From: Candidatus Latescibacterota bacterium
GTDB taxonomy: Bacteria; Latescibacterota; UBA2968; UBA8231
Direction: 5' to 3'
NCBI GenBank assembly: GCA_965217585.1
Contig: OZ244561.1
Coordinates: forward strand, 1,952,001 to 2,016,000
DNA: 64,000 bases
Part shown: piece by piece, positions 1-64,000 of the stretch
Layout: each line of letters starts with the position of its first letter
Numbering within the stretch: position 1 is the stretch's first letter
Notes under the pieces: generated by a model
Told to the model about the DNA's origin: nothing
The model's database searches: none
What the model saw: only the letters and a program-made list of their open reading frames with translations
Made by a program: the position numbers and the translations under genes

Positions 1-918
1 TTGCAGACGGCCTTCGACCAACAGGGCCAGTGACTCCTCGCGGATGCGGGCGAAATTCCAGCTCGCCTGCGGCAACGGCTCGCTGCAAGCGCGGCTGGAG
101 ATGACCTGAATGCGGTTGCGGTGCCACTCGCCGGCCAAGCGCAAGCCCTGCTCCCCGTGGTAATACGCGGTCGAGACCAAGGTGCCGGCGTAGCAGGTCG
201 CGCGCATGGCGTCTTCAAACGCGCGGTAGGAACCGCTCGTTTCAAAGGCGATGTCCGCGCCGATTTTGTCGGTATGCTGCTTGATCTCCAAGCCAGCGTC
301 CAGTGCCACCGGGTCCAGCGCCAAATCGGCACCGTGGCGCAGGGCCGCGGCGCGTCGCCGCTCAATGGGATCGACAACCGCCACCCAGCGCGCACCGCAC
401 AGACGCGCGGCCTGCGCGACCATCAGCCCGATAGCACCGAGTCCAAAGACGGCGACGCGGTCCCCCAAACGCACCGCGCCATCGCGCACCGCGCCGACGG
501 CAAAGTCGGCCGGATCCCAATACATAATGGCTTGCGGCGAGATTCCGTCTGGGGCCTTTTGCACGCGCGCCGCCGCTATCGTATGTGTTTCGCGGATGGG
601 CAAATGCGCGAACACCCGGTCGCCTTCGCGCAGCGCGGTGACCTCGGCACCCACTTGGACGACCGCGCCCAAGCACATGTTGCCGAGGCGGCGGGGGAAG
701 CCACTGGCCACCGATTCGCCGCGGCGGTGCAGGCGCAGTTCGCCGTCCCAGCGGTCGGAGGCGTCGGGCGTGTCGGCGCGGAAGCCGCGCAGCTCAGTGC
801 CGTGCTTGACCGAACTGAAGAGGCTTTGGACGCGGATTTCGTCCGGGGCTAAGGACGGTTCTTGGTATGAACTGAGGACAGCGTGGCCGGGACGATCGGC
901 AATCAATTCGAGCGGCAT
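1..918 (-). CDS. Zinc-binding/MDR alcohol dehydrogenase family protein (runs off the window start)
   Basis: Not in the ORF track. Manual translation from ATG 918: MPLELIADRPGHAVL...SSVKHGTEL...GDRVAVFGLGAIGLM (Rossmann GxGxxG)...FETSG; open to base 1. Confidence 0.85.
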   Translation of the reverse strand, partial: MPLELIADRPGHAVLSSYQEPSLAPDEIRVQSLFSSVKHGTELRGFRADTPDASDRWDGELRLHRRGESVASGFPRRLGNMCLGAVVQVGAEVTALREGDRVFAHLPIRETHTIAAARVQKAPDGISPQAIMYWDPADFAVGAVRDGAVRLGDRVAVFGLGAIGLMVAQAARLCGARWVAVVDPIERRRAAALRHGADLALDPVALDAGLEIKQHTDKIGADIAFETSGSYRAFEDAMRATCYAGTLVSTAYYHGEQGLRLAGEWHRNRIQVISSRACSEPLPQASWNFARIREESLALLVEGRLQ

Positions 919-949
919 GAGGTAAACTCCTATGAGAGAGGTCAAGTCG

Positions 950-1040
950 CGTTGACATGAACGGGCGGTTGCAACCATTGGACGTTGACATGAACGGGCA
1001 TTTGCAATCATGTTGACATGAATGGACGGGTTGCATATCA
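950..1040. repeat. Three imperfect ~30-bp direct repeats GTTGACATGAA..GG...TTGCA
   Basis: Copies start at ~951, 984 and 1012, in the divergent intergenic region. Confidence 0.8.
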
Positions 1041-1042
1041 GA

Positions 1043-1072
1043 TGTAGGGGCGACCGGCCGGTCGCCCCTACA
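1043..1072. repeat. GTAG-family REP-like palindrome
   Basis: TGTAGGGGCGACCGGCCGGTCGCCCCTACA is a perfect palindrome; near-identical copy at 63931-63960. Confidence 0.85.
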
Positions 1073-1107
1073 AATATGTATCTGTCAACACAACCTGATT
1101 ATAATTA

Positions 1108-2217
1108 ATGAACGCATACCAACGCTTCGTCCGCCCCCTCCTATTCCGCTGTGATCCAGAGCGCATCCACGAGCAGGCCCTCGCGCTTGGCGAGCGGGTC
1201 GGTTCTTCCGCGCTTGGCCGCCATCTGCTTTCCAGCCTCTTTGCCTTTGCGGACGCGCGGTTGGCAACCCAAGTGGGCGGCTTGCGCTTTGCCAATCCGC
1301 TGGGCATGGCGGCGGGGTTCGACAAAAACGGTCGGGTGATCCAAGCGCTGGCGGCCATGGGCTTTGGGTTCGTGGAGGTGGGGTCGGTATCGGCGCATCC
1401 TTCGGCTGGGAATCCGCGGCCTCGCTTGTTCCGCTTGCCGTTAGACGAGGCCATTGTAGTCAACTACGGGGTGCCCAACGACGGGGCCGTGGTCGTAGCA
1501 GATCGCGTGTCTCAGCGGCCGACGACCGTGCCCCTAGGCATCAACCTAGTCGAAACCAATACCGGGCAGCCTATTGCACCCGATGCGGTCGTGGCGGAGC
1601 TCGCCGCGGCCCTAGTGCCCTTTGTCGGGCGGGCCGATTACATCGCGTTCAACCTCAATTGTCCGAACACCACCGGCGGCGTCAGCCCATTCACCGGCGG
1701 GGATCACCTGCGCGACCTGCTGCGCGAATGCGCTGCCATCGACGACCTGCCCCCGATCTTTCTCAAGCTCACGGCGCACACCGATCCGGCGCGGCTGGAC
1801 TGGATGCTGGAGGCGGTCGATCCGTTTGCTTTCGTCAAGGGCTTCATCTTCAACCTGCCGCCGGGAACGAACTATCCCCTCAAGTCGCCAGCCCACCTCC
1901 TAGCCTCCCTGCCCGGAACCTTGTGCGGCCGGCCCGTTCAAGCCCTGATCGACGAAACCGTGCGCTTCTGGTACGGGCGGATTGACCGCCAGCGGCACGC
2001 GATCATCGGCGTGGGGGGGATTTCATCGGCCCGCGACGCCTACCGCAAAATTCGCCTCGGGGCTTCGCTCTTGCAGCTATACTCAGCGTTGGTTTTCAGG
2101 GGGCCGGGAGTCGTGCGGCAAATCAACGCGGGGCTAGCGCACCTGTTGGAGCGCGATGGGTTTGCCCAGGTGGCAGACGCAGTCGGCATCGACAACCAAG
2201 CAAAAGCAGCGGTGTAG
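1108..2217 (+). CDS. pyrD: Dihydroorotate dehydrogenase (quinone), class 2
   Basis: DPERIHE, NPLGMAAGFDKNG, GNPRPRLFRL, NLNCPNT, IIGVGGI and LQLYSALVFRGP motifs. Confidence 0.88.
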   Translation: MNAYQRFVRPLLFRCDPERIHEQALALGERVGSSALGRHLLSSLFAFADARLATQVGGLRFANPLGMAAGFDKNGRVIQALAAMGFGFVEVGSVSAHPSAGNPRPRLFRLPLDEAIVVNYGVPNDGAVVVADRVSQRPTTVPLGINLVETNTGQPIAPDAVVAELAAALVPFVGRADYIAFNLNCPNTTGGVSPFTGGDHLRDLLRECAAIDDLPPIFLKLTAHTDPARLDWMLEAVDPFAFVKGFIFNLPPGTNYPLKSPAHLLASLPGTLCGRPVQALIDETVRFWYGRIDRQRHAIIGVGGISSARDAYRKIRLGASLLQLYSALVFRGPGVVRQINAGLAHLLERDGFAQVADAVGIDNQAKAAV

Positions 2218-2223
2218 CGATCC

Positions 2224-3111
2224 CTACCGAATGCGGGGGTTGATCTGCAAATCCCACGCACGCCAGTAGTACTTGAGCGGGTCGTCCGCGTCCCATTTGG
2301 CGTAAATGTCCTCCCAATCCGTAAAGTTCATGTGCGGCTCCAGCGAATCTTCGCGGACGGGGTGGCTCATGGGCTGATAGCGGTAGTCGAGCGAGATGCG
2401 CAGGCGATCGCCGCTTTCGTTGTCCTGGCCCTGATGAGCGGTGAGGCTATGGCATATCAGCACGTCGCCAGCGCAAAAGTCGCCGCCCGCCCACAGCGTA
2501 TCCTCGGGCAGCTCGACGGCGTTACCGCCGGCACCGGTCGCCTTTTTGACCCCTAGCTTGCCCAGCTTGTGGCTGCCCGGTGCCAGCGCCAAGCTGCCCA
2601 GTGTGGCCGGACAGTCGCCAGCCGGGATCCAAGCGGTCCACGTCTCGTCGGTGCCGCCGATGTAGAAATTGTCTTGGTGCGGCGGGGTGGTGTGCGTTAG
2701 GGCGTTGGGAAAAATTACCCGGCAGATATTGCGGCTGTGGGGCAGGGCATCCTCGCCGAAGAGCGCTGCAAACATCGCCAAAATCGCCGGGTGCAGAGCC
2801 AAGGAGTTGAAGGCGCGCAATCGCTGGACATCGGTGTAAAAGGCGATCCACTCGGGCGAGAGGCCTTCGATGAAAAGCTGCCCGTCGCGGGAGATTCCGT
2901 CCATCAAGGGCGCGTCGTCGTCGAGCCAGCCGTGCTTTTGGCATACTTCGAGGATCTGGCGGCGCAGGTCGAGCACCGACTCTGTATCCAACAGCGATCG
3001 GAAGAACAAATAGCCCTGCTCGGCCGCGCGCTCGCGCAATGCGTCGGGCGCGTCGAGCAGAGGGGTGGAATCGACGAAAGGTTCGAGGTTGAGCATGGTT
3101 TGCTGGGCCAT
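2224..3111 (-). CDS. Phytanoyl-CoA dioxygenase (PhyH) family protein
   Basis: GYLFFR, TPPHQD (HxD), WTAWIP, PGSH and GDVLICHSLTAH. Confidence 0.9.
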   Translation of the reverse strand: MAQQTMLNLEPFVDSTPLLDAPDALRERAAEQGYLFFRSLLDTESVLDLRRQILEVCQKHGWLDDDAPLMDGISRDGQLFIEGLSPEWIAFYTDVQRLRAFNSLALHPAILAMFAALFGEDALPHSRNICRVIFPNALTHTTPPHQDNFYIGGTDETWTAWIPAGDCPATLGSLALAPGSHKLGKLGVKKATGAGGNAVELPEDTLWAGGDFCAGDVLICHSLTAHQGQDNESGDRLRISLDYRYQPMSHPVREDSLEPHMNFTDWEDIYAKWDADDPLKYYWRAWDLQINPRIR

Positions 3112-3115
3112 TGAA

Positions 3116-3568
3116 TCACTCCTGTTCTTTGTCCCAAAAGGCTTGTAAAATGTCGATGTACTCGGCGGAAAGTCCGTGTTCGGTAGCTCCCTGAATCACG
3201 GCCTTGAGGTATTCTTTCGAGGGCGGATAGTGGTGCCCGGCGTCGAGACGAGAAAGATAAGTCCAAACTTCGCCGAGCTTAGGTATCGTTATCTTGTCCC
3301 GCCGGTACTTGGTGCCCTCGCTTTCGTAGTGGTCGAGGCGTCTGAAGTCGTCCGCCGTCATTTCGTATATGACACCCTCGACGTAAGCGTCCTCGTTGGG
3401 CCGGATGCTGGCCACGCCCATACCGCTGCGTGTGAAGGAGATCATCGGAAAACATAGCTCATAGCCTTCTACGCGCACCACAGAGTGGAGACGGGCACCC
3501 GGGCAGCGGGCCTGCATCTGGTGCTTGAGCAAGTTGGACCCATAGGTGAAGTAGAGCATTTCGGCCAT
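3116..3568 (-). CDS. Gamma-glutamylcyclotransferase family protein
   Basis: YFTYGSNL, RCPGA, VEGVIYE, LDHYE and PSKEY. Confidence 0.9.
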   Translation of the reverse strand: MAEMLYFTYGSNLLKHQMQARCPGARLHSVVRVEGYELCFPMISFTRSGMGVASIRPNEDAYVEGVIYEMTADDFRRLDHYESEGTKYRRDKITIPKLGEVWTYLSRLDAGHHYPPSKEYLKAVIQGATEHGLSAEYIDILQAFWDKEQE

Positions 3569-3610
3569 TACCCGACCTCTTTCTGTTGGAGGAGAGCCAT
3601 ACCGTGCACG

Positions 3611-4783
3611 CTACCACCCCTTCCACGAGCCATCGGCGTGCCGATACTGGCGATAGGCCATCGGCTGGTAGGGCAGCGCAGCCAGATCGGCTTCCTTGAC
3701 CTCAACGCCGAGGCCGGGCGCGTCGGAGAGGGCAATATGGCCACCCTCGACGCGCCAATCGTGCTCGACATAGCGGTCGTAGATCGAAAGCCAGAAGTGG
3801 TTGGTCTCTTGGATGAGGAAATTGCCCATCAGCGCATCGGCCTGCAGGGTCGCCGCCGTGCAGAGGGGGCCGCCGGCGTTGTGCGGAGCCATCAGCATCT
3901 GTTCGGCTGCGGCGGCGCGGGCGATTTCAAGCAGATGCGCGATGCCGAAACAGTGGGTGAGATCCGGCTGCAAATAGGCGCAGGCGCGCTCGGCGATTAG
4001 AGGACGGAATTGTTCCAATGTAAACAGCTTCTCTCCGGTGGCGATGGGGACGGGGCTTTTGCGAGCCACTTCTAAGAGGGCGGCCACCGAGCCGGTCTTG
4101 ACCGGCTCTTCGAGTAGCAGCGGGCGGCAGGCCGCGGTGCGCCGCGCGAATTCGACGCTCATTTCGGGGGTGGGACTGCCGTGGGCGTCGAGGAGGATGT
4201 CGAACTCGGCACCCACTTCCCGCCGCATCGCTTCAACGCAAGCGACCGAGTGGTCGATGGCCGCGCCATCCATTGGCCACGTGCGGCTCTCCAGGGGATT
4301 GCCTTTGACGCCGGCAAAGCCCTGATCTTGGATCTGACGCGCGCCCGCAGCGGCTTCTTCCGGCGAGGCAAAGCTGCCGCCGTTACTATAGACGCGGATT
4401 TTGTCGCGCCGCTGGCCGCCCAACAGGGCATGGACCGGCACGCCATAGGCTTTGCCCACTAGGTCGTGCAGGGCGGCGTCAATGGCGGCGATGGCCGTGC
4501 CGAAGACGGGGCCGCCCTTCCACGGCAGGCGGTTTTGGATATCCTCGGTTAGCGCGCGGTAATGGAGCGGATCGCGGTCCAAGAGCAGCTCTTGCCACTC
4601 GGCGAGCGTGGCCTCGACCGAGGGCACCAGCCACTCGCCACTGCCCTCGCCCCAGCCACTGAGGCCGACATCCGTCTCGATCTTGAAGAACAGCCACGTC
4701 TTGGAAGAACTGGCAATCAGCGCGGCGGTGTCTTGGCCCGTGGGGACACTGAATTTGTAGGTTTTGGTTGCGGTAATTTTCAC
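3611..4783 (-). CDS. Mandelate racemase/galactonate dehydratase-like enolase superfamily enzyme
   Basis: GWGE, IDAALHDLVGK, LLDAHG, LEEP, IATGEK and APHN; start placed at GTG 4783 (VKITATKTY). Confidence 0.88.
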   Translation of the reverse strand: MKITATKTYKFSVPTGQDTAALIASSSKTWLFFKIETDVGLSGWGEGSGEWLVPSVEATLAEWQELLLDRDPLHYRALTEDIQNRLPWKGGPVFGTAIAAIDAALHDLVGKAYGVPVHALLGGQRRDKIRVYSNGGSFASPEEAAAGARQIQDQGFAGVKGNPLESRTWPMDGAAIDHSVACVEAMRREVGAEFDILLDAHGSPTPEMSVEFARRTAACRPLLLEEPVKTGSVAALLEVARKSPVPIATGEKLFTLEQFRPLIAERACAYLQPDLTHCFGIAHLLEIARAAAAEQMLMAPHNAGGPLCTAATLQADALMGNFLIQETNHFWLSIYDRYVEHDWRVEGGHIALSDAPGLGVEVKEADLAALPYQPMAYRQYRHADGSWKGW

Positions 4784-4871
4784 GGCCGCATCCTGTGGAT
4801 TTTGACAAGCAGTGCGGATATAGTACCATTCAGGCTCGCCGCACGCAAACCCTCGTCTCCTCGGAGGAATC

Positions 4872-5960
4872 ATGGCCCAACAACGCTTTCAACGCACCGC
4901 GCCCAGCGACCTGCTCCGCGTAGGAATGATCACCGGCCCCGGCGGCCACTCTTACAATATCTGGGGCGAAAAGATGAATCCTCCGCCCGGCACCCTCCGC
5001 ACGACGGGCATGATGATGACCTGCGCTTGGTGCCTCGACGCGGAGATGCGCCAGCGCTTTGCGGAAAAGTACCCGGAGGTCCGCATGGTCGCCGATCCTC
5101 GGGACATGATCGGCCAAATCGACGGGGTGTACATCGACGACATCAACGCGATTTCGCTCTATCCCCTGTTGGCGCGGCCCTTTCTGGAGGCCGGCATTCC
5201 GACCTTTGTCAATCGTCCCTTTGCCACCTCTATGGCCAAGGGGCGGGAGATGGTGGAAACAGCCGCCCAACACGGCACGGCACTGTTGACCGCCTCGACT
5301 TGGGAGTTTTCCGAGAGCGTCGGCGATTTGCGCGCCAAGGCCGCGGATCTGCCCGACATCAAGGGCTATGTGGCTCATAACTCCATGAGCGACTACTACT
5401 CCCACGGCCTGCACGGCGTCTGGTACATCCACTCAATTTTGCGCGACGAGATGGCCAAGGGGCGGGGGCGGCTACGCGCCGCCGCGTACCACACCCCCAA
5501 TTGGCGGGTGCCTGGCGGGATGATCGTCTATGAGCACGAGAGTCCGATGCGCCCGTACTACGGGGCGCTGCACATGAGTTCGGGTGCCGACGGCAACGCC
5601 TATCTGCGGATCTTCGGCGACCACCGAGGCGATGCCGAGGGGCGGATTCCGGGCCGGGCCGGTTACTTCATGTACAACGCTTGGAACGCGCTCCAGCTCG
5701 GCATTCAGGAGATGTTCGAGACCGGCCAGTCGCCGGAGACGGGCGAGCAGCTTTTGGAGAAGCTGATGATGTTTCTCCTGCCCTTTTATTCGGTGTTGGA
5801 GCGCGGCGGCGGGCTAGTGCCGCGGGAGGAATTGGGCGACTGGGAGTTGCCGCCACCGTCCGCCGTGCTCATGGAAGACGGCCAGCCAACCGACAGCGCC
5901 TTTGCATCTCCCTACACCCAAGCCCAGTTCGAAGAAGCAGCGCGGACGCTGGGCGGGTAA
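4872..5960 (+). CDS. Gfo/Idh/MocA-like oxidoreductase (divergent)
   Basis: LRVGMI, DPRDMIGQIDGVYI and FLEAGIPTFVNRPFA resemble the EKP region of the family. Confidence 0.65.
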   Translation: MAQQRFQRTAPSDLLRVGMITGPGGHSYNIWGEKMNPPPGTLRTTGMMMTCAWCLDAEMRQRFAEKYPEVRMVADPRDMIGQIDGVYIDDINAISLYPLLARPFLEAGIPTFVNRPFATSMAKGREMVETAAQHGTALLTASTWEFSESVGDLRAKAADLPDIKGYVAHNSMSDYYSHGLHGVWYIHSILRDEMAKGRGRLRAAAYHTPNWRVPGGMIVYEHESPMRPYYGALHMSSGADGNAYLRIFGDHRGDAEGRIPGRAGYFMYNAWNALQLGIQEMFETGQSPETGEQLLEKLMMFLLPFYSVLERGGGLVPREELGDWELPPPSAVLMEDGQPTDSAFASPYTQAQFEEAARTLGG

Positions 5961-5980
5961 TCCCAGCGGAGGATGCGTCC

Positions 5981-7555
5981 ATGAACAAACGAAGACTACC
6001 CATCGGCATTCAGACCTTCCGCAAAATTCGGGAAGATGACTGCTACTACGTCGATAAAACCGCCTACATCCGGCGGCTACTCGACGAGGGTACGCACTAT
6101 TTCCTGTCGCGCCCGCGGCGCTTTGGCAAGAGTCTGTTCTTGGACACGTTGAAGGAGGTATTCGAGGGCAATGAGCCGCTGTTCAAGGGGCTTTACATCC
6201 ACGATCACTGGGATTGGTCGGTGAGCTATCCGGTCCTGCGGCTCAGCTTTGGCAGCGGCAACTTCAAGGTGCCTGGCTACGTGGAGACGAACCTGATGGC
6301 GCAATTGGACGCCGTCGAACGTCGAACCGGTGTGGCGTCGGACTACGCCACCGGACCGGAGCGATTTGCTCACCTGCTGGAGGCGCTGCACGACCAAGCC
6401 GAGCAGCCGGTCGCCGTGCTAATCGACGAATACGACAAGCCGATTCTCGATGCGCTGGAGGTGCCAGACATAGCCCGCGCCAACCGCGACTTTCTGCGCG
6501 GCCTCTACGCAGTCATCAAGGACTGCGACGCGCACGTCCGCTTCACATTCATCACCGGGGTAAGCAAGTTTTCCAAAGTGCGCCTGTTTTCGGGCCTCAA
6601 CAATCTCACCGACATCACTTTAGACCCACGCTACTCAGCTATCTGCGGCTATACGGAACGCGACTTGGACGCGGTGTTCGCGCCGGAACTCCCCGGCTTG
6701 GACCGGAACCAGATTCGCAACTGGTATAATGGCTACAGTTGGGCTTCGACGTTGAGCTCAGCCGAAACGCTCAGCGACGAGAAGGTGTACAATCCCTTCG
6801 ACATCCTGCTGCTGTTCGACAAGCGCACCTTCGGGGCCTACTGGTTTGAGACCGGCACGCCGACGTTTCTGGTCGAAACGCTGTTCAAGAGGCAGGTGAG
6901 TTCCCTCGAACTCGACGCTATGATCGGCAGCGACGAGTTGCTCTCGACCTTTGACGTGGATGACATAGCGACCGAGGCCCTGCTGTTCCAGACTGGCTAC
7001 CTGACCATCAAGAGTGCCGAAGATCTGGGGGGCAAGCGGCTCTATCAATTGGGCTATCCCAACCAAGAGGTGCTACAGAGTCTCAACGAGAGCCTGCTGC
7101 GCTACCTCGTGCAGGATTCGACTCAGCAGATGGCCAACAGCGTCCGGCTGTATCGGCTGTTGGAAGCCAACGACTTCGCCGGGCTGGAGACGCTGTTCCA
7201 CGCTTTCTTCGCCAGCATCCCCTACGAGTGGTACACCAACAACGACATCGCCCGTTACGAGGGCTACTACGCCAGCGTGTTCTACTCCTATTTCGCGGGG
7301 CTGGGGCTGGACATCGCGGTAGAGGACAGCAGCAGCCACGGCCGGCTGGACATGGCGGTTCTGTTTAACGGCAACGTCTATCTGTTTGAGTTCAAGGTGG
7401 TCGAGATGGCGTCTGCGGGTGCGGCGATGGCGCAGTTGCAGGAGCGGCGCTACGCGGACAAGTACCGCGCCTTGGGCCAGCCGATTTACCTGATTGGCGT
7501 GGAGTTCAGCAAGGACACCCGCAACCTAGTGGCGTTTGAGATGGAACGCGCCTGA
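5981..7555 (+). CDS. AAA-ATPase-like / PD-(D/E)XK nuclease (DUF1703-type), copy 1
   Basis: LPIGIQTF, YYVDKT, RPRRFGKS, IDEYDKP, TGVSKF and GRLDM...LFEFK; ATG 5981 follows GGAGG. Confidence 0.92.
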   Translation: MNKRRLPIGIQTFRKIREDDCYYVDKTAYIRRLLDEGTHYFLSRPRRFGKSLFLDTLKEVFEGNEPLFKGLYIHDHWDWSVSYPVLRLSFGSGNFKVPGYVETNLMAQLDAVERRTGVASDYATGPERFAHLLEALHDQAEQPVAVLIDEYDKPILDALEVPDIARANRDFLRGLYAVIKDCDAHVRFTFITGVSKFSKVRLFSGLNNLTDITLDPRYSAICGYTERDLDAVFAPELPGLDRNQIRNWYNGYSWASTLSSAETLSDEKVYNPFDILLLFDKRTFGAYWFETGTPTFLVETLFKRQVSSLELDAMIGSDELLSTFDVDDIATEALLFQTGYLTIKSAEDLGGKRLYQLGYPNQEVLQSLNESLLRYLVQDSTQQMANSVRLYRLLEANDFAGLETLFHAFFASIPYEWYTNNDIARYEGYYASVFYSYFAGLGLDIAVEDSSSHGRLDMAVLFNGNVYLFEFKVVEMASAGAAMAQLQERRYADKYRALGQPIYLIGVEFSKDTRNLVAFEMERA

Positions 7556-7658
7556 CAGGGGTTCAGATGTCTAGTACGATTTATATTCGCGGCTGTCTCC
7601 CTCACTACTCGCCAAATATGAGATAGCATAGTACAATAGAAAATAAAAGGAGGCCATC

Positions 7659-7898
7659 ATGAGCACTTCTCCATTTGAATTTACCCCTGAGCAGAAGGCC
7701 GTACTAGAGCAGCTTTCTCAAAAAACCGGGGAAGATATATGCAGCCTGATTGCTCGTGCCTTGGAAAAGTTACAGGAAGAGGAACAGGACGAGACAGACT
7801 ACCTGCTCTCCTCACCCAATAATGCTGCCCATCTCCGCAAGGCATTAGAGGACTTCCAACAAGGCCAGCGCAATTTTGCTTCTCGCTATCACTATTAA
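7659..7898 (+). CDS. Orphan antitoxin-like protein (YefM/Phd-like C-terminus)
   Basis: ETDYLLSSPNNAAHLRKAL matches the YefM toxin-binding motif; AGGAGG RBS; no toxin gene follows. Confidence 0.65.
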   Translation: MSTSPFEFTPEQKAVLEQLSQKTGEDICSLIARALEKLQEEEQDETDYLLSSPNNAAHLRKALEDFQQGQRNFASRYHY

Positions 7899-7903
7899 AT
7901 CTG

Positions 7904-8084
7904 GGAAAACACCCGTGAAAGCTTGGCGTTTCTATGCCTTCGGCGACATGCGGCTCGACGACATTGAGCTGGCGGCCTGCCCACCCGATCACGTGCTAGT
8001 CGAACCGCTAGTAGTCCAACCCAGCGCGACCGAAGCCCAGCTCGCAGAAGCAGCGCAGACGCTGGGTGGCTAATCCCAGCAGAG
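7904..8084 (+). pseudogene. Chimeric remnant: 5' end of the 26748 dehydrogenase fused in frame to the 3' end of the 4872-5960 gene
   Basis: 7904-8045 matches 26737-26878, and 8029-8084 matches 5916-5971. Confidence 0.9.
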
Positions 8085-8103
8085 ACTGACAGGCGAGGTA
8101 GAT

Positions 8104-9054
8104 ATGCTGGACGAACTGCGCAAAATCCGCTACGCCCGCTTCCGCCTAGCAATGACCGCAGCTAGCCAATTGCGGTTGCCTCCCTACAAGGGATCCACCT
8201 TTAGGGGAGCCTTTGGCCATACCTTCAAACAGCTAGTCTGTGTTAAGCGGGATCTGGACTGTTCCACCTGTCTGATCAGCGACCGGTGCGTGTATTACTA
8301 TGTCTTCGAGACCCCGTCCAGTGGTGAGGGAGAGAAGGACAGCCGCGGATATACTTTTGCGCCGCATCCTTTTGTGATTGAACCACCCGAGGAAACGCGG
8401 GAAATCTACGAGCCGGGAGCCGAACTGCGGGTCGGACTGGTTTTGGTGGGGCGTGCCTTGGACTACCTACCCTACTTCATCTACGCCTTTGAGGAAATAG
8501 GGCAGCGAGGGTTAGGGGCCGGGCGCGGCAAAACCGCTTTGCAGCGAGTTATCGCCCTCGGTCCTGAGCCTAGCGACGATAGGTGCATCTATCAGACCGG
8601 TACCGGACAACTGGAGTCGGACTATCCGGTCGGCGTTGGTGCTCCTGACATCGCGGCCGTTGGAACGCGGCTGCGGCTGCGGCTGCACACGCCGCTGCGG
8701 CTCAAAAACGAGGGGCGCTATACTCGCCAGCTTGACTTTTCTCTATTGGTGCGATCCTTGTTGCGGCGCGCTTCGGATCTGGCCCGCTTTCACTGCGGGG
8801 CCGAACTGGACCTGGACTACCGGCAGTGGATTAAGCGGGCAGAGGGGGTATCGGCGGTGGCAGCGACACTGCGCTGGCACGACTGGGAGCGGTATTCGCA
8901 GCGGCAGGATCGGAGAATGAAGTTAGGTGGCTTGGTCGGCGAAGTGGAGTTCGCTGGCGAGTGGCAACCCTTCATGCCGCTGTTGCGGCTGGGCGCGGAT
9001 CTGCACGTGGGTAAGGGGACAGGTTTTGGGCTGGGACGCTACGAGATTTTGTAA
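8104..9054 (+). CDS. cas6: CRISPR pre-crRNA endoribonuclease Cas6
   Basis: YKGSTFRGAFG, Cys cluster, PHPFVIEP, DWERYSQRQ and C-terminal G-rich loop HVGKGTGFGLGRY. Confidence 0.95.
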   Translation: MLDELRKIRYARFRLAMTAASQLRLPPYKGSTFRGAFGHTFKQLVCVKRDLDCSTCLISDRCVYYYVFETPSSGEGEKDSRGYTFAPHPFVIEPPEETREIYEPGAELRVGLVLVGRALDYLPYFIYAFEEIGQRGLGAGRGKTALQRVIALGPEPSDDRCIYQTGTGQLESDYPVGVGAPDIAAVGTRLRLRLHTPLRLKNEGRYTRQLDFSLLVRSLLRRASDLARFHCGAELDLDYRQWIKRAEGVSAVAATLRWHDWERYSQRQDRRMKLGGLVGEVEFAGEWQPFMPLLRLGADLHVGKGTGFGLGRYEIL

Positions 9055-9071
9055 AGGAGCAGGATGAAGAC

Positions 9072-10775
9072 ATGCAACACAAAGAAGACATGCAACACAA
9101 ACTAATCGCTGTGATCGGCAACACACCGCAAGTTATGACAGAAACTTTCTGGGCATTGCGTGTCCAGCGCCATGCGCCCATCGACGAAGTGTTTGTGATG
9201 ACGACAACCATGGGCAAAGAAACCTGTCAGCAACGCCTCTTGGACGAAGGCCGGTTTGCAAAGATGTTGTCGGACTACGATATCGACCTCAATACGGTCG
9301 AGTTCGACGCCGATCATATCCTTGTATTTGAAGATGCCAAGGGCAATAATTTGGATGACATCCGAACCTCAGAAGAGAATCGTTTAGCCCGAGATCAAAT
9401 TTTCAACAAAATTGAAGAGTGGACAAGAGATCCTAACGTCGCTTTGCATTGTTCTCTAGCGGGCGGGCGAAAGTCAATGGGTTTTATACTGGGTGCGGCT
9501 ATTCACTTTTTCGGTCGGCCGCAAGACCGGCTCTATCACGTTTTGGTTTCCGTGCCTGAGATAGAACGAAGCGATGCGTCCTATTATTATCCACCAAAGA
9601 AGCCAGAACCTATTGTTGTCTTTAATCGCAGCACGGGCCGAGAGGAGCCTCTGGTTGTCAGGGGTCGGGAGGTCATGAGCGATGCTGTGAGCATTGAGTT
9701 GGCTGAGGTGCCATTTTGTCGACTGCGCGATGTGGTACAATTTGTGGCCCCCGGACAATATACCGAAGACACGCTGAGCCTGACACAGCAAGCTTTAAAT
9801 AATTACGCAAAGCAGATGCAGGAGCAGTATATGACGCAAATCGCGTCAGGCGCAGAAGATCGGTTTCCAGAAATTATTGGTCAGAGTAGCGGTATTTTGG
9901 GTGTTAAGGATAAGATCAAACTATACGCGCCTTATGATCGTTCGGTGTTGATTACAGGTCCTACCGGGTCTGGCAAAGAACTGGTTGCTGAGGCGCTGCA
10001 CAAAGCAAATGAGAGGTCGGAAGTATATATCTCCCAAAATTGCGCGACGCTGGGAGATTTGGCGGAGAGTCAATTGTTTGGTCATGAAAAGGGGGCATTT
10101 ACGGACGCTAAAGAGGAGCATCGAGGGCTCTTCGAACAAGCGGATGGAGGCACGCTATTTCTCGATGAAATCAATTCGCTTCGATCCGATGTGCAGGCGA
10201 TGCTTTTGCGGGTTCTGGAAGACGGGAAGATACGGCGAATGAAAAGCGAGAAAGATATATCAGTGAAGGTACGTGTTGTTGCCGCGACTAATGAAGACCT
10301 AGATGCAAAGGAGAGCACGTTTCGCCGCGATCTCAGAAGTCGTTTTTCTTTTGAGATTGCGTTGCCAGCGCTCAAGGACCAGCGGGAAGATATTCCATTG
10401 CTTGCCCATCACTTTTTGAAAGCTTTTTCAGACGAAGAGGGAAAGTCTTTTGCGGGTTTTACGGACGAAGCTATGTGTGCGCTGCAAGCCTATGATTGGC
10501 CCCGCAATATCCGACAGTTAAAGTCTGCTATCGAAAATGCAGCTATTCTGACGCCAGAGAATCAATTGATTGTACCCGATGTTTTATTTGATCAAGAGGG
10601 TTCTGATACATTTCATGGCACGTTTAAAGAGGGCATGACGCAGATTGCAAGAAAGAGAATTCAAGACGCGCTGGCACAAACGGGGGGCAATATTACACAA
10701 GCCGCAAAGATTCTTGGTGCTAATCGGTCAACGCTGAGCAAAATAATAAAAAAATATAGGTTGAAAGAGTCGTAA
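9072..10775 (+). CDS. CARF (Cas_NE0113/Csx14/Crn1-like) domain fused to sigma54-dependent AAA+ activator and Fis-type HTH
   Basis: N-terminus GNTPQVMTETFWAL, DDIRTSEEN, SLAGGRKSMG, DRLYHVLV; then GPTGSGKE (Walker A), ESQLFGHEKGAFTDA, LFLDEI (Walker B), VAATN, WPRNIRQL; C-terminus GNITQAAKILGANRSTL. Confidence 0.92.
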   Translation: MQHKEDMQHKLIAVIGNTPQVMTETFWALRVQRHAPIDEVFVMTTTMGKETCQQRLLDEGRFAKMLSDYDIDLNTVEFDADHILVFEDAKGNNLDDIRTSEENRLARDQIFNKIEEWTRDPNVALHCSLAGGRKSMGFILGAAIHFFGRPQDRLYHVLVSVPEIERSDASYYYPPKKPEPIVVFNRSTGREEPLVVRGREVMSDAVSIELAEVPFCRLRDVVQFVAPGQYTEDTLSLTQQALNNYAKQMQEQYMTQIASGAEDRFPEIIGQSSGILGVKDKIKLYAPYDRSVLITGPTGSGKELVAEALHKANERSEVYISQNCATLGDLAESQLFGHEKGAFTDAKEEHRGLFEQADGGTLFLDEINSLRSDVQAMLLRVLEDGKIRRMKSEKDISVKVRVVAATNEDLDAKESTFRRDLRSRFSFEIALPALKDQREDIPLLAHHFLKAFSDEEGKSFAGFTDEAMCALQAYDWPRNIRQLKSAIENAAILTPENQLIVPDVLFDQEGSDTFHGTFKEGMTQIARKRIQDALAQTGGNITQAAKILGANRSTLSKIIKKYRLKES

Positions 10776-10792
10776 ACGTCGTGTGGGGAGAG

Positions 10793-10829
10793 TGTGCAGA
10801 ATTGCACGCACGCCGTGCAATTCTGCACA
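10793..10829. promoter_or_regulatory. Inverted pair of GTGCAGAATTGCAC dyads (putative activator binding sites; also forms a 16-bp stem-loop)
   Basis: GTGCAGAATTGCAC at 10794-10807 and its reverse complement at 10815-10828. Confidence 0.7.
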
Positions 10830-10950
10830 GTGGTCTGATATGCTTTGGCGGCAACCGGATAATTCACTGATTTTTAACAACTTAAGAGAGCGCCGTTTGC
10901 CGAGTTAGGCCGAAAATCGCAAAAAGTGCCCGAACTATTGCCATAACAGC

Positions 10951-10964
10951 GTGCAGAATTGCAC
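10951..10964. promoter_or_regulatory. Third identical GTGCAGAATTGCAC dyad (putative UAS)
   Basis: Exact 14-bp copy about 90 bp upstream of the -24 element. Confidence 0.7.
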
Positions 10965-11053
10965 GACTGGACATGTTGTCGTCCATCTCCTGTTTTCAAA
11001 AAATATTACATAACCTATTGTTTTTATTTATTTTTTGAGAATAACAGAAGGTT

Positions 11054-11069
11054 TGGCACGCAGATTGCA
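11054..11069 (+). promoter_or_regulatory. Sigma54 (RpoN) -24/-12 promoter
   Basis: TGGCACG-CAGA-TTGCA matches consensus TGGCACG-N4-TTGCW; preceded by an AT-rich IHF-like tract (TAACCTATTGTTTTTA) and followed by AAGGAGG and ATG 11102. Confidence 0.9.
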
Positions 11070-11101
11070 TATAAAGAACCAAACCTTAAAGGAGGAACAG
11101 C

Positions 11102-11452
11102 ATGAACACTATAATCAATCAAGGGGATGAGCAATATTATTCTCAGGGCGGCTTCTGGAATAAGTTGCGCAACTTCGCGCGTACCGCGGGTCGGGAAGTC
11201 GTCGAGAATGCCCTGTCGCTCTACTACACCGCACAGGCCCCTGAAACACCGGCCTGGGCCAAGACGATTATCTATGGGGTACTGGGATACTTCATTCTGC
11301 CGGTCGATGCAATTCCCGACCTAATCCCAGTCGTCGGCTTCAGCGACGATTTGGCTGCGTTGGTCGCTGCACTCGCTACCGTGGGGATCCATGTGACGCC
11401 TGAGATTAAAAACCGCGCCAAGAAGAAAGCAGCCGAGTGGTTTGGAGATTAA
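11102..11452 (+). CDS. YkvA/DUF1232 family small membrane protein
   Basis: FWNKL, TPAWAK and LGYFILPVDAIPDLIPVVGFSDD. Confidence 0.9.
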   Translation: MNTIINQGDEQYYSQGGFWNKLRNFARTAGREVVENALSLYYTAQAPETPAWAKTIIYGVLGYFILPVDAIPDLIPVVGFSDDLAALVAALATVGIHVTPEIKNRAKKKAAEWFGD

Positions 11453-11525
11453 TGGATAATCACATCCGAGTCGAGCCGACGGCAAAGGCCGTCTCCGCCG
11501 CGATGTTAGAAGGGGAGTATCTATA

Positions 11526-12155
11526 ATGAACAGAGAATTATCAGAAGGCAAGATGGTGCCCGTATTGAATTGGGCTTATGATAAAGCGGTCAATGGTGTT
11601 GCCGGCTTAGATTCTGCCGGGGAGCTTGCAGAGAGCTATATGAGCAGGGGAGGCTCACGAGTCGATCAAGTCAATTCACTTATACGGTGGCAGAATACTA
11701 AGGCTGGAACCTCCGGCTTCGTGACTGGGTTCGGTGGCTTATTAACTATGCCGGTCACAGTCCCTGCTAGTATTTCGAGCGTACTGTACATCCAAGTGAG
11801 AATGATTGCTGCTATTGCGCATATAGGTAGTCATGACTTAACAGATGATCGTGTTAAAACACTTGTGTATGTCTGCTTAACGGGAAACGCGGCCAGAGAG
11901 GTTCTCAAAGACGTTGGGGTTGTTATTGGTACAAAGCTTACAACAAACGCAATTAAGCGTATTTCAGGGAGAACACTAGCTGCAATCAATCGAAAAGTAG
12001 GATTTCGGTTGTTTACTAAGTTTGGCGAAAAAGGTGCTATCAATTTAGGTAAAGCAGTCCCGTTTGTAGGTGCGGTAATAGGAGCTACTGTTGACTCTGT
12101 CTCCACAAATACTATCGGAAATGTTGCGAGGGACACGTTTGTCACCTTGAAATGA
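11526..12155 (+). CDS. EcsC family protein
   Basis: SGFVTGFGGLLTMPVTVPA, QVRMIAAIA, INRKVGFRLFTKFG and KAVPFVGAVIG. Confidence 0.8.
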   Translation: MNRELSEGKMVPVLNWAYDKAVNGVAGLDSAGELAESYMSRGGSRVDQVNSLIRWQNTKAGTSGFVTGFGGLLTMPVTVPASISSVLYIQVRMIAAIAHIGSHDLTDDRVKTLVYVCLTGNAAREVLKDVGVVIGTKLTTNAIKRISGRTLAAINRKVGFRLFTKFGEKGAINLGKAVPFVGAVIGATVDSVSTNTIGNVARDTFVTLK

Positions 12156-12176
12156 GCAATAGAAAAGGAGAATAAA

Positions 12177-14804
12177 ATGGAAACGGGCAAGATCAAAAAG
12201 TGGATCGAGGATAAAGGCTACGGGTTCATTGTGAATGATCTTGAAGAAGATGTCTTCTTTCACATCAGCGGCAGTCAAGCCTTAAAGGGCAAGGAAGAAT
12301 CTCTGGTCGAGGGAGCAGTCGTTGTTTTCGACAAACGGCCCTCCCCGAGACACGCAGGCCGGTACGAGGCAAAGAATGTCCGTTTACAAGACCACATAGT
12401 TTCTTCCACAGCGCAAGAAGCCGTAGAGTCCAGTCCGTCAAGCGCCGAAACACACGACCACTTTCACAATCCATATACCTTCGTCCCTTCTCCGCCGCGT
12501 CAGGATGCAATAAAAACTGGCGGATTTGCAGGCGATTTTGATCCGTTGGAATGTGGCCGGGGCCTCAGCCATGCATCTCTAAAGCCTGACCTGTGGACAG
12601 GGTACCTGCCCATCAAGCTGACCACCGTCACACCCTTGGTATTGCCCAAAACTGATGGCAAAGAACGTTCGTCAACTGAGCACCATACTTATGATGTACT
12701 CAACCATTTGCCGGAGTCGTCCGTGCGCGGCATGCTGCGCAGCACATACGAGGTAGTGACAAACTCGCGCTATAGTTGTTTTAGGAACGACGACCGACTG
12801 GCCTATCGCATGGAAACTAGGGAAGCTCTGAAGCTCATTCCAGCGGTTATCGAAAATGGCAAAGGGGCTGGGGAATTGGTGGCGCGTTTGTATACTGGAA
12901 CCAGCCATGCCACGGCTCAAAAGCCTAATGGACACGGAGAAAAAGGTGCAATGTATGCAGCAATGCTGACACGCTATCACAAGAATTCAAATCTGAATTC
13001 GGAGTGTGTAGGGGGGTATGATCCTCGGACTGGGGACGAAGTTTGGGCGGAGATCGAGCTTTGTCAGCACCGGCGAGGCTACCGGTTCTGGAAGGCAATC
13101 AGAGTTTGGCCAAAGAGCGGGCATCCCAAAGAACCATCGACTACAGGAAAAATCGTCGAAGGGCGCGTTTTGGTCACCAATCAAAACATGGGCAACAAAC
13201 ATGATGAGCGGATTTTCTTCAATCCCAAACCAGATACGTTTGAAGTGACCGACCATCTCAAAGAGTCTTGGCGCATGCGCATCAAAAGCTATAGGGAAGC
13301 ACACCCTGAGAACGATATTTTTAAGCGGCCACGAGGTGCGAAGCCCTGGGGGAAAATCGGCAATAACCCTGGAGAAACAGCATGGTCGCCGCATTTATAT
13401 CAGGATGGTAAACACCGGGACCGCTGGGGCAGAAACACACATGACGCAATGGAATTGCAAGCGGGAGATCTGGTGTATGCCCGCGGCAAATTCGATACAA
13501 AGGGGAATATCACGGATATTGAAGATCTTTTCCCAGTCATGATCTCCCGTGAGTTGTATGACAATAGCCCCAAAGACCTTCTCGATTCCTCACTAAACGA
13601 TTCCTTACTAAAGCCAGCGAGTAAGAGAAGTGAGTTGTCTCCCGCGGATCGTCTATTCGGGTGGGTACCTCAGAAATCCGGTAGCGACCAAGGCTACAGG
13701 GGTCGCATACGAGTCGTCTGTGAGGATGGCGCACGACCAGAAATCATCGAGGACTTTGCTGGTAAGTCCTTGCCCCTTGCTATCCTGGGACAACCGAAAC
13801 CCGCACAGGGCCGTTTTTATGTAGCCAAGGATGATCAAGGCAGGCCGCAAGAAGATGGCCTTGACAAGAAACAGGCAGGCTATAGTAAAGGCAAGGGCCT
13901 ACGAGGCCGTAAGCAGTACTGGCATCATAAAGGACTGGAAGCCGATAAGGCATCGGACTATTGGAAGCCGTCAGTTGAGGACCGAACACAGCAACAAAGT
14001 AATGGTCGGCACCAAGAATATCGCCGTCCTGATGGAGAGTCTCAAACCGATCCTCAAAATCGCAGCATTCGAGGGTGGATCAAGCCCAATACCGTTTTTA
14101 AGGTATCCCTGTATGTGCAAAATCTGCAAACTGAAGAGATTGGCGCATTGCTTTGGCTACTGTCGCTTCCCGAAGGCCATTATTTTCGGCTAGGCTACGG
14201 CAAGCCATTGGGTTTTGGGAGTGTGAGGATGGAAGTAGATGAGGAGCGATGCGTAAATGGGGGTCTGCCACTTGGCACCGGAGAAGAGTGGAAAAACTAC
14301 TATGCGGCTTTCGATGCATCCTCCCCGGCAACGCTGGATGAAGGGCAACGAAACAACTGTATTCAGAAATTTAAGGCCAGTATGGTGACCGCGTACAAGC
14401 CTCTTCCAGCTAATGACGAAGCCATCAATAGGAGTGAAGGCCAGGAAGCATCTGATAAGTCCCACCGAATTACGTCCTTTGCTGATCTCAAACATGTTCC
14501 TATCAAGACAATTCCGACCACTCCAGAAGATCGGAAGAAGTCCGAGGAACAGCGCTTTGACGAATTGCCTTTTATCAGTGGATTTCTGCAAGTCCTAAGC
14601 GGTCCGAAAAATGACGCACCCATTCACTATCCACGTCTGGAACGCAAACCGAACCCAGAGGGTGAGAATTTCAAATGGTTTGTCGATAATGAGAAAGGGC
14701 AAGGTAAGAAGGTCACGCTTCCAGCGGCTACGGACGAGAAGGGGTTACCTTATCAGCCATCAAGCGGTGCCGTTCACAGTTCACGCACAAAGAGGAGACG
14801 ATAA
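12177..14804 (+). CDS. cas7: Type III-D Cas7-insertion RAMP (TIGR03986-like) with N-terminal cold-shock domain
   Basis: CSD: GKIKKWIEDKGYGFI...DVFFHIS; RAMP: FHNPYTFVP, LPESSVRGMLRSTYE, PADRLFGWV, LGQPKP, LRGRKQYWH and LGYGKPLGFGS. Confidence 0.9.
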   Translation: METGKIKKWIEDKGYGFIVNDLEEDVFFHISGSQALKGKEESLVEGAVVVFDKRPSPRHAGRYEAKNVRLQDHIVSSTAQEAVESSPSSAETHDHFHNPYTFVPSPPRQDAIKTGGFAGDFDPLECGRGLSHASLKPDLWTGYLPIKLTTVTPLVLPKTDGKERSSTEHHTYDVLNHLPESSVRGMLRSTYEVVTNSRYSCFRNDDRLAYRMETREALKLIPAVIENGKGAGELVARLYTGTSHATAQKPNGHGEKGAMYAAMLTRYHKNSNLNSECVGGYDPRTGDEVWAEIELCQHRRGYRFWKAIRVWPKSGHPKEPSTTGKIVEGRVLVTNQNMGNKHDERIFFNPKPDTFEVTDHLKESWRMRIKSYREAHPENDIFKRPRGAKPWGKIGNNPGETAWSPHLYQDGKHRDRWGRNTHDAMELQAGDLVYARGKFDTKGNITDIEDLFPVMISRELYDNSPKDLLDSSLNDSLLKPASKRSELSPADRLFGWVPQKSGSDQGYRGRIRVVCEDGARPEIIEDFAGKSLPLAILGQPKPAQGRFYVAKDDQGRPQEDGLDKKQAGYSKGKGLRGRKQYWHHKGLEADKASDYWKPSVEDRTQQQSNGRHQEYRRPDGESQTDPQNRSIRGWIKPNTVFKVSLYVQNLQTEEIGALLWLLSLPEGHYFRLGYGKPLGFGSVRMEVDEERCVNGGLPLGTGEEWKNYYAAFDASSPATLDEGQRNNCIQKFKASMVTAYKPLPANDEAINRSEGQEASDKSHRITSFADLKHVPIKTIPTTPEDRKKSEEQRFDELPFISGFLQVLSGPKNDAPIHYPRLERKPNPEGENFKWFVDNEKGQGKKVTLPAATDEKGLPYQPSSGAVHSSRTKRRR

Positions 14805-14806
14805 CC

Positions 14807-15898
14807 ATGGGAACACAACTCATTCTTACAATTGGAACTAATCCACTACCAGTGTGGGTGGCGTGGCATCATTTGAAAGAGAAACTGCAAGAACCGATCA
14901 AGGTTCGATTTGTGCATACTGCAGGCACGGTGGACGAAACAGACCGACTACAGAAGTATTGTCAAGGTGCGTCTCTCCTTGATCCCATTCAAACGTCGGC
15001 GGGTAATCCAGGGACTGTACGCGGTGATATCAGGCATATATTAAAAGATTTATCAGCTGAGACAACTGATCTTCACGTCCACTACACCGGCGGCACTAAG
15101 GTGATGGGCGTTGAAACGGTTTCCGCTATTGAAGCCCACCTACGAGCGGAGCAGAACATTCGCCTACAAACCTCCTATCTTGATCCACGTGGCGCATCAG
15201 GCCCGATTATCGTAAGTCGGAGCGGTCCTCTCGTAGAGGATACCCGTCGGGGAATTGATCCTTGTCTTAGTCGCATCGCCGAACTCGACGGCTTTACGAT
15301 TGGACCATTTGAATACCGATACTGGGATAGCTCAATTAAAGACCATAAGGTGCAAGAATGCTCGGCCCCCGGAACACCTAGTCAAGATCAACTGGACGAG
15401 GGCCGAGAGGCACTTAAGGCCAGACGTATCGATGATCCCGATCTTCTCGAGTACGGCGCGTATGCTGCCTTTGAGGAAGCTCTGGAGAGAATTTCCGCGA
15501 GCAATTTGGATCGAAAAAACTATGAAATTTTTCACAGAGTGTACGTCCGGCGGGCTGGGAAAAAAGACCCGAATGTTAAGCCTTTTGAACTCGATGTAGT
15601 TGCGGTGCTGGGGTATCAAATTGTCGTTGTTTCGTGTACCGTTGATTCTGTTCACGACCGAATCAAACAAAAAGGTATGGAGGCTATTCTACGGGCACGG
15701 CAACTCGGTGGTGATGAAGCGCGGGCCATTGTTTTTTGTAGCGCTCACCCGAATGACGCTAAACTCATCGAAGATGAGCTAATGGATGAAATGGGTAGTG
15801 CAAGTGAGCCCCTGCAAGTCTGGGGACGTAATAAGAAGAGAGGGCTACCCGGTGAGTTTTATCGATACCTGCGCAATGACCTGCATTGGATGTTATAA
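14807..15898 (+). CDS. CARF + PD-(D/E)XK nuclease, Can1/Can2(Card1)-like cOA effector
   Basis: LTIGTNPLPVWV and HYTGGTKVM (CARF); FELDVVAVLGYQIVVVSCT...ARQLGGDEAR (nuclease). Confidence 0.82.
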   Translation: MGTQLILTIGTNPLPVWVAWHHLKEKLQEPIKVRFVHTAGTVDETDRLQKYCQGASLLDPIQTSAGNPGTVRGDIRHILKDLSAETTDLHVHYTGGTKVMGVETVSAIEAHLRAEQNIRLQTSYLDPRGASGPIIVSRSGPLVEDTRRGIDPCLSRIAELDGFTIGPFEYRYWDSSIKDHKVQECSAPGTPSQDQLDEGREALKARRIDDPDLLEYGAYAAFEEALERISASNLDRKNYEIFHRVYVRRAGKKDPNVKPFELDVVAVLGYQIVVVSCTVDSVHDRIKQKGMEAILRARQLGGDEARAIVFCSAHPNDAKLIEDELMDEMGSASEPLQVWGRNKKRGLPGEFYRYLRNDLHWML

Positions 15899-15913
15899 GA
15901 TAAGGATATAATT

Positions 15914-17557
15914 ATGTCAACTTCTCTTTATACTGGTCAATGTATCGCGGTCTTCGGTACTGCGAGTCTTCAGCGATACATCTTTCAGAGCAATCGCCTG
16001 AAAGAGAACCTCGGCGCGTCCTATCTGGTAAAATACTGGCTCGAAGATGGCTTGCCTGAGTCTATAAAGCAAGCTGGCCACACAATTGATACGACCACAT
16101 GGGATACGTACCAAGAGAATCCTTCGATGTCTCCACCTGAAAAGCCGGTAGACATGACGAAAAGTGCTAATCTCATCTATGTCGGTGGGGGGAATGCCGC
16201 GCTGTTATGCAAAACCCAAGAGATTGCTAAAGATGCTGTCAAATCATGGAGCTGCGAGCTACTCAAAAAAGCTCCTGGACTCCGGGTGGCCGTTGGATAT
16301 GCAGATGTTGAGAACTCTCTGGCTGTGGCATATAGAGACGCATTGGATGATCTCGCCAGTTGCGAGGAGGCACTGCCTTTTGGAGACACCCTGTACGGCT
16401 TACCCGTTGTTCGCACCTGTACCACGACGGGACTCCCAGCAAGCGTGCCCAGCGAGGAAAACAATGCGGAGTGGATATCACTGTCTGCGATGAGCAAGCG
16501 GAATCAAGTCGGCTCCGAACGCGAGCCCGGTGTTGCCCAAAAGGATATCAGGCGGAAATTCAAACCAGTTCTAAAAGAAGACCAATACTTTGCCATAGAA
16601 CTTAACAAATTAGGAGGCCGTAAAGGAGAATCGCATATCGCTGTAGTACATGCCGACGGCAATGGAATGGGCAAACATCTCATAGATGTAGTAAACAGTG
16701 CAGGAGAAGATGCGGACTTCCTCCATCACATCCGGGCGTTTTCTGCCTCTGTGTCGCTTCTGTCCCAGAATGCCCTAAAGGAGACTTTGCAATATCTACG
16801 AGAAGCTTTGCCGAGTCTGAAAGATGATTTGTCGCTGGAAGATGAAAAAATCTTTCCTCTGCGTCCCATCGTGTATGGCGGCGATGATTTGACGTTTGTC
16901 TGCGATGGTCGCTTGGGGCTCGATCTGGCTGCCTTCTATTTGAAGGAGTTTTCCAAGGGCACGATCAATGTCTGCGGTGAGGACAAGCCCGTTGATGCAT
17001 GTGCTGGGGTAGCCATTGTGCCTACGAAATTTCCCTTTGCTCGCGCGTATCATTTTGCCGAAGAACTATGCGGATTGACCAAGTCACACCTTCGCCAAGA
17101 GAATTTAACCGGCAGTTGGCTGGATTTTCAGATCATTCAGGAAGGTTCCACTCGTTCCGTTTCCGCACTCAGAGCCACACAGTATCGCAGCCTCGAAGGG
17201 CAAACGCTCCATCAGCGCCCGTATCAGGTGCCAGAAAAATGGGACGATTTTGTCTCGATTTTGAATAAATTCCAATCCCAACAATGGCCCCGCAGCCGCG
17301 CCAAAGGTCTTTTGCAGGCTCTAACTCAAGGACCGGTCGCAACCCAACGATTTATTGAAGGCACACAATGGCGTGATATAAATTTGCCATACATAGAGGG
17401 CTTGGATGCGAATGCACAAAAAATGGGTTGGACGGGTGGGGATTCCTCGAATAGCAGCACGCCGTATTTCGACCCGCTCGAAGCACTTGATTTCTATTTA
17501 GAAGTGAAGCCAGCAACAGATGGTGAGAGTGCAGGGAAGGAGATAACGAATGACTGA
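15914..17557 (+). CDS. cas10: Cas10, HD-less, with intact cyclase palm
   Basis: QRYIFQSNRLKENLGAS, VVHADGNGMG, PIVYGGDD and ACAGVAIV..KFPFARAY; 547 aa with no N-terminal HD domain. Confidence 0.95.
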   Translation: MSTSLYTGQCIAVFGTASLQRYIFQSNRLKENLGASYLVKYWLEDGLPESIKQAGHTIDTTTWDTYQENPSMSPPEKPVDMTKSANLIYVGGGNAALLCKTQEIAKDAVKSWSCELLKKAPGLRVAVGYADVENSLAVAYRDALDDLASCEEALPFGDTLYGLPVVRTCTTTGLPASVPSEENNAEWISLSAMSKRNQVGSEREPGVAQKDIRRKFKPVLKEDQYFAIELNKLGGRKGESHIAVVHADGNGMGKHLIDVVNSAGEDADFLHHIRAFSASVSLLSQNALKETLQYLREALPSLKDDLSLEDEKIFPLRPIVYGGDDLTFVCDGRLGLDLAAFYLKEFSKGTINVCGEDKPVDACAGVAIVPTKFPFARAYHFAEELCGLTKSHLRQENLTGSWLDFQIIQEGSTRSVSALRATQYRSLEGQTLHQRPYQVPEKWDDFVSILNKFQSQQWPRSRAKGLLQALTQGPVATQRFIEGTQWRDINLPYIEGLDANAQKMGWTGGDSSNSSTPYFDPLEALDFYLEVKPATDGESAGKEITND

Positions 17558-19955
17558 GTATGTTTTACAGATCAAGCTGCAATCGCCGCTAACCTCTGCC
17601 GCTGGTGAGGGACGTGTAGGTGTGGTTGACCGCGACGTAGCCTTTGACGATCTGGGGTTACCCATTCTTCCCGGTAGGCGACTCAAAGGGCTGTGGCGCG
17701 AAGCCTATCGCGATGTTGCCGATGCGTGGGAGTTGTGCGGTGAATCTCCAATACCAGTAGAGCTTATTTTCGGCAAGTCAGGACAGAGATCCGGCGCTGG
17801 GGATGCTTGCATGTTTATTGCCAATGCAGAGTTGCAAGAGACGCCGTCTTTAAGAGAATGGTTGAAATATTTACAAAATAAAAAACAACTTCATCCTGAC
17901 GATGTGGTGCAACACTTTGCCACTGTGCGCGCCCAGACCGCAATCGACCGCAGGACTGGCGCAGCACTTAAGAATACGCTCCGCCTCACCCGTACCTTAA
18001 AAGCTGGCCTAGTATTTCAGGCACGAGTGCGCTTCTTTGAGTCTCCAGACGACGTGCTGCTCAATGCTCTATCTCTGGGGACTGCGGCTCTGCAACACAT
18101 GGGAACGGCGCGAACCCGCGGTCTCGGAAAGATCTCCTGTCGTTTGCTGGCACACGATGAGAACGGGCAATGCCGAGACTTGACAGACGAAGCCCTGAGC
18201 AACGACGCGCTTCCATCAATTGCCGAAACCAATCTGGCGCAACAAGCACAAACTTCAAAGGGGCAGACGACTACTGCACCCCCCTCAAGTCACCTGGTTC
18301 CCACGCATTTGTTGCGCTATCGGATCACGTTGACAACTCCAGTAGTTATCCCAATGGCGGATGGTGACCCGAATACGGTTATGACCCGGCAGGACGTACC
18401 CGGAAGCAATATATGGGGAGCTGCTGCTTGGCACTATCTTAGCCAATCGAATCGCACTCCTGAAGATGATGAGTTTCGCCACGCCTTCCTCGATGGAGGC
18501 TTGCGGTTCTTGACTGCTTACTTGGAAGCGGACGACTCCGAGGCATCCAATGAAATACCGCAACGCATGATCCCCATTCCCCACTCCATCCGCAAGTTCA
18601 AGGAGGGCGAAGAACCGGTTGATTTTGTGGAACCATCGCCAAGAGGGGAGCCAACAAAGCGCCTCGACCGCAGCTATGCCAGAATCAGTGAAGGGAGTTT
18701 GGAGACGCAGGCTGTCAAGACGGAGTTGAACTACCACCACGCCCGTGCCAAAAACCGCCGCATAGGCCGTGCTCTTGGTGCGGAGGCCACAGAAGGCGCA
18801 GATAGCGGTGCCCTCTTTACGTATGAAGCTATCCAGGCTGGACAGTCGTTTCAAGGTGCTGTCCTAGGTTCTGAGGACGATCTGAAAAATCTGAAAAATT
18901 GGTTACAAGAGGGAGAACTAAGAATCGGAAGGTCTCGCAGCGCGCAGTACGGCGAGGCGGAATTTGAATGGCTTGATGATGCGCCACAGGAATTGAATGG
19001 GCGCGTTGAGTGGGACGGATTCGTTGAGCAGCAGATACATGATGTCCCCGATCCTAGCAACCATCTGATCATTACCACCTTATCCTCTTTGTTGACTGTC
19101 AACGATTACGGACACCCGGACGCGCATTTCCCAAAGGGCGAATTAGCCGAAGCCTTGGGCCTAGAGGCTTCGGAACTAAAACTATGCAGTAGTTATACCC
19201 GCACTGAGGTGATTGGAGGATATAATTCCCATCTGCGCCTGCCTCGGCAGCAATGGCCTGCTATCACCCCCGGTAGTGTTTTTGTGTTTAAGGCTGAGAA
19301 AACTCTCGATCAGGAGTGTCTCTTGAAATTAGAGCACAATGGCCTGGGACTACGTAAGGGAGAGGGGTATGGCCGCATTGCGGTCAATCGACAGGGCAAT
19401 CTCCAGTTGTGGGAAGAAACCCGACTCGACGATCCCGAGAGCCAACATCCTCCCATCGGTCCCGATGCCTCTGAGGTCCCTGAGGCTATTCAAAACATTC
19501 TACTGGATGTGGTGAGATCGCGTTGCCTAGCGGATATGCAACAGCGTGCTATGACCTGCGCTGAGCGGACACAGAAGGTCCCGAGCAATGCCCTTCTCGG
19601 ACGGCTGCGTTTGTTTTTTCAACAAAAGTCTCCTGCCGAAAGTTTGGAGAAGCTACGCGATCCTGCAAAGGAGCAGCTAACGAACTATCAGGTTGACATG
19701 CGTGATGTCGGCCTGCTGAATTTGCCGACCCGAATGACTCTGTATGACTTGTTCAAAAAGGCCTGGACTGAAAAAGAGTCCTTAACTCGGGAATTGATTG
19801 AACGTCGTGTCGAAGATATTGTCGAAGACCGATACGCCGATATGCGCCAAACCATGATTGACAAACTGGTCTCGGATGACAGCGCGAAGATGTGTACAGT
19901 ATTTCTCGATCATCTGCTTACAGCACTGCGCCGTAATAAGTCAAGGGATAAATAA
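17550..19955 (+). CDS. csx10: Cas7-Cas5-Cas11 fusion (Csx10-like, III-Dv architecture)
   Basis: GLPILPGRRLKGL and GTARTRGLG (Cas7); VPGSNIWGA, IGRSRSAQYG and GLRKGEGYG (Cas5); helical C-terminus PSNALLGRLR (Cas11-like). Confidence 0.85.
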   Translation: MTEYVLQIKLQSPLTSAAGEGRVGVVDRDVAFDDLGLPILPGRRLKGLWREAYRDVADAWELCGESPIPVELIFGKSGQRSGAGDACMFIANAELQETPSLREWLKYLQNKKQLHPDDVVQHFATVRAQTAIDRRTGAALKNTLRLTRTLKAGLVFQARVRFFESPDDVLLNALSLGTAALQHMGTARTRGLGKISCRLLAHDENGQCRDLTDEALSNDALPSIAETNLAQQAQTSKGQTTTAPPSSHLVPTHLLRYRITLTTPVVIPMADGDPNTVMTRQDVPGSNIWGAAAWHYLSQSNRTPEDDEFRHAFLDGGLRFLTAYLEADDSEASNEIPQRMIPIPHSIRKFKEGEEPVDFVEPSPRGEPTKRLDRSYARISEGSLETQAVKTELNYHHARAKNRRIGRALGAEATEGADSGALFTYEAIQAGQSFQGAVLGSEDDLKNLKNWLQEGELRIGRSRSAQYGEAEFEWLDDAPQELNGRVEWDGFVEQQIHDVPDPSNHLIITTLSSLLTVNDYGHPDAHFPKGELAEALGLEASELKLCSSYTRTEVIGGYNSHLRLPRQQWPAITPGSVFVFKAEKTLDQECLLKLEHNGLGLRKGEGYGRIAVNRQGNLQLWEETRLDDPESQHPPIGPDASEVPEAIQNILLDVVRSRCLADMQQRAMTCAERTQKVPSNALLGRLRLFFQQKSPAESLEKLRDPAKEQLTNYQVDMRDVGLLNLPTRMTLYDLFKKAWTEKESLTRELIERRVEDIVEDRYADMRQTMIDKLVSDDSAKMCTVFLDHLLTALRRNKSRDK

Positions 19956-19966
19956 GGACTAATAGC

Positions 19967-21456
19967 ATGGCAAATGTGAAGACAGAAACATCTGAAGCTA
20001 AGGATGCCATTGTGCGCCGTCTATATGCTCAAGGCCGATGGAAGCTGGACAGTGTAGCACACTTTGGTGGCGACGAAACCGGCATAGCGGATATGTGCCT
20101 CCTGCGGGATGCAGATGATAGTCCCTTTATTCCGGCCGCATCTATCGCTGGCGCGGCGCGGAGTTTTCTGGCCCAGCAGAGTTTACCCTGGGCAGAGTAT
20201 CGGGCGGACTTACCGAAGAACCGATAGGACTCAAGCGGTTCTTCGGAGGAGGAGATAAACCCGACACAAATAAACCCGGTACTGGTACCATGAGTGCCTT
20301 GATCGTTGCCGATGCTGCCTGTGTCAGTGAGCAGGCAACGACAGCAATCCGCGATGGCGTACGCGTGGATGCCTGCTCGGGTTCTGCCGCTGAGGGGAAA
20401 AAATTCGATGTGGAAGTTGTCGAACGCGGGACCGAATTTGAGTTGTGTCTGGAATGCGTTATTCGTGATGGAGACGACAACAGTGAATTGGAAAGGTTGT
20501 TCTTAGCCCTATTGCATGGGTTCCAAGCAGGCGATATCCGATTGGGCGCACGTACCCGCCGGGGCTATGGACGCGGCAAGGTCGCGTCCTGGGAGATACG
20601 CAATTTGCAGATGAACGATCCAGAGGATGTCATGGCCTGGCTACGCGATAGGGTCTGGTGTCGTCCCGCGAGTAATTTGACGCCCCATCCATTGCCATCC
20701 GACCAACGACAATACTTTCGCCTTGAAGCGGATTTTATCCTGCGAACATCCCTGTTAATCCGCAGTTCACCCTCTGATCCAGAAGCTCCAGACATGGTTC
20801 ATCTACACTCTGCTGGAGAGCCTGTCGTCCCCGGCACATCCTTTGCCGGTGCATTCCGACATCGTGCTTCTCTGATCGCGGACACGATTGATTGGCCCAA
20901 GGACGCGGTGAGTGAACTATTCGGCCCTGTCCATGAAAAAGAAGCCAAAGATTCGCAAGAAGGTTTGTGGGCAAGCCGGGTATGGATTGAGGAACGTCTG
21001 GTGAAAAATGTGGAATCGCGGTGGCAGAATCGCGTTGCCATTGATCGGTTTACCGGGGGCAGCTTGCAGAGTGCCTTGTTTAACGAAAAACCGGTTTTCC
21101 CGCAAGAATCTACGTCGCACCTCAAGTTAAGACTGACGTTAGAAGAGCCGGACGACGCGGAAATCGGCTTGTTGTTCTTAACCCTGCGCGACTTCTGGCA
21201 TGGACATGCTGCCCTAGGCGGAGAAACGAGCAACGGACGCGGCACTCTCCAAGGCGTCAAAGCTGGGTTGCAACTGAAGCGGCGCGAATCGTCAGAGGCT
21301 GAGTGGGAGTTTTCGCAGGTTGACAGCGGCATGACTCTTGTCGGATGTAGTGGTGATGCTTCATTCCTCAAATGTTGTGTCGAAAAAGCCCAATCCCCTC
21401 CTGATCGTCCCGATGGATCACGGCGACCCGAAGAAAAGAGGCCCACCGATGCCTAA
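19967..21456 (+). pseudogene. cas7: Cas7-Cas7 (Csm3-like) fusion interrupted by a 1-nt frameshift near 20205-20212
   Basis: ORF 19967-20227 (PFIPAASIAGAARS) continues in the -1 frame as GLTEEPIGLKRFFGG into ORF 20290-21456 (GARTRRGYG, VPGTSFAGAFR, VAIDRFTGG, LGGETSNGRG). Confidence 0.8.
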
Positions 21457-22009
21457 CGAAACGCATATAGAACTCAGTGAAGCCTTGATCTGTTCACATC
21501 TGTCCCATGTGACTACTGATCCAACGGCGTGGATCTTGTTACAGGAGCCCGGCTTTATCGGCTTTGGTGTGGTGCAATCGGATAAAATCTACTGGCCTCC
21601 AGACGTGCAACCGGATTGGGCACGGGTCAGCGACCTTCGTTTATTCGGCGAGGATGGCGAATGGCATGTCTGGCCTCATTGGGATGGAACTTGGCAGAGC
21701 CGTAGGCTGGAATTGCAAAAATTGACCGATACTCTGACGGAGCACCATGCCTTGTGGGGGACCCAAGTGGAAGAACCCGGACCACCGCCTTGGATAAAGT
21801 TGACAGAAGATCGCGGGGCGGAGATTTGGCTGCCGCTGGCAGAATTGGAATTGACAAAAGGGGACTTGCCGCTGCGCCTAGAACTCAAACAGGTGATCGA
21901 CTATGATGACAAAAGCGGCCTAGCTGGTATCGTCGATGCCGGCTTGGTGGCTCTGGTTCGCAGAAGTGGTGAAAAGATAGGAATACCTAGGGCGGTTGCC
22001 CAAAGCTAA
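21449..22009 (+). CDS. csx19: Type III-D protein Csx19
   Basis: Position after cas7-cas7; DLRLFGEDGEWHVW, LWGT and IDYD motifs; start set at ATG 21449, overlapping the upstream stop. Confidence 0.8.
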   Translation: MPNETHIELSEALICSHLSHVTTDPTAWILLQEPGFIGFGVVQSDKIYWPPDVQPDWARVSDLRLFGEDGEWHVWPHWDGTWQSRRLELQKLTDTLTEHHALWGTQVEEPGPPPWIKLTEDRGAEIWLPLAELELTKGDLPLRLELKQVIDYDDKSGLAGIVDAGLVALVRRSGEKIGIPRAVAQS

Positions 22010-22012
22010 TTC

Positions 22013-23044
22013 ATGCCTACCCTGTACGTCACAGAACCCAGATCGGTCGTCCGGCGTTCGGTCGGCTCCGTCGTGGTAACGCTCAACGAAGACCCCGACG
22101 GGCCGGGGCCGCTGCCCGAACGCCAGCGACGCTTGCTCGAAGTCGAGCCGCATCGGCTGGAACTGATCGCCTTGGTAGGTCGCGTTCACATTACCGCCGA
22201 TGCGCTCCAACTCTGCTTGGAGCAGGGCATTGCGGTCGCTTGGTTGCGGGCGAATGGGAACTTTATGGGCCGCCTTGTGCCGGAGTTGTCGCGCACGGCA
22301 GATCTGCGGTTGGCGCAATTTCGCATGGCCGACGACGAGCCGCAGGCGCTTGCACTGGCTCAGACCTTTGTCGCAGCCAAGCTCCACAATGCGGTTGGTC
22401 TGCTAACGGCTTTGCGATCCAACCGCCGCGCTCAACCCGCTTTGGGGCGGGCCATCGGCGAACTCAAGGCCATGGCCGATACCGTATCGAAAGCGACTAG
22501 CCGGGAGGTGCTGCTGGGCTTTGAGGGTGATGCGGCCCGCCGCTACTTTGCTGGGCTACGGCTCGGTTTCACTGGGGCGATTGGCTTTGCCGGCCGCGCT
22601 CGTCGGCCACCGCCGGACCCGGCCAATGCCTTGCTGTCGTTTGGCTATGTGTTGCTGGCTAATGTCTTAGCGAGTTTGCTGGAGGCCTGCGGCTTCGATC
22701 CCTACCTCGGCTTTATGCACACGGTCCGCTCTGGTCGGCCCAGCTTGGCACTCGACCTTTTGGAGGAATTGCGGCATCCGGTCGTAGATCGCTTTGTGCT
22801 GCGGGTGTGCAATCGGGGACAATTGCGTCCCGAGCATTTTGAGGCTGATGACGAGCGGGGTGGTGTGCGCCTTACGCGTGCGGGGATGCGGATTTTCTTT
22901 CGCACTTGGGAAGCCTTTATGGACGCCCCGCTGCCGGGGATTGGAGAAGAGATGTCACCAGAAGAATTGCTTCGCCGTCAGGTTGATCGTCTAGCGGCCC
23001 ACGTGCGAGATCGTGCACCGTACCAACCCTTGCTTCTACGCTGA
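22013..23044 (+). CDS. cas1: CRISPR integrase Cas1
   Basis: TLYVTE, GFEGDAARRYF, RRPPPDPANALLSFGY, DPYLGFMH and SLALDLLEELR; no RT domain. Confidence 0.97.
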   Translation: MPTLYVTEPRSVVRRSVGSVVVTLNEDPDGPGPLPERQRRLLEVEPHRLELIALVGRVHITADALQLCLEQGIAVAWLRANGNFMGRLVPELSRTADLRLAQFRMADDEPQALALAQTFVAAKLHNAVGLLTALRSNRRAQPALGRAIGELKAMADTVSKATSREVLLGFEGDAARRYFAGLRLGFTGAIGFAGRARRPPPDPANALLSFGYVLLANVLASLLEACGFDPYLGFMHTVRSGRPSLALDLLEELRHPVVDRFVLRVCNRGQLRPEHFEADDERGGVRLTRAGMRIFFRTWEAFMDAPLPGIGEEMSPEELLRRQVDRLAAHVRDRAPYQPLLLR

Positions 23045-23050
23045 GGAGGC

Positions 23051-23344
23051 TTGCCCATGTCCCGCTTTGTTGTGTGCTACGATATAGCCGACAATAAACG
23101 TCGCTACAAGGTAGCCGCCTGCCTAGATGGGTATGGAGACCGCGTACAGGGCAGCGTATTCGAGTTGCGGGTCGAGCGCATCCTTCTCGATCGGTGCTTA
23201 GCCGAGGTATCCGGCCTGATCGATGCGGCTGAGGACAGTGTGGTCGTCTATCGCCTTTGCGCGGCCTGCGAGAAAGAGCGGGTTTATTTGGGTGTGGGCG
23301 AACAGGTTGCCCATATTGGCGAGGAAGATGTATTTATCGCATGA
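23051..23344 (+). CDS. cas2: CRISPR-associated Cas2
   Basis: VVCYDIADNKRR, YGDRVQGSVFE and DSVVVYRLCAAC. Confidence 0.97.
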   Translation: MPMSRFVVCYDIADNKRRYKVAACLDGYGDRVQGSVFELRVERILLDRCLAEVSGLIDAAEDSVVVYRLCAACEKERVYLGVGEQVAHIGEEDVFIA

Positions 23345-23537
23345 ACAGTCGTAACCTCGGATAGCCCGTCTATTGCTCTGGAGTTACGAATTTGGCTAAC
23401 CGATTGAAATTACTGCAATTCGGCATTACCTGCCGGATCGGAGACAGCCGTGATAGGTGTCGTTGGCCGCTCTGGCCATTGGGTTACGAAAAGTGTTCTC
23501 GCAACCTATTGCAAGACAAGGAGAACTATGGCATACG
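23345..23537 (+). promoter_or_regulatory. CRISPR leader
   Basis: Non-coding region between cas2 and repeat 1; its 3' part is duplicated at ~25080-25133. Confidence 0.75.
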
Positions 23538-24575
23538 GTTTGGAATATTGACCCGATTACTAGGGGATTGAAACCACAAATAGGCCCATCGCGCTCAAGC
23601 AATTCTTCCCATGTTTGGAATATTGACCCGATTACTAGGGGATTGAAACCATCAATTAACTTTTTCTCTTCTTTTGTAAATTCTTCCATAGTTTGGAATA
23701 TTGACCCGATTACTAGGGGATTGAAACAGGGCGAATAGTGCGATTAGGCCGGCGTAGACCCAGCGTGTTGTTTGGAATATTGACCCGATTACTAGGGGAT
23801 TGAAACCTTTCTCAGAATTCCTTCTAGAACATGAATAGCATTGTTTGGAATATTGACCCGATTACTAGGGGATTGAAACTTCTTGGCCTTGCCGCTCGAA
23901 ACGTCGATACTGATAGGAGTTTGGAATATTGACCCGATTACTAGGGGATTGAAACTGCACTATTGCAGCTGCTTCTTGTGAATCGACGTCGATCTGTTTG
24001 GAATATTGACCCGATTACTAGGGGATTGAAACGCCTACAGACCTGTTGTCGAGCGCCCGCTGCATAGTCGAGGTTTGGAATATTGACCCGATTACTAGGG
24101 GATTGAAACCTTATAGTGGCTGGGCGAGTACGGCCGATTAGCGATGATACGTTTGGAATATTGACCCGATTACTAGGGGATTGAAACCCTGGCGTGGCGT
24201 CGGCTTTGTATTTTTTGAGCACGACCATGTTTGGAATATTGACCCGATTACTAGGGGATTGAAACTTACTGACCTGCCTTACCTTGTGTTCAAATCGACA
24301 AGCGTCGTTTGGAATATTGACCCGATTACTAGGGGATTGAAACCAAAACAGGGTTCGGGCTTAGCCGCCCATCCCGCTAGGAGGTTTGGAATATTGACCC
24401 GATTACTAGGGGATTGAAACCCAATGTCTCCGGCTCCTTGGCGATGGACTGGGCGATCCGGTGTTTGGAATATTGACCCGATTACTAGGGGATTGAAACT
24501 TCGGGGCCGTTTACCACAGCCTAAGCCTAGGGTGGAATGTTTGGAATATTGACCCGATTACTAGGGGATTGAAAC
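23538..24575 (+). CRISPR. CRISPR array: 14 identical 37-bp repeats GTTTGGAATATTGACCCGATTACTAGGGGATTGAAAC and 13 spacers of 36-42 bp
   Basis: Repeats start at 23538, 23613, 23691, 23770, 23843, 23919, 23996, 24073, 24151, 24229, 24307, 24384, 24463 and 24539; the ATTGAAAC 3' handle and leader position set the orientation. Confidence 0.99.
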
Positions 24576-24733
24576 ATGTAGGCGAGCGAATCGCACACAT
24601 TGAGGGTGCACTTGACCCTAAACACCGAAGGAAGGAGACTTGAGCGAGCAACAGAAACCCACTCCGATCATGGATTATTTCGAGTAGTCGGCGATCACAA
24701 AAAACCTAAGCTCAAACCGCAGAGAGGATCATC

Positions 24734-25033
24734 ATGAGCTTTGAACAAGCAGTAGACAAAGTGCTGGACCACGAAGGAGGCTTCGTGGATGACCCCGCCG
24801 ACCGGGGTGGCATGACCTTCATGGGCATTTCGCGCCGATGGTTCTCCGACGAGCCCCTCATCGACGAGGATGGCCTTACCGGCCCCGCCACCCGTCGAGC
24901 CATCGAGGCACTGGGCAATCTCGGCGAGGACATGCAAGAGATTCTACCAATTGCGTACCGCTCCCTGCAGGGCGTTCACTTCCTCGACATCTACAAGTCC
25001 AATCGCAGTCAAGTCCGATTCATTCGTGGCTAG
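24734..25033 (+). pseudogene. Phage-type glycosyl hydrolase 108 endolysin remnant
   Basis: VLDHEGGFVDDPADRGGMTFMGI (GH108 N-terminus) joined directly to DGLTGPAT...SQVRFIRG* (PG-binding C-terminus); middle part missing. Confidence 0.75.
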
Positions 25034-25081
25034 CCACTCAATCGAGCCAGCTAACGCCCACCCTGCTGTGGGCCTCGCAAA

Positions 25082-25170
25082 ACGCAAAGTTGTTCCCGTA
25101 ATCTCTTGCAAGACAAGGAGAACTATGGCATACTTTTTGGACTAGGACCCGATCTCTAGAGAAAGGAGTC
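25082..25170 (+). repeat. Second leader copy plus one degenerate CRISPR repeat
   Basis: 25106-25133 is identical to 23509-23536; 25135-25170 matches the repeat at about 25 of 37 positions with one gap. Confidence 0.8.
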
Positions 25171-25171
25171 C

Positions 25172-26719
25172 ATGAACAAACGCAGATTACCCATCGGCAT
25201 TCAGACCTTCCGCAAAATTCGGGAAGAGGACTACTACTACGTCGATAAAACCGCCTATATCCGGCGGCTGCTCGACGAGGGCACGCACTACTTCCTGTCG
25301 CGCCCCCGGCGCTTCGGCAAAAGCCTATTCTTGGACACGCTCAAGGAAGTGTTCGAAGGCAACGAACCGCTGTTCGCGGGGCTGGACATTCACGACCGCT
25401 GGGATTGGTCGGTGCGTCATCCGGTGCTGCGGCTCGACTTCAGCAGTGGCACCTACCAGGGGCCGGACGACTTGCGGAAGGAAGTGGCGGCGCAATTAAA
25501 CACCTTGGAGGCCGAAGCGGAGATCGTCCCGCGCGACGACGAAGCGCCCGTCCGCTTCCGCCACTTGATGAAGGTGCTGCACGAGCGCAGCGGTCAGCGC
25601 GTTGCGGTGCTGGTTGATGAGTACGACAAGCCGATTCTCGATGCGCTGGAAGTACCGGAGGTCGCCCGCGCCAACCGCGACTTTCTGCGCGGCCTGTATT
25701 CGACCGTGAAGTTTGCCGACGCGCACATCCGCTTCACGTTCATCACCGGGGTGAGCAAGTTTTCCAAGGTCAGCCTGTTTTCCGGCCTCAACAACCTCAC
25801 CGATATCACCTTCGAACCCGAATACTCGGCCCTCTGCGGCTACACCGACGCCGATCTAGACGCCGTGTTCGCCCCGGAGTTGCCCGGCTTAGACCGGGAC
25901 CAGATCCGCGACTGGTACAACGGCTATAGCTGGCTCGGCGACGAGAAGGTGTACAACCCTTTTGACATCCTCCTGCTGTTTCGCCGCCGCCGATTCGCCG
26001 CCTATTGGTTTGAAACCGGCACGCCGACGTTTCTGATCGAAACGCTGTTCAAGCGCCGCGTCAGTTCCCTAGCCCTCGATGAGATGGTCGGCAGCGACGA
26101 ACTACTATCGACTTTTGATGTCGATGACATCGCAACCGAGGCACTGCTGTTCCAGACCGGCTACCTGACGATAACCGACGAGGAAGACGTTGGCGGCGAG
26201 CCCGTCTATCGCTTGGGCTATCCCAACCGGGAGGTGCGGCAGAGCCTGAACCGCAGCATGCTGCGCTACTTGGTGCGGGATTCAACGCGGCAGATGGCCA
26301 ACAGCGTGCAACTCTACCGGCTGCTGGAAGCCAACGACTTCGCCGGGCTAGAGACGCTGTTCCACGCTTTCTTCGCCAGCATCCCCTACGAGTGGTACAC
26401 CAACAACGACATCGCCCGTTACGAGGGTTACTACGCGAGTGTGTTCTACTCCTATTTCGCGGGGCTGGGGCTGAACATCGCGGTGGAGGACAGCAGTAGC
26501 CACGGGCGCTTGGACATGGCGGTTCTGTTCAACGGCAACGTCTATCTGTTCGAGTTCAAGGTGGTCGAGATGGCGTCTGCGGGTGCGGCGATGGCGCAGT
26601 TGCAGGAGCGGCGCTACGCGGACAAGTACCGCGCCTTGGGCCAGCCGATTTACCTGATCGCCGTCGAGTTCAGCAAGGATGCCCGCAACCTAGCGGCGTT
26701 TGAAGTGGAACGACTCTGA
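25172..26719 (+). CDS. AAA-ATPase-like / PD-(D/E)XK nuclease (DUF1703-type), copy 2
   Basis: Same motifs as 5981-7555; N- and C-termini nearly identical to copy 1. Confidence 0.92.
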   Translation: MNKRRLPIGIQTFRKIREEDYYYVDKTAYIRRLLDEGTHYFLSRPRRFGKSLFLDTLKEVFEGNEPLFAGLDIHDRWDWSVRHPVLRLDFSSGTYQGPDDLRKEVAAQLNTLEAEAEIVPRDDEAPVRFRHLMKVLHERSGQRVAVLVDEYDKPILDALEVPEVARANRDFLRGLYSTVKFADAHIRFTFITGVSKFSKVSLFSGLNNLTDITFEPEYSALCGYTDADLDAVFAPELPGLDRDQIRDWYNGYSWLGDEKVYNPFDILLLFRRRRFAAYWFETGTPTFLIETLFKRRVSSLALDEMVGSDELLSTFDVDDIATEALLFQTGYLTITDEEDVGGEPVYRLGYPNREVRQSLNRSMLRYLVRDSTRQMANSVQLYRLLEANDFAGLETLFHAFFASIPYEWYTNNDIARYEGYYASVFYSYFAGLGLNIAVEDSSSHGRLDMAVLFNGNVYLFEFKVVEMASAGAAMAQLQERRYADKYRALGQPIYLIAVEFSKDARNLAAFEVERL

Positions 26720-26747
26720 CAGCAAACCAAAACAAAGGAAAACACCC

Positions 26748-27839
26748 GTGAAAGCTTGGCGTTTCTATGCCTTCGGCGACATGCGGCTCGACGACATTGA
26801 GCTGGCAGCCTGCCCACCCGACCACGTGCTAGTCGAGCCGCTGGTAGTCCAGCCCAGCGCGACCGAAGCCCAGCTCGCCTTTGGAATTCCAACCTTGGCG
26901 TACGACCACGTCAAGAGCCGGCTGGAGACAGACGCGCCGCTCCAGCTCTTCGGCCACGAGTTTTGCGCCCGGATCGTAGAGGTCGGGTCAGCGGTCACCG
27001 GATACGCACCCGGCGACCGCGTAGCGGCCCGCGCCAAGCTCCCCTGCGGCGACTGCTCCCTATGCCACTCCCAGCGCAGCGATGACTGCCGGCGCGGCCC
27101 AATCATCGGCTTCCAACTACCCGGCTGCTTTGCCGAGCGCGCCCTGCTCCCGGCCATCGCGCTGGTCAAAGTCGATGACCGCATCTCCGACAGCGAGGCC
27201 GCCACCCTGCAATCGCTGAGCGACAGCATCGCCGGAGTCGAGACCGCACAGATCCGACCGGGCGATTCCGTCGCCGTCTTTGGCCAAGGCAGTATGGGCA
27301 TAGAAAGTATGCAGGCCGCGCGTGCCTGCGGAGCGGGCCAGCTCATCACCGTGGATGTGCGGCCCGAGGCTTGCGAGATCTCGCTCGCGCTGGGTGCTGA
27401 TCACACAATCAACGCCCGTGAGGACGATCCGGTCGAGGCAATCCGCGACCTGACCGGCGGCGAGGGTGCAGACGTGGTATTCGAGTGCGCCGGCGGCAGC
27501 GTCAAGCAGGGGCTGGCCGGCGACCGGGCGCTCAAACAGGCCATGCACGCGGTGCGCTCCGGCGGCAAGCTGGTGGGCGTTTCTTGGTTTGGGGCACCCC
27601 TAGAACTGGATATAGACCTGATGCGGGAGCGCAGCTTGCGCTACCTCTTCCCAGACATCAGTTCGCAAGCTCATCTAGAGTACACGGTGCGGCTGGTAGC
27701 CTCGGGGCGCATCAGCATGAAACCCACCATCCGGCACGTATTAGAGGGAATTGACAAGGTGCCGGAGGCATTTGAAATCACGGCGCACAAAGCCCAGTAC
27801 CAAGCCATCAATCCCGCGCAGGTCGTGATCGCCACTTAG
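26748..27839 (+). CDS. Zinc-dependent alcohol/sugar dehydrogenase
   Basis: FGHE, CGDCSLC...C and GQGSMG; GTG start after AAGGA. Confidence 0.9.
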   Translation: MKAWRFYAFGDMRLDDIELAACPPDHVLVEPLVVQPSATEAQLAFGIPTLAYDHVKSRLETDAPLQLFGHEFCARIVEVGSAVTGYAPGDRVAARAKLPCGDCSLCHSQRSDDCRRGPIIGFQLPGCFAERALLPAIALVKVDDRISDSEAATLQSLSDSIAGVETAQIRPGDSVAVFGQGSMGIESMQAARACGAGQLITVDVRPEACEISLALGADHTINAREDDPVEAIRDLTGGEGADVVFECAGGSVKQGLAGDRALKQAMHAVRSGGKLVGVSWFGAPLELDIDLMRERSLRYLFPDISSQAHLEYTVRLVASGRISMKPTIRHVLEGIDKVPEAFEITAHKAQYQAINPAQVVIAT

Positions 27840-27886
27840 TGGTTTTTCAAAAGAGTTAGTTACCATTTTTATTTTGGTCTTTTAGT

Positions 27887-27940
27887 CTGGATTCCCGCTT
27901 TCGCGGGAATGACGTCGCTCCCGCGAAAGCGGGAGTCCAG
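27887..27940. repeat. Inverted pair of REP/dRS3-like palindromes between convergent genes
   Basis: CTGGATTCCCGCTTTCGCGGGAATGAC followed by its imperfect reverse complement GTCGCTCCCGCGAAAGCGGGAGTCCAG. Confidence 0.8.
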
Positions 27941-27974
27941 TGCATTAAGGCAATAAATTTAATTGAAAGACCAC

Positions 27975-28829
27975 TTAGGGAATATCTGGATAGTTCAACG
28001 GCATCCCCGTCTTGCCCAGCTCGTAGTGCGCGATGTGCCAACGCCCCAAGTTGGCGCTGAGAAAAAGCGACCGATCCGGGCCGCAGAAGGCGATATTGGT
28101 CGGGGCCGCCATGGCAGTGCCCTCGTAATCGTCGGCCAAAATGTCGAGTTGGCCGTCGGCATACCGATAAATGCGGTCCGGGCGATAGCAGGAGCAGTAC
28201 AGGGTGCCCTCGTCGTCAAAGGCGAGGCCATCGGGAACGGTCTGCGGCAGATCGAACACAGTTTCGGCGGCACCAGCGCGGCCGTCGGCCTCGATTTTGA
28301 TACGGGCCACGCGGGGTTGGATGCTCATAGCCACATAGAGGTGTTCGCCCGTCGCATCTAGCGCCGTGCCGTTGGGAAATTCCGGTAGGGCGCGGCTCCA
28401 GACCTCGCCTTGGCCTCCCGGGGCGATCCTGCAGATCCAACCGTCGTTTTCGTGCCAGCCCCCAGAATTGGACACATAGAGATTGCCAGCCGTGTCAAAG
28501 ACCGGGTAGTTGGCCGCGCTCAGTGGCACCTCGCCCACGCGGTCGCAATACGTGCTGACCGCACCGTCCGGCTCGACTCGCTTGACGCCGTTGCTACAGA
28601 CATACAGGCGGTGCTGGGCATCCTGACAGATCCCGCCGACAAAGCCGCCGACTTGGGCGAACTCCTCGAATTCGCGCCGGGCCAAGTCGATGCGGTAGAT
28701 CTGGCCTGCTTCGCCGCCGGCATAGGCATAGCCATCGCAGCCCCAAGCAATGCACTCGGGATGGTCGAGACCGCTGCCAAAGTCGCCGATAATAGCTGAA
28801 ATTTGGGTGTGGGTATCGAGAAGGGCCAT
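27975..28829 (-). CDS. SMP-30/gluconolactonase family protein
   Basis: LDHPEC, ANYPVFD, FPNGTAL, VPDGLAFD and PTNIAF. Confidence 0.9.
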   Translation of the reverse strand: MALLDTHTQISAIIGDFGSGLDHPECIAWGCDGYAYAGGEAGQIYRIDLARREFEEFAQVGGFVGGICQDAQHRLYVCSNGVKRVEPDGAVSTYCDRVGEVPLSAANYPVFDTAGNLYVSNSGGWHENDGWICRIAPGGQGEVWSRALPEFPNGTALDATGEHLYVAMSIQPRVARIKIEADGRAGAAETVFDLPQTVPDGLAFDDEGTLYCSCYRPDRIYRYADGQLDILADDYEGTAMAAPTNIAFCGPDRSLFLSANLGRWHIAHYELGKTGMPLNYPDIP

Positions 28830-28965
28830 AACGTTCCTTTCGCAATAGGGTGCAAGGTCGGCACCGACGGTAATTCAAAGTCGCCGCGCCGACAAGCCCC
28901 TTATTGACAGCCACCCACGGGTGCGCTATGGTCTGCTCGCCCAACATTCACCCCAAGAGGTTCCC

Positions 28966-30099
28966 GTGAAAGCCACTAAAATCGAACGCTTGGAGCCTAT
29001 CCTCTGGGACCGCTGGCTCCTCCTGAAAATCCACTGCGAAGACGGCACTACCGGCATCGGCGAGGGCGGCGTCCACGGCTGGCAGCGGCCCACCAAAACC
29101 ATGCTCGAAACCATGGCCCCGGCCCTCGTTGGCCAGGACCCTGCCCGCATCGAGCACCACTACCAGTGGCTCTACCGCTCGTCGCACTTTATGGGATCGG
29201 TCGTCCAAGGGGCGCTCTCGGCCATTGACATCGCCCTCTGGGACATCAAGGGCAAGCGCCTCGACGTGCCGATCTACGATCTGATGGGCGGCAAAACCCG
29301 CGACAAGGTCCGCTGCTACATGCACGTCGGCGGCGATACGCTCGACGCGCTCGTCGCCGATGGCTTGGCCAAGGTGCAGCAGGGCTTTACCGCCCTCCGC
29401 TTCTCGCCCTTTGCGCCCAACTACTACCTGCACAAGTCGTACGCCGAGTGGGCCGACGAAGCCGTGCGCCGCGTCGGCGCGCTGCGCGAAGCCGTCGGCA
29501 ATGGCATCGACCTCTGCGTCGAGATCCACCGCCAGATGAATCCCGCCGAGTCGATTTGGCTCGGCCGCCGCCTCGAACAATTTCACCCGTATTTCTACGA
29601 AGACCCCATGCTGCCCGACAGCCCGGCGATCATGGGCGAAGTCCAAGCCCAGTGCAATATCCCCATCGCCACCGGCGAGCGCTTTTCCAGCATCTTCGAG
29701 TACCAACAACTCCTCGATGCTAAGGCCACATCCTATATCCGGCCGGACGTCTGCCTCTGCAGCGGCTTGACCGGATCCAAGAAGGTCGCGGCCATGGCCG
29801 AAGCCCGCCACGTCAAAGTCATTCCGCACAATCCCCTCAGCCCGGTCAGCACGGCCGCCTGCATCCAGCTCGACGCCTGCATCCCCAACTTCGCCTTGCA
29901 GGAGTACACCGGTGAAGCCGAGCCGCCCAAGAGCGAACTGTTGATCGAACCGCTCAAACTAGCAGCAGGCTACTTGATCGTGCCCGAGGGGCCCGGCCTC
30001 GGGATCGCGCTCGACGAGGATGCCTTGCGCCGCCATCCAGTCCAAGACAAGGTCCTCGACACGCCCATCGGCTACGACGGGTCGGTGCAAGACCGCTAA
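28966..30099 (+). CDS. Galactonate dehydratase-like enolase superfamily enzyme
   Basis: GIGEG, SAIDIALWDIKGK, EIHR, YEDP, IATGER and IPHNPLSPV. Confidence 0.88.
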   Translation: MKATKIERLEPILWDRWLLLKIHCEDGTTGIGEGGVHGWQRPTKTMLETMAPALVGQDPARIEHHYQWLYRSSHFMGSVVQGALSAIDIALWDIKGKRLDVPIYDLMGGKTRDKVRCYMHVGGDTLDALVADGLAKVQQGFTALRFSPFAPNYYLHKSYAEWADEAVRRVGALREAVGNGIDLCVEIHRQMNPAESIWLGRRLEQFHPYFYEDPMLPDSPAIMGEVQAQCNIPIATGERFSSIFEYQQLLDAKATSYIRPDVCLCSGLTGSKKVAAMAEARHVKVIPHNPLSPVSTAACIQLDACIPNFALQEYTGEAEPPKSELLIEPLKLAAGYLIVPEGPGLGIALDEDALRRHPVQDKVLDTPIGYDGSVQDR

Positions 30100-30108
30100 G
30101 GATACACC

Positions 30109-30960
30109 ATGGATTTTGCAAAATTAGCAGACGAACAACGCGACTTTTTCGACGCCAACGGCTATCTCATCGTCCCCGATGCGCTCGACCCGGAGACCAT
30201 TGAACAGGTCGCCGCCGCCGCCGACCGCCTGATGGACGACTTCGCCTACGAAGGCTATTACCAGCACCGCCGCGATGGCCTAGTCCAAGACCCGACCCTC
30301 GCCAAGCTGGCCACCGCCTCAGCGATCGTCCCACTCGTCATCCAGGTCCTCGGCACCCATATCCACATCACCAACACAGCCCTGATCTACAAACACCCCC
30401 AGCCCGCCGACGACCCCGGCGACTGCACTTGGCACCGCGACGTCGGCGTCCACCTCGACTTGGGGCACGCCCGTATTCCGCGCGTCGGCCTCAAGGTTGG
30501 CTACTGCCTCACCGACATGGACGGTCCCCATACCGGTGCCACGCTCTTCGCGCCCAGCAGCAATCGCCTCGCCGAACCCCTCGTCATCCCCAAAGACCGG
30601 ATCCATCCCGCAGAATACCTCGAACCCCGCCTCAAAGCCGGCGACGCCTTTTTCTTTGAAAGCCGCATCTACCACGGCGCGGCGATCAACAGCCAGGACC
30701 ACATCTCCAAGGTCGCGATGTTCGGTTACCACTACTGCTGGGTCCGCCCCGATTACTATCTGCGCTACTACGCCGACGAGGTACAGCCGAGCGCGGCCGT
30801 GGTCGCCAATCTCGACGACGTCGGCCGCCAACTCCTAGGGGCCACCGCCGACGCGCAGGGACGCGAAGACCCCAACGGCATCCACTGGCCCATCGCCGAA
30901 TGGACCGCAGAGCACGGCTTGTCTTTGGAAAGAGCACCGCAGCGAATCGACGCGGTGTGA
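30109..30960 (+). CDS. PhyH family dioxygenase
   Basis: FFDANGYL, WHRD and AGDAFFFESRIYHG. Confidence 0.88.
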   Translation: MDFAKLADEQRDFFDANGYLIVPDALDPETIEQVAAAADRLMDDFAYEGYYQHRRDGLVQDPTLAKLATASAIVPLVIQVLGTHIHITNTALIYKHPQPADDPGDCTWHRDVGVHLDLGHARIPRVGLKVGYCLTDMDGPHTGATLFAPSSNRLAEPLVIPKDRIHPAEYLEPRLKAGDAFFFESRIYHGAAINSQDHISKVAMFGYHYCWVRPDYYLRYYADEVQPSAAVVANLDDVGRQLLGATADAQGREDPNGIHWPIAEWTAEHGLSLERAPQRIDAV

Positions 30961-31164
30961 GGTCAGATATACAGTCACGCATTCTCGGTAAATATCCATG
31001 CAATTTGCTAATAGCCTTTAGCTTTTTACATGGATCATAGCCGAACTAAGATATTTTAAGTAGAGCATCTACCTGCTCGGCAAGACCGCGCAGGAACTTA
31101 AATTCAGTGCCATATGTCGCATATTTAAGAAATCGCACCCCAATAGAAAGGTTCAAGTACCACT

Positions 31165-32598
31165 ATGAAAATCCGCCCCTTCAGCGCTAGCCACCTCTCG
31201 CGCTGCATCTTGACCATCCTCATCACAGGCTGCAACTCATTGCCCATGACCCAAGTTCAATCCGGCCTCGACCGCATCCAGCCCTATCCGGCCAATCCGC
31301 GCTACTGGCAGTACAAAGGCCAACCAGTGCTCTTGCTCGGCGGCACGATCAAAGACTGCCTCTTCCAAATACCCGATCTCGAAGCCCATCTCGACCTGCT
31401 GCAATCGGTCGGCGGCAACTACGTGCGCAATACCATGAGCGACCGCCGCGTCTACGGCTATGAGGTCCCAGCCTTCCACCAAAATGCCGACGGCCAGTAC
31501 GACCTCAACCGCTGGAACCCGACGTATTGGCAGCGCTTTGCCGATTTTCTGCGCTGGACCGCCGAGCGCGACATCATCGTCCAGATAGAAATGTGGGACC
31601 GCTTTGACCACAGCCAAATACATTGGCAAGAAGGCCCCCTCAATCCGGCCAACAATATCAACTATACCGTCGAGGAATCGGGCCTAAAGACAGACTATCC
31701 CGCCCACCCCGGCGGCAATTGGCAGCCCTTTTTCTTTACGGTTCCCACCTTGCGTAACAACCAAGTCGTGCTGCCCTACCAACAAGCTTTCGTCGATCAA
31801 GTCCTCAAGCATTCCCTCGCCTACGACCACGTGCTCTACTGCATGGACAACGAAACCAGCGGCGACCCAGCGTGGGGGGCCTATTGGAACGACTATATCA
31901 AGGAGCGGGCACAGCAGGCGGGCAAAACCGTTGAAACCACCGAAATGTGGGACGAGTGGGACGTGCGCGGGCAGACCCATCGCGCCACCTTCGATCACCC
32001 GGAGCAGTATTCTTTTATCGACATCTCGCAGAATAGCTGGCAGCGCGAGCAGACCAATTGGGATCGCGCCCAGTGGGTGTGGCAGTACATCGACGCGCAG
32101 CCCCGGCCGATCAATTCGACCAAGATCTACGGTGCCGAGACCCACCGGGATCAAAGCCGAGGCATCGACGCCCGCCACGCCACCGAGTGCTTTTGGCGCA
32201 ACCTCATCGGCGGCTTCGCCTCCAGCCGTTTTCACCGGCCAGATTCCGGCATCGGGCTAAGCCCCCAAGCCCAAGCCCACATTCGCAGCGGCCGTCTGCT
32301 GTCCGCGGTCTTCGACTTTTTCAACGCCGCGCCGGATTCCGACAGCGCCCTGCTGCGCGACCGCGCCGCCAACGAGGCCTATCTCAGCCGCGTCCCCGGC
32401 CGCCAGTACGCGCTCTACTTTACCGATGGCCGCGCTGTGGGTCTTGATCTGACTGGGGCAGAAGGTACCTTCCAAGTCCAATGGCTCGACATTACTGCCA
32501 GCACCTGGACCTCCACCGCCGACTTGGACGGTGGCGGCATAGTACAACTAGCCCCTCCCCGAGGCGGCCCCTCGGTCGCCCTGCTGACGCGGCGATAG
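31165..32598 (+). CDS. Putative glycoside hydrolase-like protein with C-terminal collagen-binding-like domain, possibly a lipoprotein
   Basis: YWQYKGQPVLLLGG, GGNYVR, YDLNRWNPTYWQR and DNET; ITGC lipobox-like signal. Confidence 0.6.
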   Translation: MKIRPFSASHLSRCILTILITGCNSLPMTQVQSGLDRIQPYPANPRYWQYKGQPVLLLGGTIKDCLFQIPDLEAHLDLLQSVGGNYVRNTMSDRRVYGYEVPAFHQNADGQYDLNRWNPTYWQRFADFLRWTAERDIIVQIEMWDRFDHSQIHWQEGPLNPANNINYTVEESGLKTDYPAHPGGNWQPFFFTVPTLRNNQVVLPYQQAFVDQVLKHSLAYDHVLYCMDNETSGDPAWGAYWNDYIKERAQQAGKTVETTEMWDEWDVRGQTHRATFDHPEQYSFIDISQNSWQREQTNWDRAQWVWQYIDAQPRPINSTKIYGAETHRDQSRGIDARHATECFWRNLIGGFASSRFHRPDSGIGLSPQAQAHIRSGRLLSAVFDFFNAAPDSDSALLRDRAANEAYLSRVPGRQYALYFTDGRAVGLDLTGAEGTFQVQWLDITASTWTSTADLDGGGIVQLAPPRGGPSVALLTRR

Positions 32599-32602
32599 CA
32601 TT

Positions 32603-33541
32603 ATGACCACTAGCGACCGCACCTTCTTCGGCCAGACCGATCTTCAGGTCTCGCGCTTGTGCCAAGGCACCGCCTTTCGCCACCTGCCCCGCGCCGACAA
32701 CCCCCAATCCCTAGCTGTGCTCCACCACTGCTTGGACCAAGGCGTCAACTTCTTCGACACAGCGCAGGCCTACGGTTGGGGCGGAGCCGAGGAGGTGCTA
32801 GGGCGGGCGATCGCTGGTCGGCGCGACGAGGTCGTTATCTGCACCAAGATTCCTGCTTCGCTGGCCCCCACAAGCGACGGCGACCCCGGCGAGCGCGTCC
32901 GCTACACCCGCGCCCATCTCACCGACCGTCTCGAAGAAAGTCTCCGTCGCCTCCGCACCCCCTACGTCGATCTCTACCTTTTACACCACCGCGACGCGGA
33001 CACGCCGCCGGAGGCCATCGCCGAGGTCATGGAGGATCTGGTGCAGGCCGGCAAGACCCGCTATTGGGGCGTCTCCAACCACCGCGCCGCCGAAGTCGCA
33101 GCCTTTCTCGACCTAGCCCCCATCGCTGGCGTCGAGGACTACTACAATATCGCCGGCAGCCACTGCGACGAGACGGGACGCTCGCGAGTGGAGATTTATG
33201 AAGAGGAAATGCTGCCCCTGCTACAGCGCACCGGGCTAGGGTGCCTAGCCTTCAGCCCGATGGACACCGGCCTCCTAGCCCGACCCAACGACCCGGCCCT
33301 CGCCGCTTTAGTCGCCGCCATCGACCAAGTCGCCGCCGATTTGGGCACCTCGCGCGCTGCCGTCTGCGTCGCCTGGGTCCTGCATCAGGGCCTTACCTGT
33401 GTGCTCGCTGGTGCCGAAAGCGCCGCGCACGTCGACGCCAATCTCCAAGGCACCTGCCTCCAACTCCCCTCAGACGCCCTCGCCGCCCTCGACCAAGCGC
33501 GCCGCACCTATCGCGCCAGCCAACAGGAGCAACGCACATGA
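32603..33541 (+). CDS. Aldo/keto reductase
   Basis: FFDTAQAYG, ICTK, SLRRLRTPYVDLYLLH and WGVSN. Confidence 0.92.
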   Translation: MTTSDRTFFGQTDLQVSRLCQGTAFRHLPRADNPQSLAVLHHCLDQGVNFFDTAQAYGWGGAEEVLGRAIAGRRDEVVICTKIPASLAPTSDGDPGERVRYTRAHLTDRLEESLRRLRTPYVDLYLLHHRDADTPPEAIAEVMEDLVQAGKTRYWGVSNHRAAEVAAFLDLAPIAGVEDYYNIAGSHCDETGRSRVEIYEEEMLPLLQRTGLGCLAFSPMDTGLLARPNDPALAALVAAIDQVAADLGTSRAAVCVAWVLHQGLTCVLAGAESAAHVDANLQGTCLQLPSDALAALDQARRTYRASQQEQRT

Positions 33542-34419
33542 ACATCGTCGATGCCCATATCCACGTCTGGTCCTCCGACTTCGACCGGTATCCGCTAGCC
33601 CCCGGCTTTACGCCCGCCGACCTGTGGCTGCCCTCTTTTACGCCTGCCGACCACTTTGCGTATAGCCGCAAGGTCGGCAAAGTCCGCATCAACCTAGTGC
33701 AGATGACTTGGTACGGCCTCGACCACCGCTACATCCTCGATCTGATCGCCTCTGATCCTGAGACTTATACTGGCACCGGCATCGTCCCCGGGGTCTCCGA
33801 CGTGTCGCTGGCCGACCCGGGCAAGACCATGCTCGCCTTGGCCGAGGGGGGCATTCGCGCCTTCCGCGTGCGCGGCGGCAGCACGGGGCGTCCGACTGCC
33901 TTTGGTCGCCTAGACCGCTGGCTCGACTACCCCGGCTATGAATCGATGTTCCGCACCGGGGCCGAGCACAATCTGGCCCTTAGCTTCCTCATGGGACTCA
34001 CAGACCTGCCCGGCCTGATCCGCCTCTGCCGCCGTTTTCCCGCAACCCCCGTGATCCTCGACCATATCTGCGGAGTGCGCATCCGCGACGGCGTCTGGCC
34101 CGAAGGCGATATCCGCACCCTCTGCAACATGGCCCGCTACCCGCGCGTCATGGTCAAGCTCGGTCCGTTCCAAGCCCTCGGCGACGGCGAAGCCCCTTAC
34201 CTCGACCTCCTGCCCCTCATCGAGCGCGTCGTCGATGCCTTTGGACCCGAGCGCGTCATGTGGGAAAGCGACAGCGGCGGTCCCGTGGTCATGCAAGATC
34301 CCCATAATGACTTCGCCGCGGCGATTGCCCTAATCCGCGACCACGCCGATTTCCTCAGCCTGAGCGACAAGGAGCAGATCCTAGTCAAAACAGCCGAGAA
34401 TTTCTTCTTCAATCGCTAG
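33538..34419 (+). CDS. Amidohydrolase_2 family protein
   Basis: IVDAHIHVW, VILDHI and FGPERVMWESD; ATG 33538 overlaps the upstream stop. Confidence 0.88.
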   Translation: MNIVDAHIHVWSSDFDRYPLAPGFTPADLWLPSFTPADHFAYSRKVGKVRINLVQMTWYGLDHRYILDLIASDPETYTGTGIVPGVSDVSLADPGKTMLALAEGGIRAFRVRGGSTGRPTAFGRLDRWLDYPGYESMFRTGAEHNLALSFLMGLTDLPGLIRLCRRFPATPVILDHICGVRIRDGVWPEGDIRTLCNMARYPRVMVKLGPFQALGDGEAPYLDLLPLIERVVDAFGPERVMWESDSGGPVVMQDPHNDFAAAIALIRDHADFLSLSDKEQILVKTAENFFFNR

Positions 34420-34431
34420 GAATAAACACTC

Positions 34432-35280
34432 GTGTCTGAATCGCCAAAACATAGGACCGCCATGGAACTCACCGACGCCCATCTCGACGAATTAGAACAA
34501 CGAGGTTTTATCATCCTGCCCGGCTTCCGCCACGGCGAGGAGCTAAAAGCAATGCAGCAAGCCCAGCGCCGCATCCTGCCATCGTGGGATGAAGTAAAGG
34601 ACGACCCGCCCCCCGGCCGCGCCACCCTCACCGAATTCCCGCCCCCTGAAATGGCGCTGCTGCGCGGCATCGTCCACCATCAAGCCTGGGCCTTTGCCAG
34701 GAAGTGGTTTGACAGCGAGCATATCCACTTCCGCGCCGGTTGCATGATCGCCCGCTATCCAGGTTTCAAAGGCGGCGGTACCGGCTCGGACGCCTCCGCG
34801 CTGCATCTCGACAATGGCAACAACTCACTGCTGCCGCCCTCCGACTCAGCCCGCGCCTTCGGCCAGCTCGTTTTCTGGCACCACCTCGAAGCAGTTGGTG
34901 AAGACCAGGCACCGCTGCGATTGATCCCCAAAGAACATGGCCACGATATGAGCAAAGCCGAGCCGCTCGTCTGCGAAGCCGGCACCCTCTGCGTCTTCAC
35001 CAATTACACCATGCACTCCGCCAGCGACTATCTGCGCGCCGACGGCCAGCGCTACACCTCGGGTTTCGGCCTCGGCCGCGCCGACCACTACTGGGAGGGT
35101 TTCCGCCATTACACCGACAAGGGCAAAAACCCGATCTTCAGCGAATTCATCGGCACCCTCACCGCCGCCGAAAGGGAAGTCTTCCGCTTCCCGCCCGCCG
35201 GCCACGCTTATTACACACCGCAAACCCTCGCCGCCCTCGAAGAACAGTACCCCGGCTGGAACGCCCGCAATGAGTACTAA
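34432..35280 (+). CDS. PhyH family dioxygenase
   Basis: QRGFIILP, LHLD and AGTLCVFTNYTMH. Confidence 0.78.
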   Translation: MSESPKHRTAMELTDAHLDELEQRGFIILPGFRHGEELKAMQQAQRRILPSWDEVKDDPPPGRATLTEFPPPEMALLRGIVHHQAWAFARKWFDSEHIHFRAGCMIARYPGFKGGGTGSDASALHLDNGNNSLLPPSDSARAFGQLVFWHHLEAVGEDQAPLRLIPKEHGHDMSKAEPLVCEAGTLCVFTNYTMHSASDYLRADGQRYTSGFGLGRADHYWEGFRHYTDKGKNPIFSEFIGTLTAAEREVFRFPPAGHAYYTPQTLAALEEQYPGWNARNEY

Positions 35281-35383
35281 CTCGGTGGAGGGTCTGCCTG
35301 CGGGCATACCTTGATGCACCTCCCCCCATTCCGTACACTCCCCCCAACTAACCCACCCCACCGTCCCCAAAGGAGTCCCAATC

Positions 35384-36190
35384 GTGAAAATCGGCCTCTA
35401 CGCTTCCATGTTCGGCAAAGACGACCCGCCCACCCTGCAAAGCATTGAAAGTTACATCGACCACGCCTACGACCTCCGTCTCGACTTGATCGACTTCCGC
35501 CGCGACCGCGGCTTTAGCTCCGAAGACACCGACTACCTCATCAAGACCAAACTCGCCTGCATCGAAAAGGGGCTTGCCATCGGCTACTTGGCTTCCGGTG
35601 GGCACTTTGTCGGCAGCGATGAGGAGTTGCGCGACAAGGTCGCCACCGCCAAGGCCGACATGGACATCGCGCTGATTTTGGGCGCGCCTATGATCCGCCT
35701 GTTCTGCGGCCAGCCCCTCACCGACCCGGAGGAGCGCGCACGCGAAATCCGCTGTTTTCAGGAGGTCGCCGACTACGGCCTCGAAATAGGCATCGCCATG
35801 GGCCTGCAAAATCACCCCTCCACCGGCGACGACGTCATACGCATCATCGAGGAAACCGACCGGCCCAACTTTAGCTTCCTGCTCGACACCGGCCAGTGGT
35901 GCGGTTCGCCGGCCCGCAACCGAGGCATTCCCGACCCGGACCACGACATCTACGCCTACATGCAGCAAACCGCCCATCTAGCCACCCACGTCCGCGCCAA
36001 GTTCTACAAAATCGACAGCGGCAAAGAAGAGTGGATCGACTACGAGCGCATCGTCCCCATCCTCGCCGAGGCCGGATACAACGGGCCGCTCTCCGTCGTC
36101 TTTGAGGGCCAGGATATCAACGATTGCGACGACAAAGAGGTCATGCGTTTGGCCGCCGAACACCTGCGGGATTTGGTCTCCCGGCTCTAA
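35384..36190 (+). CDS. Sugar phosphate isomerase/epimerase (xylose isomerase-like TIM barrel)
   Basis: GAPMIRLF, QNH, LLDTGQW and GYNGPLSVVFEG. Confidence 0.85.
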   Translation: MKIGLYASMFGKDDPPTLQSIESYIDHAYDLRLDLIDFRRDRGFSSEDTDYLIKTKLACIEKGLAIGYLASGGHFVGSDEELRDKVATAKADMDIALILGAPMIRLFCGQPLTDPEERAREIRCFQEVADYGLEIGIAMGLQNHPSTGDDVIRIIEETDRPNFSFLLDTGQWCGSPARNRGIPDPDHDIYAYMQQTAHLATHVRAKFYKIDSGKEEWIDYERIVPILAEAGYNGPLSVVFEGQDINDCDDKEVMRLAAEHLRDLVSRL

Positions 36191-36221
36191 CGCCAACCCC
36201 TTTCCGAATAGAGACTACGCC

Positions 36222-37436
36222 ATGCGCCTCAACCGGGATCAATTCTTAGAAGAAGGCTATGTAATCCTGCGCCACTGCATCCCGCCAGAGATGCTGGATG
36301 CAGTGCGTACGGCCTGCGAAAAAATGGTCGATCGTCAGCGGGCAATCTGGGCCCGTGAGCGAGCACCAGACGCCCCGGTCGGCGGCGTCTGGGAAACGGC
36401 CGCCCAACCTCGGCTGCACCTACAAACCATGAAGGACCAAATCGATGCGGAAACCGCTCTGTCGGTGGAAATCTGGCTCCACGAAAACTTGCAGGGAGTT
36501 AGCAGCGAGTTGCTGGGGTTAGAGGACGCGGCGGTCACCGAGATGATGATGATGTGCAGCCCGGTGCGCGACCACGGCCCGGCCAAGTGGCACCGCGACT
36601 TCTATCCGCCTTATTGTGCTCCGCTCCAGAGCTACGCCGACGACATCCTCGAAAACGGCCCGCGCTATGTGCAGTGGAATATCCCGCTCTACGACGACAA
36701 CGTGCTGTGGGTCGTGCCCAAAAGCCACATCCGCCGCAATACCGAAGAAGAAAATAGCCAGCTCACCAAAGATAACCGCGCCCCACTCGCCAGCGGAGTG
36801 CAAACCCACCTCAATGCCGGCGACGGCGTGGCCTACATCCTGCCAATCCTACACTGGGGCAGCAACTACAGCACCAAGCTGCGCCGCACCATCCACGGCG
36901 GCTTTTCCGACTTCAGCCACTACCCGGACCTTAGCTACCTCAAACACCTCTCGGCGACAGCTCAAAACACCTTCACCCGCTGGGACCAACACAGCCAAAA
37001 GAAATTGGGCCAAACCGAGGCCACGCTCCGTGCGGCCTTGCAAAAGGACGGCGCAGCCTACCGCGCCGCGCTCAACGCCCTGCATCCAGGCCGCGGCCCC
37101 AAGGGCCGGTTGCACTCGACGCTGTTTTTGAGCAAGGCCGCACGCCGCATCCACCACCTCAAACGCCCCGATTTTGCCGCACTCCCTGACCAAGACCAAC
37201 GCTACGCCACCAGCATGCACCCGATGACCTTGCAGTGGGGGCAATCTATCGCCGACCGCTTTTCAGCAGCGGAAGCCGCCGCGCTGTGGGCACGCTTCGA
37301 GCCTTTGGACGACGCGCTACAAGCCCCAGAACTGCGAAAGGCCCCCGGTTTCCAAGGTGAGGATACCCATTACTACTTCAACGAAGTACCCGCCGACCTC
37401 AGCGTCGAACGCTTTATCGCCGGTTGGGGTGCTTAA
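36222..37436 (+). CDS. PhyH family dioxygenase with C-terminal extension
   Basis: QFLEEGYVILR, WHRD, VVPKSH and AGDGVAY...LHWG. Confidence 0.82.
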   Translation: MRLNRDQFLEEGYVILRHCIPPEMLDAVRTACEKMVDRQRAIWARERAPDAPVGGVWETAAQPRLHLQTMKDQIDAETALSVEIWLHENLQGVSSELLGLEDAAVTEMMMMCSPVRDHGPAKWHRDFYPPYCAPLQSYADDILENGPRYVQWNIPLYDDNVLWVVPKSHIRRNTEEENSQLTKDNRAPLASGVQTHLNAGDGVAYILPILHWGSNYSTKLRRTIHGGFSDFSHYPDLSYLKHLSATAQNTFTRWDQHSQKKLGQTEATLRAALQKDGAAYRAALNALHPGRGPKGRLHSTLFLSKAARRIHHLKRPDFAALPDQDQRYATSMHPMTLQWGQSIADRFSAAEAAALWARFEPLDDALQAPELRKAPGFQGEDTHYYFNEVPADLSVERFIAGWGA

Positions 37437-37459
37437 GTTCAGTTTGGGTGTCTCGCCGA

Positions 37460-37855
37460 CTAGCGACCACCCCTCCCCCTACCACCCCCACTGCGCCCGC
37501 CACCTTGGTTGCGCAATGACTCAAAAAGGCTCATCTGTTCCTGGGTCATGATATTCTGCACGGAAGTATCGAGCATCGCTTGGATCTTGCCCATCGCCTC
37601 GCCCATCGCCGCGCGATCGCCTGCGCTCATTCCTTTCATCAGTTCACTGCGCTGATCCCAGGCGTCTTGGTAGGCCAGTTGCAAGGCCCGCAAATTATCC
37701 CCCCTGACCTTGACCGCAAAACAGATCAACGCCCAGTCCCTTTCGATCGTCAGCGAGGAACCGCCGCCACCGCTACCGCGCCTGCCGGGTTGGGCTTGGG
37801 TATAGGCGGCAAAGGATAATGCGACCAACACTAAAACTATCGCGATCTTTTTCAC
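37460..37855 (-). CDS. Small secreted hypothetical protein with Gly/Arg-rich tail
   Basis: AAGGAGG followed by GTG start; signal peptide KKIAIVLVLVALSFAAYTQA. Confidence 0.7.
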   Translation of the reverse strand: MKKIAIVLVLVALSFAAYTQAQPGRRGSGGGGSSLTIERDWALICFAVKVRGDNLRALQLAYQDAWDQRSELMKGMSAGDRAAMGEAMGKIQAMLDTSVQNIMTQEQMSLFESLRNQGGGRSGGGRGRGGR

Positions 37856-37912
37856 GATATCCTCCTTGGAATAGATTGACAAAAAAGACTATAACCAATC
37901 GACCTCAAAAAA

Positions 37913-37992
37913 GATACCTATTACTACTTCAACGAAGTGCCGGCCGACCTCAGCGTCGAACGCTTTATCTCCGGTTGGGGTGCTTAAGTTCA
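37913..37992 (+). repeat. 80-bp direct duplicate of the 3' end of the PhyH gene (37362-37441)
   Basis: 76 of 80 bases identical, including the stop codon. Confidence 0.93.
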
Positions 37993-38628
37993 AAAAGCGT
38001 AGCTCAGCGAGAGGCTTGGCGTCCCCGTCCGCGCTCCCGCTTGCAGCTTGAGCCGCTTGCCGTACTTAAACCGCACCCGATCGCGCTTGGTCTCAATCAC
38101 TTGGATACCGTGCAAGAAGTCGTAGATCATACTGCCGGCGATGGTAACCACTCCCAACGCAACCAGCGGTCCGCCCACCCCGCCATCGCGCTGGAGTTCG
38201 CGCAGGCGGTACTTGGGCGTCTCGCCTTCTAGCGAAACGGGAATCTTCTCGTAGCGGCGCTCTTTGTCTTTCCCAGCATTGATTGCCAAGACGTCAAAAT
38301 CCGTCTCCGCGAATTCGCCCTCTTCCCAGAGTGCCGCCCCAGCGATAATCGAAGCGACGCCCGCAAGACCCGTGGCCAAAAGCCACTTCCCCGTCGTAGG
38401 TTCCCCTGCGTAAAAGTGCATCATGCCCGGCACCGGAATCGCGCTCCGCATCAATCCTGTGGAGATGCGGCGGTTCATATCCTGGTACTCCTCGTAGGTC
38501 ATGTCCTGCGGTATGGGTAGTAGCGGTGTCTCATTCAGCACATCGCCCGTTCCCTGGGCCACAGCCGACGACGGCAAGACGAGTGCCAATGCAAGCCCCA
38601 CTATCCATCCTAGCGTGGATTTTCTCAT
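37990..38628 (-). CDS. Hypothetical exported/membrane protein
   Basis: AGGAGG RBS, signal peptide and two hydrophobic segments. Confidence 0.7.
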   Translation of the reverse strand: MRKSTLGWIVGLALALVLPSSAVAQGTGDVLNETPLLPIPQDMTYEEYQDMNRRISTGLMRSAIPVPGMMHFYAGEPTTGKWLLATGLAGVASIIAGAALWEEGEFAETDFDVLAINAGKDKERRYEKIPVSLEGETPKYRLRELQRDGGVGGPLVALGVVTIAGSMIYDFLHGIQVIETKRDRVRFKYGKRLKLQAGARTGTPSLSLSYAF

Positions 38629-39046
38629 GGTTTAATCCTCCTATTGTTAGGTTGGCGATTTAAGCGCGAAAAAGGACGACCAAGTCGTCCAGCCAATGAT
38701 CAGTTGTGACTTATAACACCTGAGCACGGCAAGGATGTCACCGCTATCGTCTACCTCAATCAACTCTACGAGCTCGATCTATTGCGGCAGCACTATCGGC
38801 GAGCCCACTAGGAACCGTCCCGCTCCTTGCCCTAGGGCCGGGAGCGGCCTACTTTTCTTGGGTATCCGGCCAGACTCCTCCGCTGCGAAGCCGAGCGGGA
38901 ATTGAACTTTTTTTGACGCATTCGGTCCGATATTTTCTCTGTTGGGACCGACCCCGTTCCACTGCAAATCCGTCAAGTAATATCGCCTTCTTATCTTCCT
39001 AGGCAGGGTGCGTGGCCGCAAGCCATCTTTCACGCGGAGAAATCTC

Positions 39047-39742
39047 ATGAAGATAGCACGTCTGCTAGGGGTGAGTTGGACCTCGCTCGTCCTGCTCGCC
39101 TGTAACGGCCAGGAAGTCAAGACCGGCACCCCGGCCAAAGTGGAGACCGAAGAAGAAAAGGTCCTCTACGCCTTGGGCCTGGTCATAGCGCAAAACACCC
39201 TGGAGCCGTTCAGGGGTCAATTCAGCGACGCGGAAATGGCGGTGGTCATGCAGGGCTTTGCCGACGCCCTCAAGGGCGGCGAGACCATCGTCCCCCTGCA
39301 GGAATTCGGCCCCAAGATCAACCCCATGTTGCAGGAGCGCATGAAAGGAGTTCAAGCCCAAGCCGCGGCAGAGGGCACGGCCTTCAGGGAAAAGGCCGCC
39401 CGAGAAGAAGGTGCCGTGCAGACGGCTTCCGGCCTCATCTTCAAAGAGCTGAGGGCCGGCACCGGAGTCTCGCCCAGAGCCACCGACCGGGTCAAAGTGC
39501 ACTACCACGGCTCGCTGATTGACGGCACTGTCTTCGACAGTTCGGTGGATCGCGGCGAGCCCATCACCTTTGCCCTCGACCAGGTGGTCAAAGGCTGGAC
39601 TGAGGGACTGCAAATGATGAAAGTGGGCGGCAAGGCCAAGCTGACCATCCCGCCCGAGCTGGCCTACGGCCCGGGGGGCCGCGAAGGGATTCCGCCCAAC
39701 GCCACCCTGATTTTTGAAGTCGAACTGCTGGGCATTGAGTGA
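39047..39742 (+). CDS. FKBP-type peptidyl-prolyl isomerase (FkpA/FklB-like lipoprotein)
   Basis: [27 protein letters not shown] and [14 protein letters not shown]; LLAC lipobox. Confidence 0.95.
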
Positions 39743-39791
39743 GGTAGGTCCGAAGGTGCCTGTGCGTGACGGAGCGGGTGCCCTGCCTTGT

Positions 39792-40808
39792 TCATGTCTC
39801 CCACTCCGCATAAATATCCGCAATCACCTCGTCGATCGGTGCCCGGTGGGTCTCCGCGTCGAGCACCGAGGCCTGCGCCGAGGCTTCGGCGAGCAGGACT
39901 GGCAATTTAACCTGTTCCGCGTCAAAGACGTACTCGTGCCAGCCGGCCTCCGTTTGCAGGAGTTCGGCGCGGCTCAGGTTAGGTACCTCCTCCCCACTCG
40001 TCTGCAAGCGCAACCGCCGTCTGTCCCCGAAGTGATTGCGCAGCTCGTCAAAGGGTCCGTCAAAGGCGATTCGTCCGCGGTCTATCATCACAATCCGACC
40101 GGCCAACTGTTCTAACTCGTCCATGTCGTGGCTGGTGATCATCACCGTTACCCCCTTCTCGCGGTTCAGATCCTTGATAAAGTCGAGGATATTGCGCCTG
40201 GCCAGCACATCGACGCCGATCGTCGGCTCGTCCAAGAACAGAATCTCCGGCTCGTGCATGAGCATCAGCCCAAGGTCTGCCCGCATCTTCTGTCCTAGGC
40301 TCAACTGCCGCGCCAGACTATCCATGAACTCGTCGAGGCCCAGCAGTTCGCGCACAAAGTCGAGCATCCGCTCGTAGCGCTGCTGCGGAATATCCCACAC
40401 GACCCGTTTCCATTCGAAACTCGCCGACACTGGCTGGTCCCACCACAGTTCGGTGCGCTGGCCAAAGACCACACCAATGCGGTTGACATAGGCCACCCGG
40501 TCCCGCATCGGGTCCATCCCTAGAGCCCGCACGCTCCCCGACGTCGGTGCTAGCACGCTTGACAGCAGCTTGACCGTCGTCGACTTGCCCGCGCCATTGG
40601 GGCCAGCGTAGGCGACGATCTCGCCCCGGCGCACAACAAGGTCCACATCCTGCAGAGCGCGAATCTCGCGCACCCGGGGCCGAAAGAGATTTTTGAAGAC
40701 ATCGCGCACATGGGCCGAGCGCTGGCGCTGGTAGAAGGTCTTGTTGACCCCCTGCAACTCAACTGCGATGTCCCCAGCGCAGGTAGCGCTGCGATCCAGT
40801 GTGTCCAT
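39792..40808 (-). CDS. ABC transporter ATP-binding protein
   Basis: GPNGAGKST, LSLGQ, FLDEPT and TSHD. Confidence 0.95.
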   Translation of the reverse strand: MDTLDRSATCAGDIAVELQGVNKTFYQRQRSAHVRDVFKNLFRPRVREIRALQDVDLVVRRGEIVAYAGPNGAGKSTTVKLLSSVLAPTSGSVRALGMDPMRDRVAYVNRIGVVFGQRTELWWDQPVSASFEWKRVVWDIPQQRYERMLDFVRELLGLDEFMDSLARQLSLGQKMRADLGLMLMHEPEILFLDEPTIGVDVLARRNILDFIKDLNREKGVTVMITSHDMDELEQLAGRIVMIDRGRIAFDGPFDELRNHFGDRRRLRLQTSGEEVPNLSRAELLQTEAGWHEYVFDAEQVKLPVLLAEASAQASVLDAETHRAPIDEVIADIYAEWET

Positions 40809-41610
40809 AGTGATTCATTCCTTTCTTGATAGCTATCAGCGCCACAAGGCTCAGGGCGCAGGCGAATAGCGGCGTAGTCCACAGCGATCCAGCACCTTGG
40901 TCAACTCCGAGCAATACCCGACAGGGATACCAAGCGACAAAACCCACCGGCAGCACGCTCAACAGGCCGTTGACCAAGAGCGGATGCAGCCCATCGAGGG
41001 GGAACGACTTCAACTGCCAAGCAAAACCGATCGCGCGGGAGCTTATTTCCTCGGCACCTACCGGCGACCAGAACGCCATCGCGCTCCACAAATAGGAAAA
41101 GGCCAAGACCACCACACAGGAAGACAGCAGGTGGACTCCATAGCACAGCCACCAGCCGAGTTCCAAGGCCATATCCAGCCGCCCCAAAGACCAAGCACTG
41201 ATCCCCAACCCGACGATGAATCCCCAGCAGCCAGAGAAGGGTATAAAGCCTTCCGTGAGCAGGGCCATCCACAAAGGCTGCGGCTGCACCAGGGTGTGGT
41301 CGAGCTGGCCGCGGCCAATGCGGCGGCTGATGGCCAGCACGTTGTAGCGGAAGAACATTTCGAGCAGTCCTTGTACCAAGGCGGCGTAGCCGAGCATGAA
41401 GAGAATCTGGTCCCGACTCCACGCCCCGATCCCAGCGAAGCGCTCGGCCAAGAAGAACACCGCCATCACCCCCGAGAGGCTGAGGACTAAATCAGAGACC
41501 ACGTTGATGAGGAAAAACTTGAAATCCCGGGTCATCCACATGAAGTCGAGATACGCCTGCACTCGCCAGCGCCTGATAACCTGGACTACGGGGTTGCGGT
41601 TAGCCGCCAT
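40759..41610 (-). CDS. ABC-2 family permease (DUF990-like)
   Basis: Multiple TM helices, IGRGQLDHTLVQP; operon context. Confidence 0.85.
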   Translation of the reverse strand: MAANRNPVVQVIRRWRVQAYLDFMWMTRDFKFFLINVVSDLVLSLSGVMAVFFLAERFAGIGAWSRDQILFMLGYAALVQGLLEMFFRYNVLAISRRIGRGQLDHTLVQPQPLWMALLTEGFIPFSGCWGFIVGLGISAWSLGRLDMALELGWWLCYGVHLLSSCVVVLAFSYLWSAMAFWSPVGAEEISSRAIGFAWQLKSFPLDGLHPLLVNGLLSVLPVGFVAWYPCRVLLGVDQGAGSLWTTPLFACALSLVALIAIKKGMNHYGHTGSQRYLRWGHRS

Positions 41611-42394
41611 GGGACACCAGCCTCTCGCGATTGTGGCGCCAGAGCGCGTGCGCACCCGCCCACAGCACTACAGCCCAAGTTATCTGCACAGGGATGAGGT
41701 CGTGTGGATTGCCCGTGCCGGTGTAGATTCGCAGCGGTGCCGACGCCAGCGAGGCGAAGGGCAGCCACTCGAGATAGTCCCCCAGACCCCAGGGCAAGAG
41801 CGCCAGCGGCACCAGCCGACCCGACAACAGCACCGTCAATGTGGTGCGGATCCGTTGCAGCGCGTACACGCTGTGCTCCAAGAAGACCATGCACGCGGCA
41901 AAGAACAGATCCAAGGCCGTGCCCACCGCCACGCCCAGCGCCAAACTGAGTAGGAACCACAGCCCGGCCGTCCATGTCGCCGGGGCGGAGTCAACTCCCA
42001 GTAGCGGCGCAATGAGCAACAGCGGCAGCGAAAATAACAGCAGGCCGGGGATCCAGCCGCCGACCATTTCGGCCAGCATCTGCCCGTAGACCCCCATCGG
42101 CCGCAAGAAGCGGTTGGCTATATTTCCGCTCCACAGATCGTTGTCAATCTGGGTGCGGCCCGATAGCTGGTCGGCAAAAATTGCGGCGACTATGGTATAG
42201 GTCAGCACCGCCTCCAGGCTCATCCCCGCAACGACGCCTTGGCCTGCCATTATTGTGCGCCAGAGCGAGAGCAAGATCGCCACGTGGAATAGCCGCAGCG
42301 CGAAATCGCCAATCAGGCCCCAAGGCGTGTCATTGAGCGACTGTGTCGCGACGATGGCGATGGTTTTCCCGTATTTGTGCAACAGTGATATCAT
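41600..42394 (-). CDS. ABC-2 family permease
   Basis: SGNIANRFLRP, LSGRLVPL and LPF motifs; hydrophobic. Confidence 0.85.
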   Translation of the reverse strand: MISLLHKYGKTIAIVATQSLNDTPWGLIGDFALRLFHVAILLSLWRTIMAGQGVVAGMSLEAVLTYTIVAAIFADQLSGRTQIDNDLWSGNIANRFLRPMGVYGQMLAEMVGGWIPGLLLFSLPLLLIAPLLGVDSAPATWTAGLWFLLSLALGVAVGTALDLFFAACMVFLEHSVYALQRIRTTLTVLLSGRLVPLALLPWGLGDYLEWLPFASLASAPLRIYTGTGNPHDLIPVQITWAVVLWAGAHALWRHNRERLVSHGG

Positions 42395-42462
42395 CGGTTA
42401 TCTCAAAAAAAAGACCGCGAACAACAGGCCCGCGGTCTCTAAAAGTCATAAAAAAGCCGGCA

Positions 42463-43437
42463 TCATGTCCCCGAGATGGCGTCGATCATCTCCATCGTCT
42501 TCACCGCGTCGTCCAGACTACAGGCCGGGAACGGAAGTGCGCCTCCATCCTGGACCCATCTCAAGAACGTGCGATCCTGCTGATAAAATCCCGGGTTGTA
42601 GCGGCGATCGATGTCATCCCCTTCGACGTTCTCCGGCTGTCCGCCCCTGCGTCTCAAGGTTGCGGCTGGCCCAAGAGCGGACGTGAAGGTAACCCCATTG
42701 CCGCGCACTTCTACGCGGTGCCCTCCCGGAGCGAACCAGTCCATAGAGGCACGCCCGACAGCCCCGCCGGCGAAGGTCAACAGCGCCGAACAGCAGTCCG
42801 GCATGGGACCTTCCACAGTATGGTGCATCGGCTGGACGCTCACCACGTCACCGCCGAAGAATCGCAGCAGGTCCAGGGCGTGGATGCCGTTTGCCACGCT
42901 CCAGCGTTTCAGGACCTCTTGCGGAAATTTCGGGTTTTCCCGGACCCGCTGGATATCTTCGTGGGCGTCCACGGTGACGCTTTGTACCGGCCCGGATTCG
43001 AGGATCAGCTCCCTGCCCTTGAGAAGCGTGGAATAGAACCGCCGGTTCACGCCCACCATCGCAGGTGTACCCACCGCTCGCGCCAAATCGGCCAGCGCAC
43101 GGGTCTGGGACGTATAGAGGCCAGGAGGCTTTTCCAGAAAGGTCGGGATACCGGACCGAATGAAGTCTGCGGCAACTGCGGCGACCTGGAGGACACTCAC
43201 GAGAACGAAAACGGCGTCGGGCCGATTCCCTTCCAGCAGGCTCTCGTGCGAATTCAGGCGATTCGACACGCCGAACCGCGCTCCTGTCTCTTCCAGAACG
43301 CGAGGGTTGCTGTCCACAAGCGTCGTCACACACCCCTCGCGAAGGTCGGTGAGCACTTTTAGGTGCCTCTGGGCTATGTTTCCGGCTCCGACTACCGCAA
43401 TGTTCAGCATTTCGTCCTGTTCCATGTAGCCTTGCAC
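42463..43437 (-). CDS. Gfo/Idh/MocA oxidoreductase
   Basis: IAVVGAGNIA, FLEKPP, GVNRRF and GIHALD. Confidence 0.92.
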   Translation of the reverse strand: MQGYMEQDEMLNIAVVGAGNIAQRHLKVLTDLREGCVTTLVDSNPRVLEETGARFGVSNRLNSHESLLEGNRPDAVFVLVSVLQVAAVAADFIRSGIPTFLEKPPGLYTSQTRALADLARAVGTPAMVGVNRRFYSTLLKGRELILESGPVQSVTVDAHEDIQRVRENPKFPQEVLKRWSVANGIHALDLLRFFGGDVVSVQPMHHTVEGPMPDCCSALLTFAGGAVGRASMDWFAPGGHRVEVRGNGVTFTSALGPAATLRRRGGQPENVEGDDIDRRYNPGFYQQDRTFLRWVQDGGALPFPACSLDDAVKTMEMIDAISGT

Positions 43438-43468
43438 GCCTTGAAGTAACGAATCTGTGCCTTTGGGC

Positions 43469-44914
43469 TCAGATCCCTCGTTTCGAGCCCGTCGGCAAGG
43501 GGTGGTACTTCACCTCGACTTCCACGTCTGTGACCTTCAGCGGACTCACCAAATCGTCCGGTCGCTCCACCAGCGCAATCTCCAAGCGGTTCGCCCCCTG
43601 CTGTGGCCGCACCCGCTGCAAGTCGAAAATCAGCCATATGCCCTGATACGGGACGACCTTATAGCCGTACTCGCGGCGGCAGATCTCCCCTTGCAGCGAC
43701 TGGCCGTTGAGCGCGATTTCCAAGCGGTCGTCCGAGACCAGATCGACGATCCTGATCCGCAAGAGCACCTGACTGACGCGGCCTTCTTGCGCGTCGTCGG
43801 CCAAGTAAAAGGGAATGGTATGCTGTGCACGGTCGTCGACCGCGATCTCCACCGGCAGCGCCACCGAATACTGATTTTCCGTATCCGCTGACCGCCGCGC
43901 CAGCACGTAGTGCTTGTCCTTCTCCTGCATCAGATCCCGACTGCCCAGTTCGCTCAGCGCGCTGCGCTCCTGGTCTCCTAAGGGCCAGGGCATAAACCAC
44001 GCGTACAGCCCGTCACAGCCCCGGTCTAACAGACTCGTCGCCGCCGCCCGCAGCTGGGCAGGAGAAGGACAAACCCGCTCGGCCCCAACCGACTCATCAG
44101 ATACATAGGGCTGCAAGGTGCCATAGACCGCTGCATCGGCCGCGTGCGCGGCTTCGACCAACCAATCTATCGGCATGTCCCCATCGAGGATCATATAGCC
44201 GTAGCGGATCGGCACCAAGAAATCCACCAACCCGCGCTCTAGCCAAGTCCGCACGTCCAAGCCCTGCGCCAGGTTCATTTCCTCGGTGGGCAAAACCCGC
44301 GCTCCGATCGCGCCCGACCGCTGCCCGCGCACTCGCTCGGCGAGCTGCTCTACGTAATCGGTCAAAATGGGCGTCGTCGCCTTCACATCCTCTTCCCGCA
44401 AAATGCGCGGGCCCCCACCCGGCAGGGCAAAGTCCAGCTCAACGCCATCGGTTTCGTACTCGGTCGCCAGCTCCTCGACGACTTGCAATATGTGCGCCCG
44501 CACCTCCGCGTGCGCCAGCCCGCCACCGCCGTCGGCCAGCTTGTGGGCCGGATCCATATTCCCGTAGGCGGCCATCCGCAAGCTGGCCCAGAAGTCCATG
44601 TTGTGGTCGTGTGCCCGGTCGATGAGCACCGTCAGCGGGTCGAGCCCGCGCTCGATCAGGCTCTGCATGTTGTGCCAAGTGCGCCAATAGGCGGCCTGCT
44701 CAAAGGGCTGAATATCCGCTCCGAACATCATCCCCACCCGCGATGGATAAAAAAGCCCGTCGCCGCGTTCGACTCCGTAGGCAAAAGTATCCACCCCCGT
44801 GCCTGAGACCTCGTCTATGGGTACCCAAGCGTCTTCGAGCGCCATCGGCGGCTCAAAGGCAAAAAGATAGTAGTGCCGGGCGTCGTTAAAGTAGATGGTA
44901 CGCTGCTGTCGCAT
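43469..44914 (-). CDS. Putative glycoside hydrolase-like TIM-barrel protein (GHL10/DUF187-like)
   Basis: IYFNDARH, YPSRVG, WASLRM, YETDGVELDF and GLDVRTW. Confidence 0.6.
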   Translation of the reverse strand: MRQQRTIYFNDARHYYLFAFEPPMALEDAWVPIDEVSGTGVDTFAYGVERGDGLFYPSRVGMMFGADIQPFEQAAYWRTWHNMQSLIERGLDPLTVLIDRAHDHNMDFWASLRMAAYGNMDPAHKLADGGGGLAHAEVRAHILQVVEELATEYETDGVELDFALPGGGPRILREEDVKATTPILTDYVEQLAERVRGQRSGAIGARVLPTEEMNLAQGLDVRTWLERGLVDFLVPIRYGYMILDGDMPIDWLVEAAHAADAAVYGTLQPYVSDESVGAERVCPSPAQLRAAATSLLDRGCDGLYAWFMPWPLGDQERSALSELGSRDLMQEKDKHYVLARRSADTENQYSVALPVEIAVDDRAQHTIPFYLADDAQEGRVSQVLLRIRIVDLVSDDRLEIALNGQSLQGEICRREYGYKVVPYQGIWLIFDLQRVRPQQGANRLEIALVERPDDLVSPLKVTDVEVEVKYHPLPTGSKRGI

Positions 44915-45217
44915 GGCGTGTCCTCCTCATTTTAAGGGGAATTATATACCTGAGTGCCCAAAAACCCTGTTCGCGGCTAATAAGCATTAATTATCAACTA
45001 TTGACAATTGGAGGGGTAAAAAGAAAACCTTGACGATGTGAAGGGGCTGTACGTTAATGAGAATGCCCCTTGCACTTCCCCAGCGGAGGTGGATCGCCTC
45101 CGTGGTCCACGCGACCGAGAGTACGTGTTCGTCGGAGAACATTATAGACTCCTCTGGAGCTCAATTTGGACGGACTATGCTCGGATTGTCCTGATGAACT
45201 GGGATTGAATTAATCGC

Positions 45218-46033
45218 ATGAAGATCGCTGCCTATCAGGCCCCACTGCTCGAGAATGGCTCAATGGAAGCAATTGAGCTATTGCGGACACAAATAGATGC
45301 ATGTGAAGACAAGGGCGTCGAGATACTGTGCTGTCCAGAGGCGGTTCTTGGCGGTCTAGCAGATTACTCCGACAGGCCGGCCGAACTGGCATTCAATACC
45401 GAAAATGGTCAATTAGAAGAGTTTCTTGCGCCTCTCACCAGCAAAACAGTGAGTACGATTATTGGCTTTACCGAGTCGGCAAACTCAGGACTATACAATA
45501 CAGCTATTATTTTTCACCGCGGTAAGGTATTCGGTCGATATCGAAAGGCATATCCGGCGATTCGCAACTCGATCTATAATGCAGGTGACGAACTGCCAAC
45601 GTTTACGCTCGGATCGTTGACATTTGGCATCATCATCTACAATGACACCAATTATATCGAGCCAGCCCGAGTCATGGCAGCCAAAGGGGCGACTGTTCTT
45701 TTTGTTCCCACGAACAACTGCTTGCCGCTTAACAAGGCCGATGTAGTAACTAGGGCTAGAAGCGCTCAGATCGCACGGGCAGTCGAGAATGGCTTGACCG
45801 TGATAGCGGCTGACGTCGCGGGGCACCAAGACGGATTTGTTTCCTACGGATCGACCAATATCATTGATCCCAATGGAGCGGTGATTGCTTCGTCGAAGCC
45901 GTTTGTTGAGGATTTGCTCATCGCGGACATTGAACCGGGAGCTGACCAAGAAAGGCGCGGATGGGACTCGTCGAAGAATCCAGCGATTGTCAGAGCATTT
46001 CTCGAAGAGTGTTACCCTGAAAGTAGTTTATAA
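45218..46033 (+). CDS. Carbon-nitrogen hydrolase (nitrilase) family protein; catalytic Cys replaced by Tyr
   Basis: CCPE, YNT and YRK present; GIIIYND where GIxICxD is expected. Confidence 0.85.
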   Translation: MKIAAYQAPLLENGSMEAIELLRTQIDACEDKGVEILCCPEAVLGGLADYSDRPAELAFNTENGQLEEFLAPLTSKTVSTIIGFTESANSGLYNTAIIFHRGKVFGRYRKAYPAIRNSIYNAGDELPTFTLGSLTFGIIIYNDTNYIEPARVMAAKGATVLFVPTNNCLPLNKADVVTRARSAQIARAVENGLTVIAADVAGHQDGFVSYGSTNIIDPNGAVIASSKPFVEDLLIADIEPGADQERRGWDSSKNPAIVRAFLEECYPESSL

Positions 46034-46104
46034 GATCTGGATGCCTTCGACTGAATGCGATAAGGATTAGACTTCAACGAAGCCAAGGACTAAAGAAAGA
46101 GTAT

Positions 46105-46521
46105 ATGAGCGGAAAATTCTACATAGCTGCACCCTACAATACCCGCGAGGGGAGTCTGCACAAGGTACGCGAAATTGAAAGACTGAGCGGCTGGACTTGT
46201 AATGCACGTTGGGTCCTTGGTCTGAACGATGGTAAAGAGCCAGACCTATGTGCTCGCGATGACTACAATGACTTAAGAGACGCAGATGCTTTGGTCCTAT
46301 TGAACGGAGTATCGTCAACGGGCGGTATGTGGGTTGAGTTGGGCATGGCGATCGCACTCGGCAAGAAAATCATTTTTGTCAGAGAGAACGCGAACCTTCT
46401 GACTAAGCCACCGGTGTTCTGCTCTCTGCCAGAAGTGATATGGGTTAGAAATCACCAGACTGCCGCTGGGCATCTACGGCGACGCGCCTTTCGCGACGCT
46501 GAGCTTGGAGGGCCTGCTTAA
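46105..46521 (+). CDS. Nucleoside 2-deoxyribosyltransferase-like protein
   Basis: FYIAAPY, DYNDLRDADAL and STGGMWVELGMAIALGK. Confidence 0.8.
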   Translation: MSGKFYIAAPYNTREGSLHKVREIERLSGWTCNARWVLGLNDGKEPDLCARDDYNDLRDADALVLLNGVSSTGGMWVELGMAIALGKKIIFVRENANLLTKPPVFCSLPEVIWVRNHQTAAGHLRRRAFRDAELGGPA

Positions 46522-46667
46522 TTCCGGGTTCGGTCTCACAAGGGGCTCAAAGGGCCTAAGAACGGGGGCGTCTCTCCTCGGAAATTACCCGAACCAATTG
46601 TTCGGGGTACAAGCAGTTGTGCGCCATGCCAAATTATGACGACATATTCTGAAATAGAGGAAGTACT

Positions 46668-47123
46668 ATGCCATCGAATGCTCCAACGTATGAAGGAAAC
46701 TGTCTCTGCGGTCATGTAAGAATACAGGTGGAAGGTTCGCCTATTAAAGCTGGGTATTGCCATTGTAAGACATGCCGAACATGGCATGCGGCACCCATTA
46801 ATGCCTACTCAGTGTGGCCGAACGAAGCCGTTCGCATTACGCAAGGCGAAGATTTGATTGTGAACTATCAGAGTGGAAGTAGTAATCGACATTGGTGTCG
46901 GCACTGTGGATCGGGTTTGATGAACCGTATAAGGAACGAGAGGACGGTGGTGTATGCTATGGTACTGGCCGAATCGGGCTACGTCCATGAAGCAGACTGC
47001 CATATCAACTGCGATGAAGCCGTGTTGGATCTGCAGGACGGGATTCCCAAATATGTGGGGTGGCCGGATTCCGAGCCCATGGAAGAACCACTGCAGACCC
47101 GGATGCGACCCTCCACTACCTAA
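46668..47123 (+). CDS. GFA (glutathione-dependent formaldehyde-activating) family protein
   Basis: GNCLCG, CHCKTCR and WCRHCGS. Confidence 0.9.
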   Translation: MPSNAPTYEGNCLCGHVRIQVEGSPIKAGYCHCKTCRTWHAAPINAYSVWPNEAVRITQGEDLIVNYQSGSSNRHWCRHCGSGLMNRIRNERTVVYAMVLAESGYVHEADCHINCDEAVLDLQDGIPKYVGWPDSEPMEEPLQTRMRPSTT

Positions 47124-47177
47124 GTTAGGGGCACCCAAGAACGTTAACCGCCATCCCCAAACCACCCATACCCATCC

Positions 47178-47507
47178 ATGTCCGAATTCATCACTTTCAA
47201 ACGTTGGGCCCTAAGAGACGGGCGACAAGAGTCGGAACTAGTCAACCTCGTCCGTGAGGAGATCATTCCTCACTTTGAGAAACTGCCAGGCTGCCTTAAG
47301 CTGGGATTGCTGCATATTGCGGGTACTCGGTCTTATGTTGCTCTCCAACATTGGAAAAATCGCGACACTTGGCACGCAACTATCGAGTCCGACTACTACG
47401 AATCTTGGTATGAAGCGTATACGCCAACGCTTGAGCGCTGGGACAAGCTCATGATCTTCGAAGAAGAATGGCAAAGTAAAGACCTATTGGGCACAGGGAG
47501 CATTTGA
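47178..47507 (+). CDS. Dimeric alpha/beta-barrel (ABM-like) small protein
   Basis: EEIIPHFEKLPGC...W pattern; 109 aa. Confidence 0.55.
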   Translation: MSEFITFKRWALRDGRQESELVNLVREEIIPHFEKLPGCLKLGLLHIAGTRSYVALQHWKNRDTWHATIESDYYESWYEAYTPTLERWDKLMIFEEEWQSKDLLGTGSI

Positions 47508-47687
47508 AGGAGTTCTATGGGACAATTGGCTTTGTAGAACTTGATCCGGCAGATGCTCCGTATCTCCTTCAAGAAAGGCTGGAGCATTATAGGACAATGG
47601 GACTTGATTCAATAATCATGGCGAGGACGGGATGGGGATAGAGTTTCCAACTCATCATCGTCGCTGCTCAGCATTGGAGGCCAACAA

Positions 47688-48500
47688 TTGACAAGTAGGT
47701 CGCGTGCGCTTGTCGAGGTCCATGTTGCGGCCCTCCTGTATGGATTCATCGGCCCCTTCGGAAAGGCAGTCGATCTCAACCCGCACCAAATCGTCTTTTG
47801 GAGGACGTCTCTGGCAGCAGTCGTTCTACTGGTTATTGCGAGGCGGCTCAAGAGCCACACTCTAGTCAAGAACTGGGCCGACCTGGCTACTTTTACGGCG
47901 ATCGCTGGATTGCTTGCTGTTCATTGGGTGCTCTTCTTCAAGTCAATAAAGGTCTCAACCGTCGCAATTGGCCTAGTGACGACGTACACCTATCCAGTAC
48001 TCATGGTATTTCTCGAGAGCTGGTTCTTCAACCTCAGGCTCAAAGCTCTCGATTTCGTAAGTGCCGTTGCGGTCTTGGTGGGTATTTACTATCTGACACC
48101 CGAGTTTGATTTGTCGGATGCGACTTTCCAAGGGGTTATCTACGGGGTTGCCGCTGGAGCAATGATCCCATTCATGCTTTACGATGGAAGTCTCTTCCAC
48201 ATGCCAAGTTCTAGGGATCTCTTGCTCCTAGTGGTGCTTGGAGTGGTACTAACTGGTTTCGCAAGGGTACTTTTTGTCAACAGCCAGCGACACCTCTCCG
48301 GCAAAGTTGTTGGGATCACCTTGGTGCTTGAGGTAGTTTATGGTGTGATTCTCGCACTGATTTTCTTGGCTGCTGTTCCATCGAAGAGGGAAATCATCGG
48401 CGGCCTGATAATAGTGTCCGTTGCTTTGTTTGAGAGTCTAAGGTCTCGAAGGCATGAAACTGCAGGCAAGGATATCGGTGAGTCAGAAAGCGATATTTGA
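47688..48500 (+). CDS. DMT/EamA family transporter, apparently missing one TM helix
   Basis: IVFWR, HWVLFFKSIKVSTVAIG, TYP and LEVVYG. Confidence 0.82.
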   Translation: MTSRSRALVEVHVAALLYGFIGPFGKAVDLNPHQIVFWRTSLAAVVLLVIARRLKSHTLVKNWADLATFTAIAGLLAVHWVLFFKSIKVSTVAIGLVTTYTYPVLMVFLESWFFNLRLKALDFVSAVAVLVGIYYLTPEFDLSDATFQGVIYGVAAGAMIPFMLYDGSLFHMPSSRDLLLLVVLGVVLTGFARVLFVNSQRHLSGKVVGITLVLEVVYGVILALIFLAAVPSKREIIGGLIIVSVALFESLRSRRHETAGKDIGESESDI

Positions 48501-48624
48501 GCCCATATACACCGAGAGGCTGGCATATCCTATAACACCATGCCCCCGACTGCGGAGCATTCTCGCCTCCGACCCAATCTAGCTTCGCTACAAACTTCGA
48601 CAGTCCACGACGATCGGAGAATCA

Positions 48625-50022
48625 ATGGAACGTACATCAAGAGCGTCTTTCTGGCCGCAGGCTTGGCAGTTGTCCCTTCCTGTAGTATTAGCTCTGCTCT
48701 GCCTGCGGGCCGTCCCCGCCGTCTCGGCCATCGATACCCTCGTCGTCCTGCACACGAACGACTTTCACGGCTATATCTCGCCCGACGGCGACCGCGCCGC
48801 CGGACTGGCCCGCATCGCCACGTACTTCAACCGCGAACGCGCCCGCTCCTCAAAGGTGCTAGCTCTCGATGCCGGCGACTGCGTATCCGGCACGCCCGTC
48901 TCAATCCTCTTTCAGGGACGACCGATCTTTGCCGTGATGACAGCCGTCGGATACGACGCCGTCGTGCTCGGCAACCACGAGTTTGACTATGGTTGGCGCG
49001 AGATCCTCGCCTACCGCGATATCGCCGACTTTCCTCTACTGAGCGCGAACGCGCGTGGCCCTGCAGGCGAACTGATCGCCGACGCGCCCTTCGCGACGCT
49101 GAGCTTGGAAGACCTGCGCGTCGGCATCGTCGGCGTCACGACGGAGAGAACCAGAGAAATCACCACGGCGAAGGGCAACGAAGGGGTGACTTTCGACGGG
49201 GAGATCGCGTCCGTCCGTTCGGCCGTTGACTCGATCAAAGCCCACGTTGACATCGTCATCCTCCTGTCCCACGCCGGCCACAGTGCTGATAGCACCTTGG
49301 CTGAAGCGGTAGGCGACATTGACCTCATTGTCAGCGGGCACAGCCACACGGTCCTCGATCAGCCTCAGATCGTAAGAGGGACCCCGATCGTTCGCGCCGG
49401 TGCTTATACATCGCACGTCGGCCACGTCCAATTGCTCTACGATCATGATGCGGGACAGGTGACAAAAGCCAAGGGGTTTGTCGTACCCGCTGCTCAACTT
49501 CCGCCGCCAGACCCCAAGGTAGCTGCTGTCGTAGCAAAATGGGAAGATCGCGTCTCCCAACTGGTCGACGTCACCATCGGACACACCGAGCGAGACTGGA
49601 GTGAGGAGGAGATGTATATGCTCGTAGAGCACATCTTGGCGACTCGGTCCGGCTCGGACATTGGCTTCTACAACAAAGGGGGCGTGAGAAATCGCTTGTA
49701 TCAGGGCACAATTACGGCCCGTCACATCTGGAACATCCATCCCTTCGGCAATCAACTCGCCATCGTGCAGATTCTCGGCAAGGACATCGGCGGCAAACTG
49801 TCGGAGCGACTAACCGCTACGGGCACGGCGATTGATCCCGATAATCTCTATACGGTGGCGACGAATTCCTTCGTCGTCGAGCCATCTCGGCGCGAGTTAT
49901 TGATCGGGACTGCTAAGTCGGTATGGATAGAAGAGGTTCTGATCCGCGACGTCGTTATTAACTACATCAAAGAGGGCGGTCCCATCGACGCGCTGTTGAC
50001 GCCGACCACAATGGAAGAGTGA
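48625..50022 (+). CDS. Bifunctional metallophosphatase/5'-nucleotidase
   Basis: LHTNDFHG, LDAGD, LGNHEFDYG, LSHAG, SGHSH, NKGGVR and PFGN. Confidence 0.93.
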   Translation: MERTSRASFWPQAWQLSLPVVLALLCLRAVPAVSAIDTLVVLHTNDFHGYISPDGDRAAGLARIATYFNRERARSSKVLALDAGDCVSGTPVSILFQGRPIFAVMTAVGYDAVVLGNHEFDYGWREILAYRDIADFPLLSANARGPAGELIADAPFATLSLEDLRVGIVGVTTERTREITTAKGNEGVTFDGEIASVRSAVDSIKAHVDIVILLSHAGHSADSTLAEAVGDIDLIVSGHSHTVLDQPQIVRGTPIVRAGAYTSHVGHVQLLYDHDAGQVTKAKGFVVPAAQLPPPDPKVAAVVAKWEDRVSQLVDVTIGHTERDWSEEEMYMLVEHILATRSGSDIGFYNKGGVRNRLYQGTITARHIWNIHPFGNQLAIVQILGKDIGGKLSERLTATGTAIDPDNLYTVATNSFVVEPSRRELLIGTAKSVWIEEVLIRDVVINYIKEGGPIDALLTPTTMEE

Positions 50023-50080
50023 TCGGCGGGCCGCCTGAAGGGTCGAGTGGCGCGACGAGATTTCTGTAGGCGATAGAGTC

Positions 50081-50348
50081 CGCGTATAAATGCTTCCAGC
50101 GAGGCTGCCTCGTCAGGGAATGGGCGATCGAGACGGAGGCGGTTGGAACTCAAGTCTCATCTAACCCCTCGTGGGCGTAGTGCCAGTCCTCCAAGTGGTT
50201 GAGCAGCACGAGATTGGCGTAGATCGAAGGCCCGACGACCGTTGCCGACGAGAGCGGGTCTGAATCTTGGACGACGCGGATATATGCTTTTAGCGAGGCG
50301 ACCGCCTCAGGGAATGGAGGATCGAGGACAAGGCGGTTACTGTTCAAG
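50081..50348 (-). pseudogene. Mosaic of gene fragments: two diverged copies of a ~74-bp gene start around a copy of the DUF5069-like gene end
   Basis: 50081-50154 resembles 50275-50348 (SSNRLRLDRPFP vs NSNRLVLDPPFP); 50163-50209 matches 51529-51575 (VLLNHLEDWHYAH). Confidence 0.8.
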
Positions 50349-50370
50349 GAGCTATACCTATACTACAATA

Positions 50371-51009
50371 CTACATTTTGCCCGGCTGTTGGTGTCGTGT
50401 AGTTTGGGCTAAGGTACGTCCCCAAGCTTGTGCGGCTAATGGCACAGTATTACTCCCAGGGGCATCCAAGGCAATATGCTGCGACAGAGACTGGATACTG
50501 AGGTGGATCGCCCTACGACTCCGATGGTATAGGGCCTGAACCAACAGGGCGCATAGCTTATACGCTACGTACAGTATCAGAATGGGAGCACCGGTTGTGA
50601 TGTGCCAAAATACCGATAGCATCATGCGTTGATAAATGCCCTGAACGAACTCCCTATATTCTTCGTTGTGCAAGGCCGCCAATTGATCGTCCAAATCATC
50701 AGCAAAAGGCCGTTCTTCTCGCGGGTATTTCTTTAATCCCCAATATGCCGCCAGTACTCCCCAAACACTCACCCGATGGCCGTGACGCAATAACCCATTG
50801 AGAGTTTGACGCATCGTCACATACGAGGGAGTATCTAAGGGAACGCCCATACTGTAGGTCTTTATGAGAAGAGAATCTCGCAACACGAATAGCTTGTGTC
50901 GCAGTAGGTCGATCCGAAATTTGCGGTATCCCCAAAAGTAGATTGTCCACCCAATTAATACGTAAATCACCAGCCTGATACCGGCGATCATTTCCATTTC
51001 GGCAGTCAT
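50371..51009 (-). CDS. Hypothetical membrane protein (lower GC)
   Basis: 212-aa ORF with hydrophobic segments; ATGA overlap with the upstream gene. Confidence 0.65.
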   Translation of the reverse strand: MTAEMEMIAGIRLVIYVLIGWTIYFWGYRKFRIDLLRHKLFVLRDSLLIKTYSMGVPLDTPSYVTMRQTLNGLLRHGHRVSVWGVLAAYWGLKKYPREERPFADDLDDQLAALHNEEYREFVQGIYQRMMLSVFWHITTGAPILILYVAYKLCALLVQALYHRSRRAIHLSIQSLSQHIALDAPGSNTVPLAAQAWGRTLAQTTRHQQPGKM

Positions 51010-51434
51010 GGCTCGTCCTCCGGGTGTGTGTCTCCTGTTTCCGTCAGGTTACTAGATGTGCGGTTGGGATCTATGCGCTCTTCAAGTTCCTTTATATGTG
51101 CTGCTATATGCTTTGTGTTCTTTTTTCGCAGTTTGTGCTCTCTTATAGCCCAAAGAGTTGTACCGCCCGTGAGCAGGTATAAAATACCCCTGTCAAGTTT
51201 TAAATCGGTAATAGCTTTGAGGGCAATATCTGTAGCAGTAGTTTTGCCCGCTAGGCTATCTACTATTAGATACAAGCAATAGAAACATGCAGCGATACCT
51301 CCCCAACGTATCAGCCCATTAAAAATCCCTCCAACAATGTCCCATTTTTTTGCGTACTTGGCCCATTCAAGTTCGGCATTAAGTCGTGACCTTTCTGAAG
51401 AATCTTCGCCCTTGCGACGACGGCCCTTCGCCAT
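51006..51434 (-). CDS. Hypothetical two-TM membrane protein (lower GC)
   Basis: AGGAG RBS, two hydrophobic segments and a coiled-coil-like tail. Confidence 0.7.
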   Translation of the reverse strand: MAKGRRRKGEDSSERSRLNAELEWAKYAKKWDIVGGIFNGLIRWGGIAACFYCLYLIVDSLAGKTTATDIALKAITDLKLDRGILYLLTGGTTLWAIREHKLRKKNTKHIAAHIKELEERIDPNRTSSNLTETGDTHPEDEP

Positions 51435-51515
51435 ATCTACTCCTAATTATAATATATATCATTAATAAATAATATGTTGGACTCTATCAACCCTGGGACG
51501 CTGTCTTACAGAAGC

Positions 51516-52409
51516 TCACCCCCCGACCAACCCCTGGTGGGCGTAGTGCCAGTCTTCAAGGTGGTTGAGCAGCACTCCTGAAGTCCACGTCGGGGGACGC
51601 TGCAAGGTGGCGTGGATTTCGGCCTGCTTGGCGGCGATGTGATCGCGTTCAAGCAGACGCTGGTTGAAGGCCGCTACAGCTTCTTTTTCGATAGTACCTT
51701 CCCGCCGCACCCAGTTCTCAAATGCGAGATAGGTCGGCATCTCCTCGCGGAGAAACGCAAGGGCTGCGTCCTGATCCACCTGCAAGGTCTGCAAGCAACG
51801 CTGGTCGAGGCTGCCTTCGGCGCAATCGGGGTAGTCGAGATGCAGCCAGCCCCTGGCGCGCAGGCAGGTCTTGAGCCACGTGCGCGGTAGCTGGCAGATA
51901 CCCAACGGGCCTCGGTCGATACTGCTGAGGGTAGGGGCCACAGGCCCAGGCAGGCCCGGGGCATCGAGAGTGAGGACGCGAGGGAAGACGCGGCGGTGAA
52001 AAAGGTGCCAGTCCTGTAGGCAGTTGAGCAGCACGGCCGATACTTCGGTCGCCTCCTCCTGCGACCAGCCTATATCCCCATAGGTCTCGTCGATTTTGGC
52101 CGGCATATAGTGGGCGCGCTGCACCAAGGACTTGTTCCAGCGCGCGATGCGATTGGACTCGTAGGTGCCTTCGGCGGTCACCCACTCCTCAAATTGTAGG
52201 TAGGTAGGCCGCTGGTCCCACAAAAAGTGCAAGGCGCGGTCCTGGTCAATGCGCAGCACCTCCAGCACGTATTTGTCGAGACCGCCGCTGCAAAAGGGAT
52301 AGTCCGCATCGAGCTGCCCGGCTTGGTGGAGGAGATTTTTCCACCACAGACGCGGTAGCTGGGCCACGCCTAGCGGGCCTTGACAGAGAGTGCTGACCAA
52401 TGGAATCAC
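51516..52409 (-). CDS. Tandem two-domain DUF5069-like protein
   Basis: Internal repeat GPLG.xQLPRxWxK...PTYLxFExWV...LLNxLxDWH occurs twice. Confidence 0.7.
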   Translation of the reverse strand: MIPLVSTLCQGPLGVAQLPRLWWKNLLHQAGQLDADYPFCSGGLDKYVLEVLRIDQDRALHFLWDQRPTYLQFEEWVTAEGTYESNRIARWNKSLVQRAHYMPAKIDETYGDIGWSQEEATEVSAVLLNCLQDWHLFHRRVFPRVLTLDAPGLPGPVAPTLSSIDRGPLGICQLPRTWLKTCLRARGWLHLDYPDCAEGSLDQRCLQTLQVDQDAALAFLREEMPTYLAFENWVRREGTIEKEAVAAFNQRLLERDHIAAKQAEIHATLQRPPTWTSGVLLNHLEDWHYAHQGLVGG

Positions 52410-52421
52410 AATTTGCTCCTT

Positions 52422-53276
52422 TCAGGTGGCCGCCAACTCAAACAGCGGTGCGTTCCCCTCGGCACGGACCCGCAAGTCCTCCACTTCGGCGGTCGTGATG
52501 GGCGCGAGGCGGTCGGCCATGTCCAAGGCCATTTCAAAGAGAGGGACTTCACCGGGCGGCAGGGCGGCAGTGATGGGCTGCGATAGGGCGAAGCGCAGGG
52601 CTAGTTCGGCTAGTTCTGGCTCGTCAATGGGATCGTACCAGCATTTGGCGTAGCGTTTGGGTGCTCCTTGGGGTAGGCGCGAGCGGGCCATGGCTTTGAG
52701 GGCTAGGCAGGCGGTGCCGCGCTCCTGCGCCTTGGCCACAACTTGAGGGCCGAAGTCGGCCTGGAAGTAATTGACCCAGTTGACGGGGAAGAGCACCGAG
52801 TCAAAGGGGAAATAGTCCAACAGTTGCAAGGCGATTTCAGCCGAGTGAGCCGAAAAACCTAGATAGCGCACCAAGCCTTGATCGCGGGCCTCCACGAACG
52901 CCGCCAAGGCTCCGTCGGGGGCAGTAGCTGCGGCGAAATCCTCTTCTGTGGTCATGGCGTGCAATTGGTACAGGTCGAAGTGGTCGGTGCGCATGGTTTT
53001 GAGGGATTGGCGCAACTCTGCGGCGGCCCCGGCCTGCGTGCGCTGGGTCGTCTTACAGGCCAAGAATACCTCGTTGCGATACGGTTCCAAAGCTGGCCCT
53101 AGACGCTCCTCGGCATTGCCGTAGGACGGAGCCACGTCAAAGTAATTAACGCCGCGCTCGACAGCTCGTCCCACCAAGCGGGCGGCCTCAGCCGCTTCCA
53201 CTTGGCTGACGACGATGCCGCCGAAGCCGATTACGGAAAGGTGTTCACCCGTGGTGCCGTAGGGACGTCGCTGCAT
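52422..53276 (-). CDS. Aldo/keto reductase
   Basis: VNYFDVAPSYG, LACKT, TDHFDLYQLH and LGFSAH. Confidence 0.92.
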   Translation of the reverse strand: MQRRPYGTTGEHLSVIGFGGIVVSQVEAAEAARLVGRAVERGVNYFDVAPSYGNAEERLGPALEPYRNEVFLACKTTQRTQAGAAAELRQSLKTMRTDHFDLYQLHAMTTEEDFAAATAPDGALAAFVEARDQGLVRYLGFSAHSAEIALQLLDYFPFDSVLFPVNWVNYFQADFGPQVVAKAQERGTACLALKAMARSRLPQGAPKRYAKCWYDPIDEPELAELALRFALSQPITAALPPGEVPLFEMALDMADRLAPITTAEVEDLRVRAEGNAPLFELAAT

Positions 53277-53324
53277 GGATATTCTCCTATTTTCCTGTGG
53301 AATAGATGCGTTATTGTAGGCAAC

Positions 53325-54473
53325 CTACTCAAACACCGTTTCGCCGCACTTGTGCCCTTCAATGTAATCCCAATCCATCTCCACGCCCAAACCCGGCCCC
53401 TGCGGCACGGGCACGTGGCCTTGGGCATCGACGTTTCCCAGTTCGTCGGTGAATTCGGGGGGATAGACGGGCGGCTTGGTGTTTTTGACTAGAGGATGGA
53501 GCAGGCCCAATTCATAGTAATTGGTGTTGCGGATGGCGGCAATGCAGTGGCGGTGCGCCAAGCCGCCGCCGTGGAACTCGCAGTCGAGACCAAAGCCCTC
53601 GGCCGCGTGGGCGACCTTCATCGCACCGGTGATGCCGCCGTCCTCAAACGTGCCGACGCGGACAAAGTCGGTGCCGCCATGAGCAATGAAGTCCACGTGC
53701 TGTTCGAGACCAAAGATATGCTCGGTCTGCAGAAGCGGCGTCTTGAGCAATTCGCGGAGCTTCTTGTGGGCAAAAATCGAGACGCCGCCGTCCTTATAGG
53801 GATCTTCGAGCCAGAAGTAGCCCGCCTCGTCGCAGGCGCGACCCACGCGCAGGGCGTCGGCCCACGTCTCGTATTCGCAGGCCGGGTCAATCATCAGGTC
53901 CATGCGGTCGCCGACGCGCTCGCCAACTGCGAGGACATTGGCCACCTCGCGAGCGATGGGGGCGTTGCCCCAGCCGTGGATCTTGAACGCGGGGTAGCCG
54001 ATCGCCGCGCACTGCTCGGCGAAGTCGGCAAAGGCTTCCGGAGTGCTCAGGCCGCCGTTCTCGTCGCCGTGATAAGTCGAAGCATAGGCGGGGATGGTCT
54101 TTCTCCAGCCGCCCAAAAGCTGCCAGATAGGCGCGTCGTACACCTTACCAGCAAAATCCCAGAGCGCCACGTCAACGGCGCAGATGTCGGTGCGGGCGGA
54201 GTGGCGCAGACCGCGCTTGATATCGTTGTACATCCGCTCGCGGGCAAACGGATTGCGGCCGAGAAGATAGCGGGCGACGTTTTCGGGGACTGGTCGGCCG
54301 AGGCACTCGCCGGTGACGCCAATACTGGTGTGGATGCGTACCACGCACTGCGTCATCGGCAGCGTCGCGCCCTTCTCGTAAACCTGATTAAAACCGTTGT
54401 AGTCGGTGCCCATGTTTTCGATCTGATGGGCGAAGTAAATATTTTCGATCTTGGTGATTTTGGGGTCGGACAT
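53325..54473 (-). CDS. Mandelate racemase/muconate lactonizing enzyme family protein
   Basis: VDVALWD, FKIH, LMIDP, WLEDP and PGLGVE. Confidence 0.9.
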   Translation of the reverse strand: MSDPKITKIENIYFAHQIENMGTDYNGFNQVYEKGATLPMTQCVVRIHTSIGVTGECLGRPVPENVARYLLGRNPFARERMYNDIKRGLRHSARTDICAVDVALWDFAGKVYDAPIWQLLGGWRKTIPAYASTYHGDENGGLSTPEAFADFAEQCAAIGYPAFKIHGWGNAPIAREVANVLAVGERVGDRMDLMIDPACEYETWADALRVGRACDEAGYFWLEDPYKDGGVSIFAHKKLRELLKTPLLQTEHIFGLEQHVDFIAHGGTDFVRVGTFEDGGITGAMKVAHAAEGFGLDCEFHGGGLAHRHCIAAIRNTNYYELGLLHPLVKNTKPPVYPPEFTDELGNVDAQGHVPVPQGPGLGVEMDWDYIEGHKCGETVFE

Positions 54474-54555
54474 AGCGTCTCCTCTCAGATAAGGACCGTA
54501 AAATTAGACAAACCCGTATTGATTTTAAACTCCAATAGCGATGAACACGGCCCCG

Positions 54556-57183
54556 TCAATAGGTGACCGCCACAGTGCGCAGAACGGTCTTGTCCTCGAC
54601 CTGGGCTCCCGCCGTATTGGTACGAATGTCCAAGCGCACGCAGTACAGGCCCGGCGGCACCAAGTCTCCGCCCTCGTCCCGTCCATCCCAGCCAATTTCA
54701 TACGAGCCGGCGCTTAGGGCCCGCCGTTCGCCGAGGACGCGCACCCGGCGGCCATCGAGCTGGTAAACCGCGGCCTCCACCGGACTATCGTCTTCCACCC
54801 TCACTACTTTGAAAAGGAAAAATGTCCGGTCGTTGATTCCGTCCCCATTGGGCGAAAACACCGCGGGGCGCACGGCCACATCCGTGAGCAGAGCTTGGGC
54901 CTCAAAAGAACTAATCACAGTAGTGGTATTGCCGGGGATATGCACCAGCACATCGCCTGGGTCAACCCGCTGCCAAGTACCTCCGTCGGCCGCATCGCTG
55001 TTGCGCAGGGCCACCTGCAAGACGGCACCCGTGGCAAAGAGAGCGGCGGTAAAGTCGAGCCGCAGAATCTCTATCGCGCTGTCGGGTCCAATGCTGGGGA
55101 AGCGCACTAGCAGCGAGTCTGGTGCCGTCGGCACCACTTCTACGTGTTCCAGCGCTGGCACCCCGTCTGCCTCTGCGTTGAACTCATCCGCCCGCCCACC
55201 AAAAACCCCACCTAAGCTCAGCGCCATATTGGCCGGGGCAGTGAGGAGCAACTCGTCAAAGCCGGGATCTAGGCGTTCAAAGTGGGGCTGCACATAGAGC
55301 GAAAAGGGGCGCTCGACGCCGAGCCGGTCCACCCGGAAGGGCGCGATCTCCGCCCGCAAGCTCTGCGCCACGGGGTCGGCGAAATGGAGCCGGATCGAAC
55401 GCAGGGTCGGCGTGAGATCCGGGTCGGCCGACAGCAAGGTCGCCCGAATTGTGAGGAATTCTCGCGGTGACGGCGAGGTAACAGGGCTGCCCTCAGCCCG
55501 GGCATATGGCTCGCTCCAGTCGCCCCAGTCGCCCAGAGGCACTTCCTCGGCGACGATATCGCCCTTGAAGATCGACAGCAGTTTGCCGTACTGCTCTTCG
55601 GTCACTTCCGTGCCATCGTTTTTGAAGTAGTGGAGTACTTGGCCCAACTCGTCGCCGGTGCGAGTTTGGATCAGGACGCGCGTGCCCGGTGGCTCGTCGG
55701 CGTCCCACTCAATGGCGTGCAGATTGCGGCTGCCGCCCAACCGGATCAGGTCGGATTCTAGGCTCACTTCCGGCTGGAAACCCTCCCCGTAGAACTGCAT
55801 CTCCGCCATGGTGGCGATTTGGGTACCGATCCGCTCCATGTTCCACTGAATGCGAGCGAAGCGTGCTTTGATCGGCTCGAATTGGGTGCCTTCAAGGCGG
55901 GCTTTCGGTGCCCTGCCGTAAAAGGTTTGACCCTGGTCCAAGGTGGCCCGGGTGATCCATTTGAGTTTGCCATTAGCGGCTAGGGAGCCGTCGGAAAAGT
56001 CGAGCCGATAGTTGCGAAAAGAGCCGAAACGCCCCCCTCCGAGGCCGCTATAAGCCAGCCGATAGGTATCGATCCAGTAAAAAGCCCCTAGATCAAAGAC
56101 CAACTCCTTTACGGGATCGGGCACCGCGGATTCGACGCCGAAGTAGATGCCGCTGAAACTGTCCAAGTCGCCATCGACCAAACTCTTAAGGGCTAAGGTC
56201 TGCGCGGCCGTAGTGGCAATGGTGCCGCCGCGGTCCAGTAGGCCGGCGACGAGCTCGTCCCCTTCGTTCCACACCTCTAATTCGGCTAGGCGGGGCCGCT
56301 CCCGGCGGAAGTAGCGGATGCGGCCCTGACGCTCCTCGTCGAGGAGCTCGTATACTCTTTGCGCGACGGGCATCTCGCGGCCGTCTAATTGCCGCTTGAG
56401 GTACTGGATGGCTCCCTGATCCGCGGTCAGTGCTTCGTACTCCGCACGGGTGATTTCCATGCCCAACGATCCATCGGTACCCGTCACCATAACCTGTACA
56501 AAGCGCACAGGGGCTGCTTCTATTGTGGGTTCCCGTTTAGTCAAGTCAACTTCAAAGACCCGCTGGCTCTTGTTTCTGCTCAAAGTGCGCAGCACAGTCT
56601 CAAAGGCGCGCGCTCCGCTCCCCTTTACGCGACTCGGTTCACGGCCGTTAGAGACTAGAACATCAAAGAGGAGAAAGGGGTCGCCTAGGCCCTCCTCGAC
56701 AAAGCGCACGACGAGTTTCTTGGCGAAGACTAAGCGGCCTAGATCGACGATAAACCACCACTGCAAGGCCAGATCGACCTCGTCGCTGGGGGGGGCAGGT
56801 TCCCAATAGGTGGTCATATCGCCGTCGAAGACCTTGGCCACATCGGCGACATTAGAGCGACCCTCAATAGCGTCGGCCAAGGTGATTGTCTCGGGATCCT
56901 TGTCGCCTAGTGAGGCGGGAGGATTGAAGCGCAGGTAGTCGACGATATCTAAGGCCGCATTGGTATTTTTCTCAATGCGCCGAGCCTGTACCACTCCCTC
57001 GGGAGAAATGACCAGGGTTCCGGGGGGAAAGGTCCAGTTTTGCCAGTGGTTGCGGCTATTTACGACGACCTGATTGTCTCTGATCCGGTGGCCGGCGTTC
57101 TGGGTCCAGACCGCTTGGATATCGGTCAGTACTAGGACTAACCCGATGGGGCTTGCGAATAGGAGGCGTCCAAATCCCGTCAT
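54556..57183 (-). CDS. Large secreted protein with discoidin-like modules and C-terminal FlgD-Ig domain, paralog A
   Basis: Signal-like N-terminus, FDGDMTTYW, VDLG, FSPNGDGIND and WDGRDEGGDLVPPGLY. Confidence 0.85.
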   Translation of the reverse strand: MTGFGRLLFASPIGLVLVLTDIQAVWTQNAGHRIRDNQVVVNSRNHWQNWTFPPGTLVISPEGVVQARRIEKNTNAALDIVDYLRFNPPASLGDKDPETITLADAIEGRSNVADVAKVFDGDMTTYWEPAPPSDEVDLALQWWFIVDLGRLVFAKKLVVRFVEEGLGDPFLLFDVLVSNGREPSRVKGSGARAFETVLRTLSRNKSQRVFEVDLTKREPTIEAAPVRFVQVMVTGTDGSLGMEITRAEYEALTADQGAIQYLKRQLDGREMPVAQRVYELLDEERQGRIRYFRRERPRLAELEVWNEGDELVAGLLDRGGTIATTAAQTLALKSLVDGDLDSFSGIYFGVESAVPDPVKELVFDLGAFYWIDTYRLAYSGLGGGRFGSFRNYRLDFSDGSLAANGKLKWITRATLDQGQTFYGRAPKARLEGTQFEPIKARFARIQWNMERIGTQIATMAEMQFYGEGFQPEVSLESDLIRLGGSRNLHAIEWDADEPPGTRVLIQTRTGDELGQVLHYFKNDGTEVTEEQYGKLLSIFKGDIVAEEVPLGDWGDWSEPYARAEGSPVTSPSPREFLTIRATLLSADPDLTPTLRSIRLHFADPVAQSLRAEIAPFRVDRLGVERPFSLYVQPHFERLDPGFDELLLTAPANMALSLGGVFGGRADEFNAEADGVPALEHVEVVPTAPDSLLVRFPSIGPDSAIEILRLDFTAALFATGAVLQVALRNSDAADGGTWQRVDPGDVLVHIPGNTTTVISSFEAQALLTDVAVRPAVFSPNGDGINDRTFFLFKVVRVEDDSPVEAAVYQLDGRRVRVLGERRALSAGSYEIGWDGRDEGGDLVPPGLYCVRLDIRTNTAGAQVEDKTVLRTVAVTY

Positions 57184-57353
57184 ATGGATGCCTTTTGCAA
57201 AAGGGAATTATATGATAGGGGACAAAAAGAGACTGTCAACTTCTAGAAATTAGGTGATAATTAAACCAATAATTATCAACCCTTGGTCACTTTTCTCTGA
57301 GTTGAAGACTCGATTAGCACGGCGAGGTTTTATAGGCGATGAACACGGCCCCG

Positions 57354-59996
57354 TCAATAGGTGACCGCCACAGTGCGCAGAACGGTCTTGTCCTCGACCT
57401 GGGCTCCCGCCGTATTGGTGCGAATGTCCAAGCGCACGCAGTACAGGCCCGGAGGCACCAAGTCTCCGCCCTCGTCCCGTCCATCCCAGCCAATTTCATA
57501 CGAGCCGGCGCTCAGGGCCCGCCGTTCACCGAGGACGCGCACCCGGCGGCCATCGAGCTGGTAAACCGCGGCCTCTACCGGACTATCGTCTTCCACCCTC
57601 ACTACTTTGAAAAGGAAAAAAGTCCGGTCGTTGATCCCGTCCCCATTGGGCGAAAACACCGCGGGGCGCACGGCCACATCCGTGAGCAGGGCTTGGGCCT
57701 CAAAGGAACTAACCACAGTAGTGGTATTGCCGGGGATATGCGCCAGCACATCGCCTGGGTCAACCCGCTGCCAAGTACCTCCGTCGGCCGCATCGCTGTT
57801 GCGCAGGGCCACCTGCAAGACGGCACCCGTGGCAAAAAGGGCGGCGGTAAAATCGAGCCGCAGAATCTCCATCGCGCTGTCGGGTCCAATGCTGGGGAAG
57901 CGCACGAGCAGCGAGTCCGGTGCCGTCGGCACCACCTCCACGTGTTCCAGCGCTGGCACCCCGTCTGCCTCTGCGTTGAACTCATCCGCCCGCCCGCCAA
58001 AAACCCCGCCTAGGCTCAGCGCCATATTGGCCGGGGCGGTGAGGAGCAACTCGTCAAAGCCGGGGTCTAGGCGTTCAAAGTGGGGCTGCACATAGAACGA
58101 AAAGGGGCGCTCGACGCCGAGTCGGTCCACCTGAAAGGGCGCGATCTCCCCCCGCAAACTCTGCGCCACGGGGTCGGAAAAGTAGAGCCGGATCGAGCGC
58201 AGTGTCGGACTGAGACCCGGGTCGGCCGACAGCAAAGTCGCCCGGACCTTGAGGAATCTCCGTGGCGACGGCGAGGTAATAGGGCTACCCTCGGCCCGGG
58301 CATATGACTCGCTCCAATCGCTCCAGTCGCCTTTGGGCACTTCCTCGGCGACGATATCGCCCTTAAAGATCGACAGCAGCTTGCCGTACTGCTCCTCGGT
58401 CACTTCCGTGCCGTCGTTTTTGAAGTAGTGGAGTTTTTGACCCAACTCGTCGCCGGTGCGAGTCTGGATCAGGATTCGCGTGCCCGGTGGCTCGTCGGCG
58501 TCCCACTCAATGGCGTGCAGGTTGCGGCTGCCGCCCAGCCGGATCAGGTCGGATTCTAGGCTCACTTCCGGCTGGAAACCCGCTCCGTAGAACTGCATCT
58601 CCGCCATCGTAGCAAGCCGAATCCCGATGGGCTCTACGGTCCATTGAATGCGACCGAAGCGCGCTTTGATCGGCTCGAACTGCGCACTTTCAAATCGAAT
58701 TTTGAACGCTCTCAAGGCGTCCCTCGACAAGCCTCGGGGGGCCGTGCCTTTCTTGGTCGCTTTGGTGGTCCACTCGAGGCTGCCGTCGGGGGCCGGCGAG
58801 CCGTCCGAAAAATCCATCCGATATCTGGGAAAGGCTCCAAAACGGGCATCGCAGAATCCGCAATAGGCCAGCAGATAGGTATCGATCCAGTAAAAAGCAC
58901 CCAGATCGAAGACCAGTTCCTTTTCAGGATCGGCTACGGCGGCCGCGGCCCCGTAAAAAATGCCGGCAAAACTCTGCAGGTCGCCATCGATAAAACTTCG
59001 CAAGGGCAGGGTTTGGGTCGCCGAAGTGGAGATTGCGCCGCCGCGGTCCAAGATGCCGGCGACGAGTTCATCGCCCTTGTTCCACACCTCCAATTCGGCT
59101 AGGCGGGGCCGCTCCCGGCGGAAGTAGCGGATGCGGCCCCGGCGCTCCTCGTCGAGGAGCTCGTACACCTTTTGCGCGACGGGCACCTCGCGGCCGTCCA
59201 ACTGCCGCTTGAGGTACTGCACGGCACCCCGACCCTCGGCCAGTGCTTCGTACTCCGCGCGGGTGATTTCCGCGCCCAGCGGTCCATCAGTGTCCGTCAC
59301 CAGAAGCTGCACAAAGCGCACGGGTGACCCCTCTGGCGCGGAGGCTTGCCGGATCAGGTCAACTTCAAAGACCCGCTGGCTCTTGTTTCTGCTCAAAGTG
59401 CGCAGGACAACCTCATAGGCGCGACTTCCGCTCCCCTGCAAGCGTGCGGGCTTGAGGCCATCGGAGAAGAGGACTTCAAAGAGGAGAAAAGGATCGCCCA
59501 AGCCCTCCTCGACAAAGCGCACGACTAGTTTATTGGCGAAGACCAAGCGGCCCAGATCGACGACAAACCACCACTGCGAGGCCAGATCGATCTCATCGCT
59601 GGGGGGGGCAGGTTCCCAATAGGTCGTCATATCGCCATCGAATACCTTGGCTACGTCGGCGACATTAGAGCCGCCCCCAATAGCGTCGGCCAAGGCGATT
59701 GTCTCGGGAGCCTTGTCGCCTAGCGAGGCGGGGGGATTGAAGCGCAGGTAATCGACGATATCTAAGGCCGCATTGGTATTTTTCTCAATGCGCCGAGTCT
59801 GCACCGCGCCCTCGGGAGAAATAGCTAGGGTTCTGTGGGGAAAGGTCCAGTTTTGCCAGTGGTTGCGACTGTTTATGACGACCTGATTGTCTCTGACTCG
59901 GTGGCCGGCGTTTTGGGCCCAGACCTCTTGGATATCGGTCAGTACTAGGACTAACCCGATGGGGCTTGCGGACAGGAGGCGTCCAAATCCCGTCAT
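57354..59996 (-). CDS. Large secreted FlgD-Ig domain protein, paralog B
   Basis: Tandem paralog of 54556-57183 with the same motifs. Confidence 0.85.
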   Translation of the reverse strand: MTGFGRLLSASPIGLVLVLTDIQEVWAQNAGHRVRDNQVVINSRNHWQNWTFPHRTLAISPEGAVQTRRIEKNTNAALDIVDYLRFNPPASLGDKAPETIALADAIGGGSNVADVAKVFDGDMTTYWEPAPPSDEIDLASQWWFVVDLGRLVFANKLVVRFVEEGLGDPFLLFEVLFSDGLKPARLQGSGSRAYEVVLRTLSRNKSQRVFEVDLIRQASAPEGSPVRFVQLLVTDTDGPLGAEITRAEYEALAEGRGAVQYLKRQLDGREVPVAQKVYELLDEERRGRIRYFRRERPRLAELEVWNKGDELVAGILDRGGAISTSATQTLPLRSFIDGDLQSFAGIFYGAAAAVADPEKELVFDLGAFYWIDTYLLAYCGFCDARFGAFPRYRMDFSDGSPAPDGSLEWTTKATKKGTAPRGLSRDALRAFKIRFESAQFEPIKARFGRIQWTVEPIGIRLATMAEMQFYGAGFQPEVSLESDLIRLGGSRNLHAIEWDADEPPGTRILIQTRTGDELGQKLHYFKNDGTEVTEEQYGKLLSIFKGDIVAEEVPKGDWSDWSESYARAEGSPITSPSPRRFLKVRATLLSADPGLSPTLRSIRLYFSDPVAQSLRGEIAPFQVDRLGVERPFSFYVQPHFERLDPGFDELLLTAPANMALSLGGVFGGRADEFNAEADGVPALEHVEVVPTAPDSLLVRFPSIGPDSAMEILRLDFTAALFATGAVLQVALRNSDAADGGTWQRVDPGDVLAHIPGNTTTVVSSFEAQALLTDVAVRPAVFSPNGDGINDRTFFLFKVVRVEDDSPVEAAVYQLDGRRVRVLGERRALSAGSYEIGWDGRDEGGDLVPPGLYCVRLDIRTNTAGAQVEDKTVLRTVAVTY

Positions 59997-60017
59997 GTGG
60001 ATGCCTTGTGCAAAATG

Positions 60018-61955
60018 CTAGTAAACCAACGAAACGATCCGGCTGACGCGGTCCCTTCCCTCATCGGTCTCCACCGCTAAGCGCAGCAGGTAAATCCCCG
60101 GCGGCAACAGCAAGCCGCTGTCGTCGCGGCCGTCCCAAGCCACCGCAAAGCGGCCACTCGAGTGAGCAATCCGGTCGATGGTCCACAGTTTGCGACCGCT
60201 CAGATCGCACAAGTCAATATCCACGCGCGCCGCGCCGGCCAGATTCAGCAAGTCGTATTCGAGGCGCACCTCGTCGTTGACCCCGTCGCTGTTGGGCGTG
60301 CAAATCGGCGAGACCAATTCCATTCGACCGATGGACTCAATGCCGACATCCGCTAGGACCACCTGCAACGTCGCGCTGTCATTTTGCACATCCACGTCCC
60401 CTGAGACCACCGCTTGGGCTACCTCGTAGGGCTGAGTACTGTCGAAAACCCGCCCCGCGAAAACGGTGCCGTACTGGAACACCTGAGCCTTGAAGTCGAT
60501 TTCGATAAGGTCTAAGGTCCGCCGCACGTCGATGCGGGGAATCTGCACGGCAAAGCCCGACTGATCCAGCCTAGCCACGGTAAAGGCCTCGTCGCGCCCG
60601 TCAATGCGCACGGCATCGACGCTCACGGCGCGCCTAGGCGTGTCGATTTCCACTCGGTCGAATCCCGCTTCATCGCCGGTGAAATGAGGCAGGAGCTTGT
60701 AGGTGAAAGACACGGTTTGGCCGGGACGGACCTGTGCCGGCTCGATCTCCGCAGCAATGTGCGCCGCCCGGGGCGGGGAAGCGGCGAATTGTAGAAATTT
60801 TAGGCGACCACCAGCCTCGGGCCGCGAGTGAAAATCGGCCCGCACCTGAGCAAAGCGCCGCGGCCGGTCCCCAATCGGGTTCCCGGTCCCAGCAGCCAAG
60901 GCGATGGGGGCACTCCAATCGCTCCAGTTGCGGGTATCGTAGGTCGTGCCAGCGCGTTCCCCCAATTGCAGGGCCGCGTACGTCTCCCGCGTCAGGAGCT
61001 TGCCTTGGCGATCAAAAAGAGTCTTCTCGTCGCCGCGAAACGTGGCACGCCAGTACAAGTTGGGGTCGGGGTCGTCTCCCAGCCGAGTCCGCACTTCAAT
61101 GCTCGTTCCCAGAGGCTGGTCGCCGGCCCAGACCAAGGGACCTAGGATGAGGGACTGGCCTAGATCTATAATAGTGGATTCGTAGCGGGCAAAGGCGCTG
61201 AAGCCGGTCCCGTAAATTTCGATTTCGGCGATCTCCCAGATACTGCGGATATTGCGGCGTACCGCAAAAAAGAGCTGGCGCACCGATTGTTGGGGAAATT
61301 CCAGTTCGACCACGGCGTTTGTGTTTTCGCGGACGTTGTGAATCTGGTCGAAGTCCAATTCCTCGGTAACCTTGAGATCCCGCGTCCCGTCCTTGGAGGG
61401 ATCGCCGTCGCTGACGCCGACGATGAAACTTTCCGCAAAGCGCTCAAAGCGGAAGCGGTCCCTAGGATAGAATCGAATCTTCTGGAGGGTGAAGCGTCCC
61501 CCCAGATCGAAAATCCAGTACTTGAAGGGCCCGGCCCCCCTATTTTCCCGGCGGTTGAAGATCCCCCCCCACGCGACCGACTCGTTCCCCAAGTAAGCAG
61601 TCTCAATGTCGCCATCCCAAGAAGCCAACTCGCTCTCGCCGGGTGTAATCAAGCCATCGTAGCCGCCGGTGGTGAGGATCAAACCGCCGTTTTCGACAAT
61701 GGACGGGATGAGATTGACAGAGCCATCCAGTTGTTTAGGCTCGATATATTCCGCCTGTAATTGCAAGGATTGGGTCTGGTCGCTTGCGGTCGCGACAATC
61801 GCACTCCAAGGCACGTGCCTGAATTCATAAGGCACCTCCAGCGTGGGCGGCGGTTGATCATCCCCACCAATGCGGTAAATGGTCAGCCCCTGCACGTGCA
61901 GGGGCGGGCAGAGACCGAGCAGGAGCAACAGAGGATACGATCTCGCCATTTTCAT
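60018..61955 (-). CDS. Secreted FlgD-Ig domain protein (shorter family member)
   Basis: Signal peptide, WDGDIETAY, FDLG, TPNSDGVND and WDGRDDSGLLLPPGIY. Confidence 0.82.
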   Translation of the reverse strand: MKMARSYPLLLLLGLCPPLHVQGLTIYRIGGDDQPPPTLEVPYEFRHVPWSAIVATASDQTQSLQLQAEYIEPKQLDGSVNLIPSIVENGGLILTTGGYDGLITPGESELASWDGDIETAYLGNESVAWGGIFNRRENRGAGPFKYWIFDLGGRFTLQKIRFYPRDRFRFERFAESFIVGVSDGDPSKDGTRDLKVTEELDFDQIHNVRENTNAVVELEFPQQSVRQLFFAVRRNIRSIWEIAEIEIYGTGFSAFARYESTIIDLGQSLILGPLVWAGDQPLGTSIEVRTRLGDDPDPNLYWRATFRGDEKTLFDRQGKLLTRETYAALQLGERAGTTYDTRNWSDWSAPIALAAGTGNPIGDRPRRFAQVRADFHSRPEAGGRLKFLQFAASPPRAAHIAAEIEPAQVRPGQTVSFTYKLLPHFTGDEAGFDRVEIDTPRRAVSVDAVRIDGRDEAFTVARLDQSGFAVQIPRIDVRRTLDLIEIDFKAQVFQYGTVFAGRVFDSTQPYEVAQAVVSGDVDVQNDSATLQVVLADVGIESIGRMELVSPICTPNSDGVNDEVRLEYDLLNLAGAARVDIDLCDLSGRKLWTIDRIAHSSGRFAVAWDGRDDSGLLLPPGIYLLRLAVETDEGRDRVSRIVSLVY

Positions 61956-62036
61956 TTTTTGCCCTACTGGATAATACCTCCGCCTAGGCGCAGGTCACCG
62001 TCGTAGAATACCGCCTTGGCGATTCTGGGATTCCTC

Positions 62037-62876
62037 TCAGGCCAAGACCGTCAAACGGGCGGGATTGGCGGGATTGACGGCCCATAGTTCCGCTGGATCG
62101 TAAACGCGCACGGCCTGTGGGGGATGCGCTGGTAGAGACCATTCTGGGTTGAAGCGCTCAATCAGCGCGGCGAGGTTTTTGTAGGCGATGTGGTCCTTGA
62201 GATCGTCGTCAATGGGGGCTTCCTCAATGACCTTCTGCAATATCCTGTAATCGTAATAGGGCAAGTCAGCACCAAAGATCAGCCGCTCGCGGCCCACCTT
62301 GTCGGCCAACCACGCGAAATCCCACTCAGAGCCTGGCCCATCCGGGTACTGGACGACCTCGAAAAACACATTATCGTACCGAGCCAGATGCTCGGCGGCC
62401 CAAGTGCTGGCATGGGCAATGAACGTACAGTGAGGAAACATTGCGGCGATGCGGTCCATGAGCGGGCTGTGCAGATGTAGGTTGACCAAGCCCTCGCGAG
62501 CGGCCGCGGCCTCGACAAAGGGAATGCACCACTCGGCAATGGGCGGATGGCCGACAATGCCGACCAAACCCAACTCGCTCATGGCCCGTTCGGCCTCTTC
62601 AATACCCAGCTTGCCAAAGCGCGCCTCAATCAAGGCCAAGCCAATGGGAAAGACGCCGGGAAAATCGCGGCAGGCGCGGACGATGACCTCGTTCTGGTGG
62701 CGGATATCCAAGATGCCGCGGGCGATGGGGCTGCCGACGGCGGTGGGCATGGAGATGGCGGCGTGGATGTGGGTCTCGGCGAAGCGCGTGAGGCACATGG
62801 CGGTGTTTTGCCCAACCGGCGGCACGCGGTCAATGGTGCGGCCGATGTGGTTGTGGCAGTCGATATAGGGACGCAT
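62037..62876 (-). CDS. Amidohydrolase family protein
   Basis: IDCHNH, AH and GRERLIFGADLP. Confidence 0.85.
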   Translation of the reverse strand: MRPYIDCHNHIGRTIDRVPPVGQNTAMCLTRFAETHIHAAISMPTAVGSPIARGILDIRHQNEVIVRACRDFPGVFPIGLALIEARFGKLGIEEAERAMSELGLVGIVGHPPIAEWCIPFVEAAAAREGLVNLHLHSPLMDRIAAMFPHCTFIAHASTWAAEHLARYDNVFFEVVQYPDGPGSEWDFAWLADKVGRERLIFGADLPYYDYRILQKVIEEAPIDDDLKDHIAYKNLAALIERFNPEWSLPAHPPQAVRVYDPAELWAVNPANPARLTVLA

Positions 62877-63923
62877 TCAAAGCTCCGTCAGGTCGATGGC
62901 GCGGCGCGCTTGGGTGGCGCGGCGCGCCGCCTCGATGATGCTGAGGGTGTGATAGGCTCCCGCGCCGGTGATCGGCGGAGAATCCCCTGCGGCTAGGGCG
63001 GTGAACGTGGCGGTGAGATAGCCGGCGTGGCCGGTGCTATTGCGCTCCGTGACGTCGAGAGGAATCTCGGACCAAGTGCTCGTCTCCCGCGAGAAGCGAT
63101 GCAGCGCCCGGCCGCGACCGACGACGCGCAAGCAGTCGCCGCGAGTGTGTACTTCGCAGAGCCCGCCTAGCTCGCCAGCCCCCGCGCCGACCATGCCCCA
63201 CGAGGTCGAGACCGTGGAGACAGCTCCGTTTTCGTGTTCGAGGAGCAAGAGCGCCACATCGTCGACGTCGATGTCGAAAAAGTGGGTCTGTACTCGCGCC
63301 TCGACGTAGCGCACCGGCGAGCACATCAAGGTTTCGAGCGAATAGATTTCGTGATAGGCCGTATCGCCGATGCAGCCGCCGCCCGCCGCTTTGGAGGCCC
63401 GCCAGATCCGGGCCGGGCTGGCGCGGTGATGGGCCTCGGTCATGGGAAAGAGCGATTTGGCGCGGCCGACTTGCGGTCTGGGCAGCTCGCCCTCGTGCAA
63501 GAGCGCGATGGCGCGGAGGGTACCTGGGGTAAAGACGGCGTTGTGGACGACTGTATAAATGACACCGTGGCGCGCGACCGCATCTCGCACGGCCGAGGCG
63601 TCCTCCAGCGAGGTAGCCATCGGCTTTTCGCTGATGACGGCACAGCCAGCCTCGGCGGCGACAATGACTTGCTCGGCGTGCAGGTGGTGCGGCGTGGCGA
63701 TGATGACGGCGTCAAGGGCGGCTTGATCCAGCATGTCGCGGTAGTCGGCGTAGCGTTGGGCGGGCGGGACGCCGGTCGTCGCACCGACTTTGGCTAGGTT
63801 GTCGTCGGCCAGATCAGCCAGCGCGGCAACGCGCACCGTATCGAGCGCGCACAACGTCGGCAAGTGCTGCAGCTGGACGATGCCGCCGCAGCCGATTAGT
63901 CCGAGGCGAATGGGGGTTTGCAT
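62877..63923 (-). CDS. Gfo/Idh/MocA oxidoreductase
   Basis: LGLIGCGGI, IATPHHLH, SEKPMA and GGGCIGDTAYH; ATG at 63923. Confidence 0.92.
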   Translation of the reverse strand: MQTPIRLGLIGCGGIVQLQHLPTLCALDTVRVAALADLADDNLAKVGATTGVPPAQRYADYRDMLDQAALDAVIIATPHHLHAEQVIVAAEAGCAVISEKPMATSLEDASAVRDAVARHGVIYTVVHNAVFTPGTLRAIALLHEGELPRPQVGRAKSLFPMTEAHHRASPARIWRASKAAGGGCIGDTAYHEIYSLETLMCSPVRYVEARVQTHFFDIDVDDVALLLLEHENGAVSTVSTSWGMVGAGAGELGGLCEVHTRGDCLRVVGRGRALHRFSRETSTWSEIPLDVTERNSTGHAGYLTATFTALAAGDSPPITGAGAYHTLSIIEAARRATQARRAIDLTEL

Positions 63924-63930
63924 AGGCTTA

Positions 63931-63960
63931 GGTAGGGGCACCCGGCCGGTCGCCCCTACC
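63931..63960. repeat. GTAG-family REP-like palindrome
   Basis: GGTAGGGGCACCCGGCCGGTCGCCCCTACC; homologous to 1043-1072. Confidence 0.8.
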
Positions 63961-64000
63961 TTCTTAATACGGCGTATGCTTGGTAGTAACGGGGCACCAG

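Follow-up and report, generated by a model that had tools for sequence, protein, structure and literature searches.

A CRISPR-type CARF domain fused to a putative sigma-54 activator, with an adjacent promoter cassette, in a type III CRISPR locus of Latescibacterota

[quoted passage not shown] The question was raised by a 64,000-nt stretch of DNA from a Candidatus Latescibacterota bacterium (GCA_965217585.1, contig OZ244561.1, positions 1,952,001-2,016,000 of the forward strand; hereafter the window). In a preliminary description one of its ORFs was proposed to join an NE0113-type CARF domain to a sigma-54 AAA+ module and a Fis HTH. The features of the locus are listed in Table 1. The reading to which we assign a probability of about 0.6 is that a messenger-gated bacterial enhancer-binding protein (bEBP) with a CARF sensor acts on a local sigma-54 promoter and provides an infection-induced boost of CRISPR-Cas expression.

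Table 1. Features of the CARF-bEBP locus (positions in the window)
Feature	Position	Strand	Evidence or remark
cas6	8104..9054	+	Pfam CRISPR_Cas6 76.7 bits; 18-bp gap to activator gene
CARF-bEBP fusion gene	9072..10775	+	567 aa; Pfam, NCBIfam and PADLOC domain matches
CARF domain of fusion	9123-9737	+	Cas_NE0113
Sigma-54 AAA+ of fusion	9873-10346	+	Sigma54_activat; then AAA lid
Fis-type HTH of fusion	10650-10757	+	HTH_8
UAS dyad 1, GTGCAGAATTGCAC	10794..10807	.	about -260 from promoter; position kept in L031
UAS dyad 2, reverse complement of dyad 1	10815..10828	.	with dyad 1 forms 35-bp palindrome
UAS dyad 3, GTGCAGAATTGCAC	10951..10964	.	promoter-proximal, at -103
AT-rich spacer, UAS to promoter	10965..11050	+	conserved across compared promoter regions
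Sigma-54 promoter (-24/-12), TGGCACGCAGATTGCA	11054..11069	+	perfect TGGCAC-N5-TTGCA
DUF1232 small membrane protein	11102..11452	+	Pfam DUF1232 49.7 bits; first gene past promoter
EcsC-like protein	11526..12155	+	Pfam EcsC; PADLOC PDC-S29 (candidate defence gene), E 2.4e-87
Cold-shock domain + multi-Cas7 RAMP protein	12177..14804	+	TIGR03986 289.7 bits (cut-off 161.35); Pfam CSD residues 3-69
Can2/Card1-like effector, CARF + PD-(D/E)xK nuclease	14807..15898	+	PDB 8q3y E 1.5e-23; PADLOC CARF4--CARF_PDDEXK E 1.1e-42
Short Cas10, 547 aa	15914..17557	+	Pfam Cas10-Cmr2_palm2; GGDD at residue 322
Cas7-Cas5 (Csx10) fusion	17550..19955	+	RAMPs 69.8 bits; TIGR02674 Csx10 E 5.1e-25
Multi-Cas7 gene	19967..21456	+	RAMP and Csx7 matches
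Csx19, type III-D signature protein	21449..22009	+	PADLOC Csx19 E 7.9e-18
cas1	22013-23044	+	Pfam Cas_Cas1 287.5 bits
cas2	23051-23344	+	Pfam CRISPR_Cas2 68.8 bits
CRISPR array	23538..24575	+	14 repeats of 37 nt, 13 spacers

The fusion protein and its CARF domain

Profile searches with Cas_NE0113, Sigma54_activat and HTH_8 all matched the ORF, bearing out the proposed three-part fusion. The Pfam matches covered residues 18-222 (Cas_NE0113, 115.5 bits, cut-off 23), 268-425 (Sigma54_activat, 172.1 bits), 436-503 (AAA_lid_14) and 527-562 (HTH_8, 40 bits), and the NCBIfam model TIGR02584 scored 169.7 bits (cut-off 80.65). The translation contains the motifs GNTPQVMTET, SLAGGRKSMG, GPTGSGKE, LFLDEI and GAFTDA. 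Judged by its sequence, the ORF is a bEBP with a CRISPR-type CARF domain as sensor. No description of a CARF-bEBP of this kind was found in the searchable literature, where the CARF-AAA-HTH proteins described so far are of the RtcR type.

The sigma-54 contact loop departs from the canonical GAFTGA (GAFTDA in the window fusion, G[AT]YTGQ in a second clade), and this departure weighs against our main reading.

PADLOC assigned residues 7-241 to CARF5--CARF (E 1.7e-68), a clade that also holds Cad1, and its RtcR_PspF2 model covered residues 242-564 only, where the AAA+ module and the HTH lie. The RtcR domain of Pfam had no match in the fusion protein, and the NCBIfam RtcR model reached 236 bits against a cut-off of 650, over residues 225-500 only. 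The basic motif GGRK after strand 4 was invariant in all 15 aligned CARF domains; the charge of this type of motif is, according to Makarova 2014, absent from most RtcR CARFs (PMC4012209). When an AF2 model of the CARF domain (pLDDT 83.8) was compared with solved structures by Foldseek, the top matches were the Crn1 ring nucleases Sis0455 and Sso2081 and the cA4/cA6-binding CARF of Cad1. Crn1 itself is assigned to families CARF7 and CARF_m13 (PMC12409355), and the CARF_m13 match of the fusion was weak. The Crn1-like label given earlier is to be amended in that the PADLOC clade is CARF5, that of Cad1. In the alignment Ser11 and Lys106, reported as the two key residues of Crn1 (PMC10018336), have the counterparts T18 and K134, and the fusion CARF may also cleave its own ligand.

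A symmetric CARF homodimer was predicted with a score of 0.63 (best control 0.00; partner pLDDT 90), and at least 90% of the contacts agreed across three runs. In the calibration of the tool its mark was reached by 20 of 30 same-chain pair structures and by 1 of 23 single-chain structures, counts that hold only roughly here because a custom alignment was used. The pass may also reflect memorised structures, because Crn1 dimers have already been solved. Profiles and models together support a CARF domain of the CRISPR messenger-binding kind, not of the RtcR kind, and its ligand is probably cA4 made by Cas10.

Alternatively, the CARF domain could sense something other than cyclic oligoadenylate (cOA): RNA ends with a 2',3'-cyclic phosphate, linear A2>P released by ring or Can2-type nucleases, or SAM-AMP. 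Cas7 and Can2-type nucleases leave cyclic-phosphate ends, and those encoded in the locus itself would yield them. [quoted passage not shown] However, the fusion CARF is not of the RtcR type by the profile matches given above, it has kept the GGRK motif, and the solved structures closest to it in fold are binders of cA4 or cA6. Moreover, the cassette also occurs with modules of types III-A and III-B, whose Cas10 has GGDD and which include CARF effectors (see below). We regard a non-cOA ligand as distinctly improbable.

One studied type III-D2 complex is described as producing SAM-AMP, not cOA (PMC13294483). This precedent supports the SAM-AMP option and weighs against cOA from the Cas10 of the window; yet a Can2-like CARF nuclease is present, and no CorA was found among the profile matches of the gene run.

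The promoter cassette in the window and in related loci

A consensus -24/-12 promoter about 280 bp downstream of the fusion gene and repeated dyads upstream of it had been noticed before, and both were recovered. The promoter, TGGCACGCAGATTGCA, lies 279 bp past the stop codon and is followed by AGGAGG and the ATG at 11102. With both strands of the 7,323,734-bp genome counted, the strict pattern TGGCAC-N5-TTGC[AT] has 11 occurrences, of which this is one. The 14-mer GTGCAGAATTGCAC, a putative upstream activating sequence (UAS), has three copies in the whole 7.32-Mb genome, all of them upstream of this promoter. The AT-rich spacer, which includes a weak hairpin (10968-10985), may be a DNA-bending (IHF-like) site.

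Twelve full-length loci, the window and 11 relatives, all from Latescibacterota, were compared. In all 12 a promoter that agrees with the consensus at 10 or more of 11 positions was located 137-280 bp past the activator stop codon. The loci contain 19 sigma-54 promoters, placed before cas6, before the DUF1232 gene and, in two loci, directly before the CRISPR repeat, where the array has its own cassette. TTGGCAC and TTGC were invariant in the 19 aligned promoters. Dyads with at most one mismatch cluster in the 300 bp ahead of the promoters: these regions, 5,700 bp in all, contain 37, and the remaining 220,768 bp contain 10, an enrichment of about 140-fold. At 14 of the 19 promoters one dyad falls between -103 and -113. 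The HTH tail and the promoter layout covary (L031 resembles the window, L038 resembles L025), and the pairing of fusion and promoter spans two divergent AAA+ clades. That the fusion, the adjacent promoter and the dyads form a regulator-promoter unit is well supported by these sequence comparisons.

Absence of rpoN had been named as an observation that would speak against a sigma-54 circuit. The gene is present in the genome of the window and, across the phylum, in 162 of 168 genomes, among them 12/12 relatives' genomes with the fusion. Sigma54_activat had 22 matches in the genome of the window, i.e. there are about 21 sigma-54 activators besides the fusion. One of these might serve the promoter while the fusion acts elsewhere or is inactive, as its non-canonical loop would allow. 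Such a division of roles is hardly credible with dyads that occur nowhere else in the genome, a promoter located behind the fusion gene in all 12 loci across both AAA+ clades, and an HTH tail and promoter layout that change jointly.

Genes downstream of the promoter

The tightly packed same-strand run to cas2 (11102 to 23344, gaps of at most 74 bp) was as first described. The Cas10 carries IVYGGDDLTF and has no HD in its first 120 residues, and the second CARF nuclease proposed for the run was identified as Can2/Card1-like (its match 8q3y is a DUF1887 family protein). The ORFs 19967-20227 and 20290-21456 are probably one multi-Cas7 gene split by a one-base assembly error: at 20201-20204 all covering contigs of X1, X6 and X9 have one extra G, and the counterpart in L026 is a single ORF. 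The promoter had been placed before a cas operon. A cas run does follow, but the first two genes are not cas genes: they encode the DUF1232 protein, with a hydrophobic stretch at residues 53-102, and the EcsC-like protein, whose gene is strain-variable, being skipped by contigs of X1 and X6.

In one metatranscriptome, contigs of about 96% identity span 11258-11848 and 12074-12770. They are the sole evidence from an RNA library, and a weak one, as contigs do not prove transcription.

The most constant target of the cassette is the gene for the DUF1232 protein and no cas gene. Eight of the 11 relatives have a homologue just past the promoter (9 of 12 loci with the window), and tblastn (E 1e-4) detected none in 69 loci holding CARF relatives without the AAA+ fusion. 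L033 has the cassette and no DUF1232 within the 20 kb fetched, and in L031 other genes occupy its position. The cas6 gene adjoins the activator gene in 11/11 relatives; in the window the two are probably co-transcribed. Both were said to lie outside the regulated unit. This is true of the window, where they are upstream of the promoter, but in 8 of the 11 relatives cas6 is downstream of a sigma-54 promoter and thus inside the regulated unit. The order activator-cas6-DUF1232 was seen in six loci, five of which have a second promoter before DUF1232. The downstream modules are III-A (L029), III-B (L030), III-D (L024) and the III-D variant of the window, each with a further CARF protein, and GGDD was intact in the 10 neighbouring Cas10 proteins examined. 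Homologues are therefore linked to type III loci and sigma-54 motifs, as anticipated, but the tie is not to type III-D alone.

The constancy of DUF1232 invites the view that the regulated unit is essentially this gene, with accessory genes like the EcsC-like one, and that the cas genes are mainly on other promoters. On this view type III signalling would use the activator as an effector arm at the level of transcription, delivering a membrane protein that might arrest growth or be protective, and there would be no cas feedback. Sigma-54 control of a membrane-stress protein has a reported precedent in PspF-pspA (PMC4012209). Furthermore, several relatives have 110-820 bp between DUF1232 and the cas gene that follows, with a conserved short hairpin and then a T-rich stretch in the gap, where transcription may stop or attenuate. 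In the window, however, DUF1232 lies just 74 bp from the EcsC-like gene, which lies 22 bp from the first cas gene, and no terminator was detected in between; L033 has the cassette with no DUF1232 in the 20 kb fetched, and L031 has other genes in its place. Cassettes dedicated to cas6 and to CRISPR arrays exist in relatives, so CRISPR parts are themselves targets. A unit confined to DUF1232 and its accessories seems unlikely, though it deserves serious consideration.

Proposed mechanism and related systems

In our main reading, that of a messenger-gated activator boosting CRISPR-Cas expression, the Fis-type HTH would bind the GTGCA-N4-TGCAC dyads 100-260 bp upstream of promoter 11054. A CARF dimer would take up a nucleotide messenger, most likely cyclic tetra-adenylate, from a Cas10 cyclase after crRNA meets target RNA. 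Binding would release or promote assembly of the AAA+ ring, and ATP hydrolysis would open the sigma-54 closed complex. Transcription would enter the DUF1232 and EcsC-like genes and, in the window, would very probably continue into the type III-D genes, the Can2-like nuclease gene, cas1 and cas2. Relatives' genomes also have this cassette ahead of cas6 and of a CRISPR array. The net effect would be that infection raises effectors, Cas proteins and crRNA, and ligand cleavage by the CARF domain may limit the response. Because the fusion stands beside its own conserved promoter cassette, the immune system probably induces itself on infection. We infer the direction of control (activation by the ligand) and the extent of the transcript, and since the reading of the whole cas operon from the promoter and the ligand are inferred likewise, so is the positive feedback loop.

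Without its activator a sigma-54 promoter is as a rule silent. With a Cas10 that needs the activator and an activator that needs the Cas10 product, a strict loop cannot start without a basal source. Since there is only a weak hairpin in the window, basal expression could come from cas6 and activator-gene transcripts that read through, and a second Cas10 module elsewhere in the genome could supply the first signal. In L024, L026 and L030 a terminator-like hairpin abuts the -24 element and shields the promoter of these loci from read-through. The start-up problem would be sidestepped by negative feedback, in which the ligand turns the activator off, or the CARF is a ring nuclease or messenger sponge beside a constitutive AAA+ module, and the system is expressed at rest and damped after signalling. 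TIGR02584 is named a ring nuclease by NCBIfam, and T18 and K134 would suit such a role. In studied bEBPs, however, RtcR included, the N-terminal sensor domain keeps the AAA+ module inactive until the signal arrives, and a constitutive activator would leave no purpose for a tightly controlled sigma-54 promoter or for a terminator that insulates it. We consider negative feedback very improbable.

A sigma-54 activator that induces a membrane-associated protein upon phage or envelope stress is described in the PspF-sigma-54-pspA system (PMC4012209). PspF differs in having no sensor domain and in being controlled by PspA, to which DUF1232 is unrelated. RtcR of E. coli and Salmonella and the RtcR-like proteins share with the fusion the plan CARF, NtrC-type sigma-54 AAA+, Fis-type HTH, and the adjacent sigma-54 promoter. 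RtcR-like CARF-AAA-HTH proteins are reported to adjoin restriction-modification and CoCoNuT systems, with feedback via RNA cleavage products proposed (PMC4012209, PMC11090510). The CARF of the window is CARF5/Cas_NE0113 with a basic motif, whereas the RtcR domain is divergent; the targets are CRISPR-Cas and DUF1232 genes here, rtcBA or restriction genes there; and the expected ligand is a Cas10 product instead of damaged tRNA.

Csa3 of Sulfolobales, likewise a CRISPR-associated CARF transcription factor, is reported to bind cA4 and is thought to couple type III signalling to CRISPR gene expression (PMC8699464). It is archaeal and has a winged HTH and no AAA+ or sigma-54, and it would act by simple binding instead of ATP-driven promoter opening. 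Crn1/Csx14 (Sso2081, Sis0455) and the Cad1 CARF are the nearest solved folds and share the G-x-[ST]-P and GGRK motifs and the dimeric arrangement, but these are stand-alone enzymes or a deaminase fusion, none joined to a transcription activator. In type III-E, the Craspase-Csx30-RpoE route leads from target recognition to a transcriptional response via an alternative sigma factor. CalpL is likewise described as turning a type III signal into a transcriptional response (PMC12751052). Both type III-E and CalpL-CalpT-CalpS thus resemble the window in connecting type III target recognition to transcription through an alternative sigma factor; there a protease frees an ECF sigma factor, whereas here a messenger-gated sigma-54 activator would act on defined local promoters.

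Domain composition and class of the fusion protein

The product of the activator gene (567 aa) had been described from its motifs as a CARF domain fused to a sigma-54 AAA+ module and a Fis-type HTH, and the Pfam profiles proposed for checking this all matched: Cas_NE0113 (PF09623) at residues 18-222 with 115.5 bits (cut-off 23), Sigma54_activat (PF00158) at residues 268-425 with 172.1 bits (cut-off 20.2) and HTH_8 at residues 527-562 with 40 bits. AAA_lid_14 was also matched, and the NCBIfam model TIGR02584 scored 169.7 bits against a cut-off of 80.65. The AAA+ module has intact Walker A (GPTGSGKE) and Walker B (LFLDEI) motifs. Its loop for contact with sigma-54 is GAFTDA, as described, not GAFTGA. 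The loop varies among relatives, whose activators form two groups by AAA+ module: GAFTGA, GAFTDA, GAFTNA and GAFSGA occur in clade A, which includes the window's protein, and G[AT]YTGQ with a few GAYSGQ in clade B, the threonine being kept in most. The non-canonical loop is a reason for caution about the activator reading.

PADLOC models, which bear the clade names of the CARF classification (Makarova et al. 2020, Nucleic Acids Res), were used as a proxy for that classification. The CARF5--CARF model covered residues 7-241 (E 1.7e-68) and the RtcR_PspF2 CARF_AAA_HTH model residues 242-564 only. Among the PADLOC CARF_AAA_HTH models only those of RtcR matched the fusion, and no CARF5 model spanned the whole protein. 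The NCBIfam RtcR model NF038308 reached 236 of the 650 bits required and covered only residues 225-500. Since the RtcR models reach only the AAA+/HTH part while CARF5 covers the sensor, the fusion is not an RtcR; moreover, DUF1232, EcsC-like and cas genes are found downstream instead of rtcB and rtcA. Identity with Csa3 was rejected because of the AAA+ module and the Fis-type HTH. Judged by sequence, the protein combines a CARF of the CRISPR type with an NtrC-type module.

The AlphaFold2 model of the CARF domain had a pLDDT of 83.8. Foldseek placed it nearest to two ring nucleases, Sis0455 and Sso2081, and to the deaminase Cad1, whose CARF was solved with cA4 and cA6 (probability 1.00 to 7z55, 7ygl and 9c69). 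A symmetric CARF dimer running through the invariant SLAGGRK segment was predicted with a value of 0.63 (best control 0.00), a contact agreement between runs of at least 90% and a partner pLDDT of 90. In the calibration of the dimer tool the mark was reached by 20 of 30 solved one-chain pairs and by 1 of 23 single chains, counts that hold only roughly because our own alignment was supplied. The predictor may have passed this dimer because it had learned the solved dimers of Crn1. In the alignment T18 falls on Ser11 of Crn1 and K134, within GGRK, on Lys106 in the GGRK of Sis0455, at a phmmer E-value of only 1; the accessible text of PMC10018336 names Ser11 and Lys106 as catalytic residues of Crn1.

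Among the matches listed from a 90%-identity protein collection, 107 of 120 carried Cas_NE0113 and Sigma54_activat together. The best 80 CARF loci in one-genome-per-species contigs included 11 fusions, all from Latescibacterota; one of the other 69 was cut off just after the CARF domain and the rest were without the sigma-54 AAA+ part. The latter, at most 46% identical, belonged to Nitrospirota, Thermodesulfobacteriota and other phyla. The CARF profile matched 3,576 of the 50%-identity representatives; ten of the best 150 were at least 500 aa long, and four of these ten were fusions. One of the four, P0184, is 32% identical overall and has the canonical GAFTGA loop. With a further distant fusion, P0106, as query, a metagenome scan listed 80 loci, all matching the AAA+ part only (query residues from 172 or later); the contig of P0106 itself was not among them.

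The promoter cassette and its conservation

The consensus -24/-12 promoter and repeated dyads noted earlier 3' of the activator gene were counted across the genome. The promoter TGGCACGCAGATTGCA is one of 11 strict sigma-54 matches in the 7.32-Mb genome, and the 14-mer GTGCAGAATTGCAC of the upstream activating sequences (UAS) occurs in three copies genome-wide, all at the promoter at 11054 (-260, -239 in inverted orientation, and -103). At genome position 2,630,281, on the downstream side of another strict promoter and 1.3 kb from it, lies a sequence nearly identical to the dyad core, which was judged a coincidence. The same genome contains rpoN (Sigma54_DBD 205.6 bits in a 491-aa frame), whose absence had been named as an objection to the proposal, and 22 matches to Sigma54_activat. 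An Rfam scan of window positions 5000-27000 gave no match, and sigma-70 promoters upstream of cas6 and inside the operon were no better than in shuffled sequence (7 vs 4.5 +/- 2.1).

A CARF-domain search over the 168 species genomes of the phylum gave a match in 20, and 16 loci were fetched. Full-length fusions were present in 11 of them, each adjoined by cas6. When at least 10 of 11 consensus positions were required for a promoter call, all 12 loci (window included) had a promoter 137-280 bp 3' of the activator stop codon, so the combination of fusion and downstream TGGCAC-N5-TTGC recurred throughout. Promoters in expected places numbered 19 in the 12 loci; matches of equal quality elsewhere in these loci numbered 4. 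The preliminary description had cas6 upstream of the promoter. This holds for the window but not for the six loci with cas6 between the activator and DUF1232 genes, where the first promoter precedes cas6 and, in five of the six, a second precedes DUF1232. Two relatives' loci, L030 (19200-19430) and L033 (18660-18880), have a third cassette with two dyads directly 5' of the CRISPR repeat of a mini-array, suggesting activator-dependent crRNA transcription.

With up to one mismatch allowed, the 5,700 bp lying 5' of the promoters contain 37 dyads and the remaining sequence (220,768 bp) contains 10. The dyads upstream of the promoters keep constant positions, near -112/-133, -113/-183/-202 or -103/-240/-260. 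At least one dyad accompanies 16 of the 19 promoters, and two-mismatch variants lie at the other three. The dyad core TGCA-N4-TGCA is common to all loci. Because this core does not vary and the HTH is encoded right beside the intergenic region, co-variation of HTH and operator was unusable as a test. A hairpin with a T-run, resembling a terminator, directly adjoins the -24 element in L024, L026 and L030 and separates the promoter there from the activator's own transcript. Genes for rpoN were found in 162 of the 168 genomes. The link between regulator and promoter is thus strongly supported and, with all the support that sequence comparison allows, the regulator-operator-promoter unit is real and conserved.

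The two activator clades differ unequally along the protein: the CARF domains are 66-83% identical to that of the window, and the AAA+ modules are only 39-42% identical between the clades. Clade-B activators (L028-L033 and L038) have a different linker, VPRLRAENKRLRETS, and are about 40% (AAA+) and 66-72% (CARF) identical to the window's. L031 and L038, both of clade B, carry HTH tails of clade-A type; HTH tail and promoter layout track each other, not the AAA+ clade. The sequence pattern suggests recombination within the activator gene, giving mosaic genes.

The type III-D locus and the modules behind the cassette

The window lies in a closed genome, and the features of its CRISPR-Cas locus are collected in the table. 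Cas10, Csx10, Cas7 proteins and Csx19 were all matched, in agreement with the type III-D operon described earlier; by gene content the system is a type III-D with fused subunits (Cas10, Csx10, several Cas7, Csx19). The fused Cas7 and Cas7-Cas5 proteins resemble III-D2/Dv layouts described in the accessible text of PMC13294483.

Features of the CRISPR-Cas locus in window coordinates
Feature	Position	Strand	Remark
CRISPR-Cas locus	8104-24575	+	
cas6	8104-9054	+	
Fusion (activator) gene	9072-10775	+	
Intergenic region, activator to DUF1232			326 bp
Sigma-54 promoter TGGCACGCAGATTGCA	11054-11069	+	followed by AGGAGG and ATG of DUF1232 gene
DUF1232 gene	11102-11452	+	
EcsC-like gene	11526-12155	+	PADLOC defence candidate PDC-S29, E 2.4e-87
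Cold-shock-domain/multi-Cas7 protein	12177-14804	+	TIGR03986, above cut-off
Can2/Card1-like CARF-nuclease	14807-15898	+	
Cas10	15914-17557	+	547 aa; Cas10 palm2
Cas7-Csx10 fusion	17550-19955	+	Csx10 E 5.1e-25, below its cut-off
Further multi-Cas7 gene	19967-21456	+	
Csx19	21449-22009	+	E 7.9e-18 (PADLOC)
cas1, cas2, 14-repeat array	3' of Csx19, to 24575	+	

Several observations concern the individual genes. The TIGR03986 multi-Cas7 protein has a CSD RNA-binding domain at its N-terminus (12177-12390) and aligns end to end with its counterparts in L026 (75% identical) and L028 (86% identical). At the GGG run at 20199-20204 all covering contigs of three DNA runs have one extra G, which fuses the ORFs 19967-20227 and 20290-21456 into one multi-Cas7 gene (about 496 aa), the state seen in L026; an assembly error in the homopolymer probably explains the split. 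The EcsC-like gene is missing from contigs of DNA runs X1 and X6 (joint 11445 to 12171), and its homologue in L024 is located distally in the operon, at the opposite end. A stretch of about 543 bp (7556-8098), which separates cas6 from the AAA-ATPase_like/PDDEXK_9 gene, is skipped in contigs of X1 and of the RNA library X20 and is absent in L029 and L031; ORF 7681-7992 (minus strand), the one ORF tested in this stretch, had no PADLOC match. Paralogous AAA-ATPase_like and PDDEXK_9 genes at 5681-7555 and 25172-26719 flank the whole CRISPR locus, and a 59-nt duplication (85% identical; 23489-23547 and 25086-25144) brackets the array.

The activator had been proposed to drive a type III-D operon. 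Such an operon follows the cassette in the window, in L026 and L028, which have the window's III-D variant, and in L024 (Cas10, Csx10, Csx7, Csx19 and a TM1812-family protein), but the cassette is not limited to it: a type III-A module (Csm1-5 and a CARF protein) follows it in L029 and a type III-B module (Cmr1-3 and a CARF protein) in L030. GGDD was kept in all ten Cas10 proteins examined, and an HD domain was present in three. In L031, from the same genus (oriented 5070-17085), about 12 kb of non-cas genes lie between promoter and csm1, encoding two FGE-sulfatase-like proteins, an ankyrin, a Ser/Thr kinase, an FHA protein, a ClpB-like AAA+ protein and a radical-SAM activase. In L024, L026, L030 and L032 the gap after DUF1232 holds, 90-200 bp 3' of the stop codon, a short and conserved hairpin, GCGTAnCCTATTnCGC, with a T-rich stretch behind it and further conserved sequence; this region could serve as an attenuator or a second promoter, or encode a small RNA.

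Proposed mechanism and comparison with known systems

The pocket motifs of stand-alone CRISPR CARF proteins are conserved in the sequence of the fusion's sensor, which stands in the constant company of a cyclase-competent Cas10 and a further CARF effector; cyclic oligoadenylate (cOA) was taken as the ligand on these grounds. Studied members of the Can2/Card1 kind, to which the window's effector belongs, respond to cA4. Cas10-made cOA, probably cA4, would bind the sensor and activate the protein. According to the accessible text of PMC13294483, the product of a characterised III-D2 complex is SAM-AMP and not cOA, and this analogy calls for caution about the ligand.

Given the 74-bp and 22-bp gaps and the lack of a terminator in the window, read-through from the promoter into the cas genes is very likely, and would result in positive feedback. 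The long gap and conserved hairpin after DUF1232 in several relatives are a reason for caution on this point. The RNA evidence consists of contigs (~96% identical) from one metatranscriptome, X20, that bridge DUF1232/EcsC and EcsC/Cas7; they may stem from a relative or from DNA, and operon parts without X20 cover were not taken as evidence of silence. Two sources of basal activity could start the loop: transcription that runs on from cas6 and the activator gene, as the window is without a strong insulating hairpin, or a second Cas10 module, carried by a type I-G locus elsewhere in the genome (7.13-7.14 Mb). This locus (L122, G000:C1 7,130,000-7,145,000) consists of Csb1, Csb2, Cas3g and Cas4g/Cas1g with an embedded III-A-like module (498-aa Cas10, Csm2, Csm3, Csm4 and a CARF protein); the strict sigma-54 promoter pattern had no match near it.

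Messenger gating with feedback is plausible. At a probability of roughly 40%, the cOA-gated sigma-54 activator is a portable type III master switch, whose UAS-promoter cassettes would put crRNA processing by cas6, crRNA supply from the array, whole III-A, III-B and III-D interference modules and the DUF1232 protein under infection-induced, all-or-none transcription, and which may limit itself by ligand cleavage. If so, it would be the first direct link between a CRISPR second messenger and the sigma-54 machinery, and the immune system would be largely silent until it senses a first target RNA.

Little is understood of how type III CRISPR-Cas systems adjust their expression to infection. To our knowledge, the messenger pathway acts on transcription through Csa3 and through sigma factors released by a protease. 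The preliminary description knew of no characterised example of the present arrangement. The searchable type III accessory-gene and ring-nuclease surveys (PMC6546367, PMC12409355, PMC12669027) do not mention the fusion, and searchable full texts, a body that does not extend to the 2020 CARF classification and supplements, describe RtcR and RtcR-like proteins but no CRISPR-type CARF with a sigma-54 activator. A preprint on Myxococcus Nla28 concerns CRISPR-associated targets, but a different activator. No link between DUF1232 and CRISPR was found among the matches listed in the literature search. The fusion-cassette regulatory module is thus apparently undescribed so far.

The unit is sharply defined and easily tested, comprising a single protein, an operator of 14 bp, a textbook sigma-54 promoter and purchasable ligands. 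If the model holds, CRISPR messengers could drive ATP-dependent promoter opening, an immune locus could be kept nearly silent and amplified on demand, and CRISPR signalling would have an inducible output in the small DUF1232 membrane protein. In that case the cassette would also be a compact genetic switch that responds to the messenger and has a very low background.

The fusion was compared with known systems. CalpL acts by messenger-triggered release of a sigma factor (accessible text of PMC12751052). Csa3, the CARF transcription factor of CRISPR loci known from the accessible text of PMC8699464, combines CARF with a winged HTH and is without an ATPase, whereas the fusion has an AAA+ module and a Fis-type HTH. 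RtcR and RtcR-like proteins, the latter predicted to regulate restriction and CoCoNuT systems, are the only CARF-AAA-HTH activators known from the accessible parts of PMC4012209 and PMC11090510. RtcR has an RtcR-type CARF and an rtcB/rtcA operon, whereas the fusion has a CARF5 sensor with DUF1232 and cas genes downstream. As the comparison shows, different CARF clades gave rise to the CARF-AAA-HTH plan on at least two occasions.
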